The notes below the pieces were generated by a model that saw nothing but the letters and a program-made list of their open reading frames with translations, ran no database searches and had not been told where the DNA came from. This document shows, piece by piece, positions 1 through 64,000 of a stretch of DNA of 64,000 nt. The position numbers and the translations under genes were made by a program. The stretch spans positions 1 to 64,000 of the forward strand of contig MCFE01000358.1 of the NCBI GenBank assembly GCA_002104905.1. The letters run 5' to 3'. The DNA comes from Basidiobolus meristosporus CBS 931.73 (Eukaryota > Fungi > Basidiobolomycota). The number at the start of each line of letters is the position of its first letter. Positions within the stretch are counted from its first letter, which is position 1.

Positions 1-191
1 AGGAAATTACAGCGAGAGGAGATCTAGTTTATGGCATGACTTCTGAGCGGCCATCTTATTATTGATGAGCACACCCGTACAATCGTCATGTTTTGATGTT
101 AATTATTGGTTTATCATTGTTTGCTTTCTTCGTAATGGGGTGAAAATTTTACTTCTCTTGCAAACACTTCACGCTCCACAAATCATGAGTG
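1..191. repeat. Direct repeat, copy A (truncated by window edge); matches 2567-2757
   Basis: aggaaattacagcgagaggagatctag...cacgctccac.aat.atgagtg is near-identical at 1-191 and 2567-2757. Confidence 0.95.
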
Positions 192-903
192 GATTTCCAA
201 GGTTTCGAATATAAAATTCAATAAAGGTTAATACGGATCATATTTGTTGGATGGTTGACATAGTAGTGGGGTTTACTTTTATATCCCATTGGAACACCTT
301 GTATTCGGCGTGAAAATAAACTTATGAACTCCTTATTTTCGGACGAAGCCAATCCCATGATCGGGTGGTTTTTCGAAATGAAATCAAAACATTCGATATT
401 GGCCACGAGTGCTCAGGATTTGCACATAGCACCTTGGGGCCTTGCTTAGTCACTTAAAAGTACAAGTTGCATATATATATGCCAATACGATAGAGCTCAT
501 ACTAACACCCTGAATAATCTTTATGGATGGGGCTTGATTCAGAGCTCACTCGCCTACTCGATAGACTAAGGGCAAAGACATATCATCCTTGTGCACGTCA
601 TTGGAGTATTTTTGTCACAAGATTTCTGAAATGCCGAGAATAACAAGTTATCCAAACCGCAGCATAACATTATAACATCTGTGGTTTTTGGCATGCCAAA
701 CGTGCGCTGATTTCAAAAAACCCACCTTTCCTTTACCAATCACTATCTAATCAACATCATATCCTGAATATGCATTGCTTTTATTTAATCCTGAAGCCCT
801 TCAGGAATAATTCCTTACAAACGTCAAGTTCACCATAAGTAAAGACACAATAGGAGGGTCTTTAGTACTCATTTCTGCGAGAAATTCCACTTACATTGCC
901 ACC

Positions 904-2344
904 TTACTCGTACTGACGACCGAATCGGGAACGAGGATAGTTCTCTTGGCCATTTCTGCGAGAAACCTCTCTCTCATACTCGTAGTCAAGCTCATCTTGC
1001 TCATGTTGGCGTCCATAGCGAGAACGAGGGTAGTTCTGTTGGCCATTTCTTCCTGCGAATCCTCTCTCGTACTCATTGTTTTGCTCATCCTGCTCGTATT
1101 GGCGTCCATAGCGAGAGCGTGGGTAGCCTTGCTGCCCATTTCTACGAGAAATGCCTCTCTCGTACTCGTTGTCAAGTTCGTCTTGCCCATATTGGCTACC
1201 AAAACGAGAACGGGGATAGTTTTGCTGGCCATTTCTTCCTCTTTGATACTCGTTGTCATACTCATCCTGGTCGTACTGGCGTCCATAGCGAGAGTGAGGA
1301 TAGTTCTGTTGGCCATTTCTGCGGGAAACCCCTCTCTCGTACTCATTGTCAAGTTCGTCTTGCTCATATTGGCGACCAAAGCGAGAACGGGGATAGTTCT
1401 GCTGTCTGTTCCTGCCTACAAATCCTCTTTCATACTCATCATGCTCGTACTGATGACCCAAGCGAGAACGGGGATAGTTTTCCTGGCTATTTCTTCCTCT
1501 TTGATACTCGTTGTCATACTCATGCTGGTCGTACTGGCGTCCATAGCGAGAGCGAGGATAGTTCTGCGAACCATTTCTGCGGGAAACTCCTCTCTCGTAC
1601 TCATCATCAACTCATCTCTCATATTGGCGACCAAAGCGAGAACGGGATAGTTCTGCTGTCTGTTCTGCTACAATCTCTTTCATACTCATCATGCTCATAT
1701 TGCGACCAAGCGAGAACGGGATAGTTTTCCTGGCTATTTCTTCCTCTTTGATACTCGTTGTCATACTCATGCTGGTCGTACTGGCGTCCATAGCGAGAGC
1801 GAGGATAGTTCTGCGAACCATTTCTGCGGGAAACTCCTCTCTCGTACTCATCATCAAACTCATCCTCCTCATATTGGCGACCAAAGCGAGAACGCGGGTA
1901 GTTTGGCTGGTCATTTCTTCCTCTTTGGTACTCGTTGTCATACTCATCTTGCTCATACTGGCGTCCATAGCGAGAGCGAGGATAGTTCTGCTGACCATTT
2001 CTGCGAGAAACCCCTCTCTCATACTCGTTGTCATACTCGTTGTCATACTCGTCTTGCTCATATTGGCGTCCAAGGCGAGAACGAGGGTAGTTGTCTTGTC
2101 CACTTCTTCCGGCTAATCCTCTCTCATACTCATTGTCATACTCGCCTTGCTCATATTGGCGGCCAAAGCCAGAGCGTGGGTAGTTTTGCTGACTATTTCT
2201 TCCTCTTTGGTACTCGTTGTCATACTCATCTTGCTCATACTGACGTCCGTAGCGAGGGTGAGGGTAGTTCTGCTGGTTGCTTCTACCGGTCAAGCCATTT
2301 TGGTATTCACCATCAAATTCAAGATGCTGTCTGTTGGAAGCCAT
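904..2344 (-). CDS. Intronless low-complexity tandem-repeat protein (~480 aa, ~16 units of 28-31 aa, consensus GRQYEQDEYDNEY(E/Q)RG(VSR)RNGQQNYPRSR(Y/F)); several 1-nt indels at ~1400-1720
   Basis: ORFs 1619-2344 and 904-1461 carry the same repeat. The start has a ccaacATGG context and TATAAAA lies ~60 nt upstream (2403-2409, - strand). The indels sit in homopolymers of otherwise regular repeats, so they are probably consensus errors. Confidence 0.8.
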
Positions 2345-2566
2345 GTTGGAAATGCGTTGCGGAGATAGTCAGTTGATGTCTGGTAAAGGCAGCAAGATGG
2401 ATATTTTATACCGAGAATGAGGCTTAGAGGTAGGTAGTCAAGCAGTCTATCTAAGCCACCTTGACCAGCGACATTTTGAAGAAAAATTTCCAATCAACAG
2501 CTAATGCTGTCACGTAATAATCAATTGAGTAGTGCACTCAATTACGAACATGGTGGCTTGGCTAGT

Positions 2567-2757
2567 AGGAAATTACAGCGAGAGGAGATCTAGTTTATGG
2601 CATGACTTCTGAGCGGCCATCTTATTATTGATGAGCACACCCGTACAATCGTCATGTTTTGATGTTAATTATTGGTTTATCATTGTTTGCTTTCTTCGTA
2701 ATGGGGTGAAAATTTTACTTCTCTTGCAAATACTCCACGCTCCACGAATTATGAGTG
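2567..2757. repeat. Direct repeat, copy B, upstream of the repeat-protein gene
   Basis: Matches 1-191. Confidence 0.95.
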
Positions 2758-2905
2758 AAGCTCTATTATTTGATGAATTATACTACTGAGCAGTATACAG
2801 CTTGGACGGTATCAATAGGCTTGATGCCCAGGACTGATCGAAACAAAAGATCGATGAGCTCTAACCTGAGGTTTTAGTTGGACACATCGGAGCCCTGTAC
2901 AGCTG

Positions 2906-2978
2906 CGAGGAGCATGGGACTCGAGCCCACAATCCCGAGATCCGAAGTCTGATGCCTTATCCATTAGGCCAACGCCCC
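2906..2978 (-). tRNA. tRNA-Arg(UCG), degenerate or possible pseudogene
   Basis: Reverse complement GGGGCGT-TG-GCCT-AATGGATA-AGGC-A-TCAGA-CTTCGGA-TCTCG-GGATT-GTGGG-CTCGAGT-CCCAT-GCTCCTC-G gives a 73-nt cloverleaf with anticodon TCG. The T-loop reads CTCGA instead of TTCGA, and the acceptor and anticodon stems have mismatches. Confidence 0.8.
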
Positions 2979-3419
2979 TGTATTTCATCGATATGTTACA
3001 GAGTAAGGAGTCCCTCAATGTTAAGTGGCATCAATGCATACAAAGACGACTTAGTAGTCCGGAAAAAGGAAAAGAGATAAAGCACCATACTCCCAATATG
3101 GAATAAATACCAATCAAACAATTGAATAAAGTTAAGTTTTAGCAAGGAAACTCACGGTAGAAACGATTATTACATTGAACATATTTTTACAAGCCACCAT
3201 CCTAGCATCTTGAAAGATATTCTCACATTACCCCGTCGAATCTATAATTTAACATGCACGTTATCTATTTACGTACTCTTTAATTACGTAACAGATGTTA
3301 TGAAATCCCGGTTTGTTGCTGTCTTTTGGTTGGTGTAACAAGGTCTGTCTTTACATTGGCTTAGGATCTGCTATACACATTTTGTGATTGCTTGCATACA
3401 GTTTTGTCTCATATTTGAC

Positions 3420-4641
3420 CGTACGTTCGTACGTACTTTGGTGCTGACACCTCTATGTATGCCTGGACCCTCTGTTCGTTGATGGCTTTTAGGTAGCCTA
3501 TAATATGTCAGGAGTGATCTCCAATAACTCCGAATAGCTCCACCAAGCCGATGAGTACAACTATTGTGAAGTTGCAGCATATTTTGCGGATGGGTGAGAT
3601 ATAGGCCCAGATATATGTGCACAGAATCGATACGCCATCTATCGTGTCAATGAGAGCCATTCCAGCGGTGAGCAATAGCGGGAAAAAAGGATGTAGGTCA
3701 TAGGCAGCCCTTTGTTGACTTGGATGGCCGAGAGGGCCAGCAATGTTACTTCGGTAGCTATATCAAATCTCAGGCCAAAGAGAACCCTCCAATAGGTACA
3801 TCTTTCAACTAGCATCAACAAAAGCAAATACTCGTCTTAATAGGCGTGTGAAGTAACCTCCAGAATTCAACATTTCTTTGACATCCACCTTACGGTAAAC
3901 TCTCCGAGTTTGGAGTGTCTTCAGTTACTTCCATAAACCACAGGGTGCGACAGCATTCATGATTCCAATCAGCAAGTAAAATATTCCTGATACGACAGTC
4001 CCAATGATGCCGCCGACGGTCTCGAAAGATGGGAATTTACTGGCAACTACTGTGGCGGTGGCAGCAACGGCAATCGAAGCGCAGACAACAACGGTGGAAT
4101 AGTCAATGGAGAAAAAGAAGACAATTAAGCAAGGTCGCTTTCCAGACTGAATTAGCTTATGAGTGACATTATCAACGGCTATATTGGCAGATAATTTACC
4201 TGGGTTCTTGCAATATACAGTAGGAGGACATTACCTGCGATGTGGTCAGCATTCGATGCATGACTCAACCCAAGATTGCAAGCTAATACCTCCTCCCCGA
4301 TAAGATCATACTCGATCAGTGCGATACCCGCTGCTACCCAGATACCAATATTTAATGATGCCAGGAACAAAAAAAGCGGGATAAGCTTCTGCTTGAAAGT
4401 GCGGGTTTCCCTCAGGGCAAACATCTCTGCTATATGTATGATGTGAGTGGGTTGAGGTAGTGGGTGAGGACAAGCTTTCTTTTATATGGATACTGCTTGG
4501 AATGATTTTTGGGGAGATGTTTCTTGAATATGTGCCAGGGCTAGGGCTACGTAGTGAATCTGTCTCATGGATGTTGAGGATGTTCTGTTTTAACAAAGGC
4601 GAATCCTCACTTGGACCTGAGTAGCTGAACATTTCAGTCAT
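3420..4641 (-). pseudogene. NiCoT-family high-affinity Ni/Co transporter (Nic1-like) pseudogene
   Basis: GLSHASNADHIA/AVDNVTHKL matches the RHAxDADHI motif; FFFSIDYSTVV matches FSxGHST; also LFGLRFDIATEVTLL and IDTIDGV. There are in-frame stops (~3925, ~3805) and frameshifts. Confidence 0.85.
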
Positions 4642-4789
4642 TTCAAGTCATCCTCTCAATGAGAAATGCAATGTACATTTGGCATTCAAATTCATTGAAG
4701 TGCCATCTCCAATCACCAGTGAACATCTTTTTACATGACATCCACCAGTGTTTGCAGTTTTTTTGGTGACGACTGTCGGAATAATTAAA

Positions 4790-5920
4790 TCTTTGAAGAA
4801 AACGTAGCTATGGTTACTACTGCGTTTCGGGTAAACAATCTCTCGAAGTGTACGGAAAGATTCTTTGGCTTTAGCACTAAATTGGAATCGAAAAGAATTC
4901 GCTCCCGATGCGGGCTGTGCTTGGGAAGTGACAGGGTCATACTTGCGCACTAAAGCGCTGGTTAGCCAAAGGGAAAATTAGTAGTTTCAAGGAAAATTAC
5001 CAATCAACAAGAGAATGGTCTTCATTTCGATCATAGCAAGGCCCTTTCCTATACCTGGTACTCAAATTTGATACCATTAACGGCATTGTTACCTGGCATC
5101 CACTTACATCAGCGTTCACCATCGGTAAATGGGCCTCAACCTAGAAGATTTTGAAGGCGCTCCTCAGGGGGCAGCCGCCTATCTGGGTCAAACTCATCCG
5201 GATTATCTCAATATTTAGCGCTACGATGCGTTGCATATATGTTCAAGGCTACTAGAGTGCCTTTCGGAATGCGAGTATCGCCAACAATGGTGTCAGTGGC
5301 GGTGGAAACGTGTTGGCAGTAAGGTTCCAGCCGGATACAGTGGCATAGCCTCTTTAATAATTGCCTCTAGATATTGTAAAGCTATTAAAGTTGGAAAGCA
5401 TCGTTGGCTGGTGTCCACAACAAAACCTACATTGGATTTCGGCCAAGGATGGCACCGCCTTGTTGGAGTGAGTTAATTTCTTGTCTTGCTCTGGCCATCA
5501 CCATCGGATATTAGCCAGGAAATGAATGGTACAAACTAGTGAGTCTGCCGCTGTGTCTTCGAGAGAGTTAGAGGAAACATGCAGGTAATAAAAATGCTTA
5601 TGAATACACTACCATGCCCCGCATGAATCAGCCTAACCATTTCACTCTAAAAACTGCCAATGAGCTGTGAGAACTGTGAAGGTCGTAAGGCTACATGAAA
5701 ATCAAAACTAAACAAGACTTTTCCGAGTGAATCCAAAGTCAATCTGATCAATAAACATCAGCGGTGGCTTCTTGCAAGTTAATCCGCTCATATTCACAGC
5801 CTCATTGCATGATCCAAGTCGAATATTGGGTCTGCCTTGTCCATCATATCAAACAAATCATGCATCACCGGGGTAAATCCAAAGGAAGGACTGCGAGTGC
5901 CACTCTAATTAGTATGGACT
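4790..5920 (-). pseudogene. Cytochrome P450 pseudogene (C-terminal two thirds)
   Basis: LTLDSLGKVLFSFDF; I-helix remnant EDTAADSL; YLEAIIKEAMPLYP (ExxR lost); IPKGTLVALNIYATHRSAKY*DNPDEFDPDR; heme motif PFTDGER*CIGKGLAMIEMK split by a GT-AG intron; several nonsense codons. Confidence 0.85.
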
Positions 5921-5979
5921 TACAATCACAGGTGAGGGGGATACAAAACTCGTGGCTACTCAGTGGGATGAAGCAGCGA

Positions 5980-6450
5980 ATGTACACAACTGGTAAGAAC
6001 ATTGACCCAGGCAGCTGGTACGATGCAATCGTGTCCGGTTGCGCAGGTTTGTGTCCATTTGGATACGAAAGAAGCGTACGTCATGAGGTTAGCCGGGAAA
6101 ACATGTTTATTAATATGATACTTTCCAACACATATGACGTTGTGTACGACATCGGATGGTCCAAACGTATTTTCGGTGTTACTTATGCATATGGAAGGGG
6201 TCGAGAAACGGTGGACAATTTGCTTACGCCAACGGATACTAAAATGGAAGACAATAGCAAACCGAGTGTGTGCTTCCAAGGCCGATGCTCTACCGATCTA
6301 TGAAGATAGTGCAGCACTAGTGGCAGGTGCGTGGGCACTATTCAATTGCAGATACAGAACTTGGGACTGATATGTGAAGTATATTCTACAACAACGAAGT
6401 GCCTACGCGGTAGACGCCGATATATACGAACAAATAAACGAATCACCTTT
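5980..6450 (+). pseudogene. Disrupted ORF of unknown family (contains a WxxxxxRY motif; possibly class I terpene-cyclase-like)
   Basis: Protein-like text continues across a frameshift and a TGA at 6368: ...MILSNTYDVVYDIGWS... and ...AGAWALFNCRYRTWD*YVKYILQQR. Confidence 0.3.
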
Positions 6451-7514
6451 GGAAATGAAGACGGCCAGTGGGAGCAATCGGTTTGCGAGAGATGTACGAA
6501 AATGATAAAACAGAGCATAGAGCTGGTCTACGGGATATCGCAGTGTGGGCAGCTATCCACGATGCATCAAGAAGAGGGAATTATGGGGATCCGCGACGTG
6601 GAGGATTGCTAAAAGCGCCACTTGTTCTGTACAAAGTGTGTTTAGAATATTCACATCAGACCAACATAATTATTGATTATAGTATTCACATTAAACTAAC
6701 ATAATTATCGATCTGAGGGACTGACATTCATCACAATAATATGCATTACACATTAATAAGCATCAATTTCCAAACAATAATAATCAAGCACCATTCAAAG
6801 AAGTACACAGCAACAGCTGGTTCGTGACCAACAAACCTAGAATCCAAAAGGCGTGGGGTGGGTAATATCCTCTGTAGTCAGCATTGGCCATTGAGCATAA
6901 GCCACCATCAGGACCATTTCAAGGCGCGCAGCACAAACTAATCCGGATTGTCCGAATCTTGGCCATATCCTGTTTGTGATTCTTACTTGTTGCTATACTA
7001 CATCCACAACCTACATAGGCCTGTCCTCTATCAACAGCCAGCATAGTAGTATTCTCAATCGACTAACATGGAAAGTGATTCAACAACCTACACAAATAGG
7101 AGAGCATAAGAAAATCTTTCTCAAATATCATTCCTTTCGGGTACGTATTAAGGAGCTTTAAGGATTAATAATGTACATATTAAGTCAACTCCACCTATCA
7201 TTGGTGTGAGGTGGAAATAACCAAGAGTAGGCACACCTTAAAGCACACCTTAAAAACATTGGTGAACCGAGGTCCTAAAAGCTTAGCGGCATGATTTATA
7301 AAACCTTAAATAGATAGGCCAAAACCAGTACAAGTCCACATAGTTCTAGAATGGATCTTAGGGTCTTACATCACACTTTGCACAACAATTCCACTCCATC
7401 TCGGGCCTCGCGATTTAGCCAATCATCGGTCCTGGGTTTGAGCCATCCTTTAAGTGTTGAGAGGTGTGAGCATTTGAAGCCGATTATTCTGCACGTTGTT
7501 AGCACTGAGCCAGT

Positions 7515-10500
7515 ATGTCCAATATTCCTCACATGCCGAATGAACTTAGTCCTGACAATCCAGTGGACTCTGCAAATGTTCCAAAAGAAGTCGAAGCTGC
7601 CAACCTTCCTAATATGCCTGGGAATATCCCTCTGACAGAACCCTCGGTTAATGCCCCTCAAGAGCCTGTTCAGCAGATGAACGAGGCAATACAGGGAAAA
7701 GCGGATAAAGAGCCGCCCCAGCCCAATACCCCTATACATTCTTTTCAGCCCGGTGTTTCTCCTGAGGAAAAAGTGAAGATTGAGGAAGCCGCTGGTACGG
7801 TTTTGCCAAATACTCCCCTTTCAAGTGACATAAATGAGACCAAGAGCGTAGCCTCCGACACGAAGTCTGAGAAATTTGGTGGCCCAAACATCCCTCTAGA
7901 ACGGTCCGCTACCGCCTACACTACACAATCACTTCAATCTACCGATTCCACAGCCACCGTTGGCTGGAAAGAATCAAACGAAAGCTTTTTGAGCTCCTAC
8001 TCTGGTCAAGAATGGCAAAACGTGGCCTGCTTAGTCGCCATCACTTTGGTGACTTACCTTTTGGCTAAACTTGGACTCGGCCTAGCTTGGTGTCTAGTTG
8101 TGTTGGCTTTCGTTGGTAAGTGGTATGAGCCATGCGTAACGTGGCCCAAATGAGGTATTGATGTTTCTCATTCCCAGCTAAATACTACATCAACTCCGTA
8201 AAAAGATTCCGAAGAAATGCCAGAGATGACATCTCTCGTGAACTAGCCCTTACCAAGGTAAACTCTACCACAAAATCGTTTGCGCCCTGTGACATCGACT
8301 AAATCGCTCTGATAGCTTTTCACGGACACTGAGTCGACCGAATGGCTGAACATGTTTCTCAATAAATTCTGGCTAATCTATGAGCCGGCACTCTCCGCTA
8401 CAATTGTTAGTATTGCTGACGGAATCCTGGCGGTTTCCACTCCTGCATTCTTGGATTCTCTTCGACTCTCCGAGTTCACTTTAGGAACAAAAGCCCCAAG
8501 AGTCGAGTCCGTCAAGACCTTCTCCAACGAGGACGACGAAACGGTGGTAAGTGACCACCCTCGCTAGCATCGTACTCCAAGCTCAAAATACCTAATTGCT
8601 ACAATAGGAGATGGAATGGGAGGTTTCGTTCACACCCAATGATCTCCTGGACCTTACCAAGAGCCAGCTAAGGAACAAAATCAACCCAAAGATAGTCTTG
8701 GAGGTCCGTGTGGGCAAAGGATTTGTTGGGGCCGGAATACCTATTCTTGTGGAGGATATCTCATTCAATGGTCGCATGAGAGTGAAGATGAGACTCATGA
8801 GCAGTTTTCCGCATATGCAGTCCGTGGACTTGTCGTTCATAGAGCCACCCAGCTTTGACTACATTTTGAAGCCCCTCGGAGGCGAGACGTTTGGCTTTGA
8901 CATAGCACACATCCCTGGGCTTTCCGCATTCATCCGAGAGCAGGTCCATGCTATACTCGGCCCGATGTTGTATAATCCAAACGTTTTCACCTTGAATATG
9001 GAGCAAATAATGAGCGGTGTAGATACTGAGGCTGCTATCGGTGTCCTTAGACTCCATATCCGCAATGCTAGAAACCTGAAGAACCTGGAAGTGCTCGGGC
9101 TCTCTGACCCGTATGTCAGACTACATATCAACAACCGAGCTGAGCTGGGCCGCACCTCTTACAAACAAAACACTCTGAACCCAGTCTGGGACGAAACCTT
9201 CTTTATTCTAATTCACGATCTAAACGAAACACTCTCCCTGGAAGTTTTCGACAAGGAGGAGATCAAGAAAGACCGAAGCCTAGGCACTGCTACCTTCAAC
9301 ATGGCCTGTTTACTGGATGAGCCGGAGCAAGACCATATCATTGCCAAGGTGATCAGAGAGGGTGGCAAGGAGCATGGAGAGGTATGCTTCGATGCAACTT
9401 ACTGTCCTGTCGTTGAGCCCACCGTTCATGAAGATGGCACGATTACCCAAATCGAATCCAATCAAGGAATCCTCAAAGTGTTTGTCCACCAGGCGAAGGA
9501 TCTAACCCACAAAGCCTCTACTAAGCATAGCCCCTACTGCGTGGTGAAGCTCCGCGGAAAAACGATTCTCACCACGAAGGTTCTGAAGCGAAAGTCCAGT
9601 CCGGTGTGGGAAGATGCTGGCGAGGTGTTCGTCAACGATAAATCAACGGCAGTTCTATCATTTGATGTGCTGGACTCTCGAGGTGTTGCTGTGGACCCCG
9701 CGCTTGGCAAGTTCAGCATTGGCCTGAACGAAGCGCTCAAGAGGATGGAGGAACAGAATCAATGGTTCCCCCTCCGTGGCCATTATTCAGGGAAACTCCG
9801 AGTTTCTTTTGTCTGGTCACCTATCGAGCTGTCGAGCGAGATCATCCCCGCTGGCCATCTTGCCCCACCTACGGGTGTGGTAAGGCTAGATCTTATCGGA
9901 GCCAGGAACTTGAAGAATGTCGAAAAGATCGGCAAATCCGATCCATACGTAGTCGTCTCAGTCTCCGGAAGAACCCTCACTCGAACCGAGGTGATTGGCA
10001 ACAACTTAAATCCCGAATGGAACGAAACTCATTACATCGGAATCCGTAGCCCCCGCGAGGTGATCTACTTCGATGTGTATGATTTCGACAAAGTGGGGAA
10101 AGACAGGCGTTTAGGCTCCGCTTCAGTGCCTGCCAAGCAGATATTTGGTGAGCAAATCGGCAAGAATCGATGGGGACCCGGGGCTCCTCAAGAACTCAGA
10201 CTCGGCCTCCACCTGGAAGGCAAGGAAAGAGGGGAGATTCATCTGAAGGCCAGCTTCAATCCATTGATCGAGCCAGTGTCCCCTAGTGATCCAGTTACGC
10301 CCGAACCGGTGGAGGGTTCGGAGGTAGTAGCCCCTACCCAAGCTCTCAAGAAACCCATTGATTACACCCAATACACTACCGGTTTGTTGTCCGTCACACT
10401 GGGCCACACCCAAGGCATGAAGCGCCAAGTGGAAACCCCATACGCCGATGTGCTTCTCAACAACAATGAATACAATGTTGTTCATAGAACCAAGGCCAAG

Positions 10501-12315
10501 AAGAGGGCCACCAACCCTGCCTTCGACGAGCAGTGCGAGGTGTTTATTCAAGAAGCTCAATTTGCCACGATCTCCGTTTGTGTTCGTGAGATGAATGATG
10601 AGCGAACCGTCATCGCACGTAAAACCATTGAGGTGCCCGACATCTTGGAGCGACTATCGAAGGAGGACCCGACAGATGGATACTGGTACGAATTTGACAA
10701 CACCGATGGCAAGATCCTTCTCAAGTTCAAATTCTCCCCAGTCGAGATAAGCATAGATGAGTCGGAAAGTTGGATAAACAAGGGCCTTGTCAATGTGAAG
10801 ATCATCAAGGCTCAGGGGCTACGTGCCGCCGATTCCTCCGGAACAAGCGACCCATATGTGCAGGTTAAGGTTAACGACGTGAAGATCTACAAGACCAAGG
10901 TCATCAAGAAAACCCTTTCCCCTGTATTCAACGAGGAGTTCACAGCCCAAATTCACGACCGCAACACCTCGTCGTTAATCTTCCACGTGTATGACTGGAA
11001 TCAAGTTCAGTCCAGCGAACAACTTGGCTACTTCCAGATCAACACCAATAAGCTTGAGCCATTCACCTGGGTTCAAGATAACTTTGAGCTGTCAGACGGT
11101 ACTGGAACGCTTACCCTAAGAATGATGTTTAGACCTGAACATGTAGGCCGGATGACTACCGATCGCAAACAAACTTTCCACGCGGCCACCAGGAGCGCTA
11201 TTGGCAAAGGAGTTGGTGGAGCTACCAAGGTTGTTGGCGGTACCATTGGAGGCATCGGGAAAGGAGTTGGTGGGCTGTTTAGTAAAGGGAAAAAATCCAC
11301 TAGCCGCGATCCGATTGTAGCTCCCCCTGCCAATGCGAATGTTCCTTCGGAGGTACTATCCACTAGAAGCAATAGTATTAGCAGCAACTTCAGCCATACA
11401 TCAAATACCCCCAATATGCCGAGCATGCCCAATATGCCGAACATGCCCAATATGCCAAACATGCCAAACATGCCCAACATGCCTAGCATGCCCGATACAC
11501 CTAACGTTCCAGTTGACTCGCAAATCGATGCCGCCACCAAAGAGGTACCAGCAATTCCTGACCCAGGCGACTCAATCCCTCCTCCTTCCGTACACAATAT
11601 GCCCATTGAGAGCAAAGCGGCCCCCACTGTTAACGAAAGTGTCCACGAGCATGAGGAACCAAGTGAAACACCTACGAATCCCATTACTCCGGTGTCTACC
11701 CCACTTCGAATCAACGAGCCAGATGTTACAGCCATTCCAATCTCAGCTCCACAGTCGCCTGTTACAGATGTATCCAACAACAGACTCTCCATCGCCAATA
11801 TGGACGACCTGAGTGAAGTCTCGGGAGAGAGTGGCGGCTTAGAGCACTCGAGTGATAATTTCGGCGAGCAAGGGATCTTGACGGTTACTATCGTACAGGC
11901 CAAGGATTTAGTTGCCGCGGACAGCAACGGGTTGAGTGATCCTTATGTTCGCGTTCGCAGCGGTCGAAAGGCACTCTACAAGACCAAAGCCATCAAAAAG
12001 ACACTCGAGCCGAAATGGAACGAGACTTTCACCATTCCACTGAACGGCACACCCATGAAACTCAACTTCTCAGTTCGGGACCGCAACCTTCTTCAAGATG
12101 CCTACTTGGGAGAATACGAAACCAACGTGTGGGAACAGATTCATCAAACCAACCCTGCCACCGAGGGAAATTGGGTTCAGCTGAGGAAGATCGATCATGG
12201 CAAACTACTGCTGAAATTCACCTTCACCCCGAGCACCACCTCACCTAAATCAAGTGAATTCTCGGAATCCCCTAGGAAGAAACTGGGCTTTAGTTCTTTC
12301 CGAAGGAAGCATTAG
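7515..12315 (+). CDS. TCB: Tricalbin / extended synaptotagmin (hydrophobic hairpin, SMP domain, ~5 C2 domains); exons ~7515-8115, 8178-8257, 8316-8546, 8608-12315
   Basis: ESTEWLNMFLNKFWLIYEP SMP start, repeated SDPYV C2 motifs, canonical introns. Confidence 0.95.
11405..11503 (+). repeat. 9-bp coding minisatellite (aayatgccn) encoding (PNM/PSM)n in the tricalbin linker
   Basis: TPNMPSMPNMPNMPNMPNMPNMPNMPSMPDTPNVP. Confidence 0.9.
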
Positions 12316-12664
12316 GCTAGCATCAGGCTCAGCATCAATACGAAAGCCTATTTCGCCTATTTTCGCCTATTTTCGCCAGAAAAGTTTAGACCTGATCATT
12401 CATCCAAGTCATTGAACTAATTTTGTTATTTAATCTATATAAACACTACAACACCATAACCCCAATCTCGAAGCCCAATCAATCTCCATATATCTTGGTG
12501 GCCACGGTTTAGATCGATATGATTGACCGCATAGATAGACCGATAGATTGACCGCATATTTTGAAGTTACCCAATATTATCATCAAGATTAGACTGACAA
12601 AATCCACTTGGGCAGTTGCTATCCGTCTTTTATATTTTACTTTTACTGCACTGACCGTAGCGAA

Positions 12665-14432
12665 ATGCAGGCAGCTTTAGTGCGATTACCAAGAGTGAAC
12701 GCCGCATTAACCAAAAATAGATTAGACCAACTGCTGCGTCGGAACTCGGCTTCAGTAGCTGTAAAGAGGGAAACGGAGGCTGAACAAAAAGCTAGACTGG
12801 CTCGCAATTACTATGTTGTTCGTACCCCCCAGAGTCACACGTTTCGTGTTAACCTAAAAAACTCCCCCAATCTGGTGGGTATTCGGTCGACCAGAGGAAT
12901 GCGGGATTACAACGAGGATCGATACAAAACGTTAGCCGTAAAGCTCCCTGACCAGTCTAATCAACACTTATACTTTGGAGTCTTTGACGGGTATGGGTGC
13001 TTGGCAAGCTCGAAAGTTCATGCATAAACTGTGACTTATCCCTTACTTTCTTTTCTCCAGCCACGGTGGTTCGCATAGTGTAGACTACCTTTCAGCCCAT
13101 CTGCACGAAAAGCTCGAATCCATGACCAGCAACGACGCACAGATGATCGTGGAGGCCTACAGAGAATTTGGCATCCGTTGGTCCAAGTATACTCCAGGCA
13201 TATATCGGACCATTACTTTACCAGCGACTCTACTCTCGCCAACAACCCACGGAAAAAAAGCTTTCTCTTGAGCAGCGCTTGGTGCTGTCCTTTTTGAAGT
13301 CCGACCTGGACATCACGAAGGTCTTGAGATATCACGATGGCTCTACCGGATCCATTGCTCTCATCGAACCAATGAATGGAAACCCTTTTTGGGCTTCTCC
13401 TCAGCTGGCCATTACGGTCTCTCACGTAGGAGACACTAGGTAGGTTACGTACTGAAGGCTGTTGATGCGGGCCACACACTTAGCTCCTGTCTTTTGTAGG
13501 GTTATCCTCTGCAACACCCAGAACGGAAAAGCCGACACGCTGACCACTGACCATCATCCAAGCATTAAAAAGGAATTCGACCGGATCCGAAAGTACGGCG
13601 GCTTTTTCACTAGAGATTCGTTCGGAGAAGAAATGACGGTCGGCCAGTTTGCCAACACCAGAGCCTTTGGCGACCCGATTGGTAAACGCTTCGGCGTCAT
13701 TGCCGAGCCAGACATCATCGTACGCAAGGTGTCTGGGGAGGAGGTGGCTTTCATGGTCCTTATTACCGACGGCGTGTCTTCGGTCATGACAGATCAGGAG
13801 ATTGTGGATACCGTAAGTGGATCTATCGAAGCCTTTCATCGAGCATTCGTCTAACTTGGCCTTAGGTCAAGACTTGCCCCGACCCAACCACCGCTGCTGC
13901 GCGGATCGTCACTTACGCCGAGCAGTTTGGCTCCGATGACAACATCACCGCCATGGTAAGTTCACCCCCCCCCAACTGTCTGATGGCACGCTGTACCCAC
14001 CTCTTGTCTCCGTGGTAGGTGATTCGACTCCCTGGCTGGGGAGCTCAGATGCCGGATCTTTCGGCGGATATCCGCAAGCACAGATTGGAGATTTCATCTT
14101 CGAGAGGGCCTCGCATGGGCTCTGGAATCTATAACAACCTGGTCGAGGCGGCGAACGTCAAGGAGAAGACGATCAAGACTCTCTTCGAGGACGGAGTGTT
14201 CCACGAATTATCCGAGGACCAGCTCTACGACCAAATGGCCAAGTTTGGAATCAGGCTAAGCATCGACATTGGGATGCTTCCTGGGGATGAGCCAGAGCAT
14301 GACCGGTCCGAGCAAGACGTCGTGGCGATGTTTTATTCGGTGCTGAATAGACCGCGGACCTCGGTATTGACTGTGGGAGATGTAAAGAAAGCATGGACCT
14401 TGCTGGGGGTGACCGCCACCACGAACCAGTAA
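12665..14432 (+). CDS. PTC6: PP2C-family protein phosphatase, Ptc6/Ptc4-like (probably mitochondrial), multi-exon; unresolved frame change near 13170-13260
   Basis: RGMRDYNEDR, YFGVFDG/HGG, SHVGDTR, ANTRAFGD, VLITDGVS, GSDDNIT motifs; basic N-terminal presequence-like segment. Confidence 0.85.
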
Positions 14433-14698
14433 CCCATGCGCACAGCACCCGTATTCGATCTTGTACCATAGATGTGGCATTAATCAACCCATTTCTGTTC
14501 TAAGAACCCCACCTGTGAATACCGAAACCTACTGTAAATACGTATTCACTCATCACATAGTAACTTCATTAAACACGCGAAACGGCTGTAATCACGAAAT
14601 GATGCATGTTTGGGTTGCCCGCAGGCGGGAGAAATGATTATTCACAAAATATCTCGTAATATACACTGGAAATCTACATGATCTACCCGCACCCGCAC

Positions 14699-17109
14699 TC
14701 ACGCCGGCCCTGGGCTAGAGGCGAGTTTCGGGGGCGGGAGGTTGGGTGGATGCGTCGATGTGTTCGGATGGTCAGCATTGGCTTTTCTGGCCTTTAACGA
14801 TTTCAGCTCGTTCTTCAGATGCTTCAGCAATCTTCTCTCCGCCCGACGAACCTCTTTTTCCTCCGAGGGGAAACTCGTCGGGGTCTCTCGCGCAAGGAGT
14901 CGCGTCTGAAGCTTCCATTTGGCCATCTCCAAGGTGGCGTTGATCCATTCCTTTCTGTAATTGGTTTTCTCCATCTGGCAGCGTTCATACTGCGCCTTGT
15001 AATGGTCCCGCTCCTTTTTCAGCTTGGCTAGCTCCTGATGCAGGTGCTTTTCATACTGCTCCCGGTTACTCTGCTGTAGCCTCGTATTGTCTAGGGTTCT
15101 TTCGTAATGGAGACACTTCTCGCTCAGCTCTCGGATGCACTTCTCCGTTTGCTGGATATGCGCTTTCAGGCTGCGAACTTCATCGGTCAAGATATCGATC
15201 TGCTTCGCTCTAGATTCCTCGACCTCCTTCTGGTAGGCACATTCGTGTGCTCGCTCCTCGTTTATGGGGACATAGGGGGAGGCGGCTCCGACGAACGTAG
15301 ACTGTTTGGCTGCCGCTTTAGGAACCGGATGAAGTGGGCTTGCGTGTGATATTTCGGTCGCGACATGTGACGGCATTGGCGAGTAGTGGGAGAATGCTAG
15401 AGGCGTATTCTCCAAGCCAGGTTGAGAAATCGTAAAACCGATAGGAGCGTCCAGGTCCTTGACAAATCCCACATCCAGAATAGACAGTAGCACGCGTAGA
15501 TTGGCGATTGGAACCTGAGCAGTAGGAGAGATCGGTAAGACGAAATCGAACGAATCAGCAAACTGAGGGACCCCTTCGACTCTCACGCCTCGGTCTCTCT
15601 CACGTAGCACCTTCTCGAAATTCAGGATACCGCTGCCCAGATGACGGATCCCCTCTGAATTCTTGAGCTTACCAAGGAGGTTGATATACAACGGTGTGGA
15701 GAGCAGCCTATCCAACAGACGATTGGGTGAAGAGAAAACCTCCATTGTGTAGTAGGAGTTTGGCAAAAACACGTCTGTATTCGAGGGAACCTCGATGCTG
15801 GGCTCCGTGTATACGGTCTTGGCGGCGGTAAACCAGTCATAACTATATTCTAGATATGCGTCTTCGAGGTGAGCGTTGTCCGTTGAGATAGAAACAAGGT
15901 GAATGGTGACGATAAAGTGATGCGCCAACATATGGCCATTGATTCCTGGCTCGACGAGCGAGTGTATCACCTCCTTCTCAACCAAAGACAGGCTACATCC
16001 GATCTGCGGCTCGCTAACGTCTCCTGCCTCCTCTACCTCGGGGACTCTTTTAACAGCGTACAGCCCTTCAAAATAATGCGGCTCTCCGGAAGAGGCTTGA
16101 AACACATCATTGACAGATACTCTAGCGCACCCGACGACCTTGTCTTGGCAAAGGTGGATGTGTATCAACGGGTGAGTGGCGAGGTATTCTTGTATCTCGC
16201 TCAAGCTGGATCGAATGTTCACGAAGACCCGTGTGGGCGACCAGGCGGAGGAGTCCATGAAGTTGGTGAATTTCTCGGTGATGATTTCTCTGTCGAATAG
16301 CTTGAATTGAAAGTAGAAGGGTGGCTCGTGGGTGCGCGAGGTGCTCGAAGCTTCGAAGAGCGATGCGAGATTCTGAAAAAACGAGATTCCGAAAAAGAAC
16401 ATAAACTCGGTGTCCCCAGCTCCAATTTGGTACTCCTTTTGCCTGGTCAACAGATTCGTTGTTATCTGTGCAGAGGGTTCCCCCACGTTGGCTTGTGTCA
16501 GAGTATGGGCGATAGATATCCTTGGAGAGCCTCTATCTACTGCGGGGGTTTCTATTGGTTTGGGTTCCGGTTTGGGGTCCGGTGTGGGTACCGCTCTACT
16601 TGGTTGCTGTATGGTTTGAGTGCTTTCTTTAGTAAACTCGTGCCTGGGTCCGGCCTGGAAGAGTATCCGAAGTTCGGGTCTGACCCCATTTTGCCGCTGT
16701 CCTTTCTTGACATTCACCAATGGAAACCACTTTGGTCTAGGTTCGGAGGTTGGGCTTTGCACTTGACGCATATCCAGAACCACGAAGCCAATCTCTTCCG
16801 CAACATTACTCTCCTTGCTCACGGAAAGACAGGTAAGTTTGACGGTGGCTTTCTGGGTACGAAGTAGATGTAGGGTCTTGTGCTCTAAAGTCCACTCAAG
16901 CTCTGTATCCCATAGTGGTCTTGGTGTTTGCTCAACTCTTTCAGTGCCAAGTGATTCATTGTAGAATCTCCCCTCCACGAAGATCCCATTACCTCGTTTA
17001 CGTATAAAATGCCGACCTAATCGTAGAGTTAGCTAATATAGTGGCCGGAGGTTATGCACCTGCTTCGCTCACCTTCTAATACTGTCGCCAGAACTGTACA
17101 TAAAACCAT
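14699..17109 (-). CDS. CEP120: CEP120 orthologue (three C2 domains plus a shortened coiled coil); exon 1 17073-17109, intron 17017-17072
   Basis: VLEGRHF..VEGRF..TELEW..LRTQKATVKLTC (C2A); YQIG..IRSS..IHLCQ (C2B); HHFIV..VFLPNSY (C2C); YRKEWINATLEMAKWK near the C-terminus. All parallel recalled animal CEP120 motifs, in the same order. Confidence 0.85.
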
Positions 17110-17309
17110 TTGACCTAAATGAACAGCACACCACCTTGGCAAATGGATGTTATCTAGGAAACACTTGATCCAGTGGTGAATACGAAGGGATTGTTTTGAT
17201 TTCCTGATGTAGTAATTCATAGCAGTTTAATTGATTGGTCATCCAAAAAAGAGTAGATACATGTCGTTGATTACATTATGCAGTGCGGATATAAAACATA
17301 GCTTGTCAG

Positions 17310-18801
17310 TTATAGGGGATTCCTCAGTTTGGCATGGTTTCTGGCTACCTGAAGATCATCGAGCAGCCTTCTGAAGGCACCGTCTTCCACTCGAGTATAG
17401 AGAACAAACATAAGGAAGAATAGAAACGAGTAAATGGCAAAGCCAACCATGAACACATCAAACACCGCAATGGCCCATGATGGGGGTGTAATAATGGAAC
17501 AAACGACCAAGAGAATAACCCATACAATCAATCCCACCGCAAACCGCACGATATATCCAGTGTTTTTGCGATGTACACTCTCAAGTCCGGAGGTGAGAAG
17601 TTGGTTCAGCTCCCCGAAAATGTCAACGTCCCATGTAGCAGAAGAGTATTCTGTTGCCCCCATCGCACCTCTTGGTTTTGGCGTGATGCTAAACGTGGAG
17701 CAGACGCCAAAATGATCAGAGTACGAGCACTTCAAGGACACAACTGGCTCGGTAAGACACACTTGAGAGGCTGTGCATCGCAAGTTAGCCGTGCGCGCAT
17801 AGAAGATGTAATCCAGTCTTTCGCCGGGATGCTTCTGATTGGGGTTTCCTGAGAGCGTGTTTGTGGGAATAATGGAAGTCATCCCGTTACAACGGGCGAT
17901 CTCAACCATGCTTAGACTCGGGTCATATGGAGGATGAATAACGCCCGACCCATTGATCTCATCCCATGAATCGGTCAGTCCAGTATATGATTCGATCATC
18001 TTGATGACAAGGTTGTCTGGGATGCTGTTATAATCGCCCAGCTGTAATGAGTGAGTATTGCACTGGAACGCGAACACAATACTGACAATGTAATTACCGC
18101 GATGACGTGATTTCCATTGCTAAGTGCATCTTTCAAGACCCTCGACAACTCCCAGCCCTGAGCTGCGCGATGAAAACCGTTGTCGTCGTTTGGACTGTAT
18201 TGCGCGATCAGCTGTCAATTCGTTGAGCACATGTACATAGTGATACTAGCACGTCAGGAAAACCCTTACATGCGTATTGTACACTTCGATGATCCCCCCA
18301 TCTGGATATTCCAGGTGACAGCAGCCTACCGCCTTGGCAACGTACCAATCGCCCTGCAGTATTTTCAGCGGGTTGCCGTTTAGTGAATATGGCTGCACGT
18401 ACGATTTCACAATGGGGAACTTGGAGAAAATGGCCAGGCCTGCGCCGAAGATACCCCTAAACAGGAAGGGGTTGTTAGAGGAGTGCCCGCTGGGTGCGCC
18501 TTGGTGTTGAAAGGGTTTACGTATGGAAAAAGTGTGCGTAGGGCAGCGAATGCTTGGTTTTATGTTTCACCATTTCAAAGTCCTCGTAGACCCAGATTTC
18601 CTGTAGACCCACGAGGTCGTAGTCATGCTCGACCAGATAGTGAGCAATGGCCTCCAGGCGTTGCTTTCGTTTTTTAGACACGAATTTCAGTCCCCTGGAA
18701 GGAAATAGAACGTTCAGTCTGTTAGTAACCTTGCATCAAGCAACAGGTGTGTTCTCATTGTACCAGCAATTGAGGGTCAATACTCGAAGTGTGCTTGCCA
18801 T
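17310..18801 (-). CDS. ISC1: Inositol phosphosphingolipid phospholipase C / neutral sphingomyelinase, multi-exon
   Basis: MASTLRVLTLNCW/GLKFVSK, DLVGLQEIW, ERLDYIFY, SDHFGV, two C-terminal TM segments. Confidence 0.9.
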
Positions 18802-18994
18802 GACTGAAAAGAGTGGAGCTTTGCCAAGAATGGAAATGGAGCCTATCTATCTTCTCAACAGCTGTCGCCTAATATAATATATTGATTGACATTGTCCACC
18901 AAAAGAAAACGCATGTCAATCAATGGTCAAACACAATTGGATTATAAGCTAATTAAATGATGTCCAAACCACCTGGTCGTCAGGATACATGCAC

Positions 18995-19002
18995 CAGTCA
19001 CA
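18995..19002 (+). promoter_or_regulatory. HomolD box (CAGTCACA) in the ISC1/RPS28 divergent promoter
   Basis: Exact match to the fungal ribosomal-protein promoter element, ending ~107 nt upstream of the RPS28 ATG. Confidence 0.7.
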
Positions 19003-19108
19003 TGATGCGGTTGTCTGATCGGGAACTGGATTTGGGAATAAAACTAGTTGAATATACCTCGGGTCACCCCCTTTACCCATTTGCCCACCGCGAACGGACT
19101 TCTTTCAA

Positions 19109-19369
19109 ATGGTACGTGTATCCAGTAAACCATCCATCCATCCAGCTCGCTAATCCTTGTTGGCTTAGGAAAAACAAGCCCCCGTCAAGCACGCCAAAGT
19201 TATCAAGGTCCTCGGCCGTACTGGATCCCGTGGTGGTGTCACCCAGGTTCGTGTGGAGTTCATGGACGACACCTCTCGCTCCATCATTCGTAACGTCAAG
19301 GGACCTGTCCGCGAGAATGACATCTTGGTCCTCATGGAGTCCGAGCGTGAGGCCAGACGCCTTCGTTAA
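19109..19369 (+). CDS. RPS28: 40S ribosomal protein S28 (ATG-only first exon, intron 19112-19168)
   Basis: [67 protein letters not shown]. Confidence 0.97.
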
Positions 19370-20032
19370 ACCATCTTCAATAAAATGGAAATAAACCGCA
19401 TTCATCACTGTTCCATTCACATGTCTCCCTATGGCTTGCACATGCACATTTGACACTAGATTTGTGTTTCGTCCACTGGATAGCAAATGACGTGATGCTT
19501 TGGCACCATGGCCTTCAATTCCTGCACTTTGACCCAACCCTCCCTCCATCCATATCCATATCCATATCCCTAGCCTTAACCCTAACCCCACCCCGACCCG
19601 ACCTCTCACCTGTGGAGGTGATTTAATCAAAACAAGCCAAACCAAGCATAACCCGATACTGGCCCTATGCAATCGATAAAAAAATAGAAAATCGACGGAA
19701 TCCAGTGAAATCCACTGAAATCAAAGATATTCCATGGATCTGGTCTACGCCGAGCAAATAGAAAACGTTCCAATTCTGTGTTAAACACTGGCTCTTATGT
19801 CAATCGAGCTGATACGAAAGTATTCCAATCATCGTGATTCCTTACTTTTTATTATACTACTTGCTCCACCTACTTCCCCCTCCAAGCCTTATTTTTACTC
19901 TTGAAAGGGTTTATCAAAGAACCTCAATTATTTCTCTCCCTCCTTGGACTGGGCGCCCGTTTCGCTGAACTGAAACACAACCAACCCTGACGACAATAGT
20001 GGCTCTTCTTTGCTTGACCCGCACTTGACATA

Positions 20033-22566
<2,534 letters not shown>

Positions 22567-24059
22567 GAACCTCTGGGCCCGATCGGCATCACGTTGCAGT
22601 ATTCATGGCGAGCAAGACCATCGGTGTAACTCATTTGACAAGCAATATAGACATCAGAAATATCAACAACATGCAACCTTCCCCACCTCACCTCACCCTC
22701 ACCCTGCCCCTCTCCTCTCCTCTCCCCCAAGCCACTGTGATACCCTATTCTATGGTAACTTCCCATTTCCCGACGATTGAATTTCTCTTGAATGGTTACT
22801 CCAGGTTCATCAATGATTCATGATTCATTTTGCCAACCCCTTGTATACATAATCTTGTAATGTGGGTATGTATCGATTCTGTTTGTCCCTCCCCCGTCCC
22901 ACTCCACATTTCACCTAGGGTAATTAGAGAGATCAATAAAGTGTGAATTAACCTTTTTTTAAACACCAACCCCATCCTGTCAGCATCCAACCGTCCAGTC
23001 CCCACCCACGTAAGCAGCCACCTGGGGTGGCAAATGGCCAGATTTATGGAGCGAAAACATGGCGTGTTGCACGTTACACTCCTATGTGCGATTCCCCCTA
23101 CGCTAGGGCCACGAGCGGAGTTCTCCAATTGCCAGAAGTGCGTTGTACCTTTGGCGATTCCTCTGGTCAAGGGACACGGTGGCTTTCAACGTGACCTGGC
23201 GATTTGCGGTGTATCCTGGCGGGGTGAGTCAGATGGATGGACAGGATTCTCGATCATCAGTTGGCTTCTCGCTGAATGGTTGAGCCGATTTCTAGGTCGT
23301 GGAAACAATTAACCATCCTTAGACCAACCCCAGTCCATGGTGTGACGAACGACCGCACTTCAGCAACAACCCCTCGCATTCAGCCCAACCGACTTCCAAT
23401 CGGCAGGGTCGATGAGACCAGCCCAATCAACCGGCCCCCTCCGTCATTAGTCCAATTCGGTCGCATGGACTGCGTGAGAAGCACTGGAAATTCCCCGAGT
23501 GGGAAAAGCCAAGTGCGGGTGTGGTCTCCATTCATTGGAGCAGTGGGAGTCGCCTCCTCATAAAAATGGAAACCACCCGTCACCCCAGCAGAGGGCGACG
23601 AGCACGAGGTCACCTGGGAGTTGGCCAGAGTGGTGGTGTGCCTATCCGGAAATAAAGTTTGCTCGGTCGTTTGTAGGGAATTTTCATCATGATCCCGTGT
23701 TACACCAGAGGTTATGCTCGCCAAATGTTCCCGAAGAAGCTTCCCTGGTTGCTAGACTTTGATTCGACGGACAGAGGGGGGGGGATTTCAGGTAACGATC
23801 GTACCATAGTAAATTCGTGTATGGCTATTGGATGTGGAGAGTTGCTACGCAAGTAGAATAGGCACATTTTTCACTCCCATTCTTGAGTCCGGAATGGTGA
23901 GTGTATCGCCATACTTTTCCACGGTGTGTGTGTCCCAACGGCCACAAAAGGAATTCCAAGGTACGTGAGCCAGTCCACTCCTGCGTGTCCATAAGGGGTG
24001 TTTAAGAGCCTGGACATAGCGCCATGGATTTCGAATATCAACTTCGAGAAAGAACAATC

Positions 24060-24890
24060 ATGAGAGTCAAGGGCCCTTTGGGACAAGTACTCCTAGTGGG
24101 ATTTGTCTGCTTTGCATGTCCCGGCATGTTGAACACCGTCATCGGTATAGGTGCCGGTGGTCAGATGGACGATAGCGCTGCCAAGAGCGGAGAAGTCGCC
24201 CTTTACTCTTGCTTTGCCATGATGCTCTTGTTCACCCCGTTATTCATCAGCTCCAACTGGTTCTACTCATACCAGTTCGGCGCCGTGAACGGAGTGTTGT
24301 TCAACCTTCGCACCCGTTCCCTCAACAACGCCCTTTACTGGGGATCTCAGATGCTTGGTGCCTATGGCTTTAGGGAGCCTTCCTTGACAACGCTCGCTTC
24401 GGTTGTCGTGCCAGAGCTGTGTATGGACTGGCGATTGTTGGAGCGATCTTCTCGGCCACCTGGGCCGGAGGACTTGCCCTTCAGCTCCAATACACTCGTG
24501 AGGATCACCCTATCGAACATCGACTTCATCGACCACCCCAGCGAGTTCTGGCCCAAGTTCATCCTGTACATCTTCTATGGCATGTGTGATGCCATGTTGC
24601 AGACCTATGCCTACTGGGTCATGGGAGCCTTGTCGAACGACTCATCAGTGCTTGCTCGCTATGCTGGCTACTACAAGGGCATCCAATCAGCCGGAGTTGT
24701 CATTGCCTGGAGAATCGATGCGGTCGGCACTGCCTTCCTTACCCAGCTGATCATCAACTGGGGACTGTTCACTCTGTCTCTTCCATTCACCTACTTTGTA
24801 GCGCGTGAGGTCAAGGTGGCCTGTAACGATGGCGTTGAAGAGAAGGGTGAGCCCACTGATAGCGCGTGTTCTCGACATGATCATTGTTGA
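24060..24890 (+). pseudogene. Array copy 0: internally deleted, diverged NGT1-like MFS relic
   Basis: Jumps from ALYSCFA directly to MLLFTPLF (about 170 codons lost); compensating frameshifts at ~24370-24510; many amino acid changes. Confidence 0.85.
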
Positions 24891-25476
24891 TCATTCATCG
24901 TCCAAAATGAATATTATTTAACTGTTCAATACTGCATCCTAATCTGGCTCATATTGGTCAAGCAAAATTCAGATGGTGCAAATACGTGGGCAAAGTACCC
25001 GAAGGTATCTAACAATCACGCCACGTAAATTACGACTCGGTACTTTCATATATTTCCCAGGTAAGAACAATTCGCGTTCAGGTTACATCACCGAGGGCAA
25101 ATCCCCATAAATGGAGATTAATTAGACTATACAACGTAGTATAGGCATTACCTATTTCGGTATGAAGGATCAACCTTAAGCTCTGGGATATGTGGTACAG
25201 AGTGCACAAGGAAATTGATGTCTGCAAATGATAACCGCGCTTCTGACAAAAGTTCGATTCCATTTACGGCCCACAATATGCACATATTCCAGAAGCCTAG
25301 AGCGAAGGGAAGGTTAATGAAGCCAGTTGCGCCTCTTTCGGTATTGTTGCATAGAATTCCCACGTTGGTTGCTATTAACAAGCAAAGCTCGCATTCCCCG
25401 GACACCGAGTATATAAGAGCTAGCGCAGCGAGAATCTTCACTTCAAAACTTCACTACCGATAATAGAAATTAAACA

Positions 25477-26787
25477 ATGAGAATCAACAGTCCTTTGGGA
25501 CAAGTACTCCTCGTGGGTTTCGTCTGCTTCGCATGCCCCGGTATGTTCAACGTCATCAACGGTATGGGCGCCGGTGGTCAGATGGACGATAACACAGCCA
25601 AGAACGGAAATGTCGCCCTTTACTCTTGCTTTGCCGTGTTCGGATGCCTAGGTGGCGGTTTCTACAACATTCTCGGTGGTCGTCTTTGCTTGTGCCTCGG
25701 TGGTTTGACTTACGCTTTGTACTCTGGCTCGCTCCTCTACTACAACGAGACCAAGAAGCCCGCATTCGTGATCATTGCCAGTGCCATCCTTGGTGTTGGT
25801 GCTGGTATTCTGTGGACAGCTCAAGGCGTGGTGATGATGTCGTACCCTGCGGAAGATCAGAAGGGCCGCTGTGTCGGTCTGTTCTGGATTCTGTTCAACC
25901 TGGGTGGTGTGATGGGAGCCTTCATTCCATTCGGCCTCAACTTCCACTCTGACAAGGGAGCAGTCAGCAACAGCACCTACCTCGCCTTCCTCGTGATCAT
26001 GATTCTCGGTGCTCTCCTCGGACTCATTCTCTTGCCCCCTGGCAAGGTGATCCGTGATGATGGCAGCAGAGTAGTCGTGAAGAAGTTCACCAACATCGGC
26101 GGCGAGATCGTGGACATCCTCAAGCTCTTCACCAACAAGTACATGCTCCTGCTCACCCCGTTGTTCATCAGCTCCAACTGGTTCTACTCCTACCAGTTCG
26201 GCGCTGTGAACGGAGTGTTGTTCAACCTTCGCACCCGTTCCCTCAACAACGCCCTGTACTGGGGATCCCAGATGCTTGGTGCCTATGGCTTGGGAGCCTT
26301 CCTCGACAACCCTCGCTTCGGTCGTCGTGCCAGAGCTGTGTATGGACTGGCGATTGTTGGAGCGATCTTCTCGGCCACCTGGGCCGGAGGACTTGCCCTT
26401 CAGCTCCAATACACTCGTGAGGATCACCCCTCGAACATCGACTTCATCGACCACCCCAGCGAGTTCTGGCCCAAGTTCATCCTGTACATCTTCTATGGCA
26501 TGTGTGATGCCATGTTGCAAACCTATGCCTACTGGGTCATGGGAGCCTTGTCGAACGACTCATCAGTGCTTGCTCGCTATGCTGGCTACTACAAGGGCAT
26601 CCAATCAGCCGGAGCCGCCATTGCGTGGAGAATCGATGCGGTCGGCACTGCCTTCCTCACCCAGCTGATCATCAACTGGGGACTGTTCACTCTGTCTCTT
26701 CCATTCACCTACTTTGTAGCACGTGAAGTCAAGGAGACCTGTAACGATGGCGCCGAGGAGAAGGGTGAGGTAGCTGACAAAGAGTAA
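25477..26787 (+). CDS. NGT1: Array copy 1: UNC-93-like (DUF895) MFS transporter, NGT1/NOPE1-like putative GlcNAc transporter, 436 aa, intact
   Basis: CPGMFN, ALYSCFA, LWTAQG..MSYP, SNWFYSYQF, FNLRTRSLN, YIFYG..DA, GYYKGIQSAGAAIAWR match recalled Candida Ngt1 motifs; about 12 TM segments. Confidence 0.85.
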   Translation: MRINSPLGQVLLVGFVCFACPGMFNVINGMGAGGQMDDNTAKNGNVALYSCFAVFGCLGGGFYNILGGRLCLCLGGLTYALYSGSLLYYNETKKPAFVIIASAILGVGAGILWTAQGVVMMSYPAEDQKGRCVGLFWILFNLGGVMGAFIPFGLNFHSDKGAVSNSTYLAFLVIMILGALLGLILLPPGKVIRDDGSRVVVKKFTNIGGEIVDILKLFTNKYMLLLTPLFISSNWFYSYQFGAVNGVLFNLRTRSLNNALYWGSQMLGAYGLGAFLDNPRFGRRARAVYGLAIVGAIFSATWAGGLALQLQYTREDHPSNIDFIDHPSEFWPKFILYIFYGMCDAMLQTYAYWVMGALSNDSSVLARYAGYYKGIQSAGAAIAWRIDAVGTAFLTQLIINWGLFTLSLPFTYFVAREVKETCNDGAEEKGEVADKE

Positions 26788-27537
26788 ACTTATACCCGAA
26801 CACTGTACAGATCCTATTTTGCAAATATCACTACCTAGCATTACCACATTACAAACAATACGAAATTTTAAAATAAATGATCTCATAACCATCACTTTCG
26901 TTACCAGAACATTAGCCTATTTGCTGATGGGCTTAATCAACTGATTTTACCCTGCGTTTTACTTGTAAATCTTCACCATCTGCATTACCGTATTTCTGCT
27001 GTGTCTATGCTTTGGTGGACATTGGTGGGTGCTCTAGAGCTAGAGGGGAATAGTAAGCTGCCTTGGATGAAAAGTCCGCATGAATATCGCCTCATTTGGA
27101 GGGTGCTACCGTTTTTGGGAGATCCCTAGGGATTGAAAATCGCTTCGGATCCACACATCAATATGTATATGTCTATAATAGAGATTGACAGGTCATGGGT
27201 GATCAACGTCGCGTTTCGATGGAGCATGATCCCCCAATCCTGGAAAACCCATTTCACGTCATACAGAAGTCCGTGGCGCCCAATTTGCTACATGTTCTGG
27301 CGAACAGAACCACTCTGTGACATAGAAATATGGTCAAATTGTGGTGTTTTTAAAGGGGCAAAATGCTGGTCAACAGTAATCTACTTGTTAAAGGTAAAAG
27401 TGGTCGGAGTTCTGGGCCTGCTCCAAATGGGGGAGATAAATCAAACTCAGTGGTGGGTGATGTATATAAAATCAACATAAAGTCGTGCATGATAGCCAAC
27501 CTTTACTACTACCAATACTACTAGTTACAACTATACA

Positions 27538-28849
27538 ATGAGAATCAACAGTCCTTTGGGACAAGTACTCCTCGTGGGTTTCGTCTGCTTCGCATGCCCC
27601 GGCATGTTCAACGTCATCAACGGTATGGGCGCCGGTGGTCAGATGGACGATAACACAGCCAAGAACGGAAATGTCGCCCTTTACTCTTGCTTTGCCGTGT
27701 TCGGATGCCTAGGTGGTGGTTTCTACAACATTCTCGGTGGTCGTCTTTGCTTGTGCCTCGGTGGTTTGACTTACGCTTTGTACTCTGGCTCGCTCCTCTA
27801 CTACAATGAGACCAAGAAGCCGCATTCGTGATCATTGCCAGTGCCATCCTTGGTGTTGGTGCTGGTATTCTGTGGACAGCTCAAGGCGTGGTGATGATGT
27901 CGTATCCTGCGGAAGATCAGAAGGGCCGCTGTGTCGGTCTGTTCTGGATTCTGTTCAACCTTGGGTGGTGTGATGGGAGCCTTCATTCCATTCGGCCTCA
28001 ACTTCCACTCTGACAAGGGAGCCGTCAGCAACAGCACCTACCTCGCCTTCCTCGTGATCATGATTCTCGGCGCTCTCCTCGGACTCATTCTCTTGCCCCC
28101 TGGCAAGGTGATCCGCGATGATGGCAGCAGAGTAGTCGTGAAGAAGTTCACCAACATCGGCGGCGAGATCGTGGACATCCTCAAGCTCTTCACCAACAAG
28201 TACATGCTCCTGCTCACCCCGTTGTTCATCAGCTCCAACTGGTTCTACTCCATACCAGTTCGGCGCCGTGAACGGAGTGTTGTTCAACCTTCGCACCCGT
28301 TCCCTCAACAACGCCCTGTACTGGGGATCTCAGATGCTTGGTGCCTATGGCTTGGGAGCCTTCCTTGACAACCCTCGCTTCGGTCGTCGTGCCAGAGCTG
28401 TGTATGGACTGGCCATTGTTGGAGCGATCTTCTCGGCCACCTGGGCCGGAGGTCTTGCCCTTCAGCTCCAATACACTCGTGAGGATCACCCCTCGAACAT
28501 CGACTTCATCGACCACCCCAGCGAGTTCTGGCCCAAGTTCATCCTGTACATCTTCTATGGCATGTGTGATGCCATGTTGCAAACCTATGCCTACTGGGTC
28601 ATGGGAGCCTTGTCGAACGACTCGTCAGTGCTTGCTCGCTACGCTGGCTACTACAAGGGCATCCAATCAGCCGGAGCCGCCATTGCCTGGAGAATCGATG
28701 CTGTTGGCACTGCCTTCCTCACCCAGCTGATCATCAATTGGGGACTGTTCACTCTGTCTCTTCCATTCACCTACTTCGTAGCACGCGAGGTCAAGGAGAC
28801 CTGTAACGATGGGGCTGAAGAGAAGGGTGAAGTTGCTGACAAGGAGTGA
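27538..28849 (+). CDS. NGT1: Array copy 2, three 1-nt indels (~27820, ~27961, ~28250)
   Basis: Full-length match to copy 1 once the indels are corrected. Confidence 0.75.
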
Positions 28850-29588
28850 ACAGGATATAAATTCATACTTGGTTTTATTTTTAGCCATATCTGTAATTAC
28901 TTTAATCGTACTTAACTAAATGTAATAAAGCTAGCGTGTTACATCGAACCTAATTTCAATTCCAGTACCAACGTACTAATTTCTAGCAGACAAAACGCTT
29001 TCGGTGTCCCGGCTGATTACAGTGATTAGTGGTAGCGTAATGCTGGAGATAACCTTCTATAACAGATTGTTTGGTCAACATCAATTTCTTCGAAATCATT
29101 GGTGTATATTGTCGGAGCATGGCAAATACCTTTCACTGGAATCTAGCCGTAAAAACCATTTCAACTCCGCACGCCACTGGTCACCAAAATAGAATTCATC
29201 AAATCCAACATTACACCAACTTCAATTTAGCTATTTCTAAAGCAGAACATAACTATGACGCTCGGCACATCCCGTAACCCATCAAATGATCTCTGGAAAC
29301 ACAACAGTGGCTTGTAGTCTGGTGACACGAGAGGGACGTTCCACCATGAAGCTTATTCCGGACAATCACTTCGGTTCACCAAATCAAATAAGTACAGATT
29401 TCAACATCGAAATTGGAATGGTCCAATTACCAAAATACCTTGGTTACTAAGACTGCTTATGTACCTAATACTACAGTAGCTTATGTGGATTAGCCACTCG
29501 GTGCATCGACGGTCGCTACCAAGTATATAAGACTGGGAGTAATGATATGTGATTATCAAATATTCACTCTCAATTGATAAACTAAATA

Positions 29589-30901
29589 ATGAGAATTAAC
29601 AGTCCTTTGGGACAAGTACTCCTCGTGGGTTTTGTCTGCTTCGCATGCCCCGGCATGTTCAACGTCATCAACGGTATGGGCGCCGGTGGTCAGATGGACG
29701 ATAACACAGCCAAGAACGGAAATGTCGCCCTTTACTCTTGCTTTGCCGTATTCGGATGCCTAGGTGGTGGTTTCTACAACATTCTCGGTGGTCGTCTTTG
29801 CTTGTGCCTCGGTGGTTTGACTTACGCTTTGTACTCTGGCTCGCTCCTCTACTACAACGAGACCAAGAAGCCGCATTCGTGATCATTGCCAGTGCCATCC
29901 TTGGTGTTGGTGCTGGTATTCTGTGGACAGCTCAGGGTGTGGTGATGATGTCGTATCCCGCGGAAGATCAGAAGGGTCGCTGTGTCGGTCTGTTCTGGAT
30001 TCTGTTCAACCTGGGTGGTGTGATGGGAGCCTTCATTCCATTCGGCCTCAACTTCCACTCTGACAAGGGAGCCGTCAGCAACAGCACCTACCTCGCCTTC
30101 CTCGTGATCATGATTCTCGGCGCTCTCCTCGGACTCATTCTCCTTGCCCCCTGGCAAGGTGATCCGCGATGATGGCAGCAGAGTAGTCGTGAAGAAGTTC
30201 ACCAACATCGGTGGTGAGATCGTGGACATCCTCAAGCTCTTCACCAACAAGTACATGCTCCTGCTCACCCCGTTGTTCATTCAGCTCCAACTGGTTCTAC
30301 TCCTACCAGTTCGGCGCCGTGAACGGAGTGTTGTTCAACCTTCGCACCCGTTCCCTCAACAACGCCCTGTACTGGGGATCTCAGATGCTTGGTGCCTATG
30401 GCTTGGGAGCCTTCCTTGACAACCCTCGCTTCGGTCGTCGTGCCAGAGCTGTGTATGGACTGGCCATTGTTGGAGCGATCTTCTCGGCCACCTGGGCCGG
30501 AGGTCTTGCCCTTCAGCTCCAATACACTCGTGAGGATCACCCCTCGAACATCGACTTCATCGACCACCCCAGTGAGTTCTGGCCCAAGTTCATCCTGTAC
30601 ATCTTCTATGGCATGTGTGATGCCATGTTGCAGACCTATGCCTACTGGGTCATGGGAGCCTTGTCGAACGACTCATCAGTGCTTGCTCGCTATGCTGGCT
30701 ACTACAAGGGTATCCAATCAGCCGGAGCCGCCATTGCGTGGAGAATCGATGCTGTCGGCACTGCCTTCCTCACCCAGCTGATCATCAACTGGGGACTGTT
30801 CACTCTGTCTCTTCCATTCACCTACTTCGTAGCAGCGTGAGGTCAAGGAGACCTGTAACGATGGCGCTGAAGAGAAGGGTGAAGCAGCTGACAAGGAGTA
30901 A
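29589..30901 (+). CDS. NGT1: Array copy 3, four 1-nt indels (~29871, ~30143, ~30281, ~30833)
   Basis: Full-length match once the indels are corrected. Confidence 0.75.
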
Positions 30902-32376
30902 ATCCAAAATATATCGTTGTACAGAATTTCGTCTACATCTAACTCCATCCATTAAATTTAAAGCATGATTTAATCAACATATAATACGCAATGAATAAAC
31001 CACGTATCAATCATTTCAGTATTACGAATCCATGAGCTCACAATTCTGTAGTACAAAGTGGATATACCGAACCCTTAATTTTGAGCGGGGGTCAAATTCG
31101 GGCCATTTCTCACGTAAGATACATGTCTGATTTTACATTTCCCGAATCACTCTAGGTTGACCAGAATAATAAATGGTAAACAAAAATCGCCTAATCTTTC
31201 CTTTTGTAGCCATTCTCGCTTCGGAGTAAGTTTGTATTGATCATCCCAAAATTATAATATTGTATTTTAATGAAACTATATTGATGCCTAAAGTCCGTAG
31301 AATCCTCGGTCCAGTGTTATTATTAGTATTGAGACCTATGTTACACGGTGGCCCATAGCTTCCATATTTGCAGATCTTTTCGTCAAATAGAATACCAACT
31401 AGCATGAATTAATATGTTTAAATCATTAAATACTAAAACGGGTAAAATACCTAGTTATGAGTAAAATCCCTGCGGTGCGAATGTGGTTGAACTTGTTTCT
31501 TACAATTGGTTATCCAGGACTGCGTGCTTCATTCGACAATTCTCCGTCTACTGTATGTGGCTTTGAAATCAGCTCAATTTCCTAGGTAATTGGCGTCCTC
31601 AATAATGTCCTCCGTACAGGGCATAAAGTTGATTGGACGGTGTGGTTTGTATTGAAACTATTCATTTCAAATAACGATCAAATATGTAGCTAAAAGTTGT
31701 GATAATCAGAGTAGAAAGCCTGCAATTCGATCCTAAAATGAATGAGGTTCAATTCTGTTATTATTATGAACCCCATAAATCGCTGCGCGTTGTATAGTAT
31801 TGGACGAATGATCACAGAGTGTTGATTGGCTACGCGTAACGATCCTTCGCAATCCAGATTCGATATTTGCGAAATGAAATTGAGTTTCAGGATTTTCGGG
31901 TCTTACCCGAAAATGGAATGGGCTTCCATATCACTTGGTCCACACTGCTTTCCCTGATTAGGAAGCCTATACTAAATATGGCAATAATTTATGCTACAAA
32001 GATTGGAATTGAATAAGCGCGTAAACGAATGATTTTTGGACGGCTGGGCCAAGATGGACTTCAAGAAATATTTGCATGATGGAATCATCGAAAAAAGTGC
32101 AGGTCACACGATAATTTGAGGCGCACACATGAAAATCCGCTCGGGCGAATAGAGCATTGGGAACGGATGGGAATGTGTTCATATTGAAACAAATTAAAGT
32201 TGTAAAAGGTGTTAGTCTTAAAGGGTATATTCAATGAAGATGTAAATGGAGTTCTGGACCAATGCCAAGAACGATATTCACTTTAAACTCGGTGAATGAA
32301 TGTGTATATAAGATTAGCATCGAGGTTTCTGTTTCATCAAACACTAAATAATACTACAACTAGTTACAACTGTACA

Positions 32377-33687
32377 ATGAGAATCAACAGTCCTTTGGGA
32401 CAAGTACTCCTCGTGGGTTTTGTCTGCTTCGCATGCCCCGGCATGTTCAACGTCATCAACGGTATGGGCGCCGGTGGTCAGATGGATGATAACACAGCCA
32501 AGAACGGAAATGTCGCCCTTTACTCTTGCTTTGCCGTGTTCGGATGCCTAGGTGGCGGTTTCTACAACATTCTCGGTGGTCGTCTTTGCTTGTGCCTCGG
32601 TGGTTTGACTTACGCTTTGTACTCTGGCTCGCTCCTCTACTACAACGAGACCAAGAAGCCCGCATTCGTGATCATTGCCAGTGCCATCCTTGGTGTTGGT
32701 GCTGGTATTCTGTGGACAGCTCAGGGTGTGGTGATGATGTCGTATCCCGCGGAAGATCAGAAGGGTCGCTGTGTCGGTCTGTTCTGGATTCTGTTCAACC
32801 TGGGTGGTGTGATGGGAGCCTTCATTCCATTCGGCCTCAACTTCCACTCTGACAAGGGAGCCGTCAGCAACAGCACCTACCTCGCCTTCCTCGTGATCAT
32901 GATTCTCGGCGCTCTCCTCGGACTCATTCTCTTGCCCCCTGGCAAGGTGATCCGCGATGATGGCAGCAGAGTAGTCGTGAAGAAGTTCACCAACATCGGC
33001 GGTGAGATCGTGGACATCCTCAAGCTCTTCACCAACAAGTACATGCTCCTGCTCACCCCGTTGTTCATTAGCTCCAACTGGTTCTACTCCTACCAGTTTG
33101 GCGCCGTGAACGGAGTGTTGTTCAACCTTCGCACCCGTTCCCTCAACAACGCCCTTTACTGGGGATCTCAGATGCTTGGTGCCTACGGCTTGGGAGCCTT
33201 CCTCGACAACCCCCGCTTCGGTCGTCGTGCCAGAGCTGTGTATGGACTGGCGATTGTTGGAGCGATCTTCTCGGCCACCTGGGCCGGAGGTCTTGCCCTT
33301 CAGCTCCAATACACTCGTGAGGATCACCCCTCGAACATCGACTTCATCGACCACCCCAGCGAGTTCTGGCCCAAGTTCATCCTGTACATCTTCTATGGCA
33401 TGTGTGATGCCATGTTGCAAACCTATGCCTACTGGGTCATGGGAGCCTTGTCGAACGACTCATCAGTGCTTGCTCGCTATGCTGGCTACTACAAGGGCAT
33501 CCAATCAGCCGGAGCCGCCATTGCCTGGAGAATCGATGCTGTTGGCACTGCCTTCCTCACCCAGCTGATCATCAACTGGGGACTGTTCACTCTGTCTCTT
33601 CCATTCACCTACTTCGTAGCGCGTGAGGTCAAGGAGACCTGTAACGATGGCGCTGAAGAGAAGGGTGAGGTAGCAGACAAAGAGTAA
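32377..33687 (+). CDS. NGT1: Array copy 4, intact (protein identical to copy 1)
   Basis: 436-aa ORF from MRINSP; the upstream ATG at 32296 precedes the TATA box (32305). Confidence 0.85.
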   Translation: MRINSPLGQVLLVGFVCFACPGMFNVINGMGAGGQMDDNTAKNGNVALYSCFAVFGCLGGGFYNILGGRLCLCLGGLTYALYSGSLLYYNETKKPAFVIIASAILGVGAGILWTAQGVVMMSYPAEDQKGRCVGLFWILFNLGGVMGAFIPFGLNFHSDKGAVSNSTYLAFLVIMILGALLGLILLPPGKVIRDDGSRVVVKKFTNIGGEIVDILKLFTNKYMLLLTPLFISSNWFYSYQFGAVNGVLFNLRTRSLNNALYWGSQMLGAYGLGAFLDNPRFGRRARAVYGLAIVGAIFSATWAGGLALQLQYTREDHPSNIDFIDHPSEFWPKFILYIFYGMCDAMLQTYAYWVMGALSNDSSVLARYAGYYKGIQSAGAAIAWRIDAVGTAFLTQLIINWGLFTLSLPFTYFVAREVKETCNDGAEEKGEVADKE

Positions 33688-34444
33688 ATCAAAAATACTT
33701 CAATGTACAGAATTAGCTAATTATCAATACTTATCAATGCCACATTACTGATAGCACGAAATATTATAATAAATGATATTATAACCTCATCAACTCAACC
33801 TTGTGCCCTACAATTTTACTCCGTCTGCTAAAAGACGCAATCTGCTTAGACCCCCACAATGATCGCCTCCGTAATCAAATTTAGATGCGATCAACGGTGG
33901 TTTATCTTCATGGTCAAGTTTGTATCGAACATACAGATTTTCGATGTGGCGTTGATTCCATAGGCAACCATAAAAAAGTCCGCACAAATATCACTTGATT
34001 CGGCTGGACCTTCCTTATTTAGCCGCGATTTGGATTAACATCATTCTCGGATCCGTATATAGATAAATATACACAAAGCTACAATAAAAATAGGATCGGC
34101 CTAGAGTGATCAGCATAGTGGTTGTATTTAGAGTTTTCCTGTAACCACAGGAAATCCATCCCAGGCCATTTAGAAGTTCGTGGCGTGAAATTCGAAGTAT
34201 ACTCCAATAAATCGAGCCTAATGATTAATCGAAATTTATCTAAATCCTACGATCCCAAAATGGTAAGAAAGCGGGTCAACCTTAATATACTCGTTATAGG
34301 CACAATGAAGCGTCGTTCTAGGTCGGCTTCAAACATGGCGATCACTTCATGCGCAGTGATCGAAAACATATATAAGTTCTACCTAGAGGTCTTAGTCACA
34401 TTCATATCTAAAATACTACAAGAACAACTAGTTAAAACATTATA

Positions 34445-35755
34445 ATGAGAATCAACAGTCCTTTGGGACAAGTACTCCTCGTGGGTTTTGTCTGCTTCGC
34501 ATGCCCCGGCATGTTCAACGTCATCAACGGTATGGGCGCCGGTGGACAGATGGACGATAACACAGCCAAGAACGGAAATGTCGCCCTTTACTCTTGCTTT
34601 GCCGTGTTCGGATGCCTAGGTGGTGGTTTCTACAACATTCTTGGTGGTCGTCTTTGCTTGTGCCTCGGTGGTTTGACTTACGCTTTGTACTCTGGCTCGC
34701 TCCTCTACTACAACGAGACCAAGAAGCCGCATTCGTGATCATTGCCAGTGCCATCCTTGGTGTTGGTGCTGGTATTCTGTGGACAGCTCAGGGTGTGGTG
34801 ATGATGTCGTATCCCGCGGAAGATCAGAAGGGTCGCTGTGTCGGTCTGTTCTGGATTCTGTTCAACCTGGGTGGTGTGATGGGAGCCTTCATTCCATTCG
34901 GCCTCAACTTCCACTCTGACAAGGGAGCCGTCAGCAACAGCACCTACCTCGCCTTCCTCGTGATCATGATTCTCGGTGCTCTCCTCGGACTCATTCTCCT
35001 GCCTCCTGGCAAGGTGATCCGTGATGATGGCAGCAGAGTAGTCGTGAAGAAGTTCACCAACATCGGCGGTGAGATCGTGGACATCCTCAAGCTCTTCACC
35101 AACAAGTACATGCTCCTGCTCACCCCATTGTTCATCAGCTCCAACTGGTTCTACTCATACCAGTTCGGCGCTGTGAACGGAGTGTTGTTCAACCTTCGCA
35201 CCCGTTCCCTCAACAACGCCCTCTACTGGGGATCTCAGATGCTTGGTGCCTACGGCTTGGGAGCCTTCCTCGACAACCCTCGCTTCGGTCGTCGTGCCAG
35301 AGCTGTGTATGGACTGGCCATTGTTGGAGCGATCTTCTCGGCCACCTGGGCCGGAGGACTTGCCCTTCAGCTCCAATACACTCGTGAGGATCACCCCTCG
35401 AACATCGACTTCATCGACCACCCCAGCGAGTTCTGGCCCAAGTTCATCCTGTACATCTTCTATGGCATGTGTGATGCCATGTTGCAGACCTATGCTTACT
35501 GGGTCATGGGAGCCTTGTCGAACGACTCGTCAGTGCTTGCTCGCTATGCTGGCTACTACAAGGGCATCCAATCAGCCGGAGCTGCCATTGCGTGGAGAAT
35601 CGATGCGGTCGGCACTGCCTTCCTTACCCAGCTGATCATCAACTGGGGGACTGTTCACTCTGTCTCTTCCATTCACCTACTTTGTAGCGCGCGAGGTCAA
35701 GGAGACCTGCAACGATGGCGCCGAAGAGAAGGGCGAGGTAGCAGACAAAGAGTAA
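34445..35755 (+). CDS. NGT1: Array copy 5, two 1-nt indels (~34728, ~35648)
   Basis: Full-length match once the indels are corrected. Confidence 0.75.
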
Positions 35756-37039
35756 ACCCAAACCGTAGCATTGTACAGAATTCAATCAATATTCCGCACT
35801 AAATATCATTACTATAAGCGCATCATAGCATTATCTTTGAGTTCAAATTTAATATTGAATAAATCACCCTGTAAACGTACTTAGTTCAATGTTGATACGG
35901 ATTTTTCTCCCCAAAGTACACATGCAACCCGCTACTAGTTCTCAAGTGTGTTGGCGACAATTATATTACTCTCGCATGTCAGTCTTTCTGAGCACATCAT
36001 TCCTTATATTATCACAAGAAGTAGGGTTCATGTCTAATTTGCAGTGAGTTCCGGTAAGTGGGTTACAATCATGAAAGGGTTGGTAACATGGGTAATAGTT
36101 TGGGCTGTATAGCGGCCAGCGGCGTTTAATTTATGATCGGTTTAAGTTTGCAGATCGTTGTGATAAGTCTCTTGATGCCTAACATGTTGGTGATGTACAG
36201 GAAGTTGAGAATATCTAGTAGTGAATATGATTGCTTTACTACTATTGATTGTTCTATTGTTACGAATTCACAATCGGCGGCTGAAGAAGGCAAGTATAGC
36301 CATTCGTCTTCATGGGTAGTAGATGTGCCATCATTATTATTCAGCATTAATCGATATCATAGTCTTCTGTGTTTAATTGGCAGCGCTTCCGGTACTGGAA
36401 GTCTGTTGTGTTATGCTTGGCCTTTACTTCGTCGGAGGTTTACTTTATAACTTACTAATGCAACAAACAACAGCGTGATGAGCTGTGGATACTCTAGTGT
36501 TCTAACATAACAAACACATCGTCTGCGGCTTCTACACTGCCATGCTAACTATCAATACCTGAATAAGCATACGAGTTTTGTACACAATTTCCAATACTCT
36601 CGCTGACTTGACTGCTTATTACAACGATTAACAGGTGGCTCCAGCAGCCAATTCCCCCGAAACGGGAGCCGTTAGTACCATCCTACACGTTCAGCCGATC
36701 TTTAGTTGAGGACTCTTCCCTACAGCTTTACCGATAACTACCGTCGTAACTTTCAGGTAGAAGGAAGCTTATACCCGTTCCATCAATAAGGAAGAAGCAT
36801 GCAATGACCGAGCGTAGTTTCAGGACAAATCCGTCAACCGTGTTTTTACACTACAATAGTCACCCATTGACATATCTATGCTACTCGTACATAGTGAGTA
36901 AATACTACTGCTTACACGACCATCGCACTTACTCCGCATAGATTTGCTGAAGAGAAAGTTGGGCGGTTCTCGGTTCTGATCATCTGAGGCAAAAATTTAT
37001 CGAATGTGGGGTGTATTTAGATGTAGAAAAAGTAACTAT

Positions 37040-37524
37040 CGAAACAGAAACTGAAGGCAAACACTAACATTGAAATGGTCATCTAATCATTCCTAATTTG
37101 GGGTTGCCTGTGCCATTCTTGGAGCTGAGATTGGATACTATTCCAATTAGAGCGTAGCATATATCTTAATGTAGAGATCAATACCAACCAATCGTGATCC
37201 CAAGGACCATGAGTATTTGGTTAATGGAATACTCATGGAAAAGCTAGCTCAGATCTCCGTGCAATTAGTGGCGTCGGTGATTCGGTGCTTTCTAGGACAT
37301 TGAACATGCTCATGCAATTTAGCTTTGTGGTGGTAAAAAACCCAGCTTGACAGTAATCTAATCATTATGGGACCAGGCGGAGTTCTGGACTATTTCTGAA
37401 TTCAGTAATCGCCTCAAACTCCATAGTTCCGCAAGTATAAAGATCTGCAGTGAGGTAATCATAAGGCACAACCCTTAATACCACTCTTACTCTTACTCTT
37501 ACTACAACTAGTTACAACTTTACA
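37040..37524 (+). promoter_or_regulatory. Shared ~460-480 bp promoter block of copies 6-9 (also ~39683-40141, ~42685-43137, ~45170-45652)
   Basis: Clearly alignable in four spacers; contains an 11-bp inverted repeat, GGAGTTCTGG and a TATA box. Confidence 0.85.
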
Positions 37525-38835
37525 ATGAGAATCAACAGTCCTCTGGGACAAGTACTCCTGGTGGGTTTTGTCTGCTTCGCATGTCCCGGCATGTTCAACG
37601 TCATCAACGGTATGGGTGCCGGTGGTCAGATGGATGATAACACAGCCAAGAACGGAAATGTCGCCCTTTACTCTTGCTTTGCCGTGTTCGGATGCCTAGG
37701 TGGTGGTTTCTACAACATTCTTGGTGGTCGTCTTTGCTTGTGCCTCGGTGGTTTGACTTACGCTTTGTACTCTGGCTCGCTCCTCTACTACAACGAGACC
37801 AAGAAGCCCGCATTCGTGATCATTGCCAGTGCCATCCTTGGTGTTGGTGCTGGTATTCTGTGGACAGCTCAGGGTGTGGTGATGATGTCGTATCCCGCGG
37901 AAGATCAGAAGGGTCGCTGTGTCGGTCTGTTCTGGATTCTGTTCAACCTGGGTGGTGTGATGGGAGCCTTCATTCCATTCGGCCTCAACTTCCACTCTGA
38001 CAAGGGAGCCGTCAGCAACAGCACCTACCTCGCCTTCCTCGTGATCATGATTCTCGGTGCTCTCCTCGGACTCATTCTCTTGCCCCCTGGCAAGGTGATC
38101 CGCGATGATGGCAGCAGAGTAGTCGTGAAGAAGTTCACCAACATCGGCGGCGAGATCGTGGACATCCTCAAGCTCTTCACCAACAAGTACATGCTCCTGC
38201 TCACCCCATTGTTCATCAGCTCCAACTGGTTCTACTCCTACCAGTTCGGCGCCGTGAACGGAGTGTTGTTCAACCTTCGCACCCGTTCCCTCAACAACGC
38301 CCTCTACTGGGGATCTCAGATGCTTGGTGCCTACGGCTTGGGTGCCTTCCTCGACAACCCTCGCTTCGGTCGTCGCGCCAGAGCTGTGTATGGACTGGCG
38401 ATTGTTGGAGCGATCTTCTCGGCCACCTGGGCCGGAGGACTTGCCCTTCAGCTCCAATACACTCGTGAGGATCACCCCTCGAACATCGACTTCATCGACC
38501 ACCCCAGCGAGTTCTGGCCCAAGTTCATCCTGTACATCTTCTATGGCATGTGTGATGCCATGTTGCAAACCTATGCCTACTGGGTCATGGGAGCCTTGTC
38601 GAACGACTCGTCAGTGCTTGCTCGCTATGCTGGCTACTACAAGGGCATCCAATCAGCCGGAGCTGCCATTGCCTGGAGAATCGATGCTGTTGGCACTGCC
38701 TTCCTTACCCAGCTGATCATCAACTGGGGACTGTTCACTCTGTCTCTTCCATTCACCTACTTTGTAGCGCGCGAGGTCAAGGAGACCTGTAACGATGGCT
38801 CCGAGGAGAAGGGCGAGGTAGCTGACAAAGAGTAG
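37525..38835 (+). CDS. NGT1: Array copy 6, intact (one A>S near the C-terminus)
   Basis: 436-aa ORF. Confidence 0.85.
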   Translation: MRINSPLGQVLLVGFVCFACPGMFNVINGMGAGGQMDDNTAKNGNVALYSCFAVFGCLGGGFYNILGGRLCLCLGGLTYALYSGSLLYYNETKKPAFVIIASAILGVGAGILWTAQGVVMMSYPAEDQKGRCVGLFWILFNLGGVMGAFIPFGLNFHSDKGAVSNSTYLAFLVIMILGALLGLILLPPGKVIRDDGSRVVVKKFTNIGGEIVDILKLFTNKYMLLLTPLFISSNWFYSYQFGAVNGVLFNLRTRSLNNALYWGSQMLGAYGLGAFLDNPRFGRRARAVYGLAIVGAIFSATWAGGLALQLQYTREDHPSNIDFIDHPSEFWPKFILYIFYGMCDAMLQTYAYWVMGALSNDSSVLARYAGYYKGIQSAGAAIAWRIDAVGTAFLTQLIINWGLFTLSLPFTYFVAREVKETCNDGSEEKGEVADKE

Positions 38836-40141
38836 ATGGAATGCATGACATTGTACAGGATTTAATCAAGTTTATACTCGAAACATCGCTATTATAAGAG
38901 CATCTTTAAAATTCAATATGATAATAAATCAAGATATATTAGTCATATCCTTTATTCCAGGTCGTTCCCGAGTTTTCAATTACCTACAACATCTCAGTAA
39001 TCCGCTCCAACTCCTCACTTTTTGCTGACAGAAATCTTATATTCATCTATGTAGTTCTTTTAAATATATCATTCCTCCACTTTAATGCGAATATTGGTTT
39101 CAGTATTACTCATTTCTTTGCTGGACGGAATCTACTTTAATCGATTGACTTAGTAGGCGTATGACATCTGTTAACAACGTATGGTTTTCGCACGCATAGG
39201 CTCGTAGCGCTTGCTGTACCGTTAGCTCTGGTGCACAAATAACTATCTAAGGAATGAAATAGTCGATATGCTGATCGTTCGTGTAGCACAGTTGTCAGCG
39301 ATGTCAAATTACCCACTCATCCTGGTGTGCCGTTCGGTGGGATATATTGAAATATGACCAACTAATGTAATCGAAATGACAGAAGGCTTGCTCTAACTCC
39401 GAAAAATGACCAAAGATGCAATAGTCAATGGAAACGGAGTATGCGTTGGCCGAACGATGTTCCATAGCAAATCGACCTACTGTATTTTTTTACACTACTA
39501 TATTCAATCATCGATATCGCGGTGCTACCTGTACAATTTGAGTAAAGCAGCTGCTTACACGATTGTATTATCTATTCCACATGGACTTACGAAAAGAGAA
39601 ATCGGTCAGTTCCCATTTCATATCTGTTACGGTGGTGATGCATTGAATGTATGGTATATTTACATACAGCAAATGTAACCATCAAAACAGAAACTGAAGG
39701 CAAACATTAACACTGAAATGGTCATCTAATCATTCCTAATTTGGAGCTGAGATTGGATACTATTCCAATTAGAGCGTAGCATATATCTTAATGTAGAGAT
39801 CAATACCAACCAATCATGATCACAAGGACCATGAGTATTTGGTTAATGGAATACTCATGGAAAAGCTTGCTCAGATCTCTGTGCAATTAGTGGCGTCGGT
39901 GATTCGGTGCTTTCTAGGACATTGAACATGCTCATGCAATTTAGCTTTATGGTGGTAAAAAATCCAGCTTGACAGTAATCTAATCATTATGGGACCAGGC
40001 GGAGTTCTGGACTAGTTCTGAATTCAGTAATCGCCTCAAACTCCGTAGCTCCACAAGTATATAAGATCTGCAGTGAGGTAATCATAAGGCACAACCCTTA
40101 ATACTACTCTTACTCTTACTACAACTAGTTACAACTTTACA

Positions 40142-41453
40142 ATGAGAATCAACAGTCCTCTGGGACAAGTACTCCTGGTGGGTTTTGTCTGCTTCGCATG
40201 TCCCGGCATGTTCAACGTCATCAACGGTATGGGCGCCGGTGGTCAGATGGATGATAACACAGCCAAGAACGGAAATGTCGCCCTTTACTCTTGCTTTGCC
40301 GTGTTCGGATGCCTAGGTGGCGGTTTCTACAACATTCTCGGTGGTCGTCTTTGCTTGTGCCTCGGTGGTTTGACTTACGCTTTGTACTCTGGCTCGCTCC
40401 TCTACTACAACGAGACCAAGAAGCCGGCATTCGTGATCATTGCCAGTGCCATCCTTGGTGTTGGTGCTGGTATTCTGTGGACAGCTCAGGGTGTGGTGAT
40501 GATGTCGTATCCCGCGGAAGATCAGAAGGGTCGCTGTGTCGGTCTGTTCTGGATTCTGTTCAACCTGGGTGGTGTGATGGGAGCCTTCATTCCATTCGGC
40601 CTCAACTTCCACTCTGACAAGGGCGCCGTCAGCAACAGCACCTACCTCGCCTTCCTCGTGATCATGATTCTCGGTGCTCTCCTCGGACTCATTCTCTTGC
40701 CCCCTGGCAAGGTGATCCGCGATGATGGCAGCAGAGTAGTCGTGAAGAAGTTCACCAACATCGGTGGTGAGATCGTGGACATCCTCAAGCTCTTCACCAA
40801 CAAGTACATGCTCCTGCTCACCCCATTGTTCATCAGCTCCAACTGGTTCTACTCCTATCCAGTTCGGTGCCGTGAACGGAGTGTTGTTCAACCTTCGCAC
40901 CCGTTCCCTCAACAACGCCCTCTACTGGGGATCTCAGATGCTTGGTGCCTATGGCTTGGGAGCCTTCCTCGACAACCCTCGCTTCGGTCGTCGTGCCAGA
41001 GCTGTGTATGGACTGGCGATTGTTGGAGCGATCTTCTCGGCCACCTGGGCCGGAGGACTTGCCCTTCAGCTCCAATACACTCGTGAGGATCACCCCTCGA
41101 ACATCGACTTCATCGACCACCCCAGCGAGTTCTGGCCTAAGTTCATCCTGTACATCTTCTATGGCATGTGTGATGCCATGTTGCAAACCTATGCCTACTG
41201 GGTCATGGGAGCCTTGTCGAACGACTCATCAGTGCTTGCTCGCTACGCTGGCTACTACAAGGGCATTCAATCAGCCGGAGCTGCCATTGCGTGGAGAATC
41301 GATGCTGTCGGCACTGCCTTCCTCACCCAGCTGATCATCAATTGGGGACTGTTCACTCTGTCTCTTCCATTCACCTACTTCGTAGCACGCGAGGTCAAGG
41401 AGACCTGTAACGATGGCGCTGAAGAGAAGGGCGAGGTAGCTGACAAAGAGTAG
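40142..41453 (+). CDS. NGT1: Array copy 7, one 1-nt insertion (~40858)
   Basis: Full-length match once the indel is corrected. Confidence 0.8.
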
Positions 41454-41929
41454 ATGGAATGCATGATATTGTATAGAATTCAATCACTTTAAACATCATC
41501 ATAAGAGCATTTTTGAAACACATTATATGAATAAAGAATACATATCGAAATTTGCTAGCTTCATGTCGATACTGAATTACTCTTCATCTTTACCTAACCT
41601 AACAGGCTCTACAAAACTCCAGCTGAAGCGAATAGAATCCACGTATTGTGTACTTACGTCTATTTTTATCTTGTCTTTCCTTTGGCTATTTATCGAAGGA
41701 ATCTGATTTAATCGATTGATTTCGTATCCGATATGTCTGGTCTTCATGGAAATTAGGTGTAGGATATTGGTAGCTAATGTTTAGTGCGTTGTGGTATGCA
41801 ACACTCTGCTAAAGAGCGATATGATCGGCTCGAACAAGACTCGTACCGCACAGCTGATTGTGGCACCATACAACACCTCACATAAGTGCTAATTTTCAGT
41901 AAAAGCAGGTTGAAAAGGCCATAGTTTAC

Positions 41930-42280
41930 TCCTTATATAGCTATTGGGATAAGTATTATGATGACCCACGCATAGTAGTAAGTGAAAATGCCAGCCTTTT
42001 TTTCGGAAGATAGCACTGCAGAGAACCGAATCGGTGGCCTTCACTCATGCTTTGCCTCATTCACAGGTTTAGGCTGTGATTTCTACAACGTGCTAGATGG
42101 TTTCCTGAGTCACGATATTGTTAGGGTCAGGGTAGCCCTAACCCGTGTTCATCCCCTGAATTGACTATGACCTCTGTAGTGCCATGATGTATTTCTATGC
42201 CTGGTTATTTATTCCAGTCTTGTTCATTATACTAACTACCACAAGGACACCCTATCGGTAGGTGCGGTCATTGCATAAAT
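41930..42280 (+). pseudogene. Heavily decayed 5' fragment of an older array paralogue inside spacer 7-8
   Basis: DSTAENRIGGLHSCFASFTGLGCDFYNVLDG aligns with DNTAKNGNVALYSCFAVFGCLGGGFYNILGG; ttgggataagtatt matches ttgggacaagtact. Confidence 0.7.
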
Positions 42281-43137
42281 AATCAATTTCCTTATTACCG
42301 ACTTTCTCACCCTGCTGACCATCAGCTGAGGACGCTTTACCCTATCACTTCTGAACATCTATTTCGTAGCATGAGAGATCTCGGAAATCTGTAATTAGTC
42401 TACCAACGGGTACAGGATGGGTATTAACAGTACAGAAGCCGAGACCTAACCAATATACCCCATTTATTGCACTTCCATCATCTATTATCGCTATCTCAAT
42501 GAGAATAAACACAACCATGATTTACTCCACATAGACTTACGAAATAGTGTAATAGTCTGTTAATAATTCGGATCCGCCTTGGTAAAATTTTCTCGAACGT
42601 GGAGTATGTTCCATAAACATAAAGTGCTAAATCGTAAAGAATTTCATGAGATCGAAATAGAATTCAAGGGCAAGCAATAGCATCAGAATGGTCATCCAAT
42701 CATTCCTAATTTGGGATTCCCAGTGCCCTTGATGAAACTTGAATTGAACACGGTTCCAATTAGATCGTAGCATATATCCTAACGAAGAGATCAATACCAA
42801 CCATTTATGATCCCAAGGACCATGAGTATTTGGTTAATGGAATACTCATGGAAAAGCCTGCTCAGATCTCTGTGCAATTAGTGGCGTCGGTGATCTGGTG
42901 CTTTCTAGGACATTGAACATGCTCATGCAATTTAGCTTTGTGATGGTAAAAAACCCAGCATGACAGCAATCTAATCATTATGGGACCAGGCGGAGTTCTG
43001 GACTATTTCTGAATTCAGTAATCGCCTCAAACTCCATAGTTCCGCAAGTATATAAAGATCTGCAGTGAGGTAATCATAAGGCACAACCCTTAATACTACT
43101 CTTACTTACTCTTACTACAACTAGTTACAACTTTACA

Positions 43138-44448
43138 ATGAGAATCAACAGTCCTCTGGGACAAGTACTCCTGGTGGGTTTTGTCTGCTTCGCATGCCCC
43201 GGCATGTTCAACGTCATCAACGGTATGGGCGCCGGTGGTCAGATGGATGATAACACAGCCAAGAACGGAAATGTCGCCCTTTACTCTTGCTTTGCCGTAT
43301 TCGGATGCCTAGGTGGTGGTTTCTACAACATTCTCGGTGGTCGTCTTTGCTTGTGCCTCGGTGGTTTGACTTACGCTTTGTACTCTGGCTCGCTCCTCTA
43401 CTACAACGAGACCAAGAAGCCCGCATTCGTGATCATTGCCAGTGCCATCCTTGGTGTTGGTGCCGGTATTCTGTGGACAGCTCAGGGTGTGGTGATGATG
43501 TCGTATCCCGCGGAAGATCAGAAGGGTCGCTGTGTCGGTCTGTTCTGGATTCTGTTCAACCTGGGTGGTGTGATGGGAGCCTTCATTCCATTCGGCCTCA
43601 ACTTCCACTCTGACAAGGGAGCCGTCAGCAACAGCACCTACCTCGCCTTCCTCGTGATCATGATTCTCGGTGCTCTCCTCGGACTCATTCTCTTGCCCCC
43701 TGGCAAGGTGATCCGTGATGATGGCAGCAGAGTAGTCGTGAAGAAGTTCACCAACATCGGCGGTGAGATCGTGGACATCCTCAAGCTCTTCACCAACAAG
43801 TACATGCTCCTGCTCACCCCGTTGTTCATCAGCTCCAACTGGTTCTACTCCTACCAGTTCGGCGCCGTGAACGGAGTGTTGTTCAACCTTCGCACCCGTT
43901 CCCTCAACAACGCCTTGTACTGGGGATCTCAGATGCTTGGTGCCTACGGCTTGGGAGCCTTCCTTGATAACCCTCGCTTCGGTCGTCGCGCCAGAGCTGT
44001 GTATGGACTGGCGATTGTTGGAGCAATTTTCTCTGCCACCTGGGCCGGAGGACTTGCCCTTCAGCTCCAATACACTCGTGAGGATCACCCCTCGAACATC
44101 GACTTCATCGACCACCCCAGCGAGTTCTGGCCCAAGTTCATCCTGTACATCTTCTATGGCATGTGTGATGCCATGTTGCAAACCTATGCCTACTGGGTCA
44201 TGGGAGCCTTGTCGAACGACTCGTCAGTGCTTGCTCGCTATGCTGGCTACTACAAGGGCATCCAATCAGCCGGAGCCGCCATTGCCTGGAGAATCGATGC
44301 TGTCGGCACTGCCTTCCTTACCCAGCTGATCATCAACTGGGGACTGTTCACTCTGTCCCTTCCATTCACCTACTTCGTAGCGCGCGAGGTCAAGGAGACC
44401 TGTAACGATGGCGCTGAAGAGAAGGGTGAGGCAGCTGACAAAGAGTAA
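43138..44448 (+). CDS. NGT1: Array copy 8, intact (V>A near the C-terminus)
   Basis: 436-aa ORF. Confidence 0.85.
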   Translation: MRINSPLGQVLLVGFVCFACPGMFNVINGMGAGGQMDDNTAKNGNVALYSCFAVFGCLGGGFYNILGGRLCLCLGGLTYALYSGSLLYYNETKKPAFVIIASAILGVGAGILWTAQGVVMMSYPAEDQKGRCVGLFWILFNLGGVMGAFIPFGLNFHSDKGAVSNSTYLAFLVIMILGALLGLILLPPGKVIRDDGSRVVVKKFTNIGGEIVDILKLFTNKYMLLLTPLFISSNWFYSYQFGAVNGVLFNLRTRSLNNALYWGSQMLGAYGLGAFLDNPRFGRRARAVYGLAIVGAIFSATWAGGLALQLQYTREDHPSNIDFIDHPSEFWPKFILYIFYGMCDAMLQTYAYWVMGALSNDSSVLARYAGYYKGIQSAGAAIAWRIDAVGTAFLTQLIINWGLFTLSLPFTYFVAREVKETCNDGAEEKGEAADKE

Positions 44449-45652
44449 TTCCAAAGCATTACATTGTACAGAATTAATCAAGACTTCAATTGCAACATCA
44501 TCTCAAGAGCACTTTCGAGAGAGACATATTAATAAATGAAAACCTATCAATAGTTCCTCTCGCACCTCTCTGTGCGAAATACTTTCATTCAAAACGCTTT
44601 GTAGCTTGTAATAGATAATTTTTTTTGGAATATACTTACTAAATTTTGGTGGATAGGCTTACATGAGTGAAAATTGGGTGTATAGTGGGCAAATTCCGTA
44701 CTTGGCACTACTTAAAATCACTGTAGTGTCGATTTAAAACCGGTAATTCCTGGGTGGTAAGACTCCCTGAACCTTATTCTGGCTAGCGAGAGGGCTTGGG
44801 GAATCTATACTGTTGATAACTCTTTCTTAACCTTATCCCCAGTAAAAGACTCTGTACCCTACCTCTTTGAACTAATTACTGTGAGGTTCTCCCAAACCTA
44901 AGGAGAACGGAGTGTCTGTTAAAAGTTATAAAGTCCAGACTGGTACGATATAGTGCAACTGTTACATAACTATCACCAGTGAACAATGCGTTAGTGTTAT
45001 TTAACTAGTTGAATAAAGACTAGCGCTTACTTAACCTTTGCATTTTCTCCGCACAGACTTGCTTAAAGGGGTGACAATCAGTTCATGTTTCAATTCTGAT
45101 GTATACGAGATTTACTTGTATATGGTGTATATTCCCATACAACACACAGCATTGAAATACATGGGAGCGAAGCAGAACCGGATCGAAAACACTAATATTG
45201 AAACGGCCATCTAATCATTCCTGATATAGTGTTGCCTGTGCCCTTCTTGGAACTGGGATTGAATACTGTTCCAATTAGATCGTAGCATATATCTTAATGT
45301 AGAGATCAATACCAACCAATCATGATCACAAGGACCATGAGTATTTGGTTAATGGAATACTCATGGAAAAGCTAGCTCAGATCTCTGTGCAATTAGTGGC
45401 GTCGGTGATTCGGTGCTTTCTAGGACATTGAACATGCTCATGCAATTTAGCTTTGTGATGGTAAAAAATCCAGCTTGACAGTAATCTAGTCATTATGGGA
45501 CCAGGCGGAGTTCTGGACTAGTTCTGAATTCAGTAATCGCCTCAAACTCCGTAGCTCCACAAGTATATAAGATCTGCAGTGAGGTAATCATAAGGCACAA
45601 CCCTTAATACTACACTACTCTTACTCTTACTACAACTAGTTACAACTTTACA

Positions 45653-46963
45653 ATGAGAATCAACAGTCCTTTGGGACAAGTACTCCTGGTGGGTTTTGTC
45701 TGCTTCGCATGTCCCGGCATGTTCAACGTCATCAACGGTATGGGCGCCGGTGGTCAGATGGACGATAACACAGCCAAGAACGGAAATGTCGCCCTTTACT
45801 CTTGCTTTGCCGTGTTCGGATGCCTAGGTGGTGGTTTCTACAACATTCTCGGTGGTCGTCTTTGCTTGTGCCTCGGTGGTCTGACTTACGCTTTGTACTC
45901 TGGCTCGCTCCTCTACTACAACGAGACCAAGAAGCCCGCATTCGTGATCATTGCCAGTGCCATCCTTGGTGTTGGTGCTGGTATTCTGTGGACAGCTCAG
46001 GGTGTGGTGATGATGTCGTATCCTGCGGAAGATCAGAAGGGTCGCTGTGTCGGTCTGTTCTGGATTCTGTTCAACCTGGGTGGTGTGATGGGAGCCTTCA
46101 TTCCATTCGGCCTCAACTTCCACTCTGACAAGGGAGCCGTCAGCAACAGCACCTACCTCGCCTTCCTCGTGATCATGATTCTCGGCGCTCTCCTCGGACT
46201 CATTCTCTTGCCCCCTGGCAAGGTGATCCGTGATGATGGCAGCAGAGTAGTCGTGAAGAAGTTCACCAACATCGGCGGCGAGATCGTGGACATCCTCAAG
46301 CTCTTCACCAACAAGTACATGCTCCTGCTCACCCCGTTGTTCATCAGTTCCAACTGGTTCTACTCCTACCAGTTCGGCGCCGTGAACGGAGTGTTGTTCA
46401 ACCTTCGCACCCGTTCCCTCAACAACGCCCTTTACTGGGGATCTCAGATGCTTGGTGCCTACGGCTTAGGAGCCTTCCTTGATAACCCTCGCTTCGGTCG
46501 TCGCGCCAGAGCTGTGTATGGACTGGCCATTGTTGGAGCGATCTTCTCAGCCACCTGGGCCGGAGGTCTTGCCCTTCAGCTCCAATACACTCGTGAGGAT
46601 CACCCCTCGAACATCGACTTCATCGACCACCCCAGCGAGTTCTGGCCCAAGTTCATCCTGTACATCTTCTATGGCATGTGTGATGCCATGTTGCAAACCT
46701 ATGCCTACTGGGTCATGGGAGCCTTGTCGAACGACTCATCAGTGCTTGCTCGCTACGCTGGCTACTACAAGGGCATCCAATCAGCCGGAGCCGCCATTGC
46801 CTGGAGAATCGATGCTGTCGGCACTGCCTTCCTCACCCAGCTGATCATCAACTGGGGACTGTTCACTCTGTCTCTTCCATTCACCTACTTTGTAGCGCGC
46901 GAGGTCAAGGAGACCTGTAACGATGGCGCTGAAGAGAAGGGTGAGGTAACAGACAAAGAGTAA
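45653..46963 (+). CDS. NGT1: Array copy 9, intact (A>T near the C-terminus)
   Basis: 436-aa ORF. Confidence 0.85.
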   Translation: MRINSPLGQVLLVGFVCFACPGMFNVINGMGAGGQMDDNTAKNGNVALYSCFAVFGCLGGGFYNILGGRLCLCLGGLTYALYSGSLLYYNETKKPAFVIIASAILGVGAGILWTAQGVVMMSYPAEDQKGRCVGLFWILFNLGGVMGAFIPFGLNFHSDKGAVSNSTYLAFLVIMILGALLGLILLPPGKVIRDDGSRVVVKKFTNIGGEIVDILKLFTNKYMLLLTPLFISSNWFYSYQFGAVNGVLFNLRTRSLNNALYWGSQMLGAYGLGAFLDNPRFGRRARAVYGLAIVGAIFSATWAGGLALQLQYTREDHPSNIDFIDHPSEFWPKFILYIFYGMCDAMLQTYAYWVMGALSNDSSVLARYAGYYKGIQSAGAAIAWRIDAVGTAFLTQLIINWGLFTLSLPFTYFVAREVKETCNDGAEEKGEVTDKE

Positions 46964-48051
46964 GTCCAAACCGACGGTCAATATTTCTATCAGCTACTTC
47001 ACTACCATCCCTCATAATAGTATTAACAATAAAATTAATTCATTCTAATCATACCATATATTTACTCGCTTTATTGATTTGAAAAATATGATCTTCATCC
47101 TGTTTTTCGTGAGGCGTTTTCCATGTATATTTCGGAGTTCCCCCATGCTTTGCAAATATTCATTTGCCTGTGATTCGTTCACCAAATGTGATGGGTGCCT
47201 TTAATGCTACTAATATACACCGTTTTTCTCGGCGATTACTCATCAAAAACCACAATATAGGAGCATTTATTCTGGCTGAGTTACGTGTTTAGGTACCGGA
47301 GTCCAAAGGAAGTACTATACTTGTATCTCGTCATATCAAATTTACACATTTGCACTATTGAGTACCACAAAGTAACATATAGATGCTGATCAATTGGGGG
47401 ACGGGTAAAGTACTGCTTATGGCTGATGGGCACCAATACTACATAGTGGATTCAGCTGGGACGACCCTTCAGCCACCAACATTTCTTATAGCCCATTTCC
47501 CATACCCCGAAGGCCAAAAGCACAAGAATGGTCTGGTCTGTGGGGACGGTTTGTTCGTAATCAACAACAAGGTTTTCACTTACCAAAATTGTCAACGGAC
47601 CTAGATGGCAGCATATTGTGGAGATTGGCCTGGTCACCAATTTATCAAGTCGTACTCTCCGCAAACTGCCTGCCGAAATGGGAAGGTATACAATGACTAA
47701 TGAGAATCTTACGAGTTTTCTCACTCTCCAATCTGTGTAGATATAGTGACCTATCTCCGGATTCGGATGGACCAATGGGTAGCATTCCAATATTTACTCA
47801 AACAATAAAGTTAGAGTTCTCTAGTGTAACAGTCGAATTCCATCTCCATTTTAGTATAAATTACTCGCTGGTTTGGCAATTTCGGTAACCTTAAAGCCTC
47901 CCGTAGCGCAACTGGGTATAGTAAGCAATGGTAGCACAAGTGCTTATATGAAGTCGGTTGTATAGTAACTACAAGCTCGGGGTGTGGGTGTATATAAAGC
48001 CTTCAACCTGCTGGGTATAATCATAAGTAATTTGCTACTTTCTACTCTACA

Positions 48052-49362
48052 ATGAGAATCAACAGTCCTTTGGGACAAGTACTCCTGGTGGGTTTTGTCT
48101 GCTTCGCATGCCCCGGCATGTTCAACGTCATCAACGGTATGGGTGCCGGTGGTCAAATGGACGATAACACAGCCAAGAACGGAAATGTCGCCCTTTATTC
48201 TTGCTTTGCCGTGTTCGGATGCCTAGGTGGTGGTTTCTACAACATTCTCGGTGGTCGTCTTTGCTTGTGCCTCGGTGGTTTGACTTACGCTTTGTACTCT
48301 GGCTCGCTCCTCTACTACAACGAGACCAAGAAGCCGGCATTCGTGATCATTGCCAGTGCCATCCTTGGTGTTGGTGCCGGTATTCTGTGGACAGCCCAGG
48401 GTGTGGTGATGATGTCGTATCCCGCGGAAGATCAGAAGGGTCGCTGTGTCGGTCTGTTCTGGATTCTGTTCAACCTGGGTGGTGTGATGGGAGCCTTCAT
48501 TCCATTCGGCCTCAACTTCCACTCTGACAAGGGAGCCGTCAGCAACAGCACCTACCTCGCCTTCCTCGTGATCATGATTCTCGGCGCTCTCCTCGGACTC
48601 ATTCTCTTGCCTCCTGGCAAGGTGATCCGCGACGATGGCAGCAGAGTAGTCGTGAAGAAGTTCACCAACATCGGTGGTGAGATCGTGGACATCCTCAAGC
48701 TCTTCACCAACAAGTACATGCTCCTGCTCACCCCGTTGTTCATCAGCTCCAACTGGTTCTACTCCTACCAGTTCGGCGCCGTGAACGGAGTGTTGTTCAA
48801 CCTTCGCACCCGTTCCCTCAACAACGCCCTGTACTGGGGATCTCAGATGCTTGGTGCCTACGGCTTGGGAGCCTTCCTCGACAACCCTCGCTTCGGTCGT
48901 CGTGCCAGAGCTGTGTATGGACTGGCGATTGTTGGAGTGATCTTCTCAGCCACCTGGGCCGGAGGACTTGCCCTTCAGCTCCAATACACTCGTGAGGATC
49001 ACCCCTCGAACATCGACTTCATCGACCACCCCAGCGAGTTCTGGCCCAAGTTCATCCTGTACATCTTCTATGGCATGTGTGATGCCATGTTGCAAACCTA
49101 TGCCTACTGGGTCATGGGAGCCTTGTCGAACGACTCATCAGTGCTTGCTCGCTACGCTGGCTACTACAAGGGCATCCAATCAGCCGGAGCTGCCATTGCC
49201 TGGAGAATCGATGCTGTCGGCACTGCCTTCCTCACCCAGCTGATCATCAACTGGGGACTGTTCACTCTGTCTCTTCCATTCACCTACTTCGTAGCACGTG
49301 AGGTCAAGGAGACCTGTAACGATGGCGCTGAAGAGAAGGGCGAGGTGGCTGACAAGGAGTAA
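48052..49362 (+). CDS. NGT1: Array copy 10, intact (A>V in IVGVIFS)
   Basis: 436-aa ORF. Confidence 0.85.
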   Translation: MRINSPLGQVLLVGFVCFACPGMFNVINGMGAGGQMDDNTAKNGNVALYSCFAVFGCLGGGFYNILGGRLCLCLGGLTYALYSGSLLYYNETKKPAFVIIASAILGVGAGILWTAQGVVMMSYPAEDQKGRCVGLFWILFNLGGVMGAFIPFGLNFHSDKGAVSNSTYLAFLVIMILGALLGLILLPPGKVIRDDGSRVVVKKFTNIGGEIVDILKLFTNKYMLLLTPLFISSNWFYSYQFGAVNGVLFNLRTRSLNNALYWGSQMLGAYGLGAFLDNPRFGRRARAVYGLAIVGVIFSATWAGGLALQLQYTREDHPSNIDFIDHPSEFWPKFILYIFYGMCDAMLQTYAYWVMGALSNDSSVLARYAGYYKGIQSAGAAIAWRIDAVGTAFLTQLIINWGLFTLSLPFTYFVAREVKETCNDGAEEKGEVADKE

Positions 49363-49999
49363 AAGCATCGTGTATCTAAGTTCTGTAATAACCTACTCTA
49401 ATTGTCAATTGAATAAATAGTAATGAATATTATTGAGTTTTCAACTTCTCCCAATGACAGTTAATTGGAATGTGAACCGTATCATCAAGCTGATCTATTA
49501 GAGTTAATTTGTCCTACGTTCCACAGTGCTGTTTGATTGGATGAGTCATCATTACCTTGGAAACAGTCCAATATATAGCAAGGGTTAGAAGATGGAGCTG
49601 CTGTACCGTTGTGATCAAGTGGAGTTTGTTGTCTCTAAACTATCGATATTATAAACACACACGAAGTCTTGAATATTTCAATGCTTTGACTTCCAATGTC
49701 TTTCATAATCTGCAGGTTTACTGGTGTCACTGGCTAGTTACTGTTGGTAATACTGATCACTCCTTTGCTGTGGACAAGTAAGAGTAGGGTTCACCCGCAC
49801 TGCACGTTTAGCGTGAGAGAATTTGGTATGAGCATATCCATGTCAATAAGTGAAGTGCTCGATCACTTAACCCCTCATTTCTAGTAAACATTTTATCGAA
49901 TTCAAGTTCAAACCCGTTTCTTACAATCAAGTGCAAGTGTCACTCTGGCTAAGTGGACAGAATCTGTAAGGTTGTAGAGATGGGGCTTCTGAATATTGA

Positions 50000-50480
50000 T
50001 GAAACCGTAAAGTTGAGTCTAGTGATGTTACTATTCCTAAAGAGGGATTCTTCTGCACTCACTATGCCAATTTATTGCTGTAACAGTTTTGGGGATTCTG
50101 TGGCTTTCACTTGATGATTTAGTGAGTGGTAAATTGGGATACATACTTTTCCAGGGTCTTAAAAAGATTCCATGTAAAATATGCCTAGAGAGGTCTCAAG
50201 TGTTGTAGGAACTTGGAGGTATTGAAAGTAGTTGGGAAAATAAGCATTGTATGTGGCTTTCAATCAATGATTTATTGGATGTAAAAACAGTGTTTATACT
50301 ACTGCATAGTGCTGGCAAAAAGCCTAAAGAATATGCTCAAAAAGGTCCCAAGAGCATGTCTGCAATATATGGGGCTGTTTGGACAGCTGTGAAAATCTTC
50401 AATATTTAGGTACCTGATATTTTAATGAGATATCATAAATAGATCCTGACAAGGAATCTGGTCAAAATTATCTATAATCC
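50000..50480 (-). mobile_element. Inverted relic of the copia leader/gag start
   Basis: The reverse complement matches 53330-53395, 54635-54670 and 63780-63830. Confidence 0.55.
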
Positions 50481-51393
50481 TCCTATAACAATAATCTTGT
50501 CCTGCAGGTGGTACACATATGCTTGGTTGCCACCACTTTTGCCTTGAATATCTCTTGAATATCTGAAAAATACTTTTTGTTACTGAGCTAATATATTCCC
50601 TTGTCCTGCTGGATTCTAGTCCCCTTTATAAGTGTAAAGTGTGTGCATCATGGCTGGGAGGTGTGTTACAATAGCCATATGGTTATTTTCTCTTCTCTTA
50701 CAGCATTGCATCAAAGTAGTCCTGTCCATGGGTAAACAGCTTGACACTCAACAACATAATACTATTATATCACTTTTTAGTTAATACTCATGTGAACTTA
50801 AGACAGTCTGATGTCTGAGGTATTACACCTACATGAATGTAAGATTCAATGATAACCCACCATAGTAAGCATCATAAATAAATCTGTGGCCCCAAACACA
50901 CATGTACATAGATTGCTATTTCCCCTTATGATTGACTCACTACCATATATATATGTCACCAAAAAATGAAGTAAAGTTGTCTGGTTCCCAACCATGCCCC
51001 ATGGCTGACAGTAGCGGAAGAATGTTTGAAGAACAGCTTGTTTCAATGTTCAGTACAACAAGCAAGGTTACAACCTAAAAAGGCCATGCTGACAGTGTGC
51101 ACTCTGAAGGTAATAATGTGGACTCCTTAGGCTCTTGGTCAAGTATGCAACTAAGAATCTCTTTGGAGCTGCAAGCTGTCCATAATTCTCAGGCGGATGA
51201 GAATGCAATCAATGCAGTACCTCCAGCAGAAGACCAACAAATGGCTATTGCAGCATCCCCACCAGCAGTGTTAGCAAGTAAGTTTTCAGCTTATACCAAA
51301 GCCTTAATAAGGCATTAGGTGCAGTGGCTAATAGGATGGATGCAATGGCTTGAGAAATCAGGAAATAGTCAAAAGCCAGGATGAGCAGACAAT

Positions 51394-52127
51394 AGACTTG
51401 TTCCGTTGGATAGTGCCACATTGAGCCATGAGTGCCAAATGATGCCATAGTGTGCCAGGGAGGCCAAGTGAGCCTATACTTGGCCACAGAGTGTGAAACA
51501 CAGCTCTGCATCTTCATGCAAAGCAGCCCCTGTGTTTCACCCATTGAGCTGGAAAAAATCCATTTTTTTACCTTTTTTTTTGAATCAATGTCATGCAGGA
51601 TGTGTAAGAGCACAAAAAGATATAAGACATGCATTGGGTACTCAATACCCATGGCACTCTGAATCTAGCTCCTGTAGCTTGTATCATGTCATAAAAATGA
51701 ACGGCACTATCTTGGTCCACTGGTACTATCTGGCACTATAAGTGCTTTATATAGGTTTAACTTTAGGGCTAATATTTAAGTATAGTGCCAGATAGTACCA
51801 GTGGACCAAGATAGTGCCATTCATATTTGTGACATGATACAAGTCACAGGAACTAGATTCAGAGTGCCATGGGTGTTGAGTATCAGATGCATGTCTTCAG
51901 TCCTTCTGTGCTCTCACACATCCTGAACAATATTGATTCAAAAAAAAAGGTCAAAAAATGGATTTTCTCCAGCTCAATGGGTGAAACACAGGGGCTGCTT
52001 TGCATGAAGATGCAGAGCTGTGTTTCACACTCTGTGGCCAAGTATAGGCTCACTTGGCCTCCCTGGCACAGTATGGCATCATTTGGCACTCATGGCTCAA
52101 TGTGGCACTATCCAACAGAACAAGTCT
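51394..52127. mobile_element. Foldback / long-TIR non-autonomous DNA element, 734 bp, ~347-bp arms, 40-bp spacer, AAT target-site duplication
   Basis: AGACTTGTTCC...GAACAAGTCT ends; the arms are reverse complements; AAT at 51391-51393 and 52128-52130. Confidence 0.85.
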
Positions 52128-52462
52128 AATATGTGTAGAGCAATCAATTTCCCAGGTAGAGAATCAGTATCTCTGCTGCAAAGAAGGAACTCTAGTAGCT
52201 CAATGTCACAGTCAAGAACTGAGTCATCCCACAATATGACAGCAGAGGAACACTGTAAATTCTTTGAAGCACAACAACAGTGCCCAAAGATAAAGCCCCC
52301 AGAGCAACCTATTGCAGCATGGAAGAGAGAGACTGTCATCTTTATACTGAAGCCTAAAAGTCAAATGTCACTGAAGATTGGTGAAGTCATTGAGTGTTAT
52401 AATGAAGAGTAGGCTAGTTCTCAGGAGGACATAAGAAGACTAACATGCCATCACCTGAAGGC

Positions 52463-53024
52463 TGTTGCAATATTCTATGGAGTATTGGAAGTGATGTGGA
52501 GAACCAGAGTAAATACATGCTACTCACTTGTAAATTCATTGATTAAAAGTATGGCATTGATAGTATTGACAAAGAAAGGCAAACAAACATGTCATGTTTA
52601 TTAAGGAATATCCTAAGAATATATGTGCACAATTTGGGGTCTTTTGGACAACTTGGAGTAATGTTATAACATAGACTTGTTCCATTGTGACATTGATCAT
52701 AGTGCCAGAAAGTGCTGTATATGCTGTTATTAATTTGCTATTTTAGGGTCATATGCATGTCAATTTTGATCCCAAATTGGCACAGTATGGCACCATCTGG
52801 CACTCTGTGGCATGATCAGGCACCATCTGGAATGCTATGGCACTATTGGGCACTATGATCAGCTGAAATGATGGAACAAGTCTTATGTGTACCTGATAGC
52901 TTGGTAAAAGTATTATTAGTAAGTCCTGAGCGGAAAGCTGGCCAGGACAGAATGCTAATAACTGAATAAGATCTATGTGACTAAGTTACCATAATATATA
53001 GGTGACAGCTTCATAATTATAACA
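52463..53024. mobile_element. Solo LTR (TGTT...AACA) with a 5-bp AAGGC TSD, itself carrying a MITE
   Basis: AAGGC at 52458-52462 and 53025-53029; an empty site is visible in the paralogous sequence at ~62170. Confidence 0.8.
52673..52883. mobile_element. MITE of the AGACTTGTTCC family (211 bp)
   Basis: Same termini as 51394-52127; 10-bp periodic GGCAC array. Confidence 0.85.
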
Positions 53025-53224
53025 AAGGCTGGCATACCAAGGGACCATCAGGAACTGAAGGCCAGGAAGAATGCTCATAACTTGCTCCATCAGCATTATC
53101 ATGGATTCAAACAAGCAAACATATTATGGGTTAGCATTAGTATGGTTACAAAGTATCTCAAGAATTGCATAAACTATCAGAGGCAGAAGTGCTATTGTAA
53201 GAATTTGTAATCCCACCTGAATGT

Positions 53225-54430
53225 TCACCTAACATAGTCACTTAAATCATTACCTACAAATCTTGGTGATTACTGAACAAATTCCTTGTTGAGGATTACA
53301 TGAAATATCTTCACCAAAATACCAGGTACCCAGAACATGAAAATTCTCAAAGTTGTCCAAACAGCCCCACACTTTGCCCACATGCTCTTGGAACCTTCCT
53401 TAACCTATTCTATGTGTTTGCAATGCCAAGACCAGGTAAAGCCACAACCATGCAAAGCACAACCACTATTTTTGCATTCAATAAATCATTATGTGCAAGC
53501 CACTTGATCTACTTGTTCTTCCAATCACCTCCTATGTCTCCATGCCTCTTACCACTTGTTACAAGTGCCAAGATGTCAATCTTGGCAATATCCACTCCTG
53601 CTTTTGCTTGAATTTTTCTCTATGCAGAAAAGTTGGATGGAACTAACTACCAAGTGTGGAGGGTGATGATGAAAATGCTGCCACAAGAAAGAGGCCTTTG
53701 GGATAATGTTACGGCAGAGGAATGACTTTGTAAAAATGTTGGAGAGGAAGCCTGAGCTAATAGAAGAAAGAACAAAGTGCCTTTAATTGCATTTGCCTCA
53801 ATGTTTATGGCAAATTGCTAAATCAATGGTCAAAAGCAAAAATGGCAAAAAATGACTGAAAGGCATTTGAGGACACCTACCAGCCATGTTCAGCTGCAAA
53901 GAGAATGCATCTTAGACAAAAACTCTTTACCACAAAGATGCTGCCAGTAGAAGAAATGAAAATTCTATCAACAGAATTACACTGTCAATTGACACAATGG
54001 AATCTGCAGGTGTATCAGCTACTGATGAGGATGCAATAGCTTCCATCCTGAGTAGCCTGATAAGCAAGTTTCAGGTCCTTGTATCAGCTGTAGAGTCCAG
54101 AACTGAAGATTGGGTCTTAAGTTACATATATGCAAGGCTCCTGGATGAAGAATTAAGAACATCAAGTGCCAATAAGAAGGAAGAGAAATATGCCTTAATA
54201 AGCAATGACAACCAACAAAGGAGGTACCCAAGACCCTTTAAAGGCAGTAGTAACCTGTTTTGCAACTACTGCAAAAGGAAAGGATACTCATTAGACCAGT
54301 ACTGCAAAAAGGGTGATAATAAGCAGAAAAAACCCAAATATGGAAATGCTGCAACAACTGAAGATAGACTATTCCTATCTACACTAAATATGGCCACAAA
54401 CAAGGATTCTCAGACACAGTATATTGACTC
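53225..54430 (+). mobile_element. Degenerate Ty1/copia relic A (leader, gag, start of protease)
   Basis: KLDGTNYQVWRV.MKMLPQERGLWD; LLDEELR; CNYCKRKG zinc knuckle; IDSGA; many stops. Confidence 0.85.
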
Positions 54431-54499
54431 CGGAGCATTCAACACTTTGCACACCAAAAAGTTCTTTTTAACCAATGTCAAGAAGTTCCACCTAAATAC

Positions 54500-56660
54500 T
54501 CACCTAGTTTAGTCACCCAGATCATTACCTACAGACCTTTGTGAATATCAACCAAATTCCTTGCCAGGAGCTACTTGAATATTTTCACCAAAATATCAAT
54601 AAGTGAGAACCACATAATCTACTTGCTCACTTAATCACTTCCAATATCCCCATGACTCCTACAACAGGTTATGAGCCCCAGGCTGTCACTATCTGCAATG
54701 TCTACCACTGCTACTACTGGAATGTTTCCCTCTGCTAAAAAGTTGGATGGATTCCACTACCAAGTGTGGAAGGTGAAGATGAAGATGCTGCTACAAGAAA
54801 GAGGTCTTTGGGATACTGTGATGGGAGAAGAATGCTATCCTAAAAATGTGGCAGAGGAAGCCTTAAAGTACCAGAAGTAAGAACTAAGTGCCTTTAGCAA
54901 TACTTGCCTTAATATCAAAGACAAAATGTTCATTCAATGCTCAAGAGCTAAAATGGCAAACAATGCCTAGGAGGCATTGGAGGACAATTACCAGTCATGC
55001 TCAGCTGTTAAGAAAATAGACTTGTTCCATTGTGCCATTAATCATAGTGCCAGAAAGTGCTGTATATTTTTTTATTAATTTGATATTTTAGGGTCATATG
55101 CATGTCAATTTTGATCCCAAATTGGCACAGTATGGCACCATCTGGCATGCTATGGCACTATTGGGCACTCTGATCAGCTGGAATGATGGTACAAGTCTAT
55201 GTATCTTGGACAAAAAAATTTATTACAAAGATGCTGCCAGGTGAAGAAATGAAAAGTTTGATTAACAGAATTACCCAGCTGGTAGATGATATGGAATATC
55301 TGGGTGTACCAGCTACAGATGAAGATGTGATAGTTACCATCCTGAATAGCCCAACAGGCAAGCTTCAGGGCATTGTATCTGCACTAGAGTCCAGAACTGA
55401 AGATTTGACCTTTAATTATATATATGGAAGGCTCCTGGATGAAGAATTAAGAAAATTCAGTGCCAAGAAGTAGCAAAAAGATGCTTTAATAAGCAAAGAT
55501 AACCAGCGAAGGAGGTAGTCAAAACCCTTTAAAATCAATAGCAACCTGATTTGCAACTACTGCAAATGGAAAGGATGCACATCAGACTGGTGCCTCAAAA
55601 AGAGAGATAGTCAGCAGAAAAAGCCTGAGTTTGGAAATGTTGTATCTGCATCAGATATGACCACAAACAAGAATTATCAGATGCTATAAATTGACTCTGG
55701 AGCATCTCAGCACTTTATACATCAAAAGGACATTTTAACTGATATCAAGAAATTCCAATTAAGAAGGTTTTCTTGGGTGACAATAGCATACTTGATGCAA
55801 TGTGAGAAGGAACCATCCAAGTTGACCTTAGAAGCAGTGAAGGATGACATACACTTACCTTTAAAGAAGTACTCTGAGCCAGAAATAGCCAAGATCTTAC
55901 CATCTGTAAGCATGGCCACAGCAGAAGGACTCTGTCTTAGCTATTAGCAATTCTTGATGCTGATCACTGTACAGAATTGTGCCCATATTGCTTTGGGTTT
56001 TGGAGATCAGAATATATACCAGTTGACTCATGGTCCATCATATCTGGAAGCCAATATAAGTAATTCAAACACAAATGCCTTTGCACCAAAGAGTTGAACT
56101 CATCAATTTTCATTATTTGCACCAAATGATCAATGATCAGCTAATATCTGGAGTAAAAATTGATCCCCCAGCTAATTTAGAGCACTGTGAGGCCTGCATA
56201 TATGGGAAACAAGCCAGACAACTGTTCAAGAGCTCTGAGTTAATCAAAACTAAGAAAAAATTAGATCTAATTCAATCCTGACAAGGGATTTGGTCAGTAT
56301 TCTCTATGGTTTGCAGGAAATGATCTAAGCAACTAAGTTAGGTGAATATATAGGTGGAATTATGAATTTTTACAACACTTCCACACAGCTAAATGCTCAC
56401 AGTGACTAGTCCTAATTTTGACCCAAGATATTCAAGCTTGTCTCTAGCTAATGGTTTGGTAAATATGTCTGAAATCATTTCATCTGAAGGACAGGAATAC
56501 CAGAATCACAAACCAGGAGATCCAACCAGACCAGAAATAGCCCAAATTAGTATATCAATCAGGGTACAAACTTAGCCTATGCCTATTCAGTCCATGTTGA
56601 TGGGCCCCAGACTGTAAAGAGGCTCTAAATAGTCCTCAGACTAAGTTTTGGAGTACTTCT
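54500..56660 (+). mobile_element. Degenerate Ty1/copia relic B (leader, gag, protease, GAG-pre-integrase, partial integrase)
   Basis: KLDGFHYQVWKVKMKMLLQERGLWD; IDSGASQH; HQRV..INFHYL..CEACIYGKQ. Confidence 0.85.
55018..55198. mobile_element. MITE of the AGACTTGTTCC family (181 bp) inserted in copia gag
   Basis: Removing it restores aag aaa atg tat ctt (KKMYL), which parallels KRMHL in relic A. Confidence 0.85.
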
Positions 56661-56880
56661 ATATTAGGCAAGTACCTGCGCCAGTACCCGTGACACATGA
56701 TCAACCAGTGTCACCATCCCTACCACTTCCATACCATTTATGGTATCCATATGTTACAGAGGTTTCAGAATACTGATTCCTGATTGGATGGATGTGCTGT
56801 GCCTCTTAGAACCTTCTGGCACCTACCTGGAACATTCTTGGGTCATTCTGATGCCATTAAGATTTCAATTGATATCCAGA

Positions 56881-58164
56881 ACCTTCTGGAACACCATGAT
56901 TAGTAATCACTTAGCCAGTGATAAAAGTATATATGGGAGGCTATCCCTCAACAATAAATCATCATCCCTTTTTTCAATATACCAACTTGTTGATTATTGT
57001 GATCACTGCTACCTGCTGCTACCTGAACTTCCAACCCCAGACCACAGGACACTCCCAGGAAACCACGCTGACAGCCAACTGACCTTGGAGGCACTACTTG
57101 TGAGGAATACTCAGAGTAGGTATCTTTTATTATATTTGATTCTTTCCCAAGTTTGTTCTTGTACAGGCAAAGATACTTTTCTGTCTTTGTAACTATTGAC
57201 CACAGCTGCATTCTTATCAAGTCCCTGCTGGTGGAGTTTACAGTTGTTTTGACTTTGGAAGCTTTAGTACATTGTCATCTCAAAGGATGCTGAACCCAGC
57301 ACATACTTTTGTTAAGACACCAACTAAGTTGGGGATTGTAGCTCAATAGTTTTCCCTTGACAAGCTTGTGGCTTTATTCCCCTTCACATTAGATTAGAGA
57401 CAGAATCCAAGTATTCCTAGCAAGCTTTTGTCAGAGGTTATTGCACCCAGTGAACACCCCACCCACAAAACACTTGAGAAGTGTTGGACATATCTCTCCC
57501 TTGGACCTATACACCACCGCACCATAACCTTCTGGAACACCATGATTAGTAATCACTTAGCCAGTGAGAAAAGTACATAAGGGAGGCTATCCCTCAACAA
57601 TAAATCATCATCCCTTTTATCAATATACTGACTTGTTGATTAGTGTGATCACTGCTACCTGCTGCTACCTGAACTTCCAACCCCAGACCACAGGACACTT
57701 CCAGGAAACCACGCTGACAGCCAACTGACCTTGGAGGCACTACTTGTGAGGAATACTCCAGGTAGGTATCTTTTATTATATTTGATTCTTTCCCAAGTTT
57801 GTTCTTGTACAGGCAAAGATACTTTTCTATCTTTGTAACTATTGACCACAGCTGCATTCTTATCAAGTCCCTGCTGGTGGAGTTTACAGTTGTTGTGACT
57901 TTGGAAGCTTTAGTACATTGTCATCTCAAAGGATGCTGAACCCAGCACATACTTTTGCTAAGATGCCAACTAAGTTGGGGATTGTGGCTCAATAGTTTTC
58001 CCTTGACAAGCTTGTGGCTTTATTCCCCTTCACATTAGATTAGAGACAGAACCCAAGTATTCCTAGCAAGCTTTTGCCAGAGGTTATTGCACCCAGTGAG
58101 TGCCCCACACACAAAACACTTGAGAAGTGTTGGACGTATCTCTCCCTTGGACTTATACACCACC
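56881..58164. repeat. Two tandem ~646-bp near-identical units
   Basis: accttctggaacaccatgattagtaatcac at ~56881 and ~57527; paralogous ORFs offset by 646 nt. Confidence 0.9.
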
Positions 58165-60100
58165 ACAATGGTTCCAAATTTGGCACAGTGTATACTAAGA
58201 AACTGCCTGGAAACCAGTCAAAACTTGAGCCAAAAGCTGTAAATACATACCTTTTGGGCTACTGCAATTAGATTAAGGCATGCAGACTCTACAGCACCAA
58301 AGCAGAGAAGCTGATCAAGTCCAGGTATGTATGTTTTAGTGAAAATTCAAATTTTTTGCAAGAAATGACATCAGATGTTGACAAAGACTGATCTCATGTC
58401 CAACAATATTTGGTATTGAATCTGACCAATGATGAAAGCTTCTGCGCTCCACAGGACTCTGCAGCCATGATTCAACCAGAATCAGAGCCTAAGAATATCC
58501 CAGAAGTGATCATGTCAGCATTACAAACAAGGAGATCCAGCAGACCGGATATTGCCCTAACTATTATATCAATGAGGGTGCAAACTTAGCCTATGCCACT
58601 CCAGCTATATTGATGAGCCCCAGACTGTAAAAGAGGCCCTAAATAGCCCTTAGACAAAGTTTTGGAGATTTCTGATGACTGAGGAGTATCAGGCCCTGAT
58701 AGTATATCAAAATTGAGACTTGGTCAGATTACCAGTCAACCAAAAACAAATGAATGCAGATGGGGCTTCCAGACAGAATACAGTGCTGATGGTACAATCA
58801 AAAGATACAAAGCAAGACTTGTGGCCAAAAGAAGCTCTCAGACATAAGGACTTGACTCTACTGAGACCATTGCACATGCAGCCACATTTAATTCTATCTG
58901 AATAATATTTACTATTGCAGCCAAATTTAGGTTTTATATTCATCAAATGGGTACAACAGCTGCATCTTTGAATGGAGAACTTGATGAGGACACTCACATG
59001 GACCAGCTGGATGGGCTTGCCAACCAAGATAATACCCATTTGGTCTGCAAGCTCAAAGAATTTCTATATGGTATGAAGCAATCACCAAGAGCCTGCAACT
59101 GCAAGATAGATTCCTATTTGGAATCTTTGAGTTTCCAAAGAAATATTGCTTACTACAATATCTACTATAAGCCAGACAGAGCAAATCTAATTCTATTGGC
59201 ACTATGTGTGGATGATCTTATTGCAGCCATGAATGACCAAGACACAATGAAAGTGACCAAGTTCAGCCTATCTAAGGAGTTCAAGATGTCAAACATAGGT
59301 GAACTTTGGTACTACCTAGGGATAGAGTTCTCCATAGACAGAAGTACCCAGACTAGTACCTCAAGTCAATCCAAGTATACTCAAGATATACTAAGGAAGT
59401 ACCAAATGGAAGACTGCAAATTGGCAGCTAGCCCAATAGAGACACATCTCAACTTGGTCAAAACTCAACCAAATCAAGAAGATTTGGTGCCATCTGAAAG
59501 CCCAGAATTCCCTTTGAAGTCCATGGTTGCAGTCTAATGTATATCATGCTAGAAACATGTCCAGATATCTACTCTTCAGCAGGTGTTGTCAGCTAACATA
59601 CTCAGAACTATGGATCTGATCATATTGCAGCAGTTAAGTGGATATTTTAATACTGAAGAGGAACTGCTGACTTCTGCTTAAGTTACACCCACAAAAGTTC
59701 AGGACATGAGCTTTTGGAATGCTCTGAAGCTGATTGGGGGCAAAATTTAGAAGACAGAGTATCTGCAACAGGATACACCTTTCTTGACTCTAAAGGAGCA
59801 ATTTCATGTTATTCCAGAAAGCAATCAACTGCAACACTGTCCATCACAGAAGCAGAGTATATGGCAGCCTGTGAAGCTATAGAAAAAGCACTATGGCTAA
59901 GAAAGCTTTTCAAAGACTTAGACCCACGTCAAAAAGTTTCTATTAATTTATTTCAAAATAATCATGGATGTATCCAGTTAAGTGGATATGCAACTTTTCA
60001 TGCTAGAACTGTATACATAGATATTACCAAGACCATCTAAAAGCACAGATACCACTTTTGCATTCAAGAAATAATCAAGTGAAAGCCATATAATCCACTT
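58165..60100 (+). mobile_element. Degenerate Ty1/copia pol (integrase tail, RT, RNase H)
   Basis: DGTIKRYKARLVAK; FLYGMKQSPR; LALCVDDL (YVDD); SEADWG..EDRVSATGY; SRKQSTATLSITEAEYMA. Confidence 0.9.
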
Positions 60101-60779
60101 GTTTTCCCAATCAATTCTAATATGTGCAAGATTCTTACAGCAAGTACAAGGGTGCTATAGTCAAAGACCAGCAGGGCCAAAAGCTCCAAACTAGCAGCAA
60201 AGAGACATCAGGTAGCTGGAAGAGTGCTAACAAGAGACATGCAAGTAGAAACAGATGCACAAGTGCAATAATTACCAAGGGAAAAGTATAGTTCCAGTTA
60301 ACAGGTACTCAGTCACAGTAGCACTGAAGGACCTGCCAAAGATCAAAACCAGCAGCTTCCTCAGGATCCAGGCACAACCAGGGCTGAGAGCACAAAGGAA
60401 GTGGCAAAGAAACTACAGGTTGCAGTAAGAGTGCTGGTAAGGGATAAGCTGGCTGAAATAGATGCATCAGTTCAGCATTTAGCATGGAGAAAACATGGTA
60501 CAATACAAGAGGCACTTAGAAAAAAGAATTGTGAAAGACCTGGCAGTGATAAAGGTATAATGAGATGGAAAGGAGTATACTCAAGCAATAGACAGGGAAG
60601 GGTGAGAAAAAAGCTGCAGTTCTCACCCATTAATGCTGTCACCTCAGAGCAAGCTAAGTCCTATAATAGCCAAGAAGTACTGATAAGACCACACTTGCTT
60701 ACTCAAGAGTTAAAAGCCCAGCAAATTGAGCTACATTCTGGTGAGGTGGATGGACTGGAAATTGGAAACCAAGATTTTC

Positions 60780-61500
60780 TGAGATAAGAGTACCAATATA
60801 CTAACTACAAAGGCAGAATGCCCCATTTATCTGGGGAGACAAGCAAGAAGCCATGCAATAACTGAAAGAGGCCTTTCAATCCCCACATATTCTAAGACCT
60901 CTTGACTATCAAGACATTTAATGCCCACATATGTTAGCAGTGAATGCAAACCCTATAGGAGCTTGAGTGTTGCTTGGCTAGGATGACTAAGATGACAACT
61001 GTAGTCCCTGCAGATATGAGAGCAGCCTATGCCCTCCTGGAGAGCAAAGGTACTCTTAAGCTGGGAGAGCACTACTAGGAGCTATTAAAATGATGAGGAA
61101 GCTGAAGTCATAACTCCGCATAACACATTTCATCCCAGAGACAGAGGCTGAGCCACCTATAGGATTGATTAACAGCCCTGACCTACTTGGTGATGCCACA
61201 AACCAATGGATGACATGGCTTTAGAATGGAAATCTAATATTAAGACTAAAGACCTAATACCTACTTGCATACAGCAACATGAGCATCATGATTTAAATGT
61301 TAACAGAGCTGCTGAACAACCTGAGGATATGCAACTGTAGCACAAAGCACCTTTTGATAAGCTGCATTCTACAATACCCAGGCCACATTCTCCAGGAGAT
61401 CCAGTATTGCTCTATGATTCCACCTCAGACAAGCAATAGAGTTGGAAGTTGGACAACAAACAGACTGGCTCATACTGCATTTCCAATTGCCTTGAAAATG
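60780..61500 (+). mobile_element. Degenerate Ty3/gypsy pol relic (RT/RNase H and integrase C-terminus)
   Basis: HMLAVNANPIGA*VLLG resembles LHTDAS..GLGAVL; TEAEPPIGL..NQWMTWL resembles TDH.PL..RW; PVLLYDS..KLDNKQTGSYCI resembles KL..RWTGPY. Confidence 0.55.
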
Positions 61501-61911
61501 AAAGTCAATACATATATAAGCTTGACAGCACCCAACTTAGAGCACCAGCTACAGGTAGCCAACTCAATGTACTCAGGCATATGTGACACAATTTCCCCTT
61601 TTGTTAGGCTCACTTTCATACAAATACTACCATAAATTTAAATTGAGTTGTCTGGTTCCTAACCAAACCCAACCACTGACAGCAGTAGAAGAACAGTTGA
61701 ACAACTGCTTGTATTGATATTCAGTGCAACAAGCTGGCTAAATCCCAAAAAGGTAATACTGACGTTGAATATGCTGGTGGTTGTATTGCAGACTCCTCAG
61801 GCTCTCAGGCAATTAGGTCATTGAGAATCTTGGCAGAGCCACAAGCTGACCATAATGCCCAGGGATATGGGAGTGCAGCATCTCTGCATCAAAGAAGAGA
61901 CTTAAGTATCT

Positions 61912-62300
61912 CAATGTCACAGACAAGAATTGGGCCATTTCCCAAAGGTTAGAGCAGTGATGCAGCATACAGTCCTTGAAGCACAACAACTGTGCCCAAA
62001 GATGATGCTGACAGAAAATATATCTCATCTTTAGAGGGAGAGACTGTGATATATATACCTCAGCCTAAAAATCAACAGATATCAAGGATCCATGAAGCCA
62101 TTAGGTGTAATGATGAAGACTAGGCTAATATTCAGGTGGCCTCAAGATGTCTAGCATGCCATCACCTCAAGGCTGGCATACCCTTGGACCATCAGGAACT
62201 CAAGGCCAGACAAAACGCTCATGGCCTGTTCCATGGGCATTATCCTATATTCAAGCAGGTAAGCAGATTCTGAACCAGCATTGGTATGCTTAGAGAATAC
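61912..62300 (+). repeat. Dispersed repeat of unknown class, paralogous to 52200-52462 plus 53030-53180
   Basis: Continuous here; interrupted by the solo LTR in the other copy. Confidence 0.75.
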
Positions 62301-63179
62301 TTCCAGAGTAGCAGAAGCTGTCAAAGACAAAGGTACAAGGGTGCCATAGCTAAAAGTAAGAAGCCTTGTGAGGGACCCATCACATACTGGGCAGAAATCT
62401 CTAAACAAGCAGCAAAGAAAGGTCAGGTTGTCAAAACAACCTCAGTAAGACACAAGCAGGTTGAGATGGATGCACCAGCTTGGCATTTATTAGGGAAGAG
62501 TACAGGACATTACAAAAAGCACCCAATCATAGTAGCAATGAAATGCCTTGCAGTAATAAAGATAAATTTGAATGAAAAAAGTCTACCCAAGCCAGAGATA
62601 GAGCAGGGTTTAGCAAATATCCATGTCAGAATTTGCCAGATTCTTGGCTGGTGATTGGATGGTTTTTTGCTTCTGTTTCTGCTTAAATTTTCAGTTGCAT
62701 ACACTGGTGGGAACAATGGGCAGCCAGCTAGCAAGTTTAGTATGAGTGTTAGTTGGACTAGTCTTTGCCTGGAAAGGATGTCTGATTGTTAGCTGTAAGG
62801 CTGGTGACAAGGATTTTGAAAGTTATTATTTTTGAGAAGATTGGAATTCAGCTGAACATATAATTGTGTAGTGTTGGAATTTTGTTGATGTCTTTTGGGA
62901 AAAGCACCAAACTCTTACATTGAAAAAGACCATACCACTTAGCCCTATAAAAGTCTCAAGCCTGGAATCTATTGATAATCTGCTGGTATTTTGCTGGTAC
63001 TCTGATGGTATTTTGATGATATTTAGATAATTTTTTTACCTCAATATTTTTGGTATCAATTTTGGTGCAAGTAATGAATGGTCACCTATCAAATAGTGTA
63101 TGGATGGTAGTAGGTCTGATTATCTTTGGGGAATCCATCTACATTTTTGCCAAATAGTTGGTCATGAGGTACTGCAAGT

Positions 63180-63840
63180 TGCAAGTTTCTAAGGTATAAA
63201 ATTTAGCCTATTTGTTCTTGTATTGTACTGATCTATTCATTAATTCTGTATTAGGAATAACTCAAAATACTCTGGAATATATACAACTTGGTAGATACCC
63301 TGTCCTCATGCCTATAATTAAGCACAAAGCGATCAAGCATTATTACATAAATCAAAATTTAGAGAACTTCATGGTTAACTCAGCTCACTGTTCTTCTAGT
63401 GAAATGACTGCAGATATATTCACAAAACCATTGGCTTGCAGCAAACTGGAACATCAAATATTCCATATTGAAGTAGTTGATAATAGTGTAAAAATCTGTA
63501 ATTCCACTAAATTTGCACCTAGCTTAGTCACTTAAATCATTACCTCCAGATCTTGAAGATTTCCAACCAAATTCCATGTTGGAATTTATCTGAAAAGTCT
63601 CACCAAAACATCAGGTAGCCATAACATGAAATGTCTCAAAGCTATTCAGACAGCCAAAAACCTTGCACACATGTTTGTGAAGTCTTCCTCAGAATATTTT
63701 ACATGTCTATTTTGCTAGGATCATAGTAAAGTATAAATGCTAAGTATACACTTAATAAATCACTAACCATAAGCACATAATGTGCTTGTACTCCCAATTA
63801 CTTCCAATATCTCCAAAACTCTTACAACCAATAACACTAT
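63180..63840 (+). mobile_element. Copia RNase H tail followed by another copia leader relic
   Basis: KAIKHYYI..HCSSSEMTADIFTKPL; 63516-63640 matches 53229 and 54501. Confidence 0.7.
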
Positions 63841-63869
63841 TTAGTAGAGTGGAAGTCTTTTAAATGTAG

Positions 63870-64000
63870 TGTTGGTCTACTGGTACTGTCTGGCACTATA
63901 AGTGCTTTGTATGGGTTTTACATCAGGGCTAATATTTAAATGTAGTGCCAGTTAGCACCAGTAGACTAAGATAGCCCCATGCATTTTTGTGACATACCAC
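63870..64000. mobile_element. Partial copy of the centre of the foldback element (runs off the window)
   Basis: ggtactgtctggcactataagtgcttt...gggctaatatttaa matches 51720-51840. Confidence 0.8.

What the first reader, a model, noticed from the sequence alone, without database searches (positions are those of the whole stretch)
14699..17109. Intact centriole gene CEP120 in a fungal genome
All three C2 domains and the C-terminal helix motif are retained, but the coiled coil is much shorter than in animals. CEP120 is a daughter-centriole/basal-body protein that I do not expect in Dikarya, which lack centrioles. If the host is non-flagellated (e.g. Basidiobolus, whose spindle organelle has a ring of singlet microtubules), this would be a molecular relic of a centriole-derived organelle. 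If it is a zoosporic fungus, it is expected.
Basis: partly seen in the sequence, partly recalled or inferred. Interest (0 to 1): 0.7.

Follow-up and report, generated by a model that had tools for sequence, protein, structure and literature searches.

The report
Tail-less CEP120 in non-swimming Basidiobolus
A fungus that has no flagella or canonical centrioles (Basidiobolus) keeps an intact, conserved copy of the centriole-building gene CEP120 that has lost only the tail used for making cilia. The same holds in two other non-swimming fungal groups, so the gene is a handle for testing what became of the centriole in land fungi.

Summary
Window 17109..14699 (minus strand) is an intact two-exon gene for a 784-aa CEP120 orthologue. 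Evidence: Pfam Cep120 domain 63 bits against a cut-off of 26; the eight best PDB sequence hits are all CEP120, with C2A, C2B and C2C in order; and the AlphaFold model shows three confident C2 sandwiches plus about 155 aa of helix.

The host contig is MCFE01000358.1 of GCA_002104905.1. I take this to be Basidiobolus meristosporus from memory and from earlier scan notes. The nearest relative is B. ranarum, with six-gene synteny and the same intron. No gene is on record at this place in that assembly.

- **Not unique to Basidiobolus.** CEP120 is kept in every sampled Glomeromycotina and Mortierellomycotina, and the gene tree mirrors the species tree (Holozoa versus Fungi 100/100).
- **A tail lost with the flagellum.** All three non-flagellated lineages (0 of 42 proteins) lack the C-terminal helix that all 21 named flagellated-taxon CEP120s carry. 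In humans this region is needed for C2CD3 binding and ciliogenesis, not for centriole elongation. The microtubule-binding lysine (human K76) is invariant.

Best reading: a cilium-uncoupled microtubule and CPAP module acting at the nuclear microtubule-organising centre. A specific link to the Basidiobolus microtubule ring is plausible but unproven.

The parts
17073..17109 (-). CEP120 exon 1: ATG plus 12 codons and 1 nt, forming the first beta-strand of C2A
   Evidence: Read directly. The N-terminus matches B. ranarum P0001. The exon has the same length and phase in L002.
17017..17072 (-). Intron 1: 56 nt, GTGAGC...TTAG, phase 1
   Evidence: The position is conserved in B. ranarum, where the intron is 90 nt.
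14699..17016 (-). CEP120 exon 2: 771 in-frame codons from 17014, plus the stop
   Evidence: Open frame. Pfam PF12416 E 4e-17.
16634..17014 (-). C2A domain (exon-2 residues 1-127), the tubulin and microtubule-binding domain in human CEP120
   Evidence: PDB 6ewl, 4icw and 6flj at E 6e-18 to 7e-16. Foldseek TM 0.79-0.83, rmsd 1.4-2.2 A. pLDDT >90. pN 0.09 against pS 0.74 versus B. ranarum.
16838..16840 (-). Codon of Lys59 (exon-2 numbering; Lys72 of the full protein), equivalent to human K76
   Evidence: It aligns to the K that is mutated to A in PDB 6flj. It is invariant in 55 of 55 CEP120s. K76A abolishes microtubule binding in human CEP120 (PMC3718976).
15950..16447 (-). C2B domain (exon-2 residues 190-355), carrying the Pfam DUF3668/Cep120 signature
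   Evidence: Pfam 177-332. PDB 6ewg E 1e-7. Foldseek TM 0.80.
15455..15931 (-). C2C domain (exon-2 residues 362-520). It follows C2B directly; the ~100-aa linker seen in other CEP120s is missing.
   Evidence: PDB 6flk and 6ewp E 5e-12. Foldseek TM 0.73-0.80. Linker columns hold 0 residues in both Basidiobolus proteins.
15251..15451 (-). Disordered linker (residues 522-588), poorly conserved
   Evidence: pLDDT <50. 34% identity to B. ranarum.
14774..15256 (-). Shortened coiled coil (helices 587-710 and 717-747). It aligns to sturgeon CEP120 residues 699-740, 821-877 and 897-927.
   Evidence: About 80 aa (sturgeon 741-820) and the terminal helix (951-991) are absent.
14921..14959 (-). Conserved Y-x3-W-x7-A motif of the CEP120 coiled coil (Y686, W690, A698)
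   Evidence: Y686 and W690 are invariant and A698 nearly invariant (>=90%) in the 13-sequence alignment. The 57-column block around the motif is fully filled in both Basidiobolus proteins and in nearly all of the 55 sequences.
14433..14698 (-). 3' intergenic space down to the convergent PP2C gene. It holds no exon for the missing C-terminal helix.
   Evidence: Three-frame translation and motif scan. A tail-helix HMM run on six-frame translations gives E >1.

Best explanation
This is the vertically inherited orthologue of the centriole protein CEP120 in Basidiobolus (assembly GCA_002104905.1), kept under purifying selection in a fungus without flagella or canonical centrioles.

It is a 'short form' of 784 aa. 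It retains these parts:
- the tubulin/microtubule-binding C2A domain with its critical lysine;
- C2B and C2C (C2C lies in the region that binds CPAP in humans);
- the part of the coiled coil used in humans for self-association and centriolar targeting.

It has lost these parts:
- the C2B-C2C linker;
- about 80 aa of coiled coil;
- the C-terminal helix, which in humans lies in the part needed to bind C2CD3 and build appendages and cilia.

Inferred mechanism: the protein dimerises through the remaining coiled coil. It sits at the nucleus-associated microtubule-organising organelle. There it promotes or stabilises short microtubules through C2A, probably together with a CPAP/SAS-4 homologue. On this reading it is the elongation half of the centriole programme, uncoupled from ciliogenesis.

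Shown here: identity, architecture, conservation, loss of the tail, and phylogenetic distribution. Inferred: localisation, partners and function.
For: Identity:
- Pfam PF12416 at 63.3 bits against a cut-off of 26.
- The top 8 PDB sequence hits are all CEP120, with the three C2 domains in order.
- The exhaustive HMMER search returned 181 hits at E <=0.001. All 31 that I looked up by name or Pfam are CEP120 or DUF3668 proteins or unnamed sequences, and none belongs to another C2 family. The best after Basidiobolus are chytrid CEP120s.
- The AlphaFold model has three C2 sandwiches at pLDDT >90 plus long helices. Foldseek TM is 0.73-0.83 to CEP120 C2A, C2B and C2C.

Host and vertical descent:
- The contig is MCFE01000358.1 of GCA_002104905.1.
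- The six-gene synteny tricalbin-PP2C-CEP120-Exo_endo_phos-RPS28-STE20 is shared with B. ranarum.
- The intron position is shared.
- The careful ML tree separates Holozoa from Fungi at 100/100 and recovers Glomeromycotina+Mortierellomycotina at 94/79.

Selection:
- The ORF is intact.
- C2A has pN 0.09 against pS 0.74. Domains are 57-82% identical and linkers 27-48%.

Function-bearing residues:
- The K76 equivalent is invariant in 55 of 55 sequences. K76A abolishes microtubule binding in human CEP120 (PMC3718976).

Tail loss:
- The tail-helix HMM hits 21 of 21 named flagellated taxa at E 1e-14 to 1e-22.
- It hits 0 of 2 Basidiobolus proteins (plus six-frame translations of both loci), 0 of 14 Glomeromycotina and 0 of 26 Mortierellomycotina.
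- Human CEP120 1-894 fails to bind C2CD3. The I975S mutation perturbs cilia but not centriole elongation (PMC6465297).

Untested leads: earlier scan notes report STIL-like, PLK4 and SAS-4/CPAP genes in the same genome.
Against: - There is no expression or localisation data.
- No gene is on record at this locus in the deposited assembly. This could mean weak transcript support, or simply a missed model.
- The stem branch is very long (2.0 substitutions per site), and overall identity to B. ranarum is 54% against 64-94% for neighbouring genes. Constraint may therefore be relaxed or changed.
- About 80 aa of the human localisation/dimerisation region (731-894) are missing, so targeting could differ.
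- The same gene persists in Glomeromycotina and Mortierellomycotina, where no centriole-like microtubule ring is known to me. A function independent of any centriole remnant is therefore equally compatible with the data.
- CPAP and other partners were not verified by me.
Confidence: 0.55

Rival explanations
1. CEP120 has been repurposed as a general microtubule or nuclear-positioning factor with no connection to any centriole-derived structure. It would be retained because large or coenocytic cells depend on coupling between the microtubule-organising centre and the nucleus. On this reading it says nothing about the Basidiobolus organelle.
For: The gene is retained in all sampled Glomeromycotina and Mortierellomycotina, lineages where I know of no microtubule-containing spindle organelle. 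All three lineages have long stem branches, consistent with a shift in function. The cilium-linked tail is lost. Mahjoub 2010 (PMC2958470) confirms only that Cep120 was previously linked to maintenance of neural progenitor cells and to a neuronal-migration defect.
Against: The retained parts are exactly those used in centriole elongation: C2A with K76, the region that binds CPAP in humans, and the targeting coiled coil. Earlier, untested notes list several other centriole-duplication genes in this genome, which would be odd for a lone repurposed protein.
Confidence: 0.33
2. A decaying relic: an evolutionary left-over that is no longer expressed or functional and is on its way to becoming a pseudogene.
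For: No gene is on record at this place in the assembly. It evolves faster than its neighbours. Parts have been lost.
Against: The 784-codon frame is uninterrupted, with canonical splice sites conserved in a species whose synonymous sites are saturated (pS 0.80). C2A has pN 0.09. Orthologues are intact across three old lineages comprising dozens of species. The microtubule-binding Lys is invariant.
Confidence: 0.04
3. Foreign origin: contamination, or horizontal transfer from an animal host. Basidiobolus lives in amphibian and reptile guts and is reported to have acquired foreign genes.
For: A paper title lists horizontal transfer in Basidiobolus secondary metabolism (PMC7466969, seen, not read).
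Against: The gene sits among fungal genes in synteny conserved between two Basidiobolus species. The tree places it with Fungi and excludes it from Holozoa at 100/100. The best non-Basidiobolus hits are chytrids.
Confidence: 0.01
4. The host has an undiscovered flagellated or centriole-bearing stage, and CEP120 does its ordinary job there.
For: Earlier untested notes list several centriole and cilium-associated genes in this genome.
Against: The CEP120 tail, which lies in the part needed for C2CD3 binding and ciliogenesis in humans, is missing. Basidiobolus is described as lacking centrioles (PMC6492006). The notes index holds no record of IFT or axonemal dynein genes, but that is weak evidence.
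Confidence: 0.02

Closest known systems
Human/mouse CEP120 (986-988 aa), a daughter-centriole protein that elongates centrioles with CPAP and SPICE1
   Same: It has the same order of C2A-C2B-C2C plus a C-terminal coiled coil. C2A is 31-36% identical with rmsd 1.4-2.2 A. The microtubule-binding lysine K76 is conserved. The coiled-coil segments aligning to 699-740 and 821-927 are present.
   Different: It is 200 aa shorter. There is no C2B-C2C linker, about 80 aa of coiled coil are missing, and the terminal helix is absent. That helix corresponds to about the last 40 residues, which include the ciliopathy site I975 by position (not aligned to human here). In humans this part is required for C2CD3 binding (PMC6465297). 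The host has no centriole or cilium.
CEP120 of zoosporic fungi (Blyttiomyces, Rhizophlyctis, Batrachochytrium, Spizellomyces and others; 870-1190 aa)
   Same: These are the closest non-Basidiobolus relatives (E 1e-47 to 1e-30, 26-32% identity). They fall in the same fungal clade in the tree.
   Different: The chytrid proteins keep the linker, the full coiled coil and the terminal helix. Those organisms have centrioles and flagella (PMC12659703).
CEP120-domain proteins of Glomeromycotina (~785-820 aa) and Mortierellomycotina (~1150-1500 aa)
   Same: These are non-flagellated fungi that keep PF12416 proteins with C2A, C2B and C2C. They also have lost the terminal helix. The Glomeromycotina proteins have a similarly shortened coiled coil and overall length.
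   Different: They share only 19-24% identity with the Basidiobolus protein. Each forms a separate long-stemmed clade. Glomeromycotina carry an 11-residue insertion in C2A, and Mortierellomycotina proteins are much longer.
Chlamydomonas UNI2, the proposed CEP120 relative
   Same: Mahjoub et al. (PMC2958470) discuss it as a possible functional orthologue that acts at basal bodies and the transition zone.
   Different: It was not compared here because no sequence was at hand. It acts in a flagellate.

Membership tests
CEP120 (Pfam PF12416, DUF3668/Cep120) | Match to the Cep120 family model above its curated threshold | tested here: met
   63.3 bits against a gathering score of 26, E 4e-17. B. 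ranarum orthologue 40.1 bits.
CEP120 (Pfam PF12416, DUF3668/Cep120) | Three consecutive C2 domains, each most similar to the corresponding CEP120 domain (C2A, C2B, C2C) | tested here: met
   PDB phmmer: the 8 best hits are all CEP120 and lie in order. Foldseek single-domain TM 0.73-0.83. The model pLDDT is >90 in all three domains.
CEP120 (Pfam PF12416, DUF3668/Cep120) | C-terminal coiled coil with the conserved Y-x3-W motif | tested here: met
   Helices 587-710 and 717-747. Y686 and W690 are invariant in the 13-sequence alignment. The coiled coil is shortened by about 80 aa.
CEP120 (Pfam PF12416, DUF3668/Cep120) | Microtubule-binding lysine of C2A (human K76) | tested here: met
   It aligns to the K76 position of 4icw and 6flj. 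It is invariant in 55 of 55 sequences.
CEP120 (Pfam PF12416, DUF3668/Cep120) | Orthology: nearest relatives are CEP120s and the gene tree follows the species tree | tested here: met
CEP120 (Pfam PF12416, DUF3668/Cep120) | Conserved C-terminal helix. This is universal in flagellated-taxon CEP120s but is not part of the Pfam definition. In humans it lies in the part needed for C2CD3 binding. | tested here: not met
   The tail-helix HMM gives E >1 in the protein, in B. ranarum and in six-frame translations of both loci, against E 1e-14 to 1e-22 in 21 flagellated taxa. This marks a variant and does not exclude homology.
CEP120 (Pfam PF12416, DUF3668/Cep120) | Localises to (daughter) centrioles, binds CPAP and promotes centriole elongation | not testable with these tools
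   These are properties of the human and mouse protein (PMC2958470, PMC3718976). Testing them needs microscopy and biochemistry.
Component of the Basidiobolus nucleus-associated, microtubule-containing organelle (centriole relic) | Protein resides in that organelle | not testable with these tools
   There are only the literature description of the organelle (PMC6492006) and my recollection of the ring of 11-12 singlet microtubules (McKerracher & Heath 1985, not retrieved).
Component of the Basidiobolus nucleus-associated, microtubule-containing organelle (centriole relic) | Retention is specific to lineages with such an organelle | tested here: not met
   CEP120 is also kept throughout Glomeromycotina and Mortierellomycotina.

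The most novel reading that the evidence does not exclude
Early land fungi did not discard the centriole programme when they lost the flagellum. On this reading, Basidiobolus, and possibly Glomeromycotina and Mortierellomycotina, still run a cilium-independent PLK4-STIL-CPAP-CEP120 assembly module. That module would build their nucleus-associated microtubule-organising body, so the Basidiobolus organelle with its ring of singlet microtubules would be a genuine, reduced centriole. The loss of the CEP120 tail in all three non-flagellated lineages (possibly a single ancestral loss) would be the molecular scar of uncoupling centriole assembly from ciliogenesis.
Probability: 0.3. Interest if true: 0.85.

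Novelty: new variant of a known kind. Interest (0 to 1): 0.66.

Why it matters
CEP120 has been described as conserved in organisms that have centrioles, basal bodies and cilia (PMC2958470). [quoted passage not shown]

The data here show something different. A selected, tail-less CEP120 persists in three non-flagellated fungal lineages. The part that is missing lies, in the human protein, in the region needed for C2CD3 binding and ciliogenesis (PMC6465297). This matters in three ways:
- It is a natural separation-of-function allele of a human ciliopathy gene.
- It gives a concrete molecular marker for testing the decades-old question of whether the Basidiobolus nucleus-associated organelle is a modified centriole.
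- It is a warning that proteome-based surveys can miss such genes, since no gene is on record at this locus in the assembly.

None of the 19 listed papers that mention both CEP120 and fungi (22 in all; checked by title and abstract, four read), and no paper pairing CEP120 with Basidiobolus, describes this.

Tried and rejected
- **Another C2 family (ferlin, extended synaptotagmin, RPGRIP1/fantom).** The language-model atlas ranked RPGRIP1-type C2 clusters (0.92) above CEP120 clusters (0.87). Foldseek gave ferlins low E-values, but with rmsd of about 26 A. Pfam, PDB sequence hits, the exhaustive HMMER search and single-domain TM scores all say CEP120, so this was rejected.
- **A 3' exon hiding the missing tail.** Three-frame translation of the 266-bp space down to the PP2C gene, a motif scan of the whole window and a tail HMM on six-frame translations of both Basidiobolus loci found nothing.
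- **Gene transfer from an animal.** Rejected by the tree.
- **dN/dS over the whole gene.** Synonymous sites are saturated (pS 0.80), so only proportions per region are reported.
- **Naming the host from the literature.** Searches for the assembly and WGS accession found no paper. The species name therefore rests on my memory, on earlier scan notes and on kinship with B. ranarum.
- **Joined two-exon protein.** All searches used exon 2 by reference (771 of 784 residues). Exon 1 was read by eye and compared with P0001.
- **Supplement of the chytrid centriole paper.** It held no mention of Basidiobolus or CEP120.
Full report
**What is in the sequence**

On the minus strand, a 759-codon open frame (16978..14699) extends upstream in frame to 17014. 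It is preceded by an AG at 17018-17017.
- A 37-nt first exon starts at the ATG at 17109 and ends before GTGAGC at 17072.
- The model is therefore exon 1 17109..17073, a 56-nt phase-1 intron, and exon 2 17016..14699. Together these give 784 codons.
- The annotated Basidiobolus ranarum protein P0001 (784 aa) reads across the same junction at its N-terminus.
- The B. ranarum locus has an intron at the same position and phase.
Everything below uses exon 2 by reference (771 of 784 residues).

**What it is**

- Pfam gives the Cep120 family model PF12416 at 63.3 bits, against a curated cut-off of 26.
- Against all PDB sequences, the eight best hits are all CEP120. They fall in order: C2A (residues 1-108), C2B (188-309) and C2C (363-520).
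- An exhaustive HMMER search of 1.84 billion representatives gave 181 hits at E <=0.001.
- After B. ranarum (E 3e-254) there is a gap to E 1e-47. The next hits are chytrid CEP120s (Blyttiomyces, Rhizophlyctis, Batrachochytrium, Spizellomyces, Phlyctochytrium, Synchytrium) and vertebrate CEP120.
- An AlphaFold2 model built from a 55-sequence alignment has three beta-sandwich domains with pLDDT above 90. It has two disordered linkers (131-179, 522-588) and helices at 587-710 and 717-747.
- Foldseek's credible matches, meaning single-domain matches with low rmsd, are CEP120 C2A, C2B and C2C with TM 0.73-0.83.
- Ferlins and extended synaptotagmins appear only as multi-C2 matches with rmsd near 26 A.
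- The language-model atlas ranked RPGRIP1-type C2 proteins slightly above CEP120 clusters. I discount this against the alignment-based evidence.

**Host**

- An exact-protein look-up places the window on NCBI contig MCFE01000358.1 of assembly GCA_002104905.1. Window coordinates equal record coordinates.
- I recall this assembly as Basidiobolus meristosporus CBS 931.73, and earlier notes of this scan use the same name. I could not confirm the name from a paper.
- Independently, the nearest relative is B. ranarum. The gene order tricalbin-PP2C-CEP120-Exo_endo_phos-RPS28-STE20 kinase is the same in both species.
- Basidiobolus is described as having mitotic organelles that incorporate microtubules but are not centrioles (Adl et al. 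2019, PMC6492006).
- In the gene table held for that assembly, nothing is on record between the PP2C gene (ends 14432) and the Exo_endo_phos gene (starts 17310). The word-index search also returned no self-hit.
- The gene therefore seems unannotated there. The tool warns that 'not on record' is not proof of absence.

**Is it alive?**

- The frame is intact.
- Against B. ranarum, synonymous sites are saturated (pS 0.80) while non-synonymous change is uneven.

| Region | pN | Amino-acid identity |
|---|---|---|
| C2A | 0.09 | 82% |
| C2B and C2C | 0.23-0.25 | 57-60% |
| Disordered linkers and tail | 0.33-0.53 | 27-48% |

- That is the pattern of a protein under purifying selection on its folded domains.
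- CEP120 evolves somewhat faster than its neighbours. It is 54% identical to B. ranarum, against 64-66% for three neighbours and 94% for a PP2C fragment.

- Two hits of similar length turned out to be from arbuscular mycorrhizal fungi, and one from Mortierella.
- Follow-up searches show PF12416 proteins in every sampled genus of Glomeromycotina: Diversispora, Rhizophagus, Funneliformis, Gigaspora, Dentiscutata, Racocetra, Geosiphon, Paraglomus, Ambispora and Entrophospora.
- They also occur in about 25 Mortierellomycotina species, some already auto-named 'Cep120 protein-domain-containing protein'. Pfam confirms them.
- A careful maximum-likelihood tree (33 rows, 870 columns) splits Holozoa from Fungi at 100/100. 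It recovers Glomeromycotina+Mortierellomycotina at 94/79.
- It places Basidiobolus as its own fungal branch with a stem of 2.0 substitutions per site. The other two non-flagellated clades have stems of 1.1-1.6, and the zoosporic clades 0.1-0.5.
- Descent is therefore vertical, with no sign of transfer from an animal host. Evolution accelerated on each stem and then slowed within each lineage.

**What was lost**

I mapped the protein onto sturgeon CEP120 (991 aa, close to human numbering). By this mapping the Basidiobolus protein lacks three parts:
- the roughly 100-aa C2B-C2C linker;
- about 80 aa of coiled coil (741-820);
- the terminal helix (951-991).

I built an HMM of that terminal helix from flagellated taxa.
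- It scores E 1e-14 to 1e-22 in all 21 named flagellated-taxon CEP120s. Three of these were not used to build it.
- It finds nothing (E >1) in 2 Basidiobolus proteins, 14 Glomeromycotina proteins, 26 Mortierellomycotina proteins, or the six-frame translations of both Basidiobolus loci.
- No hidden 3' exon exists in the 266 bp before the next gene.

**What was kept, and what the human data say**

- In human CEP120 the N-terminal 1-209 binds microtubules, and K76A abolishes this.
- Residues 416-730 bind CPAP, and 731-894 mediate centriolar localisation and self-association (Lin et al. 2013, PMC3718976).
- C2A binds tubulin and promotes microtubule formation (Joseph et al. 2018, PMC5990496).
- The K76 equivalent is invariant in all 55 aligned CEP120s, including all the non-flagellated ones.
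- C2C and the coiled-coil segments aligning to 699-740 and 821-927 are present.
- By contrast, C2CD3 co-precipitates with CEP120 1-986 and 416-986 but not with 1-894. The ciliopathy mutation I975S lowers C2CD3 binding and perturbs cilia without affecting centriole elongation (Tsai et al. 2019, PMC6465297).
- I975 lies 12 residues from the human C-terminus, inside the helix that is missing here. This is by position only, as I had no human sequence to align.
- The natural truncation thus removes the ciliogenesis arm and spares the microtubule, CPAP and elongation arm.

**Most likely mechanism (inferred)**

The protein is a dimeric, microtubule-binding factor acting at the nucleus-associated microtubule-organising body. 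There it promotes or stabilises short microtubules, probably with a CPAP homologue. It would be a remnant of the centriole-elongation module, uncoupled from cilium formation.

Earlier notes of this scan report STIL-like, PLK4, SAS-4/CPAP, CCDC77-like and TBC1D31-like genes elsewhere in this genome. They fit this picture, but they are unchecked AI notes and I could not test them.

The main rival is repurposing as a general microtubule or nuclear-positioning factor. It gains weight because Glomeromycotina and Mortierellomycotina keep the gene without any centriole-like ring known to me. Decay, contamination or transfer, and a cryptic flagellate stage are each poorly supported.

**Novelty**

- The family is known, and B. 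ranarum, Glomeromycotina and Mortierellomycotina proteins are already in public databases under generic or automatic names.
- No paper in the library pairs CEP120 with Basidiobolus.
- Of the 22 papers that mention both CEP120 and fungi, 19 were listed. None of them (checked by title and abstract, four read) describes a non-flagellated fungal CEP120.
- Mahjoub et al. describe Cep120 as conserved in organisms with centrioles and cilia (PMC2958470).
- I therefore rate this as a new variant of a known kind. It is a tail-less CEP120 typical of non-flagellated early-diverging fungi, of which this window holds an apparently unannotated member.

**Limits**

- There is no expression, localisation or partner data.
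- The species name was not confirmed by a tool.
- Only 31 of the 181 exhaustive-search hits were identified by name or Pfam. Other non-flagellated lineages may therefore also hold the gene.
- Absence in Dikarya, Mucoromycotina and other Zoopagomycota is inferred only from their not appearing among the named hits.

Noticed in passing
window 23400-50000 (+ strand): There is a head-to-tail tandem array of at least nine UNC-93-like MFS transporter genes (PF05978/PF07690). 436-aa ORFs start at 25477, 32377, 37525, 43138, 45653 and 48052, and there are variant copies near 28268-30840, 34594 and 40142. At least two copies encode the identical protein: the look-up for the 25477 copy returned the 32377 copy.
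   Followed up: partly
window 14433-17309: No gene is on record for the CEP120 locus in the gene table held for GCA_002104905.1, although both flanking genes are called. Proteome-based surveys of this assembly would miss CEP120.
   Followed up: partly
window 8611-22566 and L002:994-16809: The six-gene block tricalbin-like SMP/C2 protein, PP2C, CEP120, Exo_endo_phos, RPS28 and STE20/PAK kinase is collinear between this contig and B. ranarum JASJQH010007062.1. Amino-acid identities are only 54-66% for most genes, which implies deep divergence within the genus.
   Followed up: yes
window 50000-64000: GC content drops to 0.37-0.42, against 0.44-0.52 over the rest of the window, and few long ORFs are present. 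I did not examine this region.
   Followed up: no
P0164 (Paraglomus occultum, 906 aa) and P0160 (Sarcoptes scabiei, 759 aa): Public names look wrong for these CEP120-cluster members. They are called 'Cytochrome b-c1 complex subunit 8' and 'nuclear cap-binding protein subunit 1-like'. These are probably fused or mislabelled gene models.
   Followed up: no
alignment A1, columns 47-57 (C2A): All Glomeromycotina CEP120s share an 11-residue insertion (consensus TISPDSNSIL.) in the first loop of C2A. It is absent from Basidiobolus, chytrids and animals.
   Followed up: no

Follow-up and report, generated by a model that had tools for sequence, protein, structure and literature searches.

A ten-copy tandem array of UNC-93-type transporter genes in Basidiobolus meristosporus, probably kept alike by gene conversion within the coding sequence

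Introduction

Interlocus gene conversion in multigene families has been treated in models of the Ohta/Nagylaki type, and conversion limited to the coding region is known from yeast duplicate genes. The present locus belongs to a transporter family in which Candida albicans Ngt1 and rice NOPE1 are documented transporters of N-acetylglucosamine (GlcNAc), and NOPE1 complements a C. albicans ngt1 mutant (PMC7151181, PMC7558947). C. albicans NGT1 was the founding member of TCDB family 2.A.1.58 (PMC2636803), to which UNC93A and MFSD11 also belong (PMC5627054), and Ngt1 has been described as differing strongly from its plant counterpart (PMC7151181). In ascomycetes the copy number is one or two; the Histoplasma NGT1 gene lies near GlcNAc catabolic genes and that of C. 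albicans is unlinked (PMC3778022). An earlier sequence-only reading of the locus had described Ngt1 and NOPE1 as low-copy proteins that move GlcNAc, and these reports bear it out.

In this study, we analysed a window of 64,000 nucleotides (positions 1 to 64,000 of contig MCFE01000358.1) of B. meristosporus CBS 931.73, which contains a tandem array of genes of this family, and compared it with related clusters of Basidiobolus.

Results

BLASTN with the first unit as query against the window recovered 10 full-length units, all on the + strand, with pairwise nucleotide identities of 97.0–98.4%. The units are colinear with the protein and therefore have no introns, so that the ten head-to-tail intronless copies proposed earlier were confirmed. 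Six of them are uninterrupted open reading frames of 436 codons, namely c1 (25477–26787, an UNC-93/MFS transporter gene encoding the consensus protein, with its TATA box at −67), c4 (32377–33687, also encoding the consensus protein; the listed frame from 32296 is an in-frame extension upstream), c6 (37525–38835, A426S), c8 (43138–44448, V432A), c9 (45653–46963, A433T) and c10 (48052–49362, A296V), with which the array ends. The earlier statement that the intact copies encode one protein to within a single residue was correct, each being 0 or 1 residue off the consensus. The other four units are full-length as well, and ten 1-nt indels, mostly within short single-base runs, are all that separates them from the intact copies: c2 (27538–28849) shows a deletion after 27819 and insertions at 27961 and 28252 and otherwise no defect; c3 (29589–30901) shows a deletion after 29870 and insertions at 30142, 30280 and 30834; c5 (34445–35755) shows a deletion after 34726 and an insertion at 35645, with the frame shifted between these only; and c7 (40142–41453) shows one insertion, at 40858. 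The codon bias that had been called strong is real but only moderate (ENC 42–43 and GC3 0.69, versus ENC 55–61 in neighbouring genes), and such codon usage fits what may be high expression. Next to the array lie genes for a tricalbin-like C2 protein and for CEP120 as well as copia-like elements, and copia-type gag and RT sequences are found on its flanks. No GlcNAc catabolic genes (e.g., an HXK1, DAC1, NAG1 clustering) were found within the window, and none of the spacer open reading frames had a Pfam match.

The array begins before the first copy noted previously. An eleventh copy, c0 (24060–24851, + strand), stands at its 5′ edge and is degenerate, having lost codons 54–222 in frame and carrying an internal frame-shifted stretch; its identity to c1 is 85.5% over nt 1–159 and 95.7% over nt 667–1293. 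Two decayed units, both on the + strand, were detected in long spacers: one between c5 and c6 (36515–36814), with 33% amino acid identity to residues 337–426, and one between c7 and c8 (42006–42395), pieces of which match residues 37–70, 332–352 and 363–423 at 48–53% amino acid identity. The deletion copy and both relics are additions to the first description of the locus.

No nonsense substitution was found in any copy, 14 of the 15 private substitutions in the four frame-shifted copies fall at third positions, and these copies show no sign of neutral decay. We also consulted Illumina-type contigs from two runs of one sample, possibly the source sample of the assembly. The sole contig aligned at 30280 in c3 is without the inserted T, and a further 1-nt discrepancy between Illumina contigs and assembly occurs at 31054/5, in unique spacer; the absence of the T at 30280 is not in itself conclusive, because contigs drop rare variants. 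Since the defects are 1-nt indels only, decay is not seen and one indel is contradicted by Illumina, they are probably errors of the long-read assembly, and the four copies most likely represent intact genes in which 1-nt consensus errors were left uncorrected. Against this reading, c2, c3 and c5 share one CCC-to-CC deletion, which the Illumina contigs neither support nor contradict; the pattern suggests a genuine variant passed between copies by conversion and not three separate errors. Several public gene models span the 1-nt errors with false introns, and the four annotated "pseudogene-like" models here probably stem from such errors.

A TATA[AT]A box was found 61–89 nt upstream of the ATG in every copy, as had been claimed, and AATAAA follows every stop codon at a distance of ∼85–110 nt, where the sequence-only reading had claimed it for most copies. 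To judge from these signals, the copies look expressible. A promoter block (37040–37524 ahead of c6, + strand, with counterparts directly 5′ of 40142, 43138 and 45653) is common to c6–c9, so that c6 shares an upstream region of ∼500 nt with c7–c9; the identity is 90–96.5% over ∼380–530 nt. The block carries GGAGTTCTGG and AAACTC[CG][AG]TA, both 5′ of the TATA box and with starts 37 nt apart in c7 and c9, and c2 and c4 carry GGAGTTCTGG and AAACTC[AG]GTG with starts likewise 37 nt apart. Besides the TATA box, six units have these two promoter motifs in common. Comparison of spacer against spacer gave no matches beyond a 25-nt leader and the block upstream of c6–c9, and 6 of 10 upstream regions and all downstream regions are unalignable.

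The identity of 97–98% begins at the ATG and ends at the stop codon (BLAST over CDS 1..1311), outside which most spacers cannot be aligned. Among the copies, 79 of 87 variable sites are third codon positions, and the means within the array are 0.101 for dS and 0.0011 for dN (ratio 0.011). The same contig carries, beyond the window, two paralogues (d1 and d2) that are 89% identical to the array. The low dS of the array is not due to constraint, because dS amounts to 0.61 against d1/d2 and to 1.1–2.4 against other clusters. In a McDonald–Kreitman-type table, the array showed 82 synonymous and 4 non-synonymous differences among its copies, and the fixed differences to d1/d2 numbered 90 and 55, respectively (p = 2e-9). 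All four gametes were present in 59% of informative site pairs, and the longest run shared among copies gave p = 0.04; a PHI-like test for distance-dependent incompatibility among the ten copies was not significant (p = 0.11). Changes among copies comprise 70 transitions and 14 transversions and are mostly C/T transitions, and part of the homoplasy among these ten sequences may come from recurrent C/T changes. The folded spectrum of 37/18/12/15/2 fits the neutral coalescent expectation of 33/18.6/14.1/12.4/5.9 (p = 0.41). The CDS-limited homology, the almost entirely synonymous differences, the conversion mosaic, the relics and the probably artefactual nature of the frameshifts had all been missed by the sequence-only reading.

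Further clusters were found in B. meristosporus (MCFE01000247.1 and MCFE01000373.1) and B. ranarum (JASJQH010007001.1). Together with d1/d2 they show 79–89% amino acid identity and hold 2–4 copies each, some inverted. The d1 and d2 genes are 98.9% identical to each other, with identity extending ∼290 nt upstream. Neighbour pairs in the other clusters are 98.6–99.3% identical; their identity sets in at the ATG or no more than 42 nt from it and stops between ∼80 nt before and 10 nt past the stop codon. Such CDS-bounded identity was seen in tandem and inverted pairs alike and in both species. The clusters thus resemble the window array in being intronless and UNC93-like, with neighbours near-identical over the CDS, whereas the window array has 10 live copies on one strand. 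Basidiobolus holds at least 25 diverged UNC93-like members, and all those examined are without introns. In the tree, paralogues of one species cluster together, and the window array forms a clade of its own that contains none of the B. ranarum sequences sampled.

The array protein matched Pfam UNC-93 (PF05978) at 63.5 bits (cutoff 22.9) and MFS_1 at 39.4 bits (cutoff 33.4), which places it in the UNC-93/NAG-T family and in the major facilitator superfamily. The AlphaFold2 model (pLDDT 88.9, pTM 0.87) has twelve long helices, and all its fold matches are MFS proteins. The closest reviewed relatives are Arabidopsis UNC93-like 1 and 2 (Q56WD3, Q8LG53), with 50% identity over the full length, TM scores of 0.90–0.91 and the same UNC-93 and MFS_1 signature; other reviewed matches are S. 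pombe UNC93-like C922.05c (42%) and UNC93A and MFSD11 (17–20%). Plant proteins named UNC93-like 1/2, grass proteins included, are 50–55% identical to the array protein and are putative orthologues of rice and maize NOPE1, in whose clade they would fall. Ngt1 was not among the best 30 Swiss-Prot fold matches, a library in which it may not be contained. The array protein is a 12-helix MFS protein like the Ngt1/NAG-T members, and UNC93A and MFSD11 are fold matches of it too. Because NGT1, UNC93A and MFSD11 all belong to 2.A.1.58 and the latter two match the fold, placement in the NAG-T family is reasonable, and the assignment to the NGT1/NOPE1 family made earlier is supported at the UNC-93/NAG-T level by Pfam, fold and TCDB.

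Discussion

Our analyses suggested, with a probability of roughly 0.8, that the UNC-93-type MFS genes of this locus form an old tandem array, kept as one protein by interlocus conversion confined to the CDS together with strong purifying selection; this reading takes in what is proposed below about transporter dose and cargo. Selection on the protein would hold the coding sequences similar enough for recombination, while the flanks would gather substitutions and indels and escape conversion. As the flanks diverge and the CDS stays alike, conversion tracts would stop at the gene edges. Conversion among ten copies would then act like drift among ten alleles, and units that leave the exchange would decay to relics. 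Unalignable flanks beside a CDS dS of 0.10, mosaic variants, a coalescent-like spectrum, relics and grouping by species in the tree all point to concerted evolution. The array is like the modelled cases in that its copies are more similar than flanks and relics imply, its variation is mosaic with a coalescent-like spectrum, and diverged members escape and decay; we found no difference in kind, and the array illustrates clearly, but in no unusual way, the mutual correction of gene copies. Particular to it are the ten protein-coding units with independent promoters, the dN/dS of 0.01 and the recurrence of the pattern across several clusters and two species. In plants, the literature searched gave no description of a homogenised array such as B. 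meristosporus has. Ascomycete Ngt1 likewise differs, with its one or two copies (PMC3778022), from a Basidiobolus array of at least 10 copies and no catabolic neighbour in the window.

With a TATA box, a short leader and AATAAA for each unit and the two motifs common to six, the array would supply one plasma-membrane transporter in large amounts. B. meristosporus lives in the gut and on the dung of animals that eat insects, and a chitin-rich niche is therefore plausible. GlcNAc is possibly the substrate, and by homology the most likely cargo would be GlcNAc or a related amino sugar. We give about even odds to the alternative that the array carries another sugar, amino sugar or metabolite, or acts mainly as an exporter. 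The family has members with unrelated roles, such as UNC93B1 and unc-93 (PMC5627054), and S. pombe holds the 42%-identical homologue, having been reported without GlcNAc catabolism or response (PMC7151181). For NOPE1 itself, a role in roots in the export of GlcNAc-like compounds or in signalling has been proposed, and its physiological substrate has been called unresolved (PMC8644718, PMC13596872). In addition, the Basidiobolus family has diverged widely into its 25 or more members, and 55 fixed amino acid differences separate the array even from its nearest paralogues. On the other hand, both characterised relatives, Ngt1 and NOPE1, move GlcNAc (PMC7151181, PMC7558947), the plant clade is ∼50% identical to the array protein, and nagA-like deacetylases are reported to be abundant in Basidiobolales (PMC8778642).

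As to the homogenisation itself, the copies might be ancient and independent, with synonymous sites frozen by codon selection and only ∼90 "toggle" sites free and saturated. The clear codon bias (ENC 43), the excess of C/T transitions and incompatibility that is not reduced by proximity agree with this. Substitutions at silent sites do occur in the gene, however, as shown by 90 others that are fixed against d1/d2 and by a paralogue dS that reaches 0.6–2.4; the spectrum, in which singletons make up 44%, agrees with a coalescent and not with equilibrium toggling; and an ENC of 43 probably marks a bias too weak for a tenfold cut in dS. We consider such freezing highly improbable.

Templating by RNA, in which a retrotransposon RT makes cDNA from abundant mRNA that recombines into paralogues, would account for the absence of introns and for the CDS limits. 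It accords with the intronless members examined, the CDS-bounded identity in tandem and inverted pairs, the flanking copia-type gag and RT and a codon bias suggestive of high expression. Yet identity among c6–c9 reaches 400–500 nt 5′ of the ATG, past the TATA box and therefore outside any transcript, and the transcribed 3′ UTRs up to AATAAA are not homogenised. Ordinary DNA conversion limited by flank divergence gives the same boundaries, and we regard an RNA template as very improbable indeed.

A recent burst of tandem duplication, the copies being similar because they are young and without any gene conversion, seems to us scarcely probable. Uniform CDS identity and the ∼400–500 nt upstream of c6–c9, diverged about as much as their silent sites, would be expected from it. 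However, unequal crossing-over copies whole units, while here the CDSs with unalignable flanks are as alike as those of c6–c9; moreover, 59% of informative pairs fail the four-gamete test, and strongly decayed relics lie within the array. That copy number and mosaic are artefacts of long-read assembly across near-identical repeats is hardly credible: the assembly does contain 1-nt indel errors and the Illumina contigs hold only 61–64% of sampled 31-mers, but unique spacer anchors every unit, Illumina contigs cross unique spacer–CDS junctions (31092–32402 and 33643–34473), and coding words are ∼4–9 times deeper than spacer words (400–830 versus 85–190), a read depth consistent with many copies.

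Returning to CDS-confined conversion under purifying selection, a bolder extension, which we think unlikely, is that the array works as a device of one protein and many promoters. CDS-limited conversion, possibly helped by cDNA, would keep at least 10 genes for the same protein while their promoters diverge, giving high-capacity and condition-specific uptake of amino sugar (GlcNAc) in the chitin-rich gut and dung niche, and the rule would hold family-wide in at least two species.

The locus offers an unusually clean natural case of concerted evolution, with ten live copies, unrelated flanks and dead relics within 25 kb, in which variation between copies is quantitatively like a neutral allele sample and amino acid changes are nearly absent. 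It is also a lineage-specific amplification, in a fungus living on chitin-rich material, within the transporter family that holds the only known eukaryotic GlcNAc transporters. If its cargo is GlcNAc, no larger dosage expansion of a GlcNAc transporter would be known.

Organization of the array

A BLASTN search of the window with unit 1 as query recovered ten units of full length, all on the + strand and spanning 25477-49362, designated c1 (25477-26787) to c10 (48052-49362), together with an extra, shorter copy, c0, at 24060-24851. The sequence-only reading had described a head-to-tail array of ten copies without c0; the array was thus borne out, with a slight extension. In pairwise comparison the ten units are 97.0-98.4% identical. 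Six of them (c1, c4, c6, c8, c9, and c10) had open frames of 436 codons, and the encoded proteins differed from the consensus by at most one residue (A296V, A426S, V432A, and A433T being the variants), just as had been claimed for six intact copies. Since all ten units are colinear with the protein, none has an intron. The TATA[AT]A box described 61-89 nt before the start codon of each copy was found at -61 to -89 in every unit, and AATAAA, previously noted downstream of most copies, follows every unit ∼85-110 nt past the stop codon. The codon bias, first called strong, was real but is better described as moderate to strong (array ENC 42-43 and GC3 0.69, versus ENC 55-61 in neighbouring genes).

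Unique spacers anchor each unit. In short-read runs, depth was 400-830 for coding words versus 85-190 for spacer words, and contigs of these runs crossed the spacer-CDS junctions 31092-32402 and 33643-34473. These depths are consistent with many copies, as a check on the assembly rather than on the biology, because the runs may share the sample of the assembly. Two unique spacers were also found to lie about twofold apart in Illumina word depth in both runs (31000-32400 at 173-189 and 33800-34400 at 83-93), and several single-base differences were seen in only one of the two same-sample runs; possible causes are haplotypes, polyploidy, or an array that is structurally heterozygous.

Genomic neighbourhood and related clusters

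Upstream of the array, at 8611-12315 and 14699-16978, lie two genes unrelated to it, one for a tricalbin-like protein with an SMP domain and six C2 domains and the other CEP120-like. Further upstream, 907-2276 is taken up by a lengthy, imperfect tandem repeat with periods of 84, 93, 177, and 258 nt and matches of 67-91%. Both strands bear overlapping ORFs there, and the repeat is probably repetitive coding sequence. Directly after the array, copia-type retrotransposon remains (gag, RVT_2) sit within a low-GC block at 53195-60026.

Outside the window, the same contig (MCFE01000358.1) carries two further paralogues, d1 and d2, at 70,621-71,922 and 74,121-75,422 (6501-7802 and 10001-11302 of L006, which covers the contig from 64,121 on). 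They lie past copia-like elements and are followed by ribosomal protein S11 and S8e and pterin-4a dehydratase genes; copia-type copies at 80-89% identity flank the pair (L006:183-4800, 15528-20846). L006 and the window share no identical overlap, as fits a window that makes up the first 64 kb of the contig. The genes d1 and d2 encode the same 433-aa protein, are 89% (protein) and 86% (DNA) identical to the array, and share 98.9% identity over 1669 nt, ∼290 nt upstream included. Other contigs of B. meristosporus contain clusters of two and four copies, and a syntenic cluster in B. ranarum comprises three. A second large array at paralogue P0008, hinted at by "nine member sequences," was rejected, as the locus has a single copy.

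In a protein tree built with a quick method, the Basidiobolus members (25 sequences) formed a single expansion in which paralogues grouped within species, and the array of the window formed a separate clade with a stem of 0.2 and no B. ranarum member among the sampled sequences. In both species an UNC93-like cluster adjoins a FAD_binding_4/BBE oxidase gene (contig stretches L002:1993-3485 and L003:7540-8096). This oxidase family includes chito-oligosaccharide oxidases, and the neighbour may tie the clusters functionally to sugar metabolism.

Silent differences and purifying selection

Among the 87 variable ungapped sites of the array, 79 fall at third, six at first, and two at second codon positions. 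Mean dS within the array (Nei-Gojobori) was 0.101 (range 0.069-0.140) and dN 0.0011, a ratio of 0.011. Constraint on silent sites does not account for the low dS, because dS reaches 0.61 to d1/d2, the nearest paralogues, and 1.1-2.4 to the other clusters (dN/dS 0.05-0.15). A McDonald-Kreitman-type table gave 82 synonymous and 4 non-synonymous differences within the array, versus 90 and 55 fixed relative to d1/d2 (Fisher p = 2e-9).

Edges of similarity and promoters

The spacers are 625-1769 nt long and have nearly no BLAST matches to one another, with the exception of a 25-nt leader before some start codons and a block of 380-530 nt upstream of c6, c7, c8, and c9 (90-96.5% identity). When the sequences were placed side by side, the likeness was seen to begin at or within ∼25 nt of the ATG and to end directly past the stop codon. 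Outside the coding sequence, what is common is limited to short islands: the TATA box, a leader motif, and, in the 3' UTR, TTGTACAGAAT. The other clusters behave in the same manner: their adjacent copies, tandem or inverted, are 98.6-99.3% identical, and this identity starts no more than 42 nt from the ATG and ends between ∼80 nt before and 10 nt past the stop codon.

Most promoters are unalignable yet not unrelated. An exact GGAGTTCTGG lies 54-57 nt before the TATA box in c2, c4, and c6-c9 and is absent from c1, c3, c5, and c10. The element AAACTC[ACG]GT[AG] starts 37 nt after it in c2, c4, c7, and c9, and AAACTCCATA stands at the same position in c6 and c8; the six copies were grouped as having GGAGTTCTGG and AAACTCNGTG in common. 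These conserved elements (27406-27445, 32248-32287, 37379-37420, and the corresponding positions upstream of c7-c9) are, by sequence, candidate binding sites for a common regulator, which points to regulation common to most copies, with some divergence.

Probable exchange among the copies

All four combinations occurred in 636 of 1081 (59%) pairs of biallelic informative sites. The longest run of shared variants, 23 sites in c2 and c3, exceeded that of shuffles (p = 0.04); a PHI-like recombination statistic was not significant (p = 0.11), with linkage nearly lost even at short distances and little power to be had from ten sequences. The ten copies gave a folded site-frequency spectrum (37, 18, 12, 15, 2) that fitted that of a neutral coalescent (33, 18.6, 14.1, 12.4, 5.9; chi-square p = 0.41). 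By this measure the copies are comparable to ten alleles in a population that recombines, which is what classical concerted-evolution models predict if conversion acts in place of drift.

Frameshifts in four copies

The sole differences of frame that separate c2, c3, c5, and c7 from the intact copies are ten 1-nt indels, mostly within or beside short one-base runs, and neither a stop-creating substitution nor a larger indel was found in these four copies. Read in the original frame they yield the consensus protein, and 14 of their 15 private substitutions are at third positions, an outcome with a probability of ∼2e-6 under neutral decay (binomial estimate). Contigs of two runs from one sample, which behave as short-read DNA contigs, were aligned over 29800-35799 (6,000 nt). 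The T inserted in c3 at 30280 is absent from the single contig covering that site; the contigs thereby contradict one of the six coding indels of this stretch and bear neither way on the other five. At 31054-31055, in a unique spacer, all short-read contigs of both runs are one base shorter than the assembly, a PacBio-era JGI product, and this discrepancy is likely an assembly indel error. We concluded that at least some of the frameshifts are consensus errors, and perhaps all of them are. A CCC-to-CC deletion common to c2, c3, and c5 (after 27819, 29870, and 34726), which the contigs neither support nor contradict, may instead be genuine, having arisen very recently and passed between copies by conversion.

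Public gene models are affected at 27538-30901, 34445-35802, and 40142-41453. In P0005, P0010, P0135, and P0138 the indels are bridged by invented introns or the model reads on in the wrong frame, and the annotated proteins of 322-436 aa are therefore partly artefactual.

Protein family and cargo

Pfam identified UNC-93 (63.5 bits) and MFS_1, and a confident AlphaFold2 model built with 40 homologues (pLDDT 88.9) had twelve long helices, as in MFS carriers. Among reviewed proteins, the best structural relatives were Arabidopsis UNC93-like 1 and 2 (50% identity, TM 0.90-0.91), followed by S. pombe SPAC922.05c (42%) and then, far behind, by UNC93A and MFSD11 (17-20%). A sequence search of solved structures gave no match, and no further functional names came from searches of afdb_clusters and the ESM Atlas. 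C. albicans NGT1 is the founding member of TCDB family 2.A.1.58 (PMC2636803), to which UNC93A, MFSD11, and UNC93B1 also belong (PMC5627054); because two of these are fold relatives of the array protein, its placement in this family is supported.

GlcNAc transport has been shown for Ngt1 and NOPE1 (PMC7151181, PMC7558947). For the array protein GlcNAc is a putative cargo, for four reasons: literature searches yielded no link between NOPE1 and the plant "UNC93-like 1" protein, whether by that name or through locus identifiers; the physiological substrate of NOPE1 has been called open (PMC8644718, PMC13596872); S. pombe retains its close homologue despite being reported neither to use nor to respond to GlcNAc (PMC7151181); and no GlcNAc catabolic gene was found near the array. 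Spacer ORFs of at least 70 aa had no Pfam matches. Counted in favour of GlcNAc is the reported abundance of nagA-like deacetylases in Basidiobolales (PMC8778642). On homology, the array may plausibly serve to take up GlcNAc, or a compound related to it, at high dose.

Age and evolution of the array

Relics of former units persist in two long spacers: one at 36515-36814 with 33% amino acid identity to residues 337-426, the other at 42006-42395 with pieces that match residues 37-70, 332-352, and 363-423 (48-53% identity). In addition, c0 has lost codons 54-222, and one stretch of it is frame-shifted. Given these relics and the degenerate c0, the array is old. Units dropping out of the exchange decay, and those that survive remain nearly identical. 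The mechanism is concerted evolution by gene conversion limited to the coding sequence, with purifying selection, and the transporter family concerned, itself known, has undergone a lineage-specific expansion. The array is real and instructive, and its mechanism is of a kind already known.

Follow-up and report, generated by a model that had tools for sequence, protein, structure and literature searches.

The tandem array of UNC93-like transporter genes in Basidiobolus meristosporus CBS 931.73 is interpreted here, with a probability of about 0.72, as an old array of whole duplicated units in which ectopic (interlocus) gene conversion has time and again copied the coding sequences (CDSs) over one another. 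The array was studied in a single genome, within positions 1-64000 of contig MCFE01000358.1, a stretch of 64,000 nucleotides referred to below as the window. Ten full-length, intronless copies (c1 to c10), all on the + strand, are accompanied by one relic (c0), and the coordinates originally predicted for the ten copies were verified. Assignment of the array protein to the UNC-93 family and the major facilitator superfamily (MFS) follows from two Pfam profiles that both score above their curated cut-offs (UNC-93, PF05978, 63.5 bits against 22.9; MFS_1, PF07690, 39.9 bits against 33.4), and both plants and other early-diverging fungi have homologues that are 50-58% identical to it, some of which bear the name UNC93-like. 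About 0.6 kb past c10 begins a decayed, nearly CpG-free nest of copia-type retrotransposons (50000..64000, no strand assigned) with Retrotran_gag_2 and RVT_2 domain matches, and past this nest, outside the window, the same contig carries two more copies of the family (c11 and c12).

Six of the full-length copies are intact, namely c1 (25477..26787, 436 aa, TATA box at -67), c4 (32377..33687, with a protein identical to that of c1), c6 (37525..38835, which ends in TAG and has a single private Ala>Ser change), c8 (43138..44448), c9 (45653..46963) and c10 (48052..49362), the final copy of the array. The reading frame is broken by one-base indels (8 events, 10 instances) in c2 (27538..28849; 1-bp deletion at 27819/27820, insertions at 27961 and 28252, stop codon TGA), c3 (29589..30901; deletion at 29870/29871, insertions at 30142, 30280 and 30834), c5 (34445..35755; deletion at 34726/34727, insertion at 35645) and c7 (40142..41453; a single inserted T at 40858). 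The assembly is PacBio-only (PMC7466969), and these frameshifts are probably errors of the PacBio consensus in copies that are really intact: none of the 16 private substitutions in the frameshifted copies is nonsynonymous, whereas 8 of the 11 in c0, a true relic, are (Fisher p 7e-5), and the indels of c2 in particular are probably of this kind because its private substitutions include no nonsynonymous change. Public annotation is flawed in this respect, since four copies have been given invented introns or truncations around these probable errors; in the gene model of c5, for example, the first break is spanned by a 47-nt 'intron'. A search for independent contigs encoding the array protein returned an exact-sequence cluster that holds MCFE01000358.1 alone, and a search with protein residues 60-200 found no short read-assembly fragments.

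The CDSs of c1 to c10 are ~97% alike, with 89 variable sites out of 1311, of which 85 are synonymous and 72 are transitions, while only three are triallelic. The expectation that they would differ only by scattered, mostly synonymous SNPs is therefore borne out as to the kind of substitution, but not as to SNPs being the only differences, given the one-base indels in c2, c3, c5 and c7. Mean pairwise dS is 0.10 (0.07-0.14) and mean dN 0.001, corresponding to an omega of ~0.01. Such low synonymous divergence could in principle arise with no homogenisation at all, if the copies were old and their synonymous sites were held fixed by codon-usage or RNA-level selection, a reading to which the high GC3 (0.69), the dominance of C-ending codons and the very low omega would lend themselves. 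When tested against paralogues, however, explanation by constraint or codon bias fails: at third positions without variation among the array copies, 48-51% of the paralogue codons that encode the identical residue carry another base, and dS to those paralogues is 1.7-2.2. Because paralogues differ at about half of the array-invariant sites, synonymous constraint is excluded as the cause of CDS likeness. The predominance of transitions and the rarity of triallelic sites also place the variable sites far from saturation, and the 5' segment of c0 (see below) shows what escape from homogenisation looks like, so that fixation by selection retains next to no probability. The GC3 of the array exceeds that of paralogues in the same genome (0.57-0.60), as expected under GC-biased conversion, although a test for such bias polarised with c11 and c12 gave only a weak, non-significant trend with an outgroup that is unreliable at a dS of 0.59.

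Outside the CDSs the picture is entirely different, and the transition is abrupt, with steps at the ATG, at the stop codon and, in c6 to c9, at -400. The 300 bp upstream and downstream of the copies show 51-62% identity, against 51.3 +/- 1.5% for shuffled sequences, the exception being the promoters of c6 to c9 at 93-96%. Identity falls off within a few nucleotides of the stop codon and, in c1 to c5 and c10, also 0-30 nt upstream of the ATG. An end of identity at the stop codon and within ~25 nt before the ATG had been anticipated; this holds for the 3' boundary throughout and for the 5' boundary of these six copies, but not for c6 to c9, which have a promoter block of ~400 bp in common (37125..37524 on the + strand upstream of c6, with equivalents at 39742-40141 for c7, 42738-43137 for c8 and 45253-45652 for c9). 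Within this block the four copies are ~95% identical, after which identity falls abruptly to ~58%; counted at non-CpG positions, divergence is 0.039 in the proximal and 0.37 in the distal part. The block itself contains groups of sites with conflicting splits, at -401..-373 and -184..-94 (runs-test p 0.016-0.05).

The spacers have drifted apart, as was claimed, but some alignment is still possible: two of them, s1_2 and s4_5, can be matched along their full length at 58% (E 1e-27), and the proximal promoters of c2, c4 and c5 are 56-62% identical to those of c6 to c9, against 51.3 +/- 1.5% when shuffled. A common layout has also been retained in the flanks, with a TATA box at -61 to -89, a TGTAYAG motif at +17 and an AATAAA at +50 to +103, the rest being diverged. 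Because spacer homology is weak but significant and the positions of these three elements are conserved, the spacers are old homologues, and the units were duplicated whole. How far two CDSs have diverged does not track the identity of their flanks (Mantel r -0.16, p 0.21), and c6 to c9, whose promoters form a clade, do not form one in the CDS.

Within the CDSs, the original prediction pointed to a patchwork of SNPs that fits neither a single tree nor the promoter grouping, and both this reading and the five SNP 'words' quoted for it, each present in exactly the copies named, stand. The 48 informative sites define 42 different splits, 58% of site pairs fail the four-gamete test, Rm is 30 and no node of the maximum-likelihood (ML) tree is supported above 63%. 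At short range the conflict is reduced, the four-gamete fraction at <=30 bp being 0.375 against 0.58 expected (p 0.00025), and copies lying farther apart in the array differ more in their CDSs (Mantel r 0.38, p 0.014). A GENECONV-style test yielded a sole borderline fragment, in which c2 and c3 are identical over 356 bp (CDS positions 628-983, global p 0.05), and pairs with p<0.05 numbered 3 of 45 where 2.25 were expected.

Much of this patchwork is shaped by mutation at CpG sites, which is ~6 times faster than elsewhere and recurrent, accounting for about half of the variable sites and for 24 of the ~31 intermediate-frequency variants. Transitions per site per copy amount to 0.092 at CpG and 0.014 at CpH (6.4 times), and third-position pairwise divergence is 0.22 in the CpG class and 0.03 in the remainder. 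The value of the SNP patchwork as evidence of conversion is thereby weakened, and only a short-range signal survives, since linkage at <=30 bp persists when sites are permuted within CpG classes (p 0.003). The CpG figures would favour a single recent burst of homogenisation or amplification, followed by independent mutation without exchange, in which the patchwork would consist wholly of parallel CpG>TpG/CpA changes; the excess of singletons at non-CpG sites, the essentially negative long-tract test and an ML fit preferring 91% invariable sites plus a fast class point the same way. On the other hand, the linkage at <=30 bp is significant inside CpG classes, and the 16 non-CpG informative sites conflict among themselves (42% of pairs incompatible, Rm 7). 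Simulated bursts without exchange, with or without rate heterogeneity at hot sites, produced too many singletons (93 +/- 4% at cold sites against 59% observed, and 44-59% at hot sites against 20% observed), too few informative sites (26-35 against 48) and no dependence on distance. A burst would, moreover, still presuppose one round of homogenisation limited to the CDS, in other words conversion, and on balance it is considered improbable.

Steady conversion with a mean tract of 30 bp, in contrast, matches in simulation the number of informative sites, the four-gamete fractions at both short and long distance, and the diversity of splits, whereas mean tracts of 300 bp or more do not reproduce the observed pattern. 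A rough argument had earlier given tracts of ~300 bp, a value contradicted by these simulations. The steady-state model also has its misfits: at non-CpG sites both singletons (59-61%) and variable sites (39, with ~25 predicted) exceed prediction, and at CpG sites singletons are fewer than predicted, so that in its simple form the model is incomplete. An apparently good fit of the site-frequency spectrum to the neutral coalescent (38/20/13/15/3 observed against 35/20/15/13/6 expected, Tajima's D -0.13) was set aside because it is the sum of two opposite deviations, one at CpG and one at non-CpG sites. Mosaic ancestry along the CDS is thus found in the splits, in Rm, in the short-range linkage and in the simulations, with a degree of conflict that CpG recurrence inflates.

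The CpG effect also invites comparison with RIP and MIP in fungi, which it resembles in that transitions are concentrated in one dinucleotide context within repeats and in that a CpG-stripped transposon nest adjoins the array (CpG o/e of 0.00-0.09 in each 1-kb window of 50000..64000, about 0.03). It could be imagined that the coding repeats are themselves targeted by CpG-directed, RIP-like mutation, that short coding-limited conversion and selection continually repair the hits, and that the patchwork is the footprint of a gene family persisting under such mutation. The array differs from such systems in carrying no missense or nonsense load (omega 0.01). A decay of CpG specific to the array was also considered and rejected, as a shortage of CpG at silent sites is found throughout the UNC93-like family; nothing ties the effect to repetition, because a single-copy paralogue and the B. 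ranarum genes are depleted to the same extent. RIP-like targeting is regarded as unlikely.

A further concern is that polishing of a 97%-identical repeat with PacBio reads misassigned real variants among the copies, in which case the fine mosaic would be absent from the genome. The PacBio-only origin of the assembly and the 10 indel instances resembling consensus errors (0/16 against 8/11 nonsynonymous, p 7e-5) give this some substance, and random misassignment would yield near-independent sites. The variants are, however, 95% synonymous and mostly transitions, which marks them as real biological variants, and the unique, short spacers let multi-kb reads anchor each copy. Neither the short-range linkage, nor the isolation by distance, nor the blocks in the c6 to c9 promoters would be expected under random misassignment, and the contrast between CDS and flanks is independent of phasing, so that an artefact deserves little weight.

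It had further been proposed, from the lack of introns, that exchange might be mediated by cDNA, with reverse-transcribed mRNA recombining with the genomic copies. The homogenised block is indeed intronless and corresponds roughly to the transcribed coding part, and decayed copia-type elements with reverse-transcriptase remnants adjoin the array. Intronlessness is, however, ancestral to the family, being found in paralogues at a dS of 0.6 to above 2: c11 and c12 (dS 0.59), L001 and L003, as well as four genes of B. ranarum (dS above 1.7), are all of them single ORFs, and since all paralogues lack introns their absence gives the idea no support. Homogenisation does not extend to the 3' UTR, although cDNAs represent that part best, the ~400 bp common to c6 to c9 reaches upstream of the TATA box and is absent from any mRNA, and no poly(A) tract follows the copies. 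None of the marks of retroposed copies (intron loss relative to a parent, poly(A), UTR-only identity) is seen in the array, and the cDNA proposal was abandoned as very unlikely; exchange is inferred to be DNA-to-DNA conversion that is still under way.

The relic c0 (24060..24890, + strand) provides an internal control. It forms the left edge of the array, inside the window but just to the left of the range covered by the original prediction. The copy has lost 504 bp internally, is frameshifted by +2 and +1, has an altered C-terminus and no TATA box, and differs from the consensus by 19 nonsynonymous and 20 synonymous changes. Its 5' 162 bp are ~12% diverged; its 3' 627 bp are only ~4% diverged and have 12 polymorphisms in common with the array, on which account c0 is a mosaic of one old and one recently homogenised segment. 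A special relationship between c0 and c5 was rejected, c0 being equidistant from all copies. Coding-limited identity also recurs in three other clusters of the family: an inverted pair in B. meristosporus is 99.2% identical across 1227 bp, strictly within the CDS, a tandem pair in B. ranarum is 98% identical across 1266 bp, CDS only, and c11 and c12 are 99.5% identical from -294 to +73. The array is monophyletic, and other species yielded no orthologous array. The B. ranarum clusters are not syntenic with the window: apart from the array itself, nothing in the window matched the ORFs of the three-gene B. ranarum cluster (L004).

Taken together, old duplications combined with ORF-limited conversion, as first put forward, agree with the old flanks, the uncoupling of CDS and flank divergence, the exclusion of constraint and the rejection of the no-exchange model, with the amendment that the homogenised block extends into the promoters of c6 to c9. 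In the proposed scenario, an ancestral unit consisting of promoter, intronless ORF and 3' UTR would have been tandemly duplicated long ago. Exchange requires homology, and divergence of the flanks would confine tract ends to a conserved block, comprising the ORF in all ten copies and in c6 to c9 also ~400 bp of promoter; such a boundary would be self-reinforcing, because tracts could begin and end only inside the block once the flanks had diverged. Effective tracts would be short, roughly 30 bp and below 100 bp according to a simple equal-rate model, and neighbours would exchange somewhat more often than distant copies. Purifying selection (omega ~0.01) would purge nonsynonymous variants, leaving ten copies of practically one protein, and recurrent CpG mutation would overlay the whole, generating roughly one variable site in two and the greater part of the patchwork at intermediate frequency. 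For ectopic conversion, a mean tract of ~30 bp would be on the short side. An array of this kind implies that selection has strongly favoured either the dosage or the differential regulation of a single UNC93-like transporter, and it is plausible that one protein is placed under several regulatory inputs, because every full-length copy has its own TATA promoter.

With its ten copies, sharp boundaries, omega of 0.01, internal pseudogene control and three further clusters, the locus offers a natural system for measuring, in an early-diverging fungus, how long the tracts of ectopic conversion are, how exchange depends on distance and how far it is biased towards GC. It also carries a more general caution, namely that CpG hot spots can largely produce SNP mosaics in multigene families and that tests for conversion need to be stratified by sequence context.

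Coding-confined gene conversion is already known, and the B. meristosporus array is a new clear example of it. The coding regions of tandem copies are homogenised by ectopic conversion in the Drosophila amylase and primate globin duplicates. The same is reported for the beta-tubulin arrays of Leishmania (PMC1533823) and the HMA4 triplication of Arabidopsis halleri (PMC3749932); the present array differs from all four in organism and gene family. Among yeast paralogues with low synonymous divergence, homology in the flanks has been shown to cover no more than 0-10 bp in 80-86% of pairs (Katju et al. 2009, PMC2728529). For the most part these pairs are dispersed and their genes highly expressed, so that codon bias has to be taken seriously as an alternative, whereas here constraint was tested and excluded in a 10-member tandem array. 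In the mammalian KRTAP1 tandem genes, coding regions evolve in concert while flanks radiate normally, and the authors ruled out purifying selection, codon adaptation and reverse transcription, proposing short-tract gene conversion together with selection (Zhou et al., bioRxiv 10.1101/282418). The array resembles KRTAP1 in being a tandem family with concerted coding regions and diverging flanks, but it differs in belonging to a fungus, in comprising ten copies of a 12-TM-type transporter seen in one genome rather than in a phylogeny of orthologous arrays, and in displaying both a homogenised promoter block in four copies and a strong overlay of CpG hypermutation.

The ten 436-residue open reading frames of the array (n=10) match Pfam UNC-93 (63.5 bits) and MFS_1, and the closest relatives of their protein are other Basidiobolus UNC93-like MFS genes (62-82% identity), followed by genes of other early-diverging fungi and by UNC93-like proteins of plants (45-58%). 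When one unit was compared with the window by BLAST, ten full copies, c1 to c10, were recovered, all on the + strand, together with a partial eleventh copy at the left edge of the array (c0, 24060-24890) that was absent from the original prediction. Two further family copies are located beyond a transposon nest on the same contig, i.e. c11 (contig 70621-71922, corresponding to L005:6501-7802 in the contig stretch past the window) and c12 (contig 74121-75422, L005:10001-11302); each encodes 433 amino acids, their proteins are identical, and genes for ribosomal protein S11, pterin-4a and S8e come after them. The left flank of the array contains genes for a tricalbin-like protein with an SMP domain and six C2 domains (8611-12315), a Cep120-like ORF (DUF3668; 14699-16978) and a PAK-type kinase (PBD and Pkinase domains; ~20000-22566), the latter ending shortly before c0 (L006 gene list). 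The whole analysis is based on a single PacBio assembly, and the collections searched for independent contigs of the array contained none.

Among the aligned coding sequences of c1-c10, 89 of 1311 positions are variable, with a mean pairwise dS of 0.10 (0.07-0.14), a dN of 0.001 and an omega of 0.01. It had been suggested that these sequences differ only by scattered, mostly synonymous SNPs, and this is correct as regards the substitutions (85/89 synonymous), but not as regards the frame-breaking 1-bp indels present in c2, c3, c5 and c7. The five SNP words quoted in the original prediction were each found in the copies named there, and the claim that no single tree explains them is borne out: as many as 42 different splits occur among the 48 informative sites, where a ten-taxon tree permits 7, all four gametes occur in 58% of site pairs, the Hudson-Kaplan Rm is 30, and the ML tree is star-like with support of at most 63% throughout. 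The core observation is real.

The likeness of the coding sequences could in principle be due to processes other than exchange. Constraint is ruled out, as 48-51% of the third positions that are invariant in the array differ, in same-residue codons, in the same-genome paralogue and the B. ranarum relative, to which dS from the array amounts to 1.7-2.2. Saturation is likewise ruled out, simple transitions making up 72 of the 89 variable sites and triallelic sites only 3. Recent duplication of whole units is ruled out by the diverged flanks, and c6-c9 are most telling in this regard. These four copies share a promoter of ~400 bp at ~95% identity, beyond which identity falls sharply, yet their coding sequences are no nearer to one another than to the remaining six copies, and no coding site backs a c6-c9 clade despite the tight proximal-promoter group (93-96%). 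The Mantel correlation between flank identity and coding differences is -0.16 (p 0.21). Non-CpG divergence within c6-c9 amounts to 0.024 for third positions and to 0.039 for the proximal promoter, and rises to 0.37 in the distal promoter; such a step shows where a homogenised block ends and does not date a duplication. The same kind of edge, but inside the gene, is indicated by the contrast within c0, whose isolated 5' 162 bp are ~12% diverged, while its 3' 627 bp are ~4% diverged and carry twelve array polymorphisms.

Column identity drops from 0.95-1.0 to ~0.4-0.6 within a few nt of the stop codon, and in c1-c5 and c10 it falls 0-30 nt upstream of the ATG, so that, outside the c6-c9 promoters, the limits of identity are close to where they had been placed. 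The accompanying view that most spacers cannot be aligned has to be softened: the 300-bp flanks are indeed near the identity of shuffled sequence (51-62% vs 51.3 +/- 1.5%), but weak and significant homology persists, the c1/c2 and c4/c5 spacers being alignable end to end at 58% identity (E 1e-27) and ~230 bp directly 5' of several copies aligning at 58-62%. In all ten copies a TATA(T/A)A box precedes the ATG by 61-89 nt and an AATAAA is located 50-103 nt past the stop codon, and seven of the ten carry TGTAYAG exactly 17 nt past the stop (window 26804, 30918, 33704, 35772, 38852, 41470 and 44465) within otherwise diverged 3' UTRs; this motif has a UGUA core and might therefore be recognised by an RNA-binding protein of the Puf type. 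The conserved positions of these three elements indicate that promoter, ORF and 3' UTR were duplicated as one unit, after which the flanks diverged until their identity was near random. This layout, the weak spacer homology and the near-random flanks are all in line with the old duplications originally proposed.

The SNP mosaic had also been interpreted as a signature of conversion, an interpretation that is confounded by recurrent mutation at CpG sites. Pairwise divergence is 0.22 at CpG-capable third positions vs 0.03 at other third positions, transitions per site per copy reach 0.092 at CpG vs 0.014 at CpH, and ~24 of the 31 variants occurring in at least three copies are CpG sites. Furthermore, CpG sites are short of singletons (spectrum 11/10/8/14/2), whereas non-CpG sites are rich in them (27/10/5/1/1), and in view of these opposite spectra it is by accident that the pooled data seem to fit a neutral spectrum perfectly. 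Recurrent CpG mutation accounts for a large part of the site conflict, but not for the whole: the 16 non-CpG informative sites still conflict (42% incompatible pairs, Rm 7), and the four-gamete fraction at distances of at most 30 bp is 0.375 vs 0.58 by permutation (p 0.00025), a short-range linkage that holds when sites are permuted within CpG classes (p 0.003).

From ~50,000 through the window end to ~contig 69,000 (L005:1-5000), CpG is nearly absent (0-4 CpG/kb, o/e 0.00-0.12); this domain starts ~0.6 kb past c10, o/e being 0.6-1.0 everywhere to its left, and it consists of decayed copia-type gag and RVT_2 remnants with many 70-95% repeats. A near-perfect hairpin (window 51386-52135) is also present there, its two 355-nt arms being 92% complementary and separated by 40 nt. 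All family members, in both species, have a marked deficit at silent sites of C before G relative to C before any other base (odds ratios 0.21-0.53; array, L001-L004), which indicates that CpG decay is general in these genes and extends beyond transposons. No tie to repetition was seen in this deficit, which is equally strong in the single-copy L003 gene, the B. ranarum genes and the array, and a link between the array's CpG effect and repetition is improbable. GC3 is 0.57-0.69 in B. meristosporus vs 0.43-0.46 in B. ranarum, and 0.69 in the array vs 0.57-0.60 in same-genome paralogues, an excess that is compatible with GC-biased conversion and that high expression could also cause.

Further signs of exchange are that near copies are more similar than far ones (Mantel r 0.38, p 0.014) and that blocks of sites in the c6-c9 promoters back different splits (five sites at -401 to -373 and five at -184 to -94, mostly non-CpG; runs test, overall p 0.016). 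Two-class simulations were run with 121 hot (CpG) and 315 cold (non-CpG) third positions at their real places. A burst of homogenisation followed by independent mutation without exchange does not match the data, since under it singletons should amount to 93 +/- 4% at cold sites and 44-59% at hot sites, where 59% and 20% were observed, 26-35 sites should be informative instead of 48, and distance should have no effect. When ten copies convert one another steadily with a mean tract of ~30 bp, the simulated data do agree with the observed ones in their count of informative sites, in the four-gamete fractions at near and far distances and in split diversity; the fit of this model is poor at a mean tract of 100 bp, fails at 300 bp or more, and is imperfect in that the data contain a surplus of cold-site singletons and variable cold sites. 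The GENECONV-style test that had been recommended returned a sole long fragment (c2-c3, 356 bp) with a borderline global p of 0.05, and the tract estimate is accordingly to be read as 'short' and not as a measurement.

The eight 1-bp indel events in c2, c3, c5 and c7 (ten instances) all break the frame, and one deletion is common to c2, c3 and c5. In neutral decay substitutions far outnumber indels, and residual PacBio consensus errors are typically 1-bp indels. Private substitutions are nonsynonymous in 0 of 16 cases in these four copies vs 8 of 11 in the 3' part of c0 (Fisher p 7e-5), and the B. meristosporus assembly is PacBio-only (PMC7466969). The frameshifts are most probably consensus errors, hence all ten genes would be intact; the deletion common to c2, c3 and c5 is the only feature that would suit a real lesion spread by conversion. 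Public gene models of c2 (window 27538-28849, 322 aa), c3 (29589-30901, 380 aa), c5 (34445-35755, 436 aa) and c7 (40142-41453, 413 aa) evade the indels via short invented introns, truncation or overrun of the true stop, and all four annotations would be wrong should the indels prove to be consensus errors.

Regarding the route of exchange, cDNA had been put forward as a possible intermediate. However, all relatives examined are intronless single ORFs (c11/c12, at dS 0.59 from the array, two L001 genes, one L003 gene and four B. ranarum genes), and intronlessness is accordingly older than the array itself. Moreover, the 3' UTRs of the array copies are not homogenised, no poly(A) tails were found on these copies, and the block common to c6-c9 reaches well upstream of the TATA box. 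The cDNA proposal is not supported by these features, and no RNA intermediate is needed.

Coding-limited likeness recurs within the family. The L001 inverted pair of B. meristosporus shows 99.2% identity across 1227 bp (L001:4428-5654 vs L001:10043-11269), a stretch that starts 42 nt inside one ORF and stops 36 nt before the stop codon, with no similarity between the flanks of the pair. The tandem pair of the B. ranarum cluster is 98% identical across 1266 bp of coding sequence only (L004:2324-3589 vs L004:5363-6628), and a 70%-identical relic fragment lies between its genes (L004:4419-4788). Copies c11 and c12 differ at 7 synonymous positions, and their likeness is confined to the interval between -294 and +73, while their 86% identity to the main array (dS 0.59), without common flank sequence, indicates two separate exchange pools, the barrier being either the decayed retrotransposons, a nest of ~19 kb, or simply the 14% divergence. 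Coding-limited conversion in tandem genes is already known, and the B. meristosporus array resembles yeast paralogues in which KS is low without flank homology (PMC2728529). The array is a well-documented new instance with some useful additional features: it contains a pseudogene that serves as an internal control, its conversion domains are nested, a CpG effect is superimposed, and the pattern recurs in four clusters.
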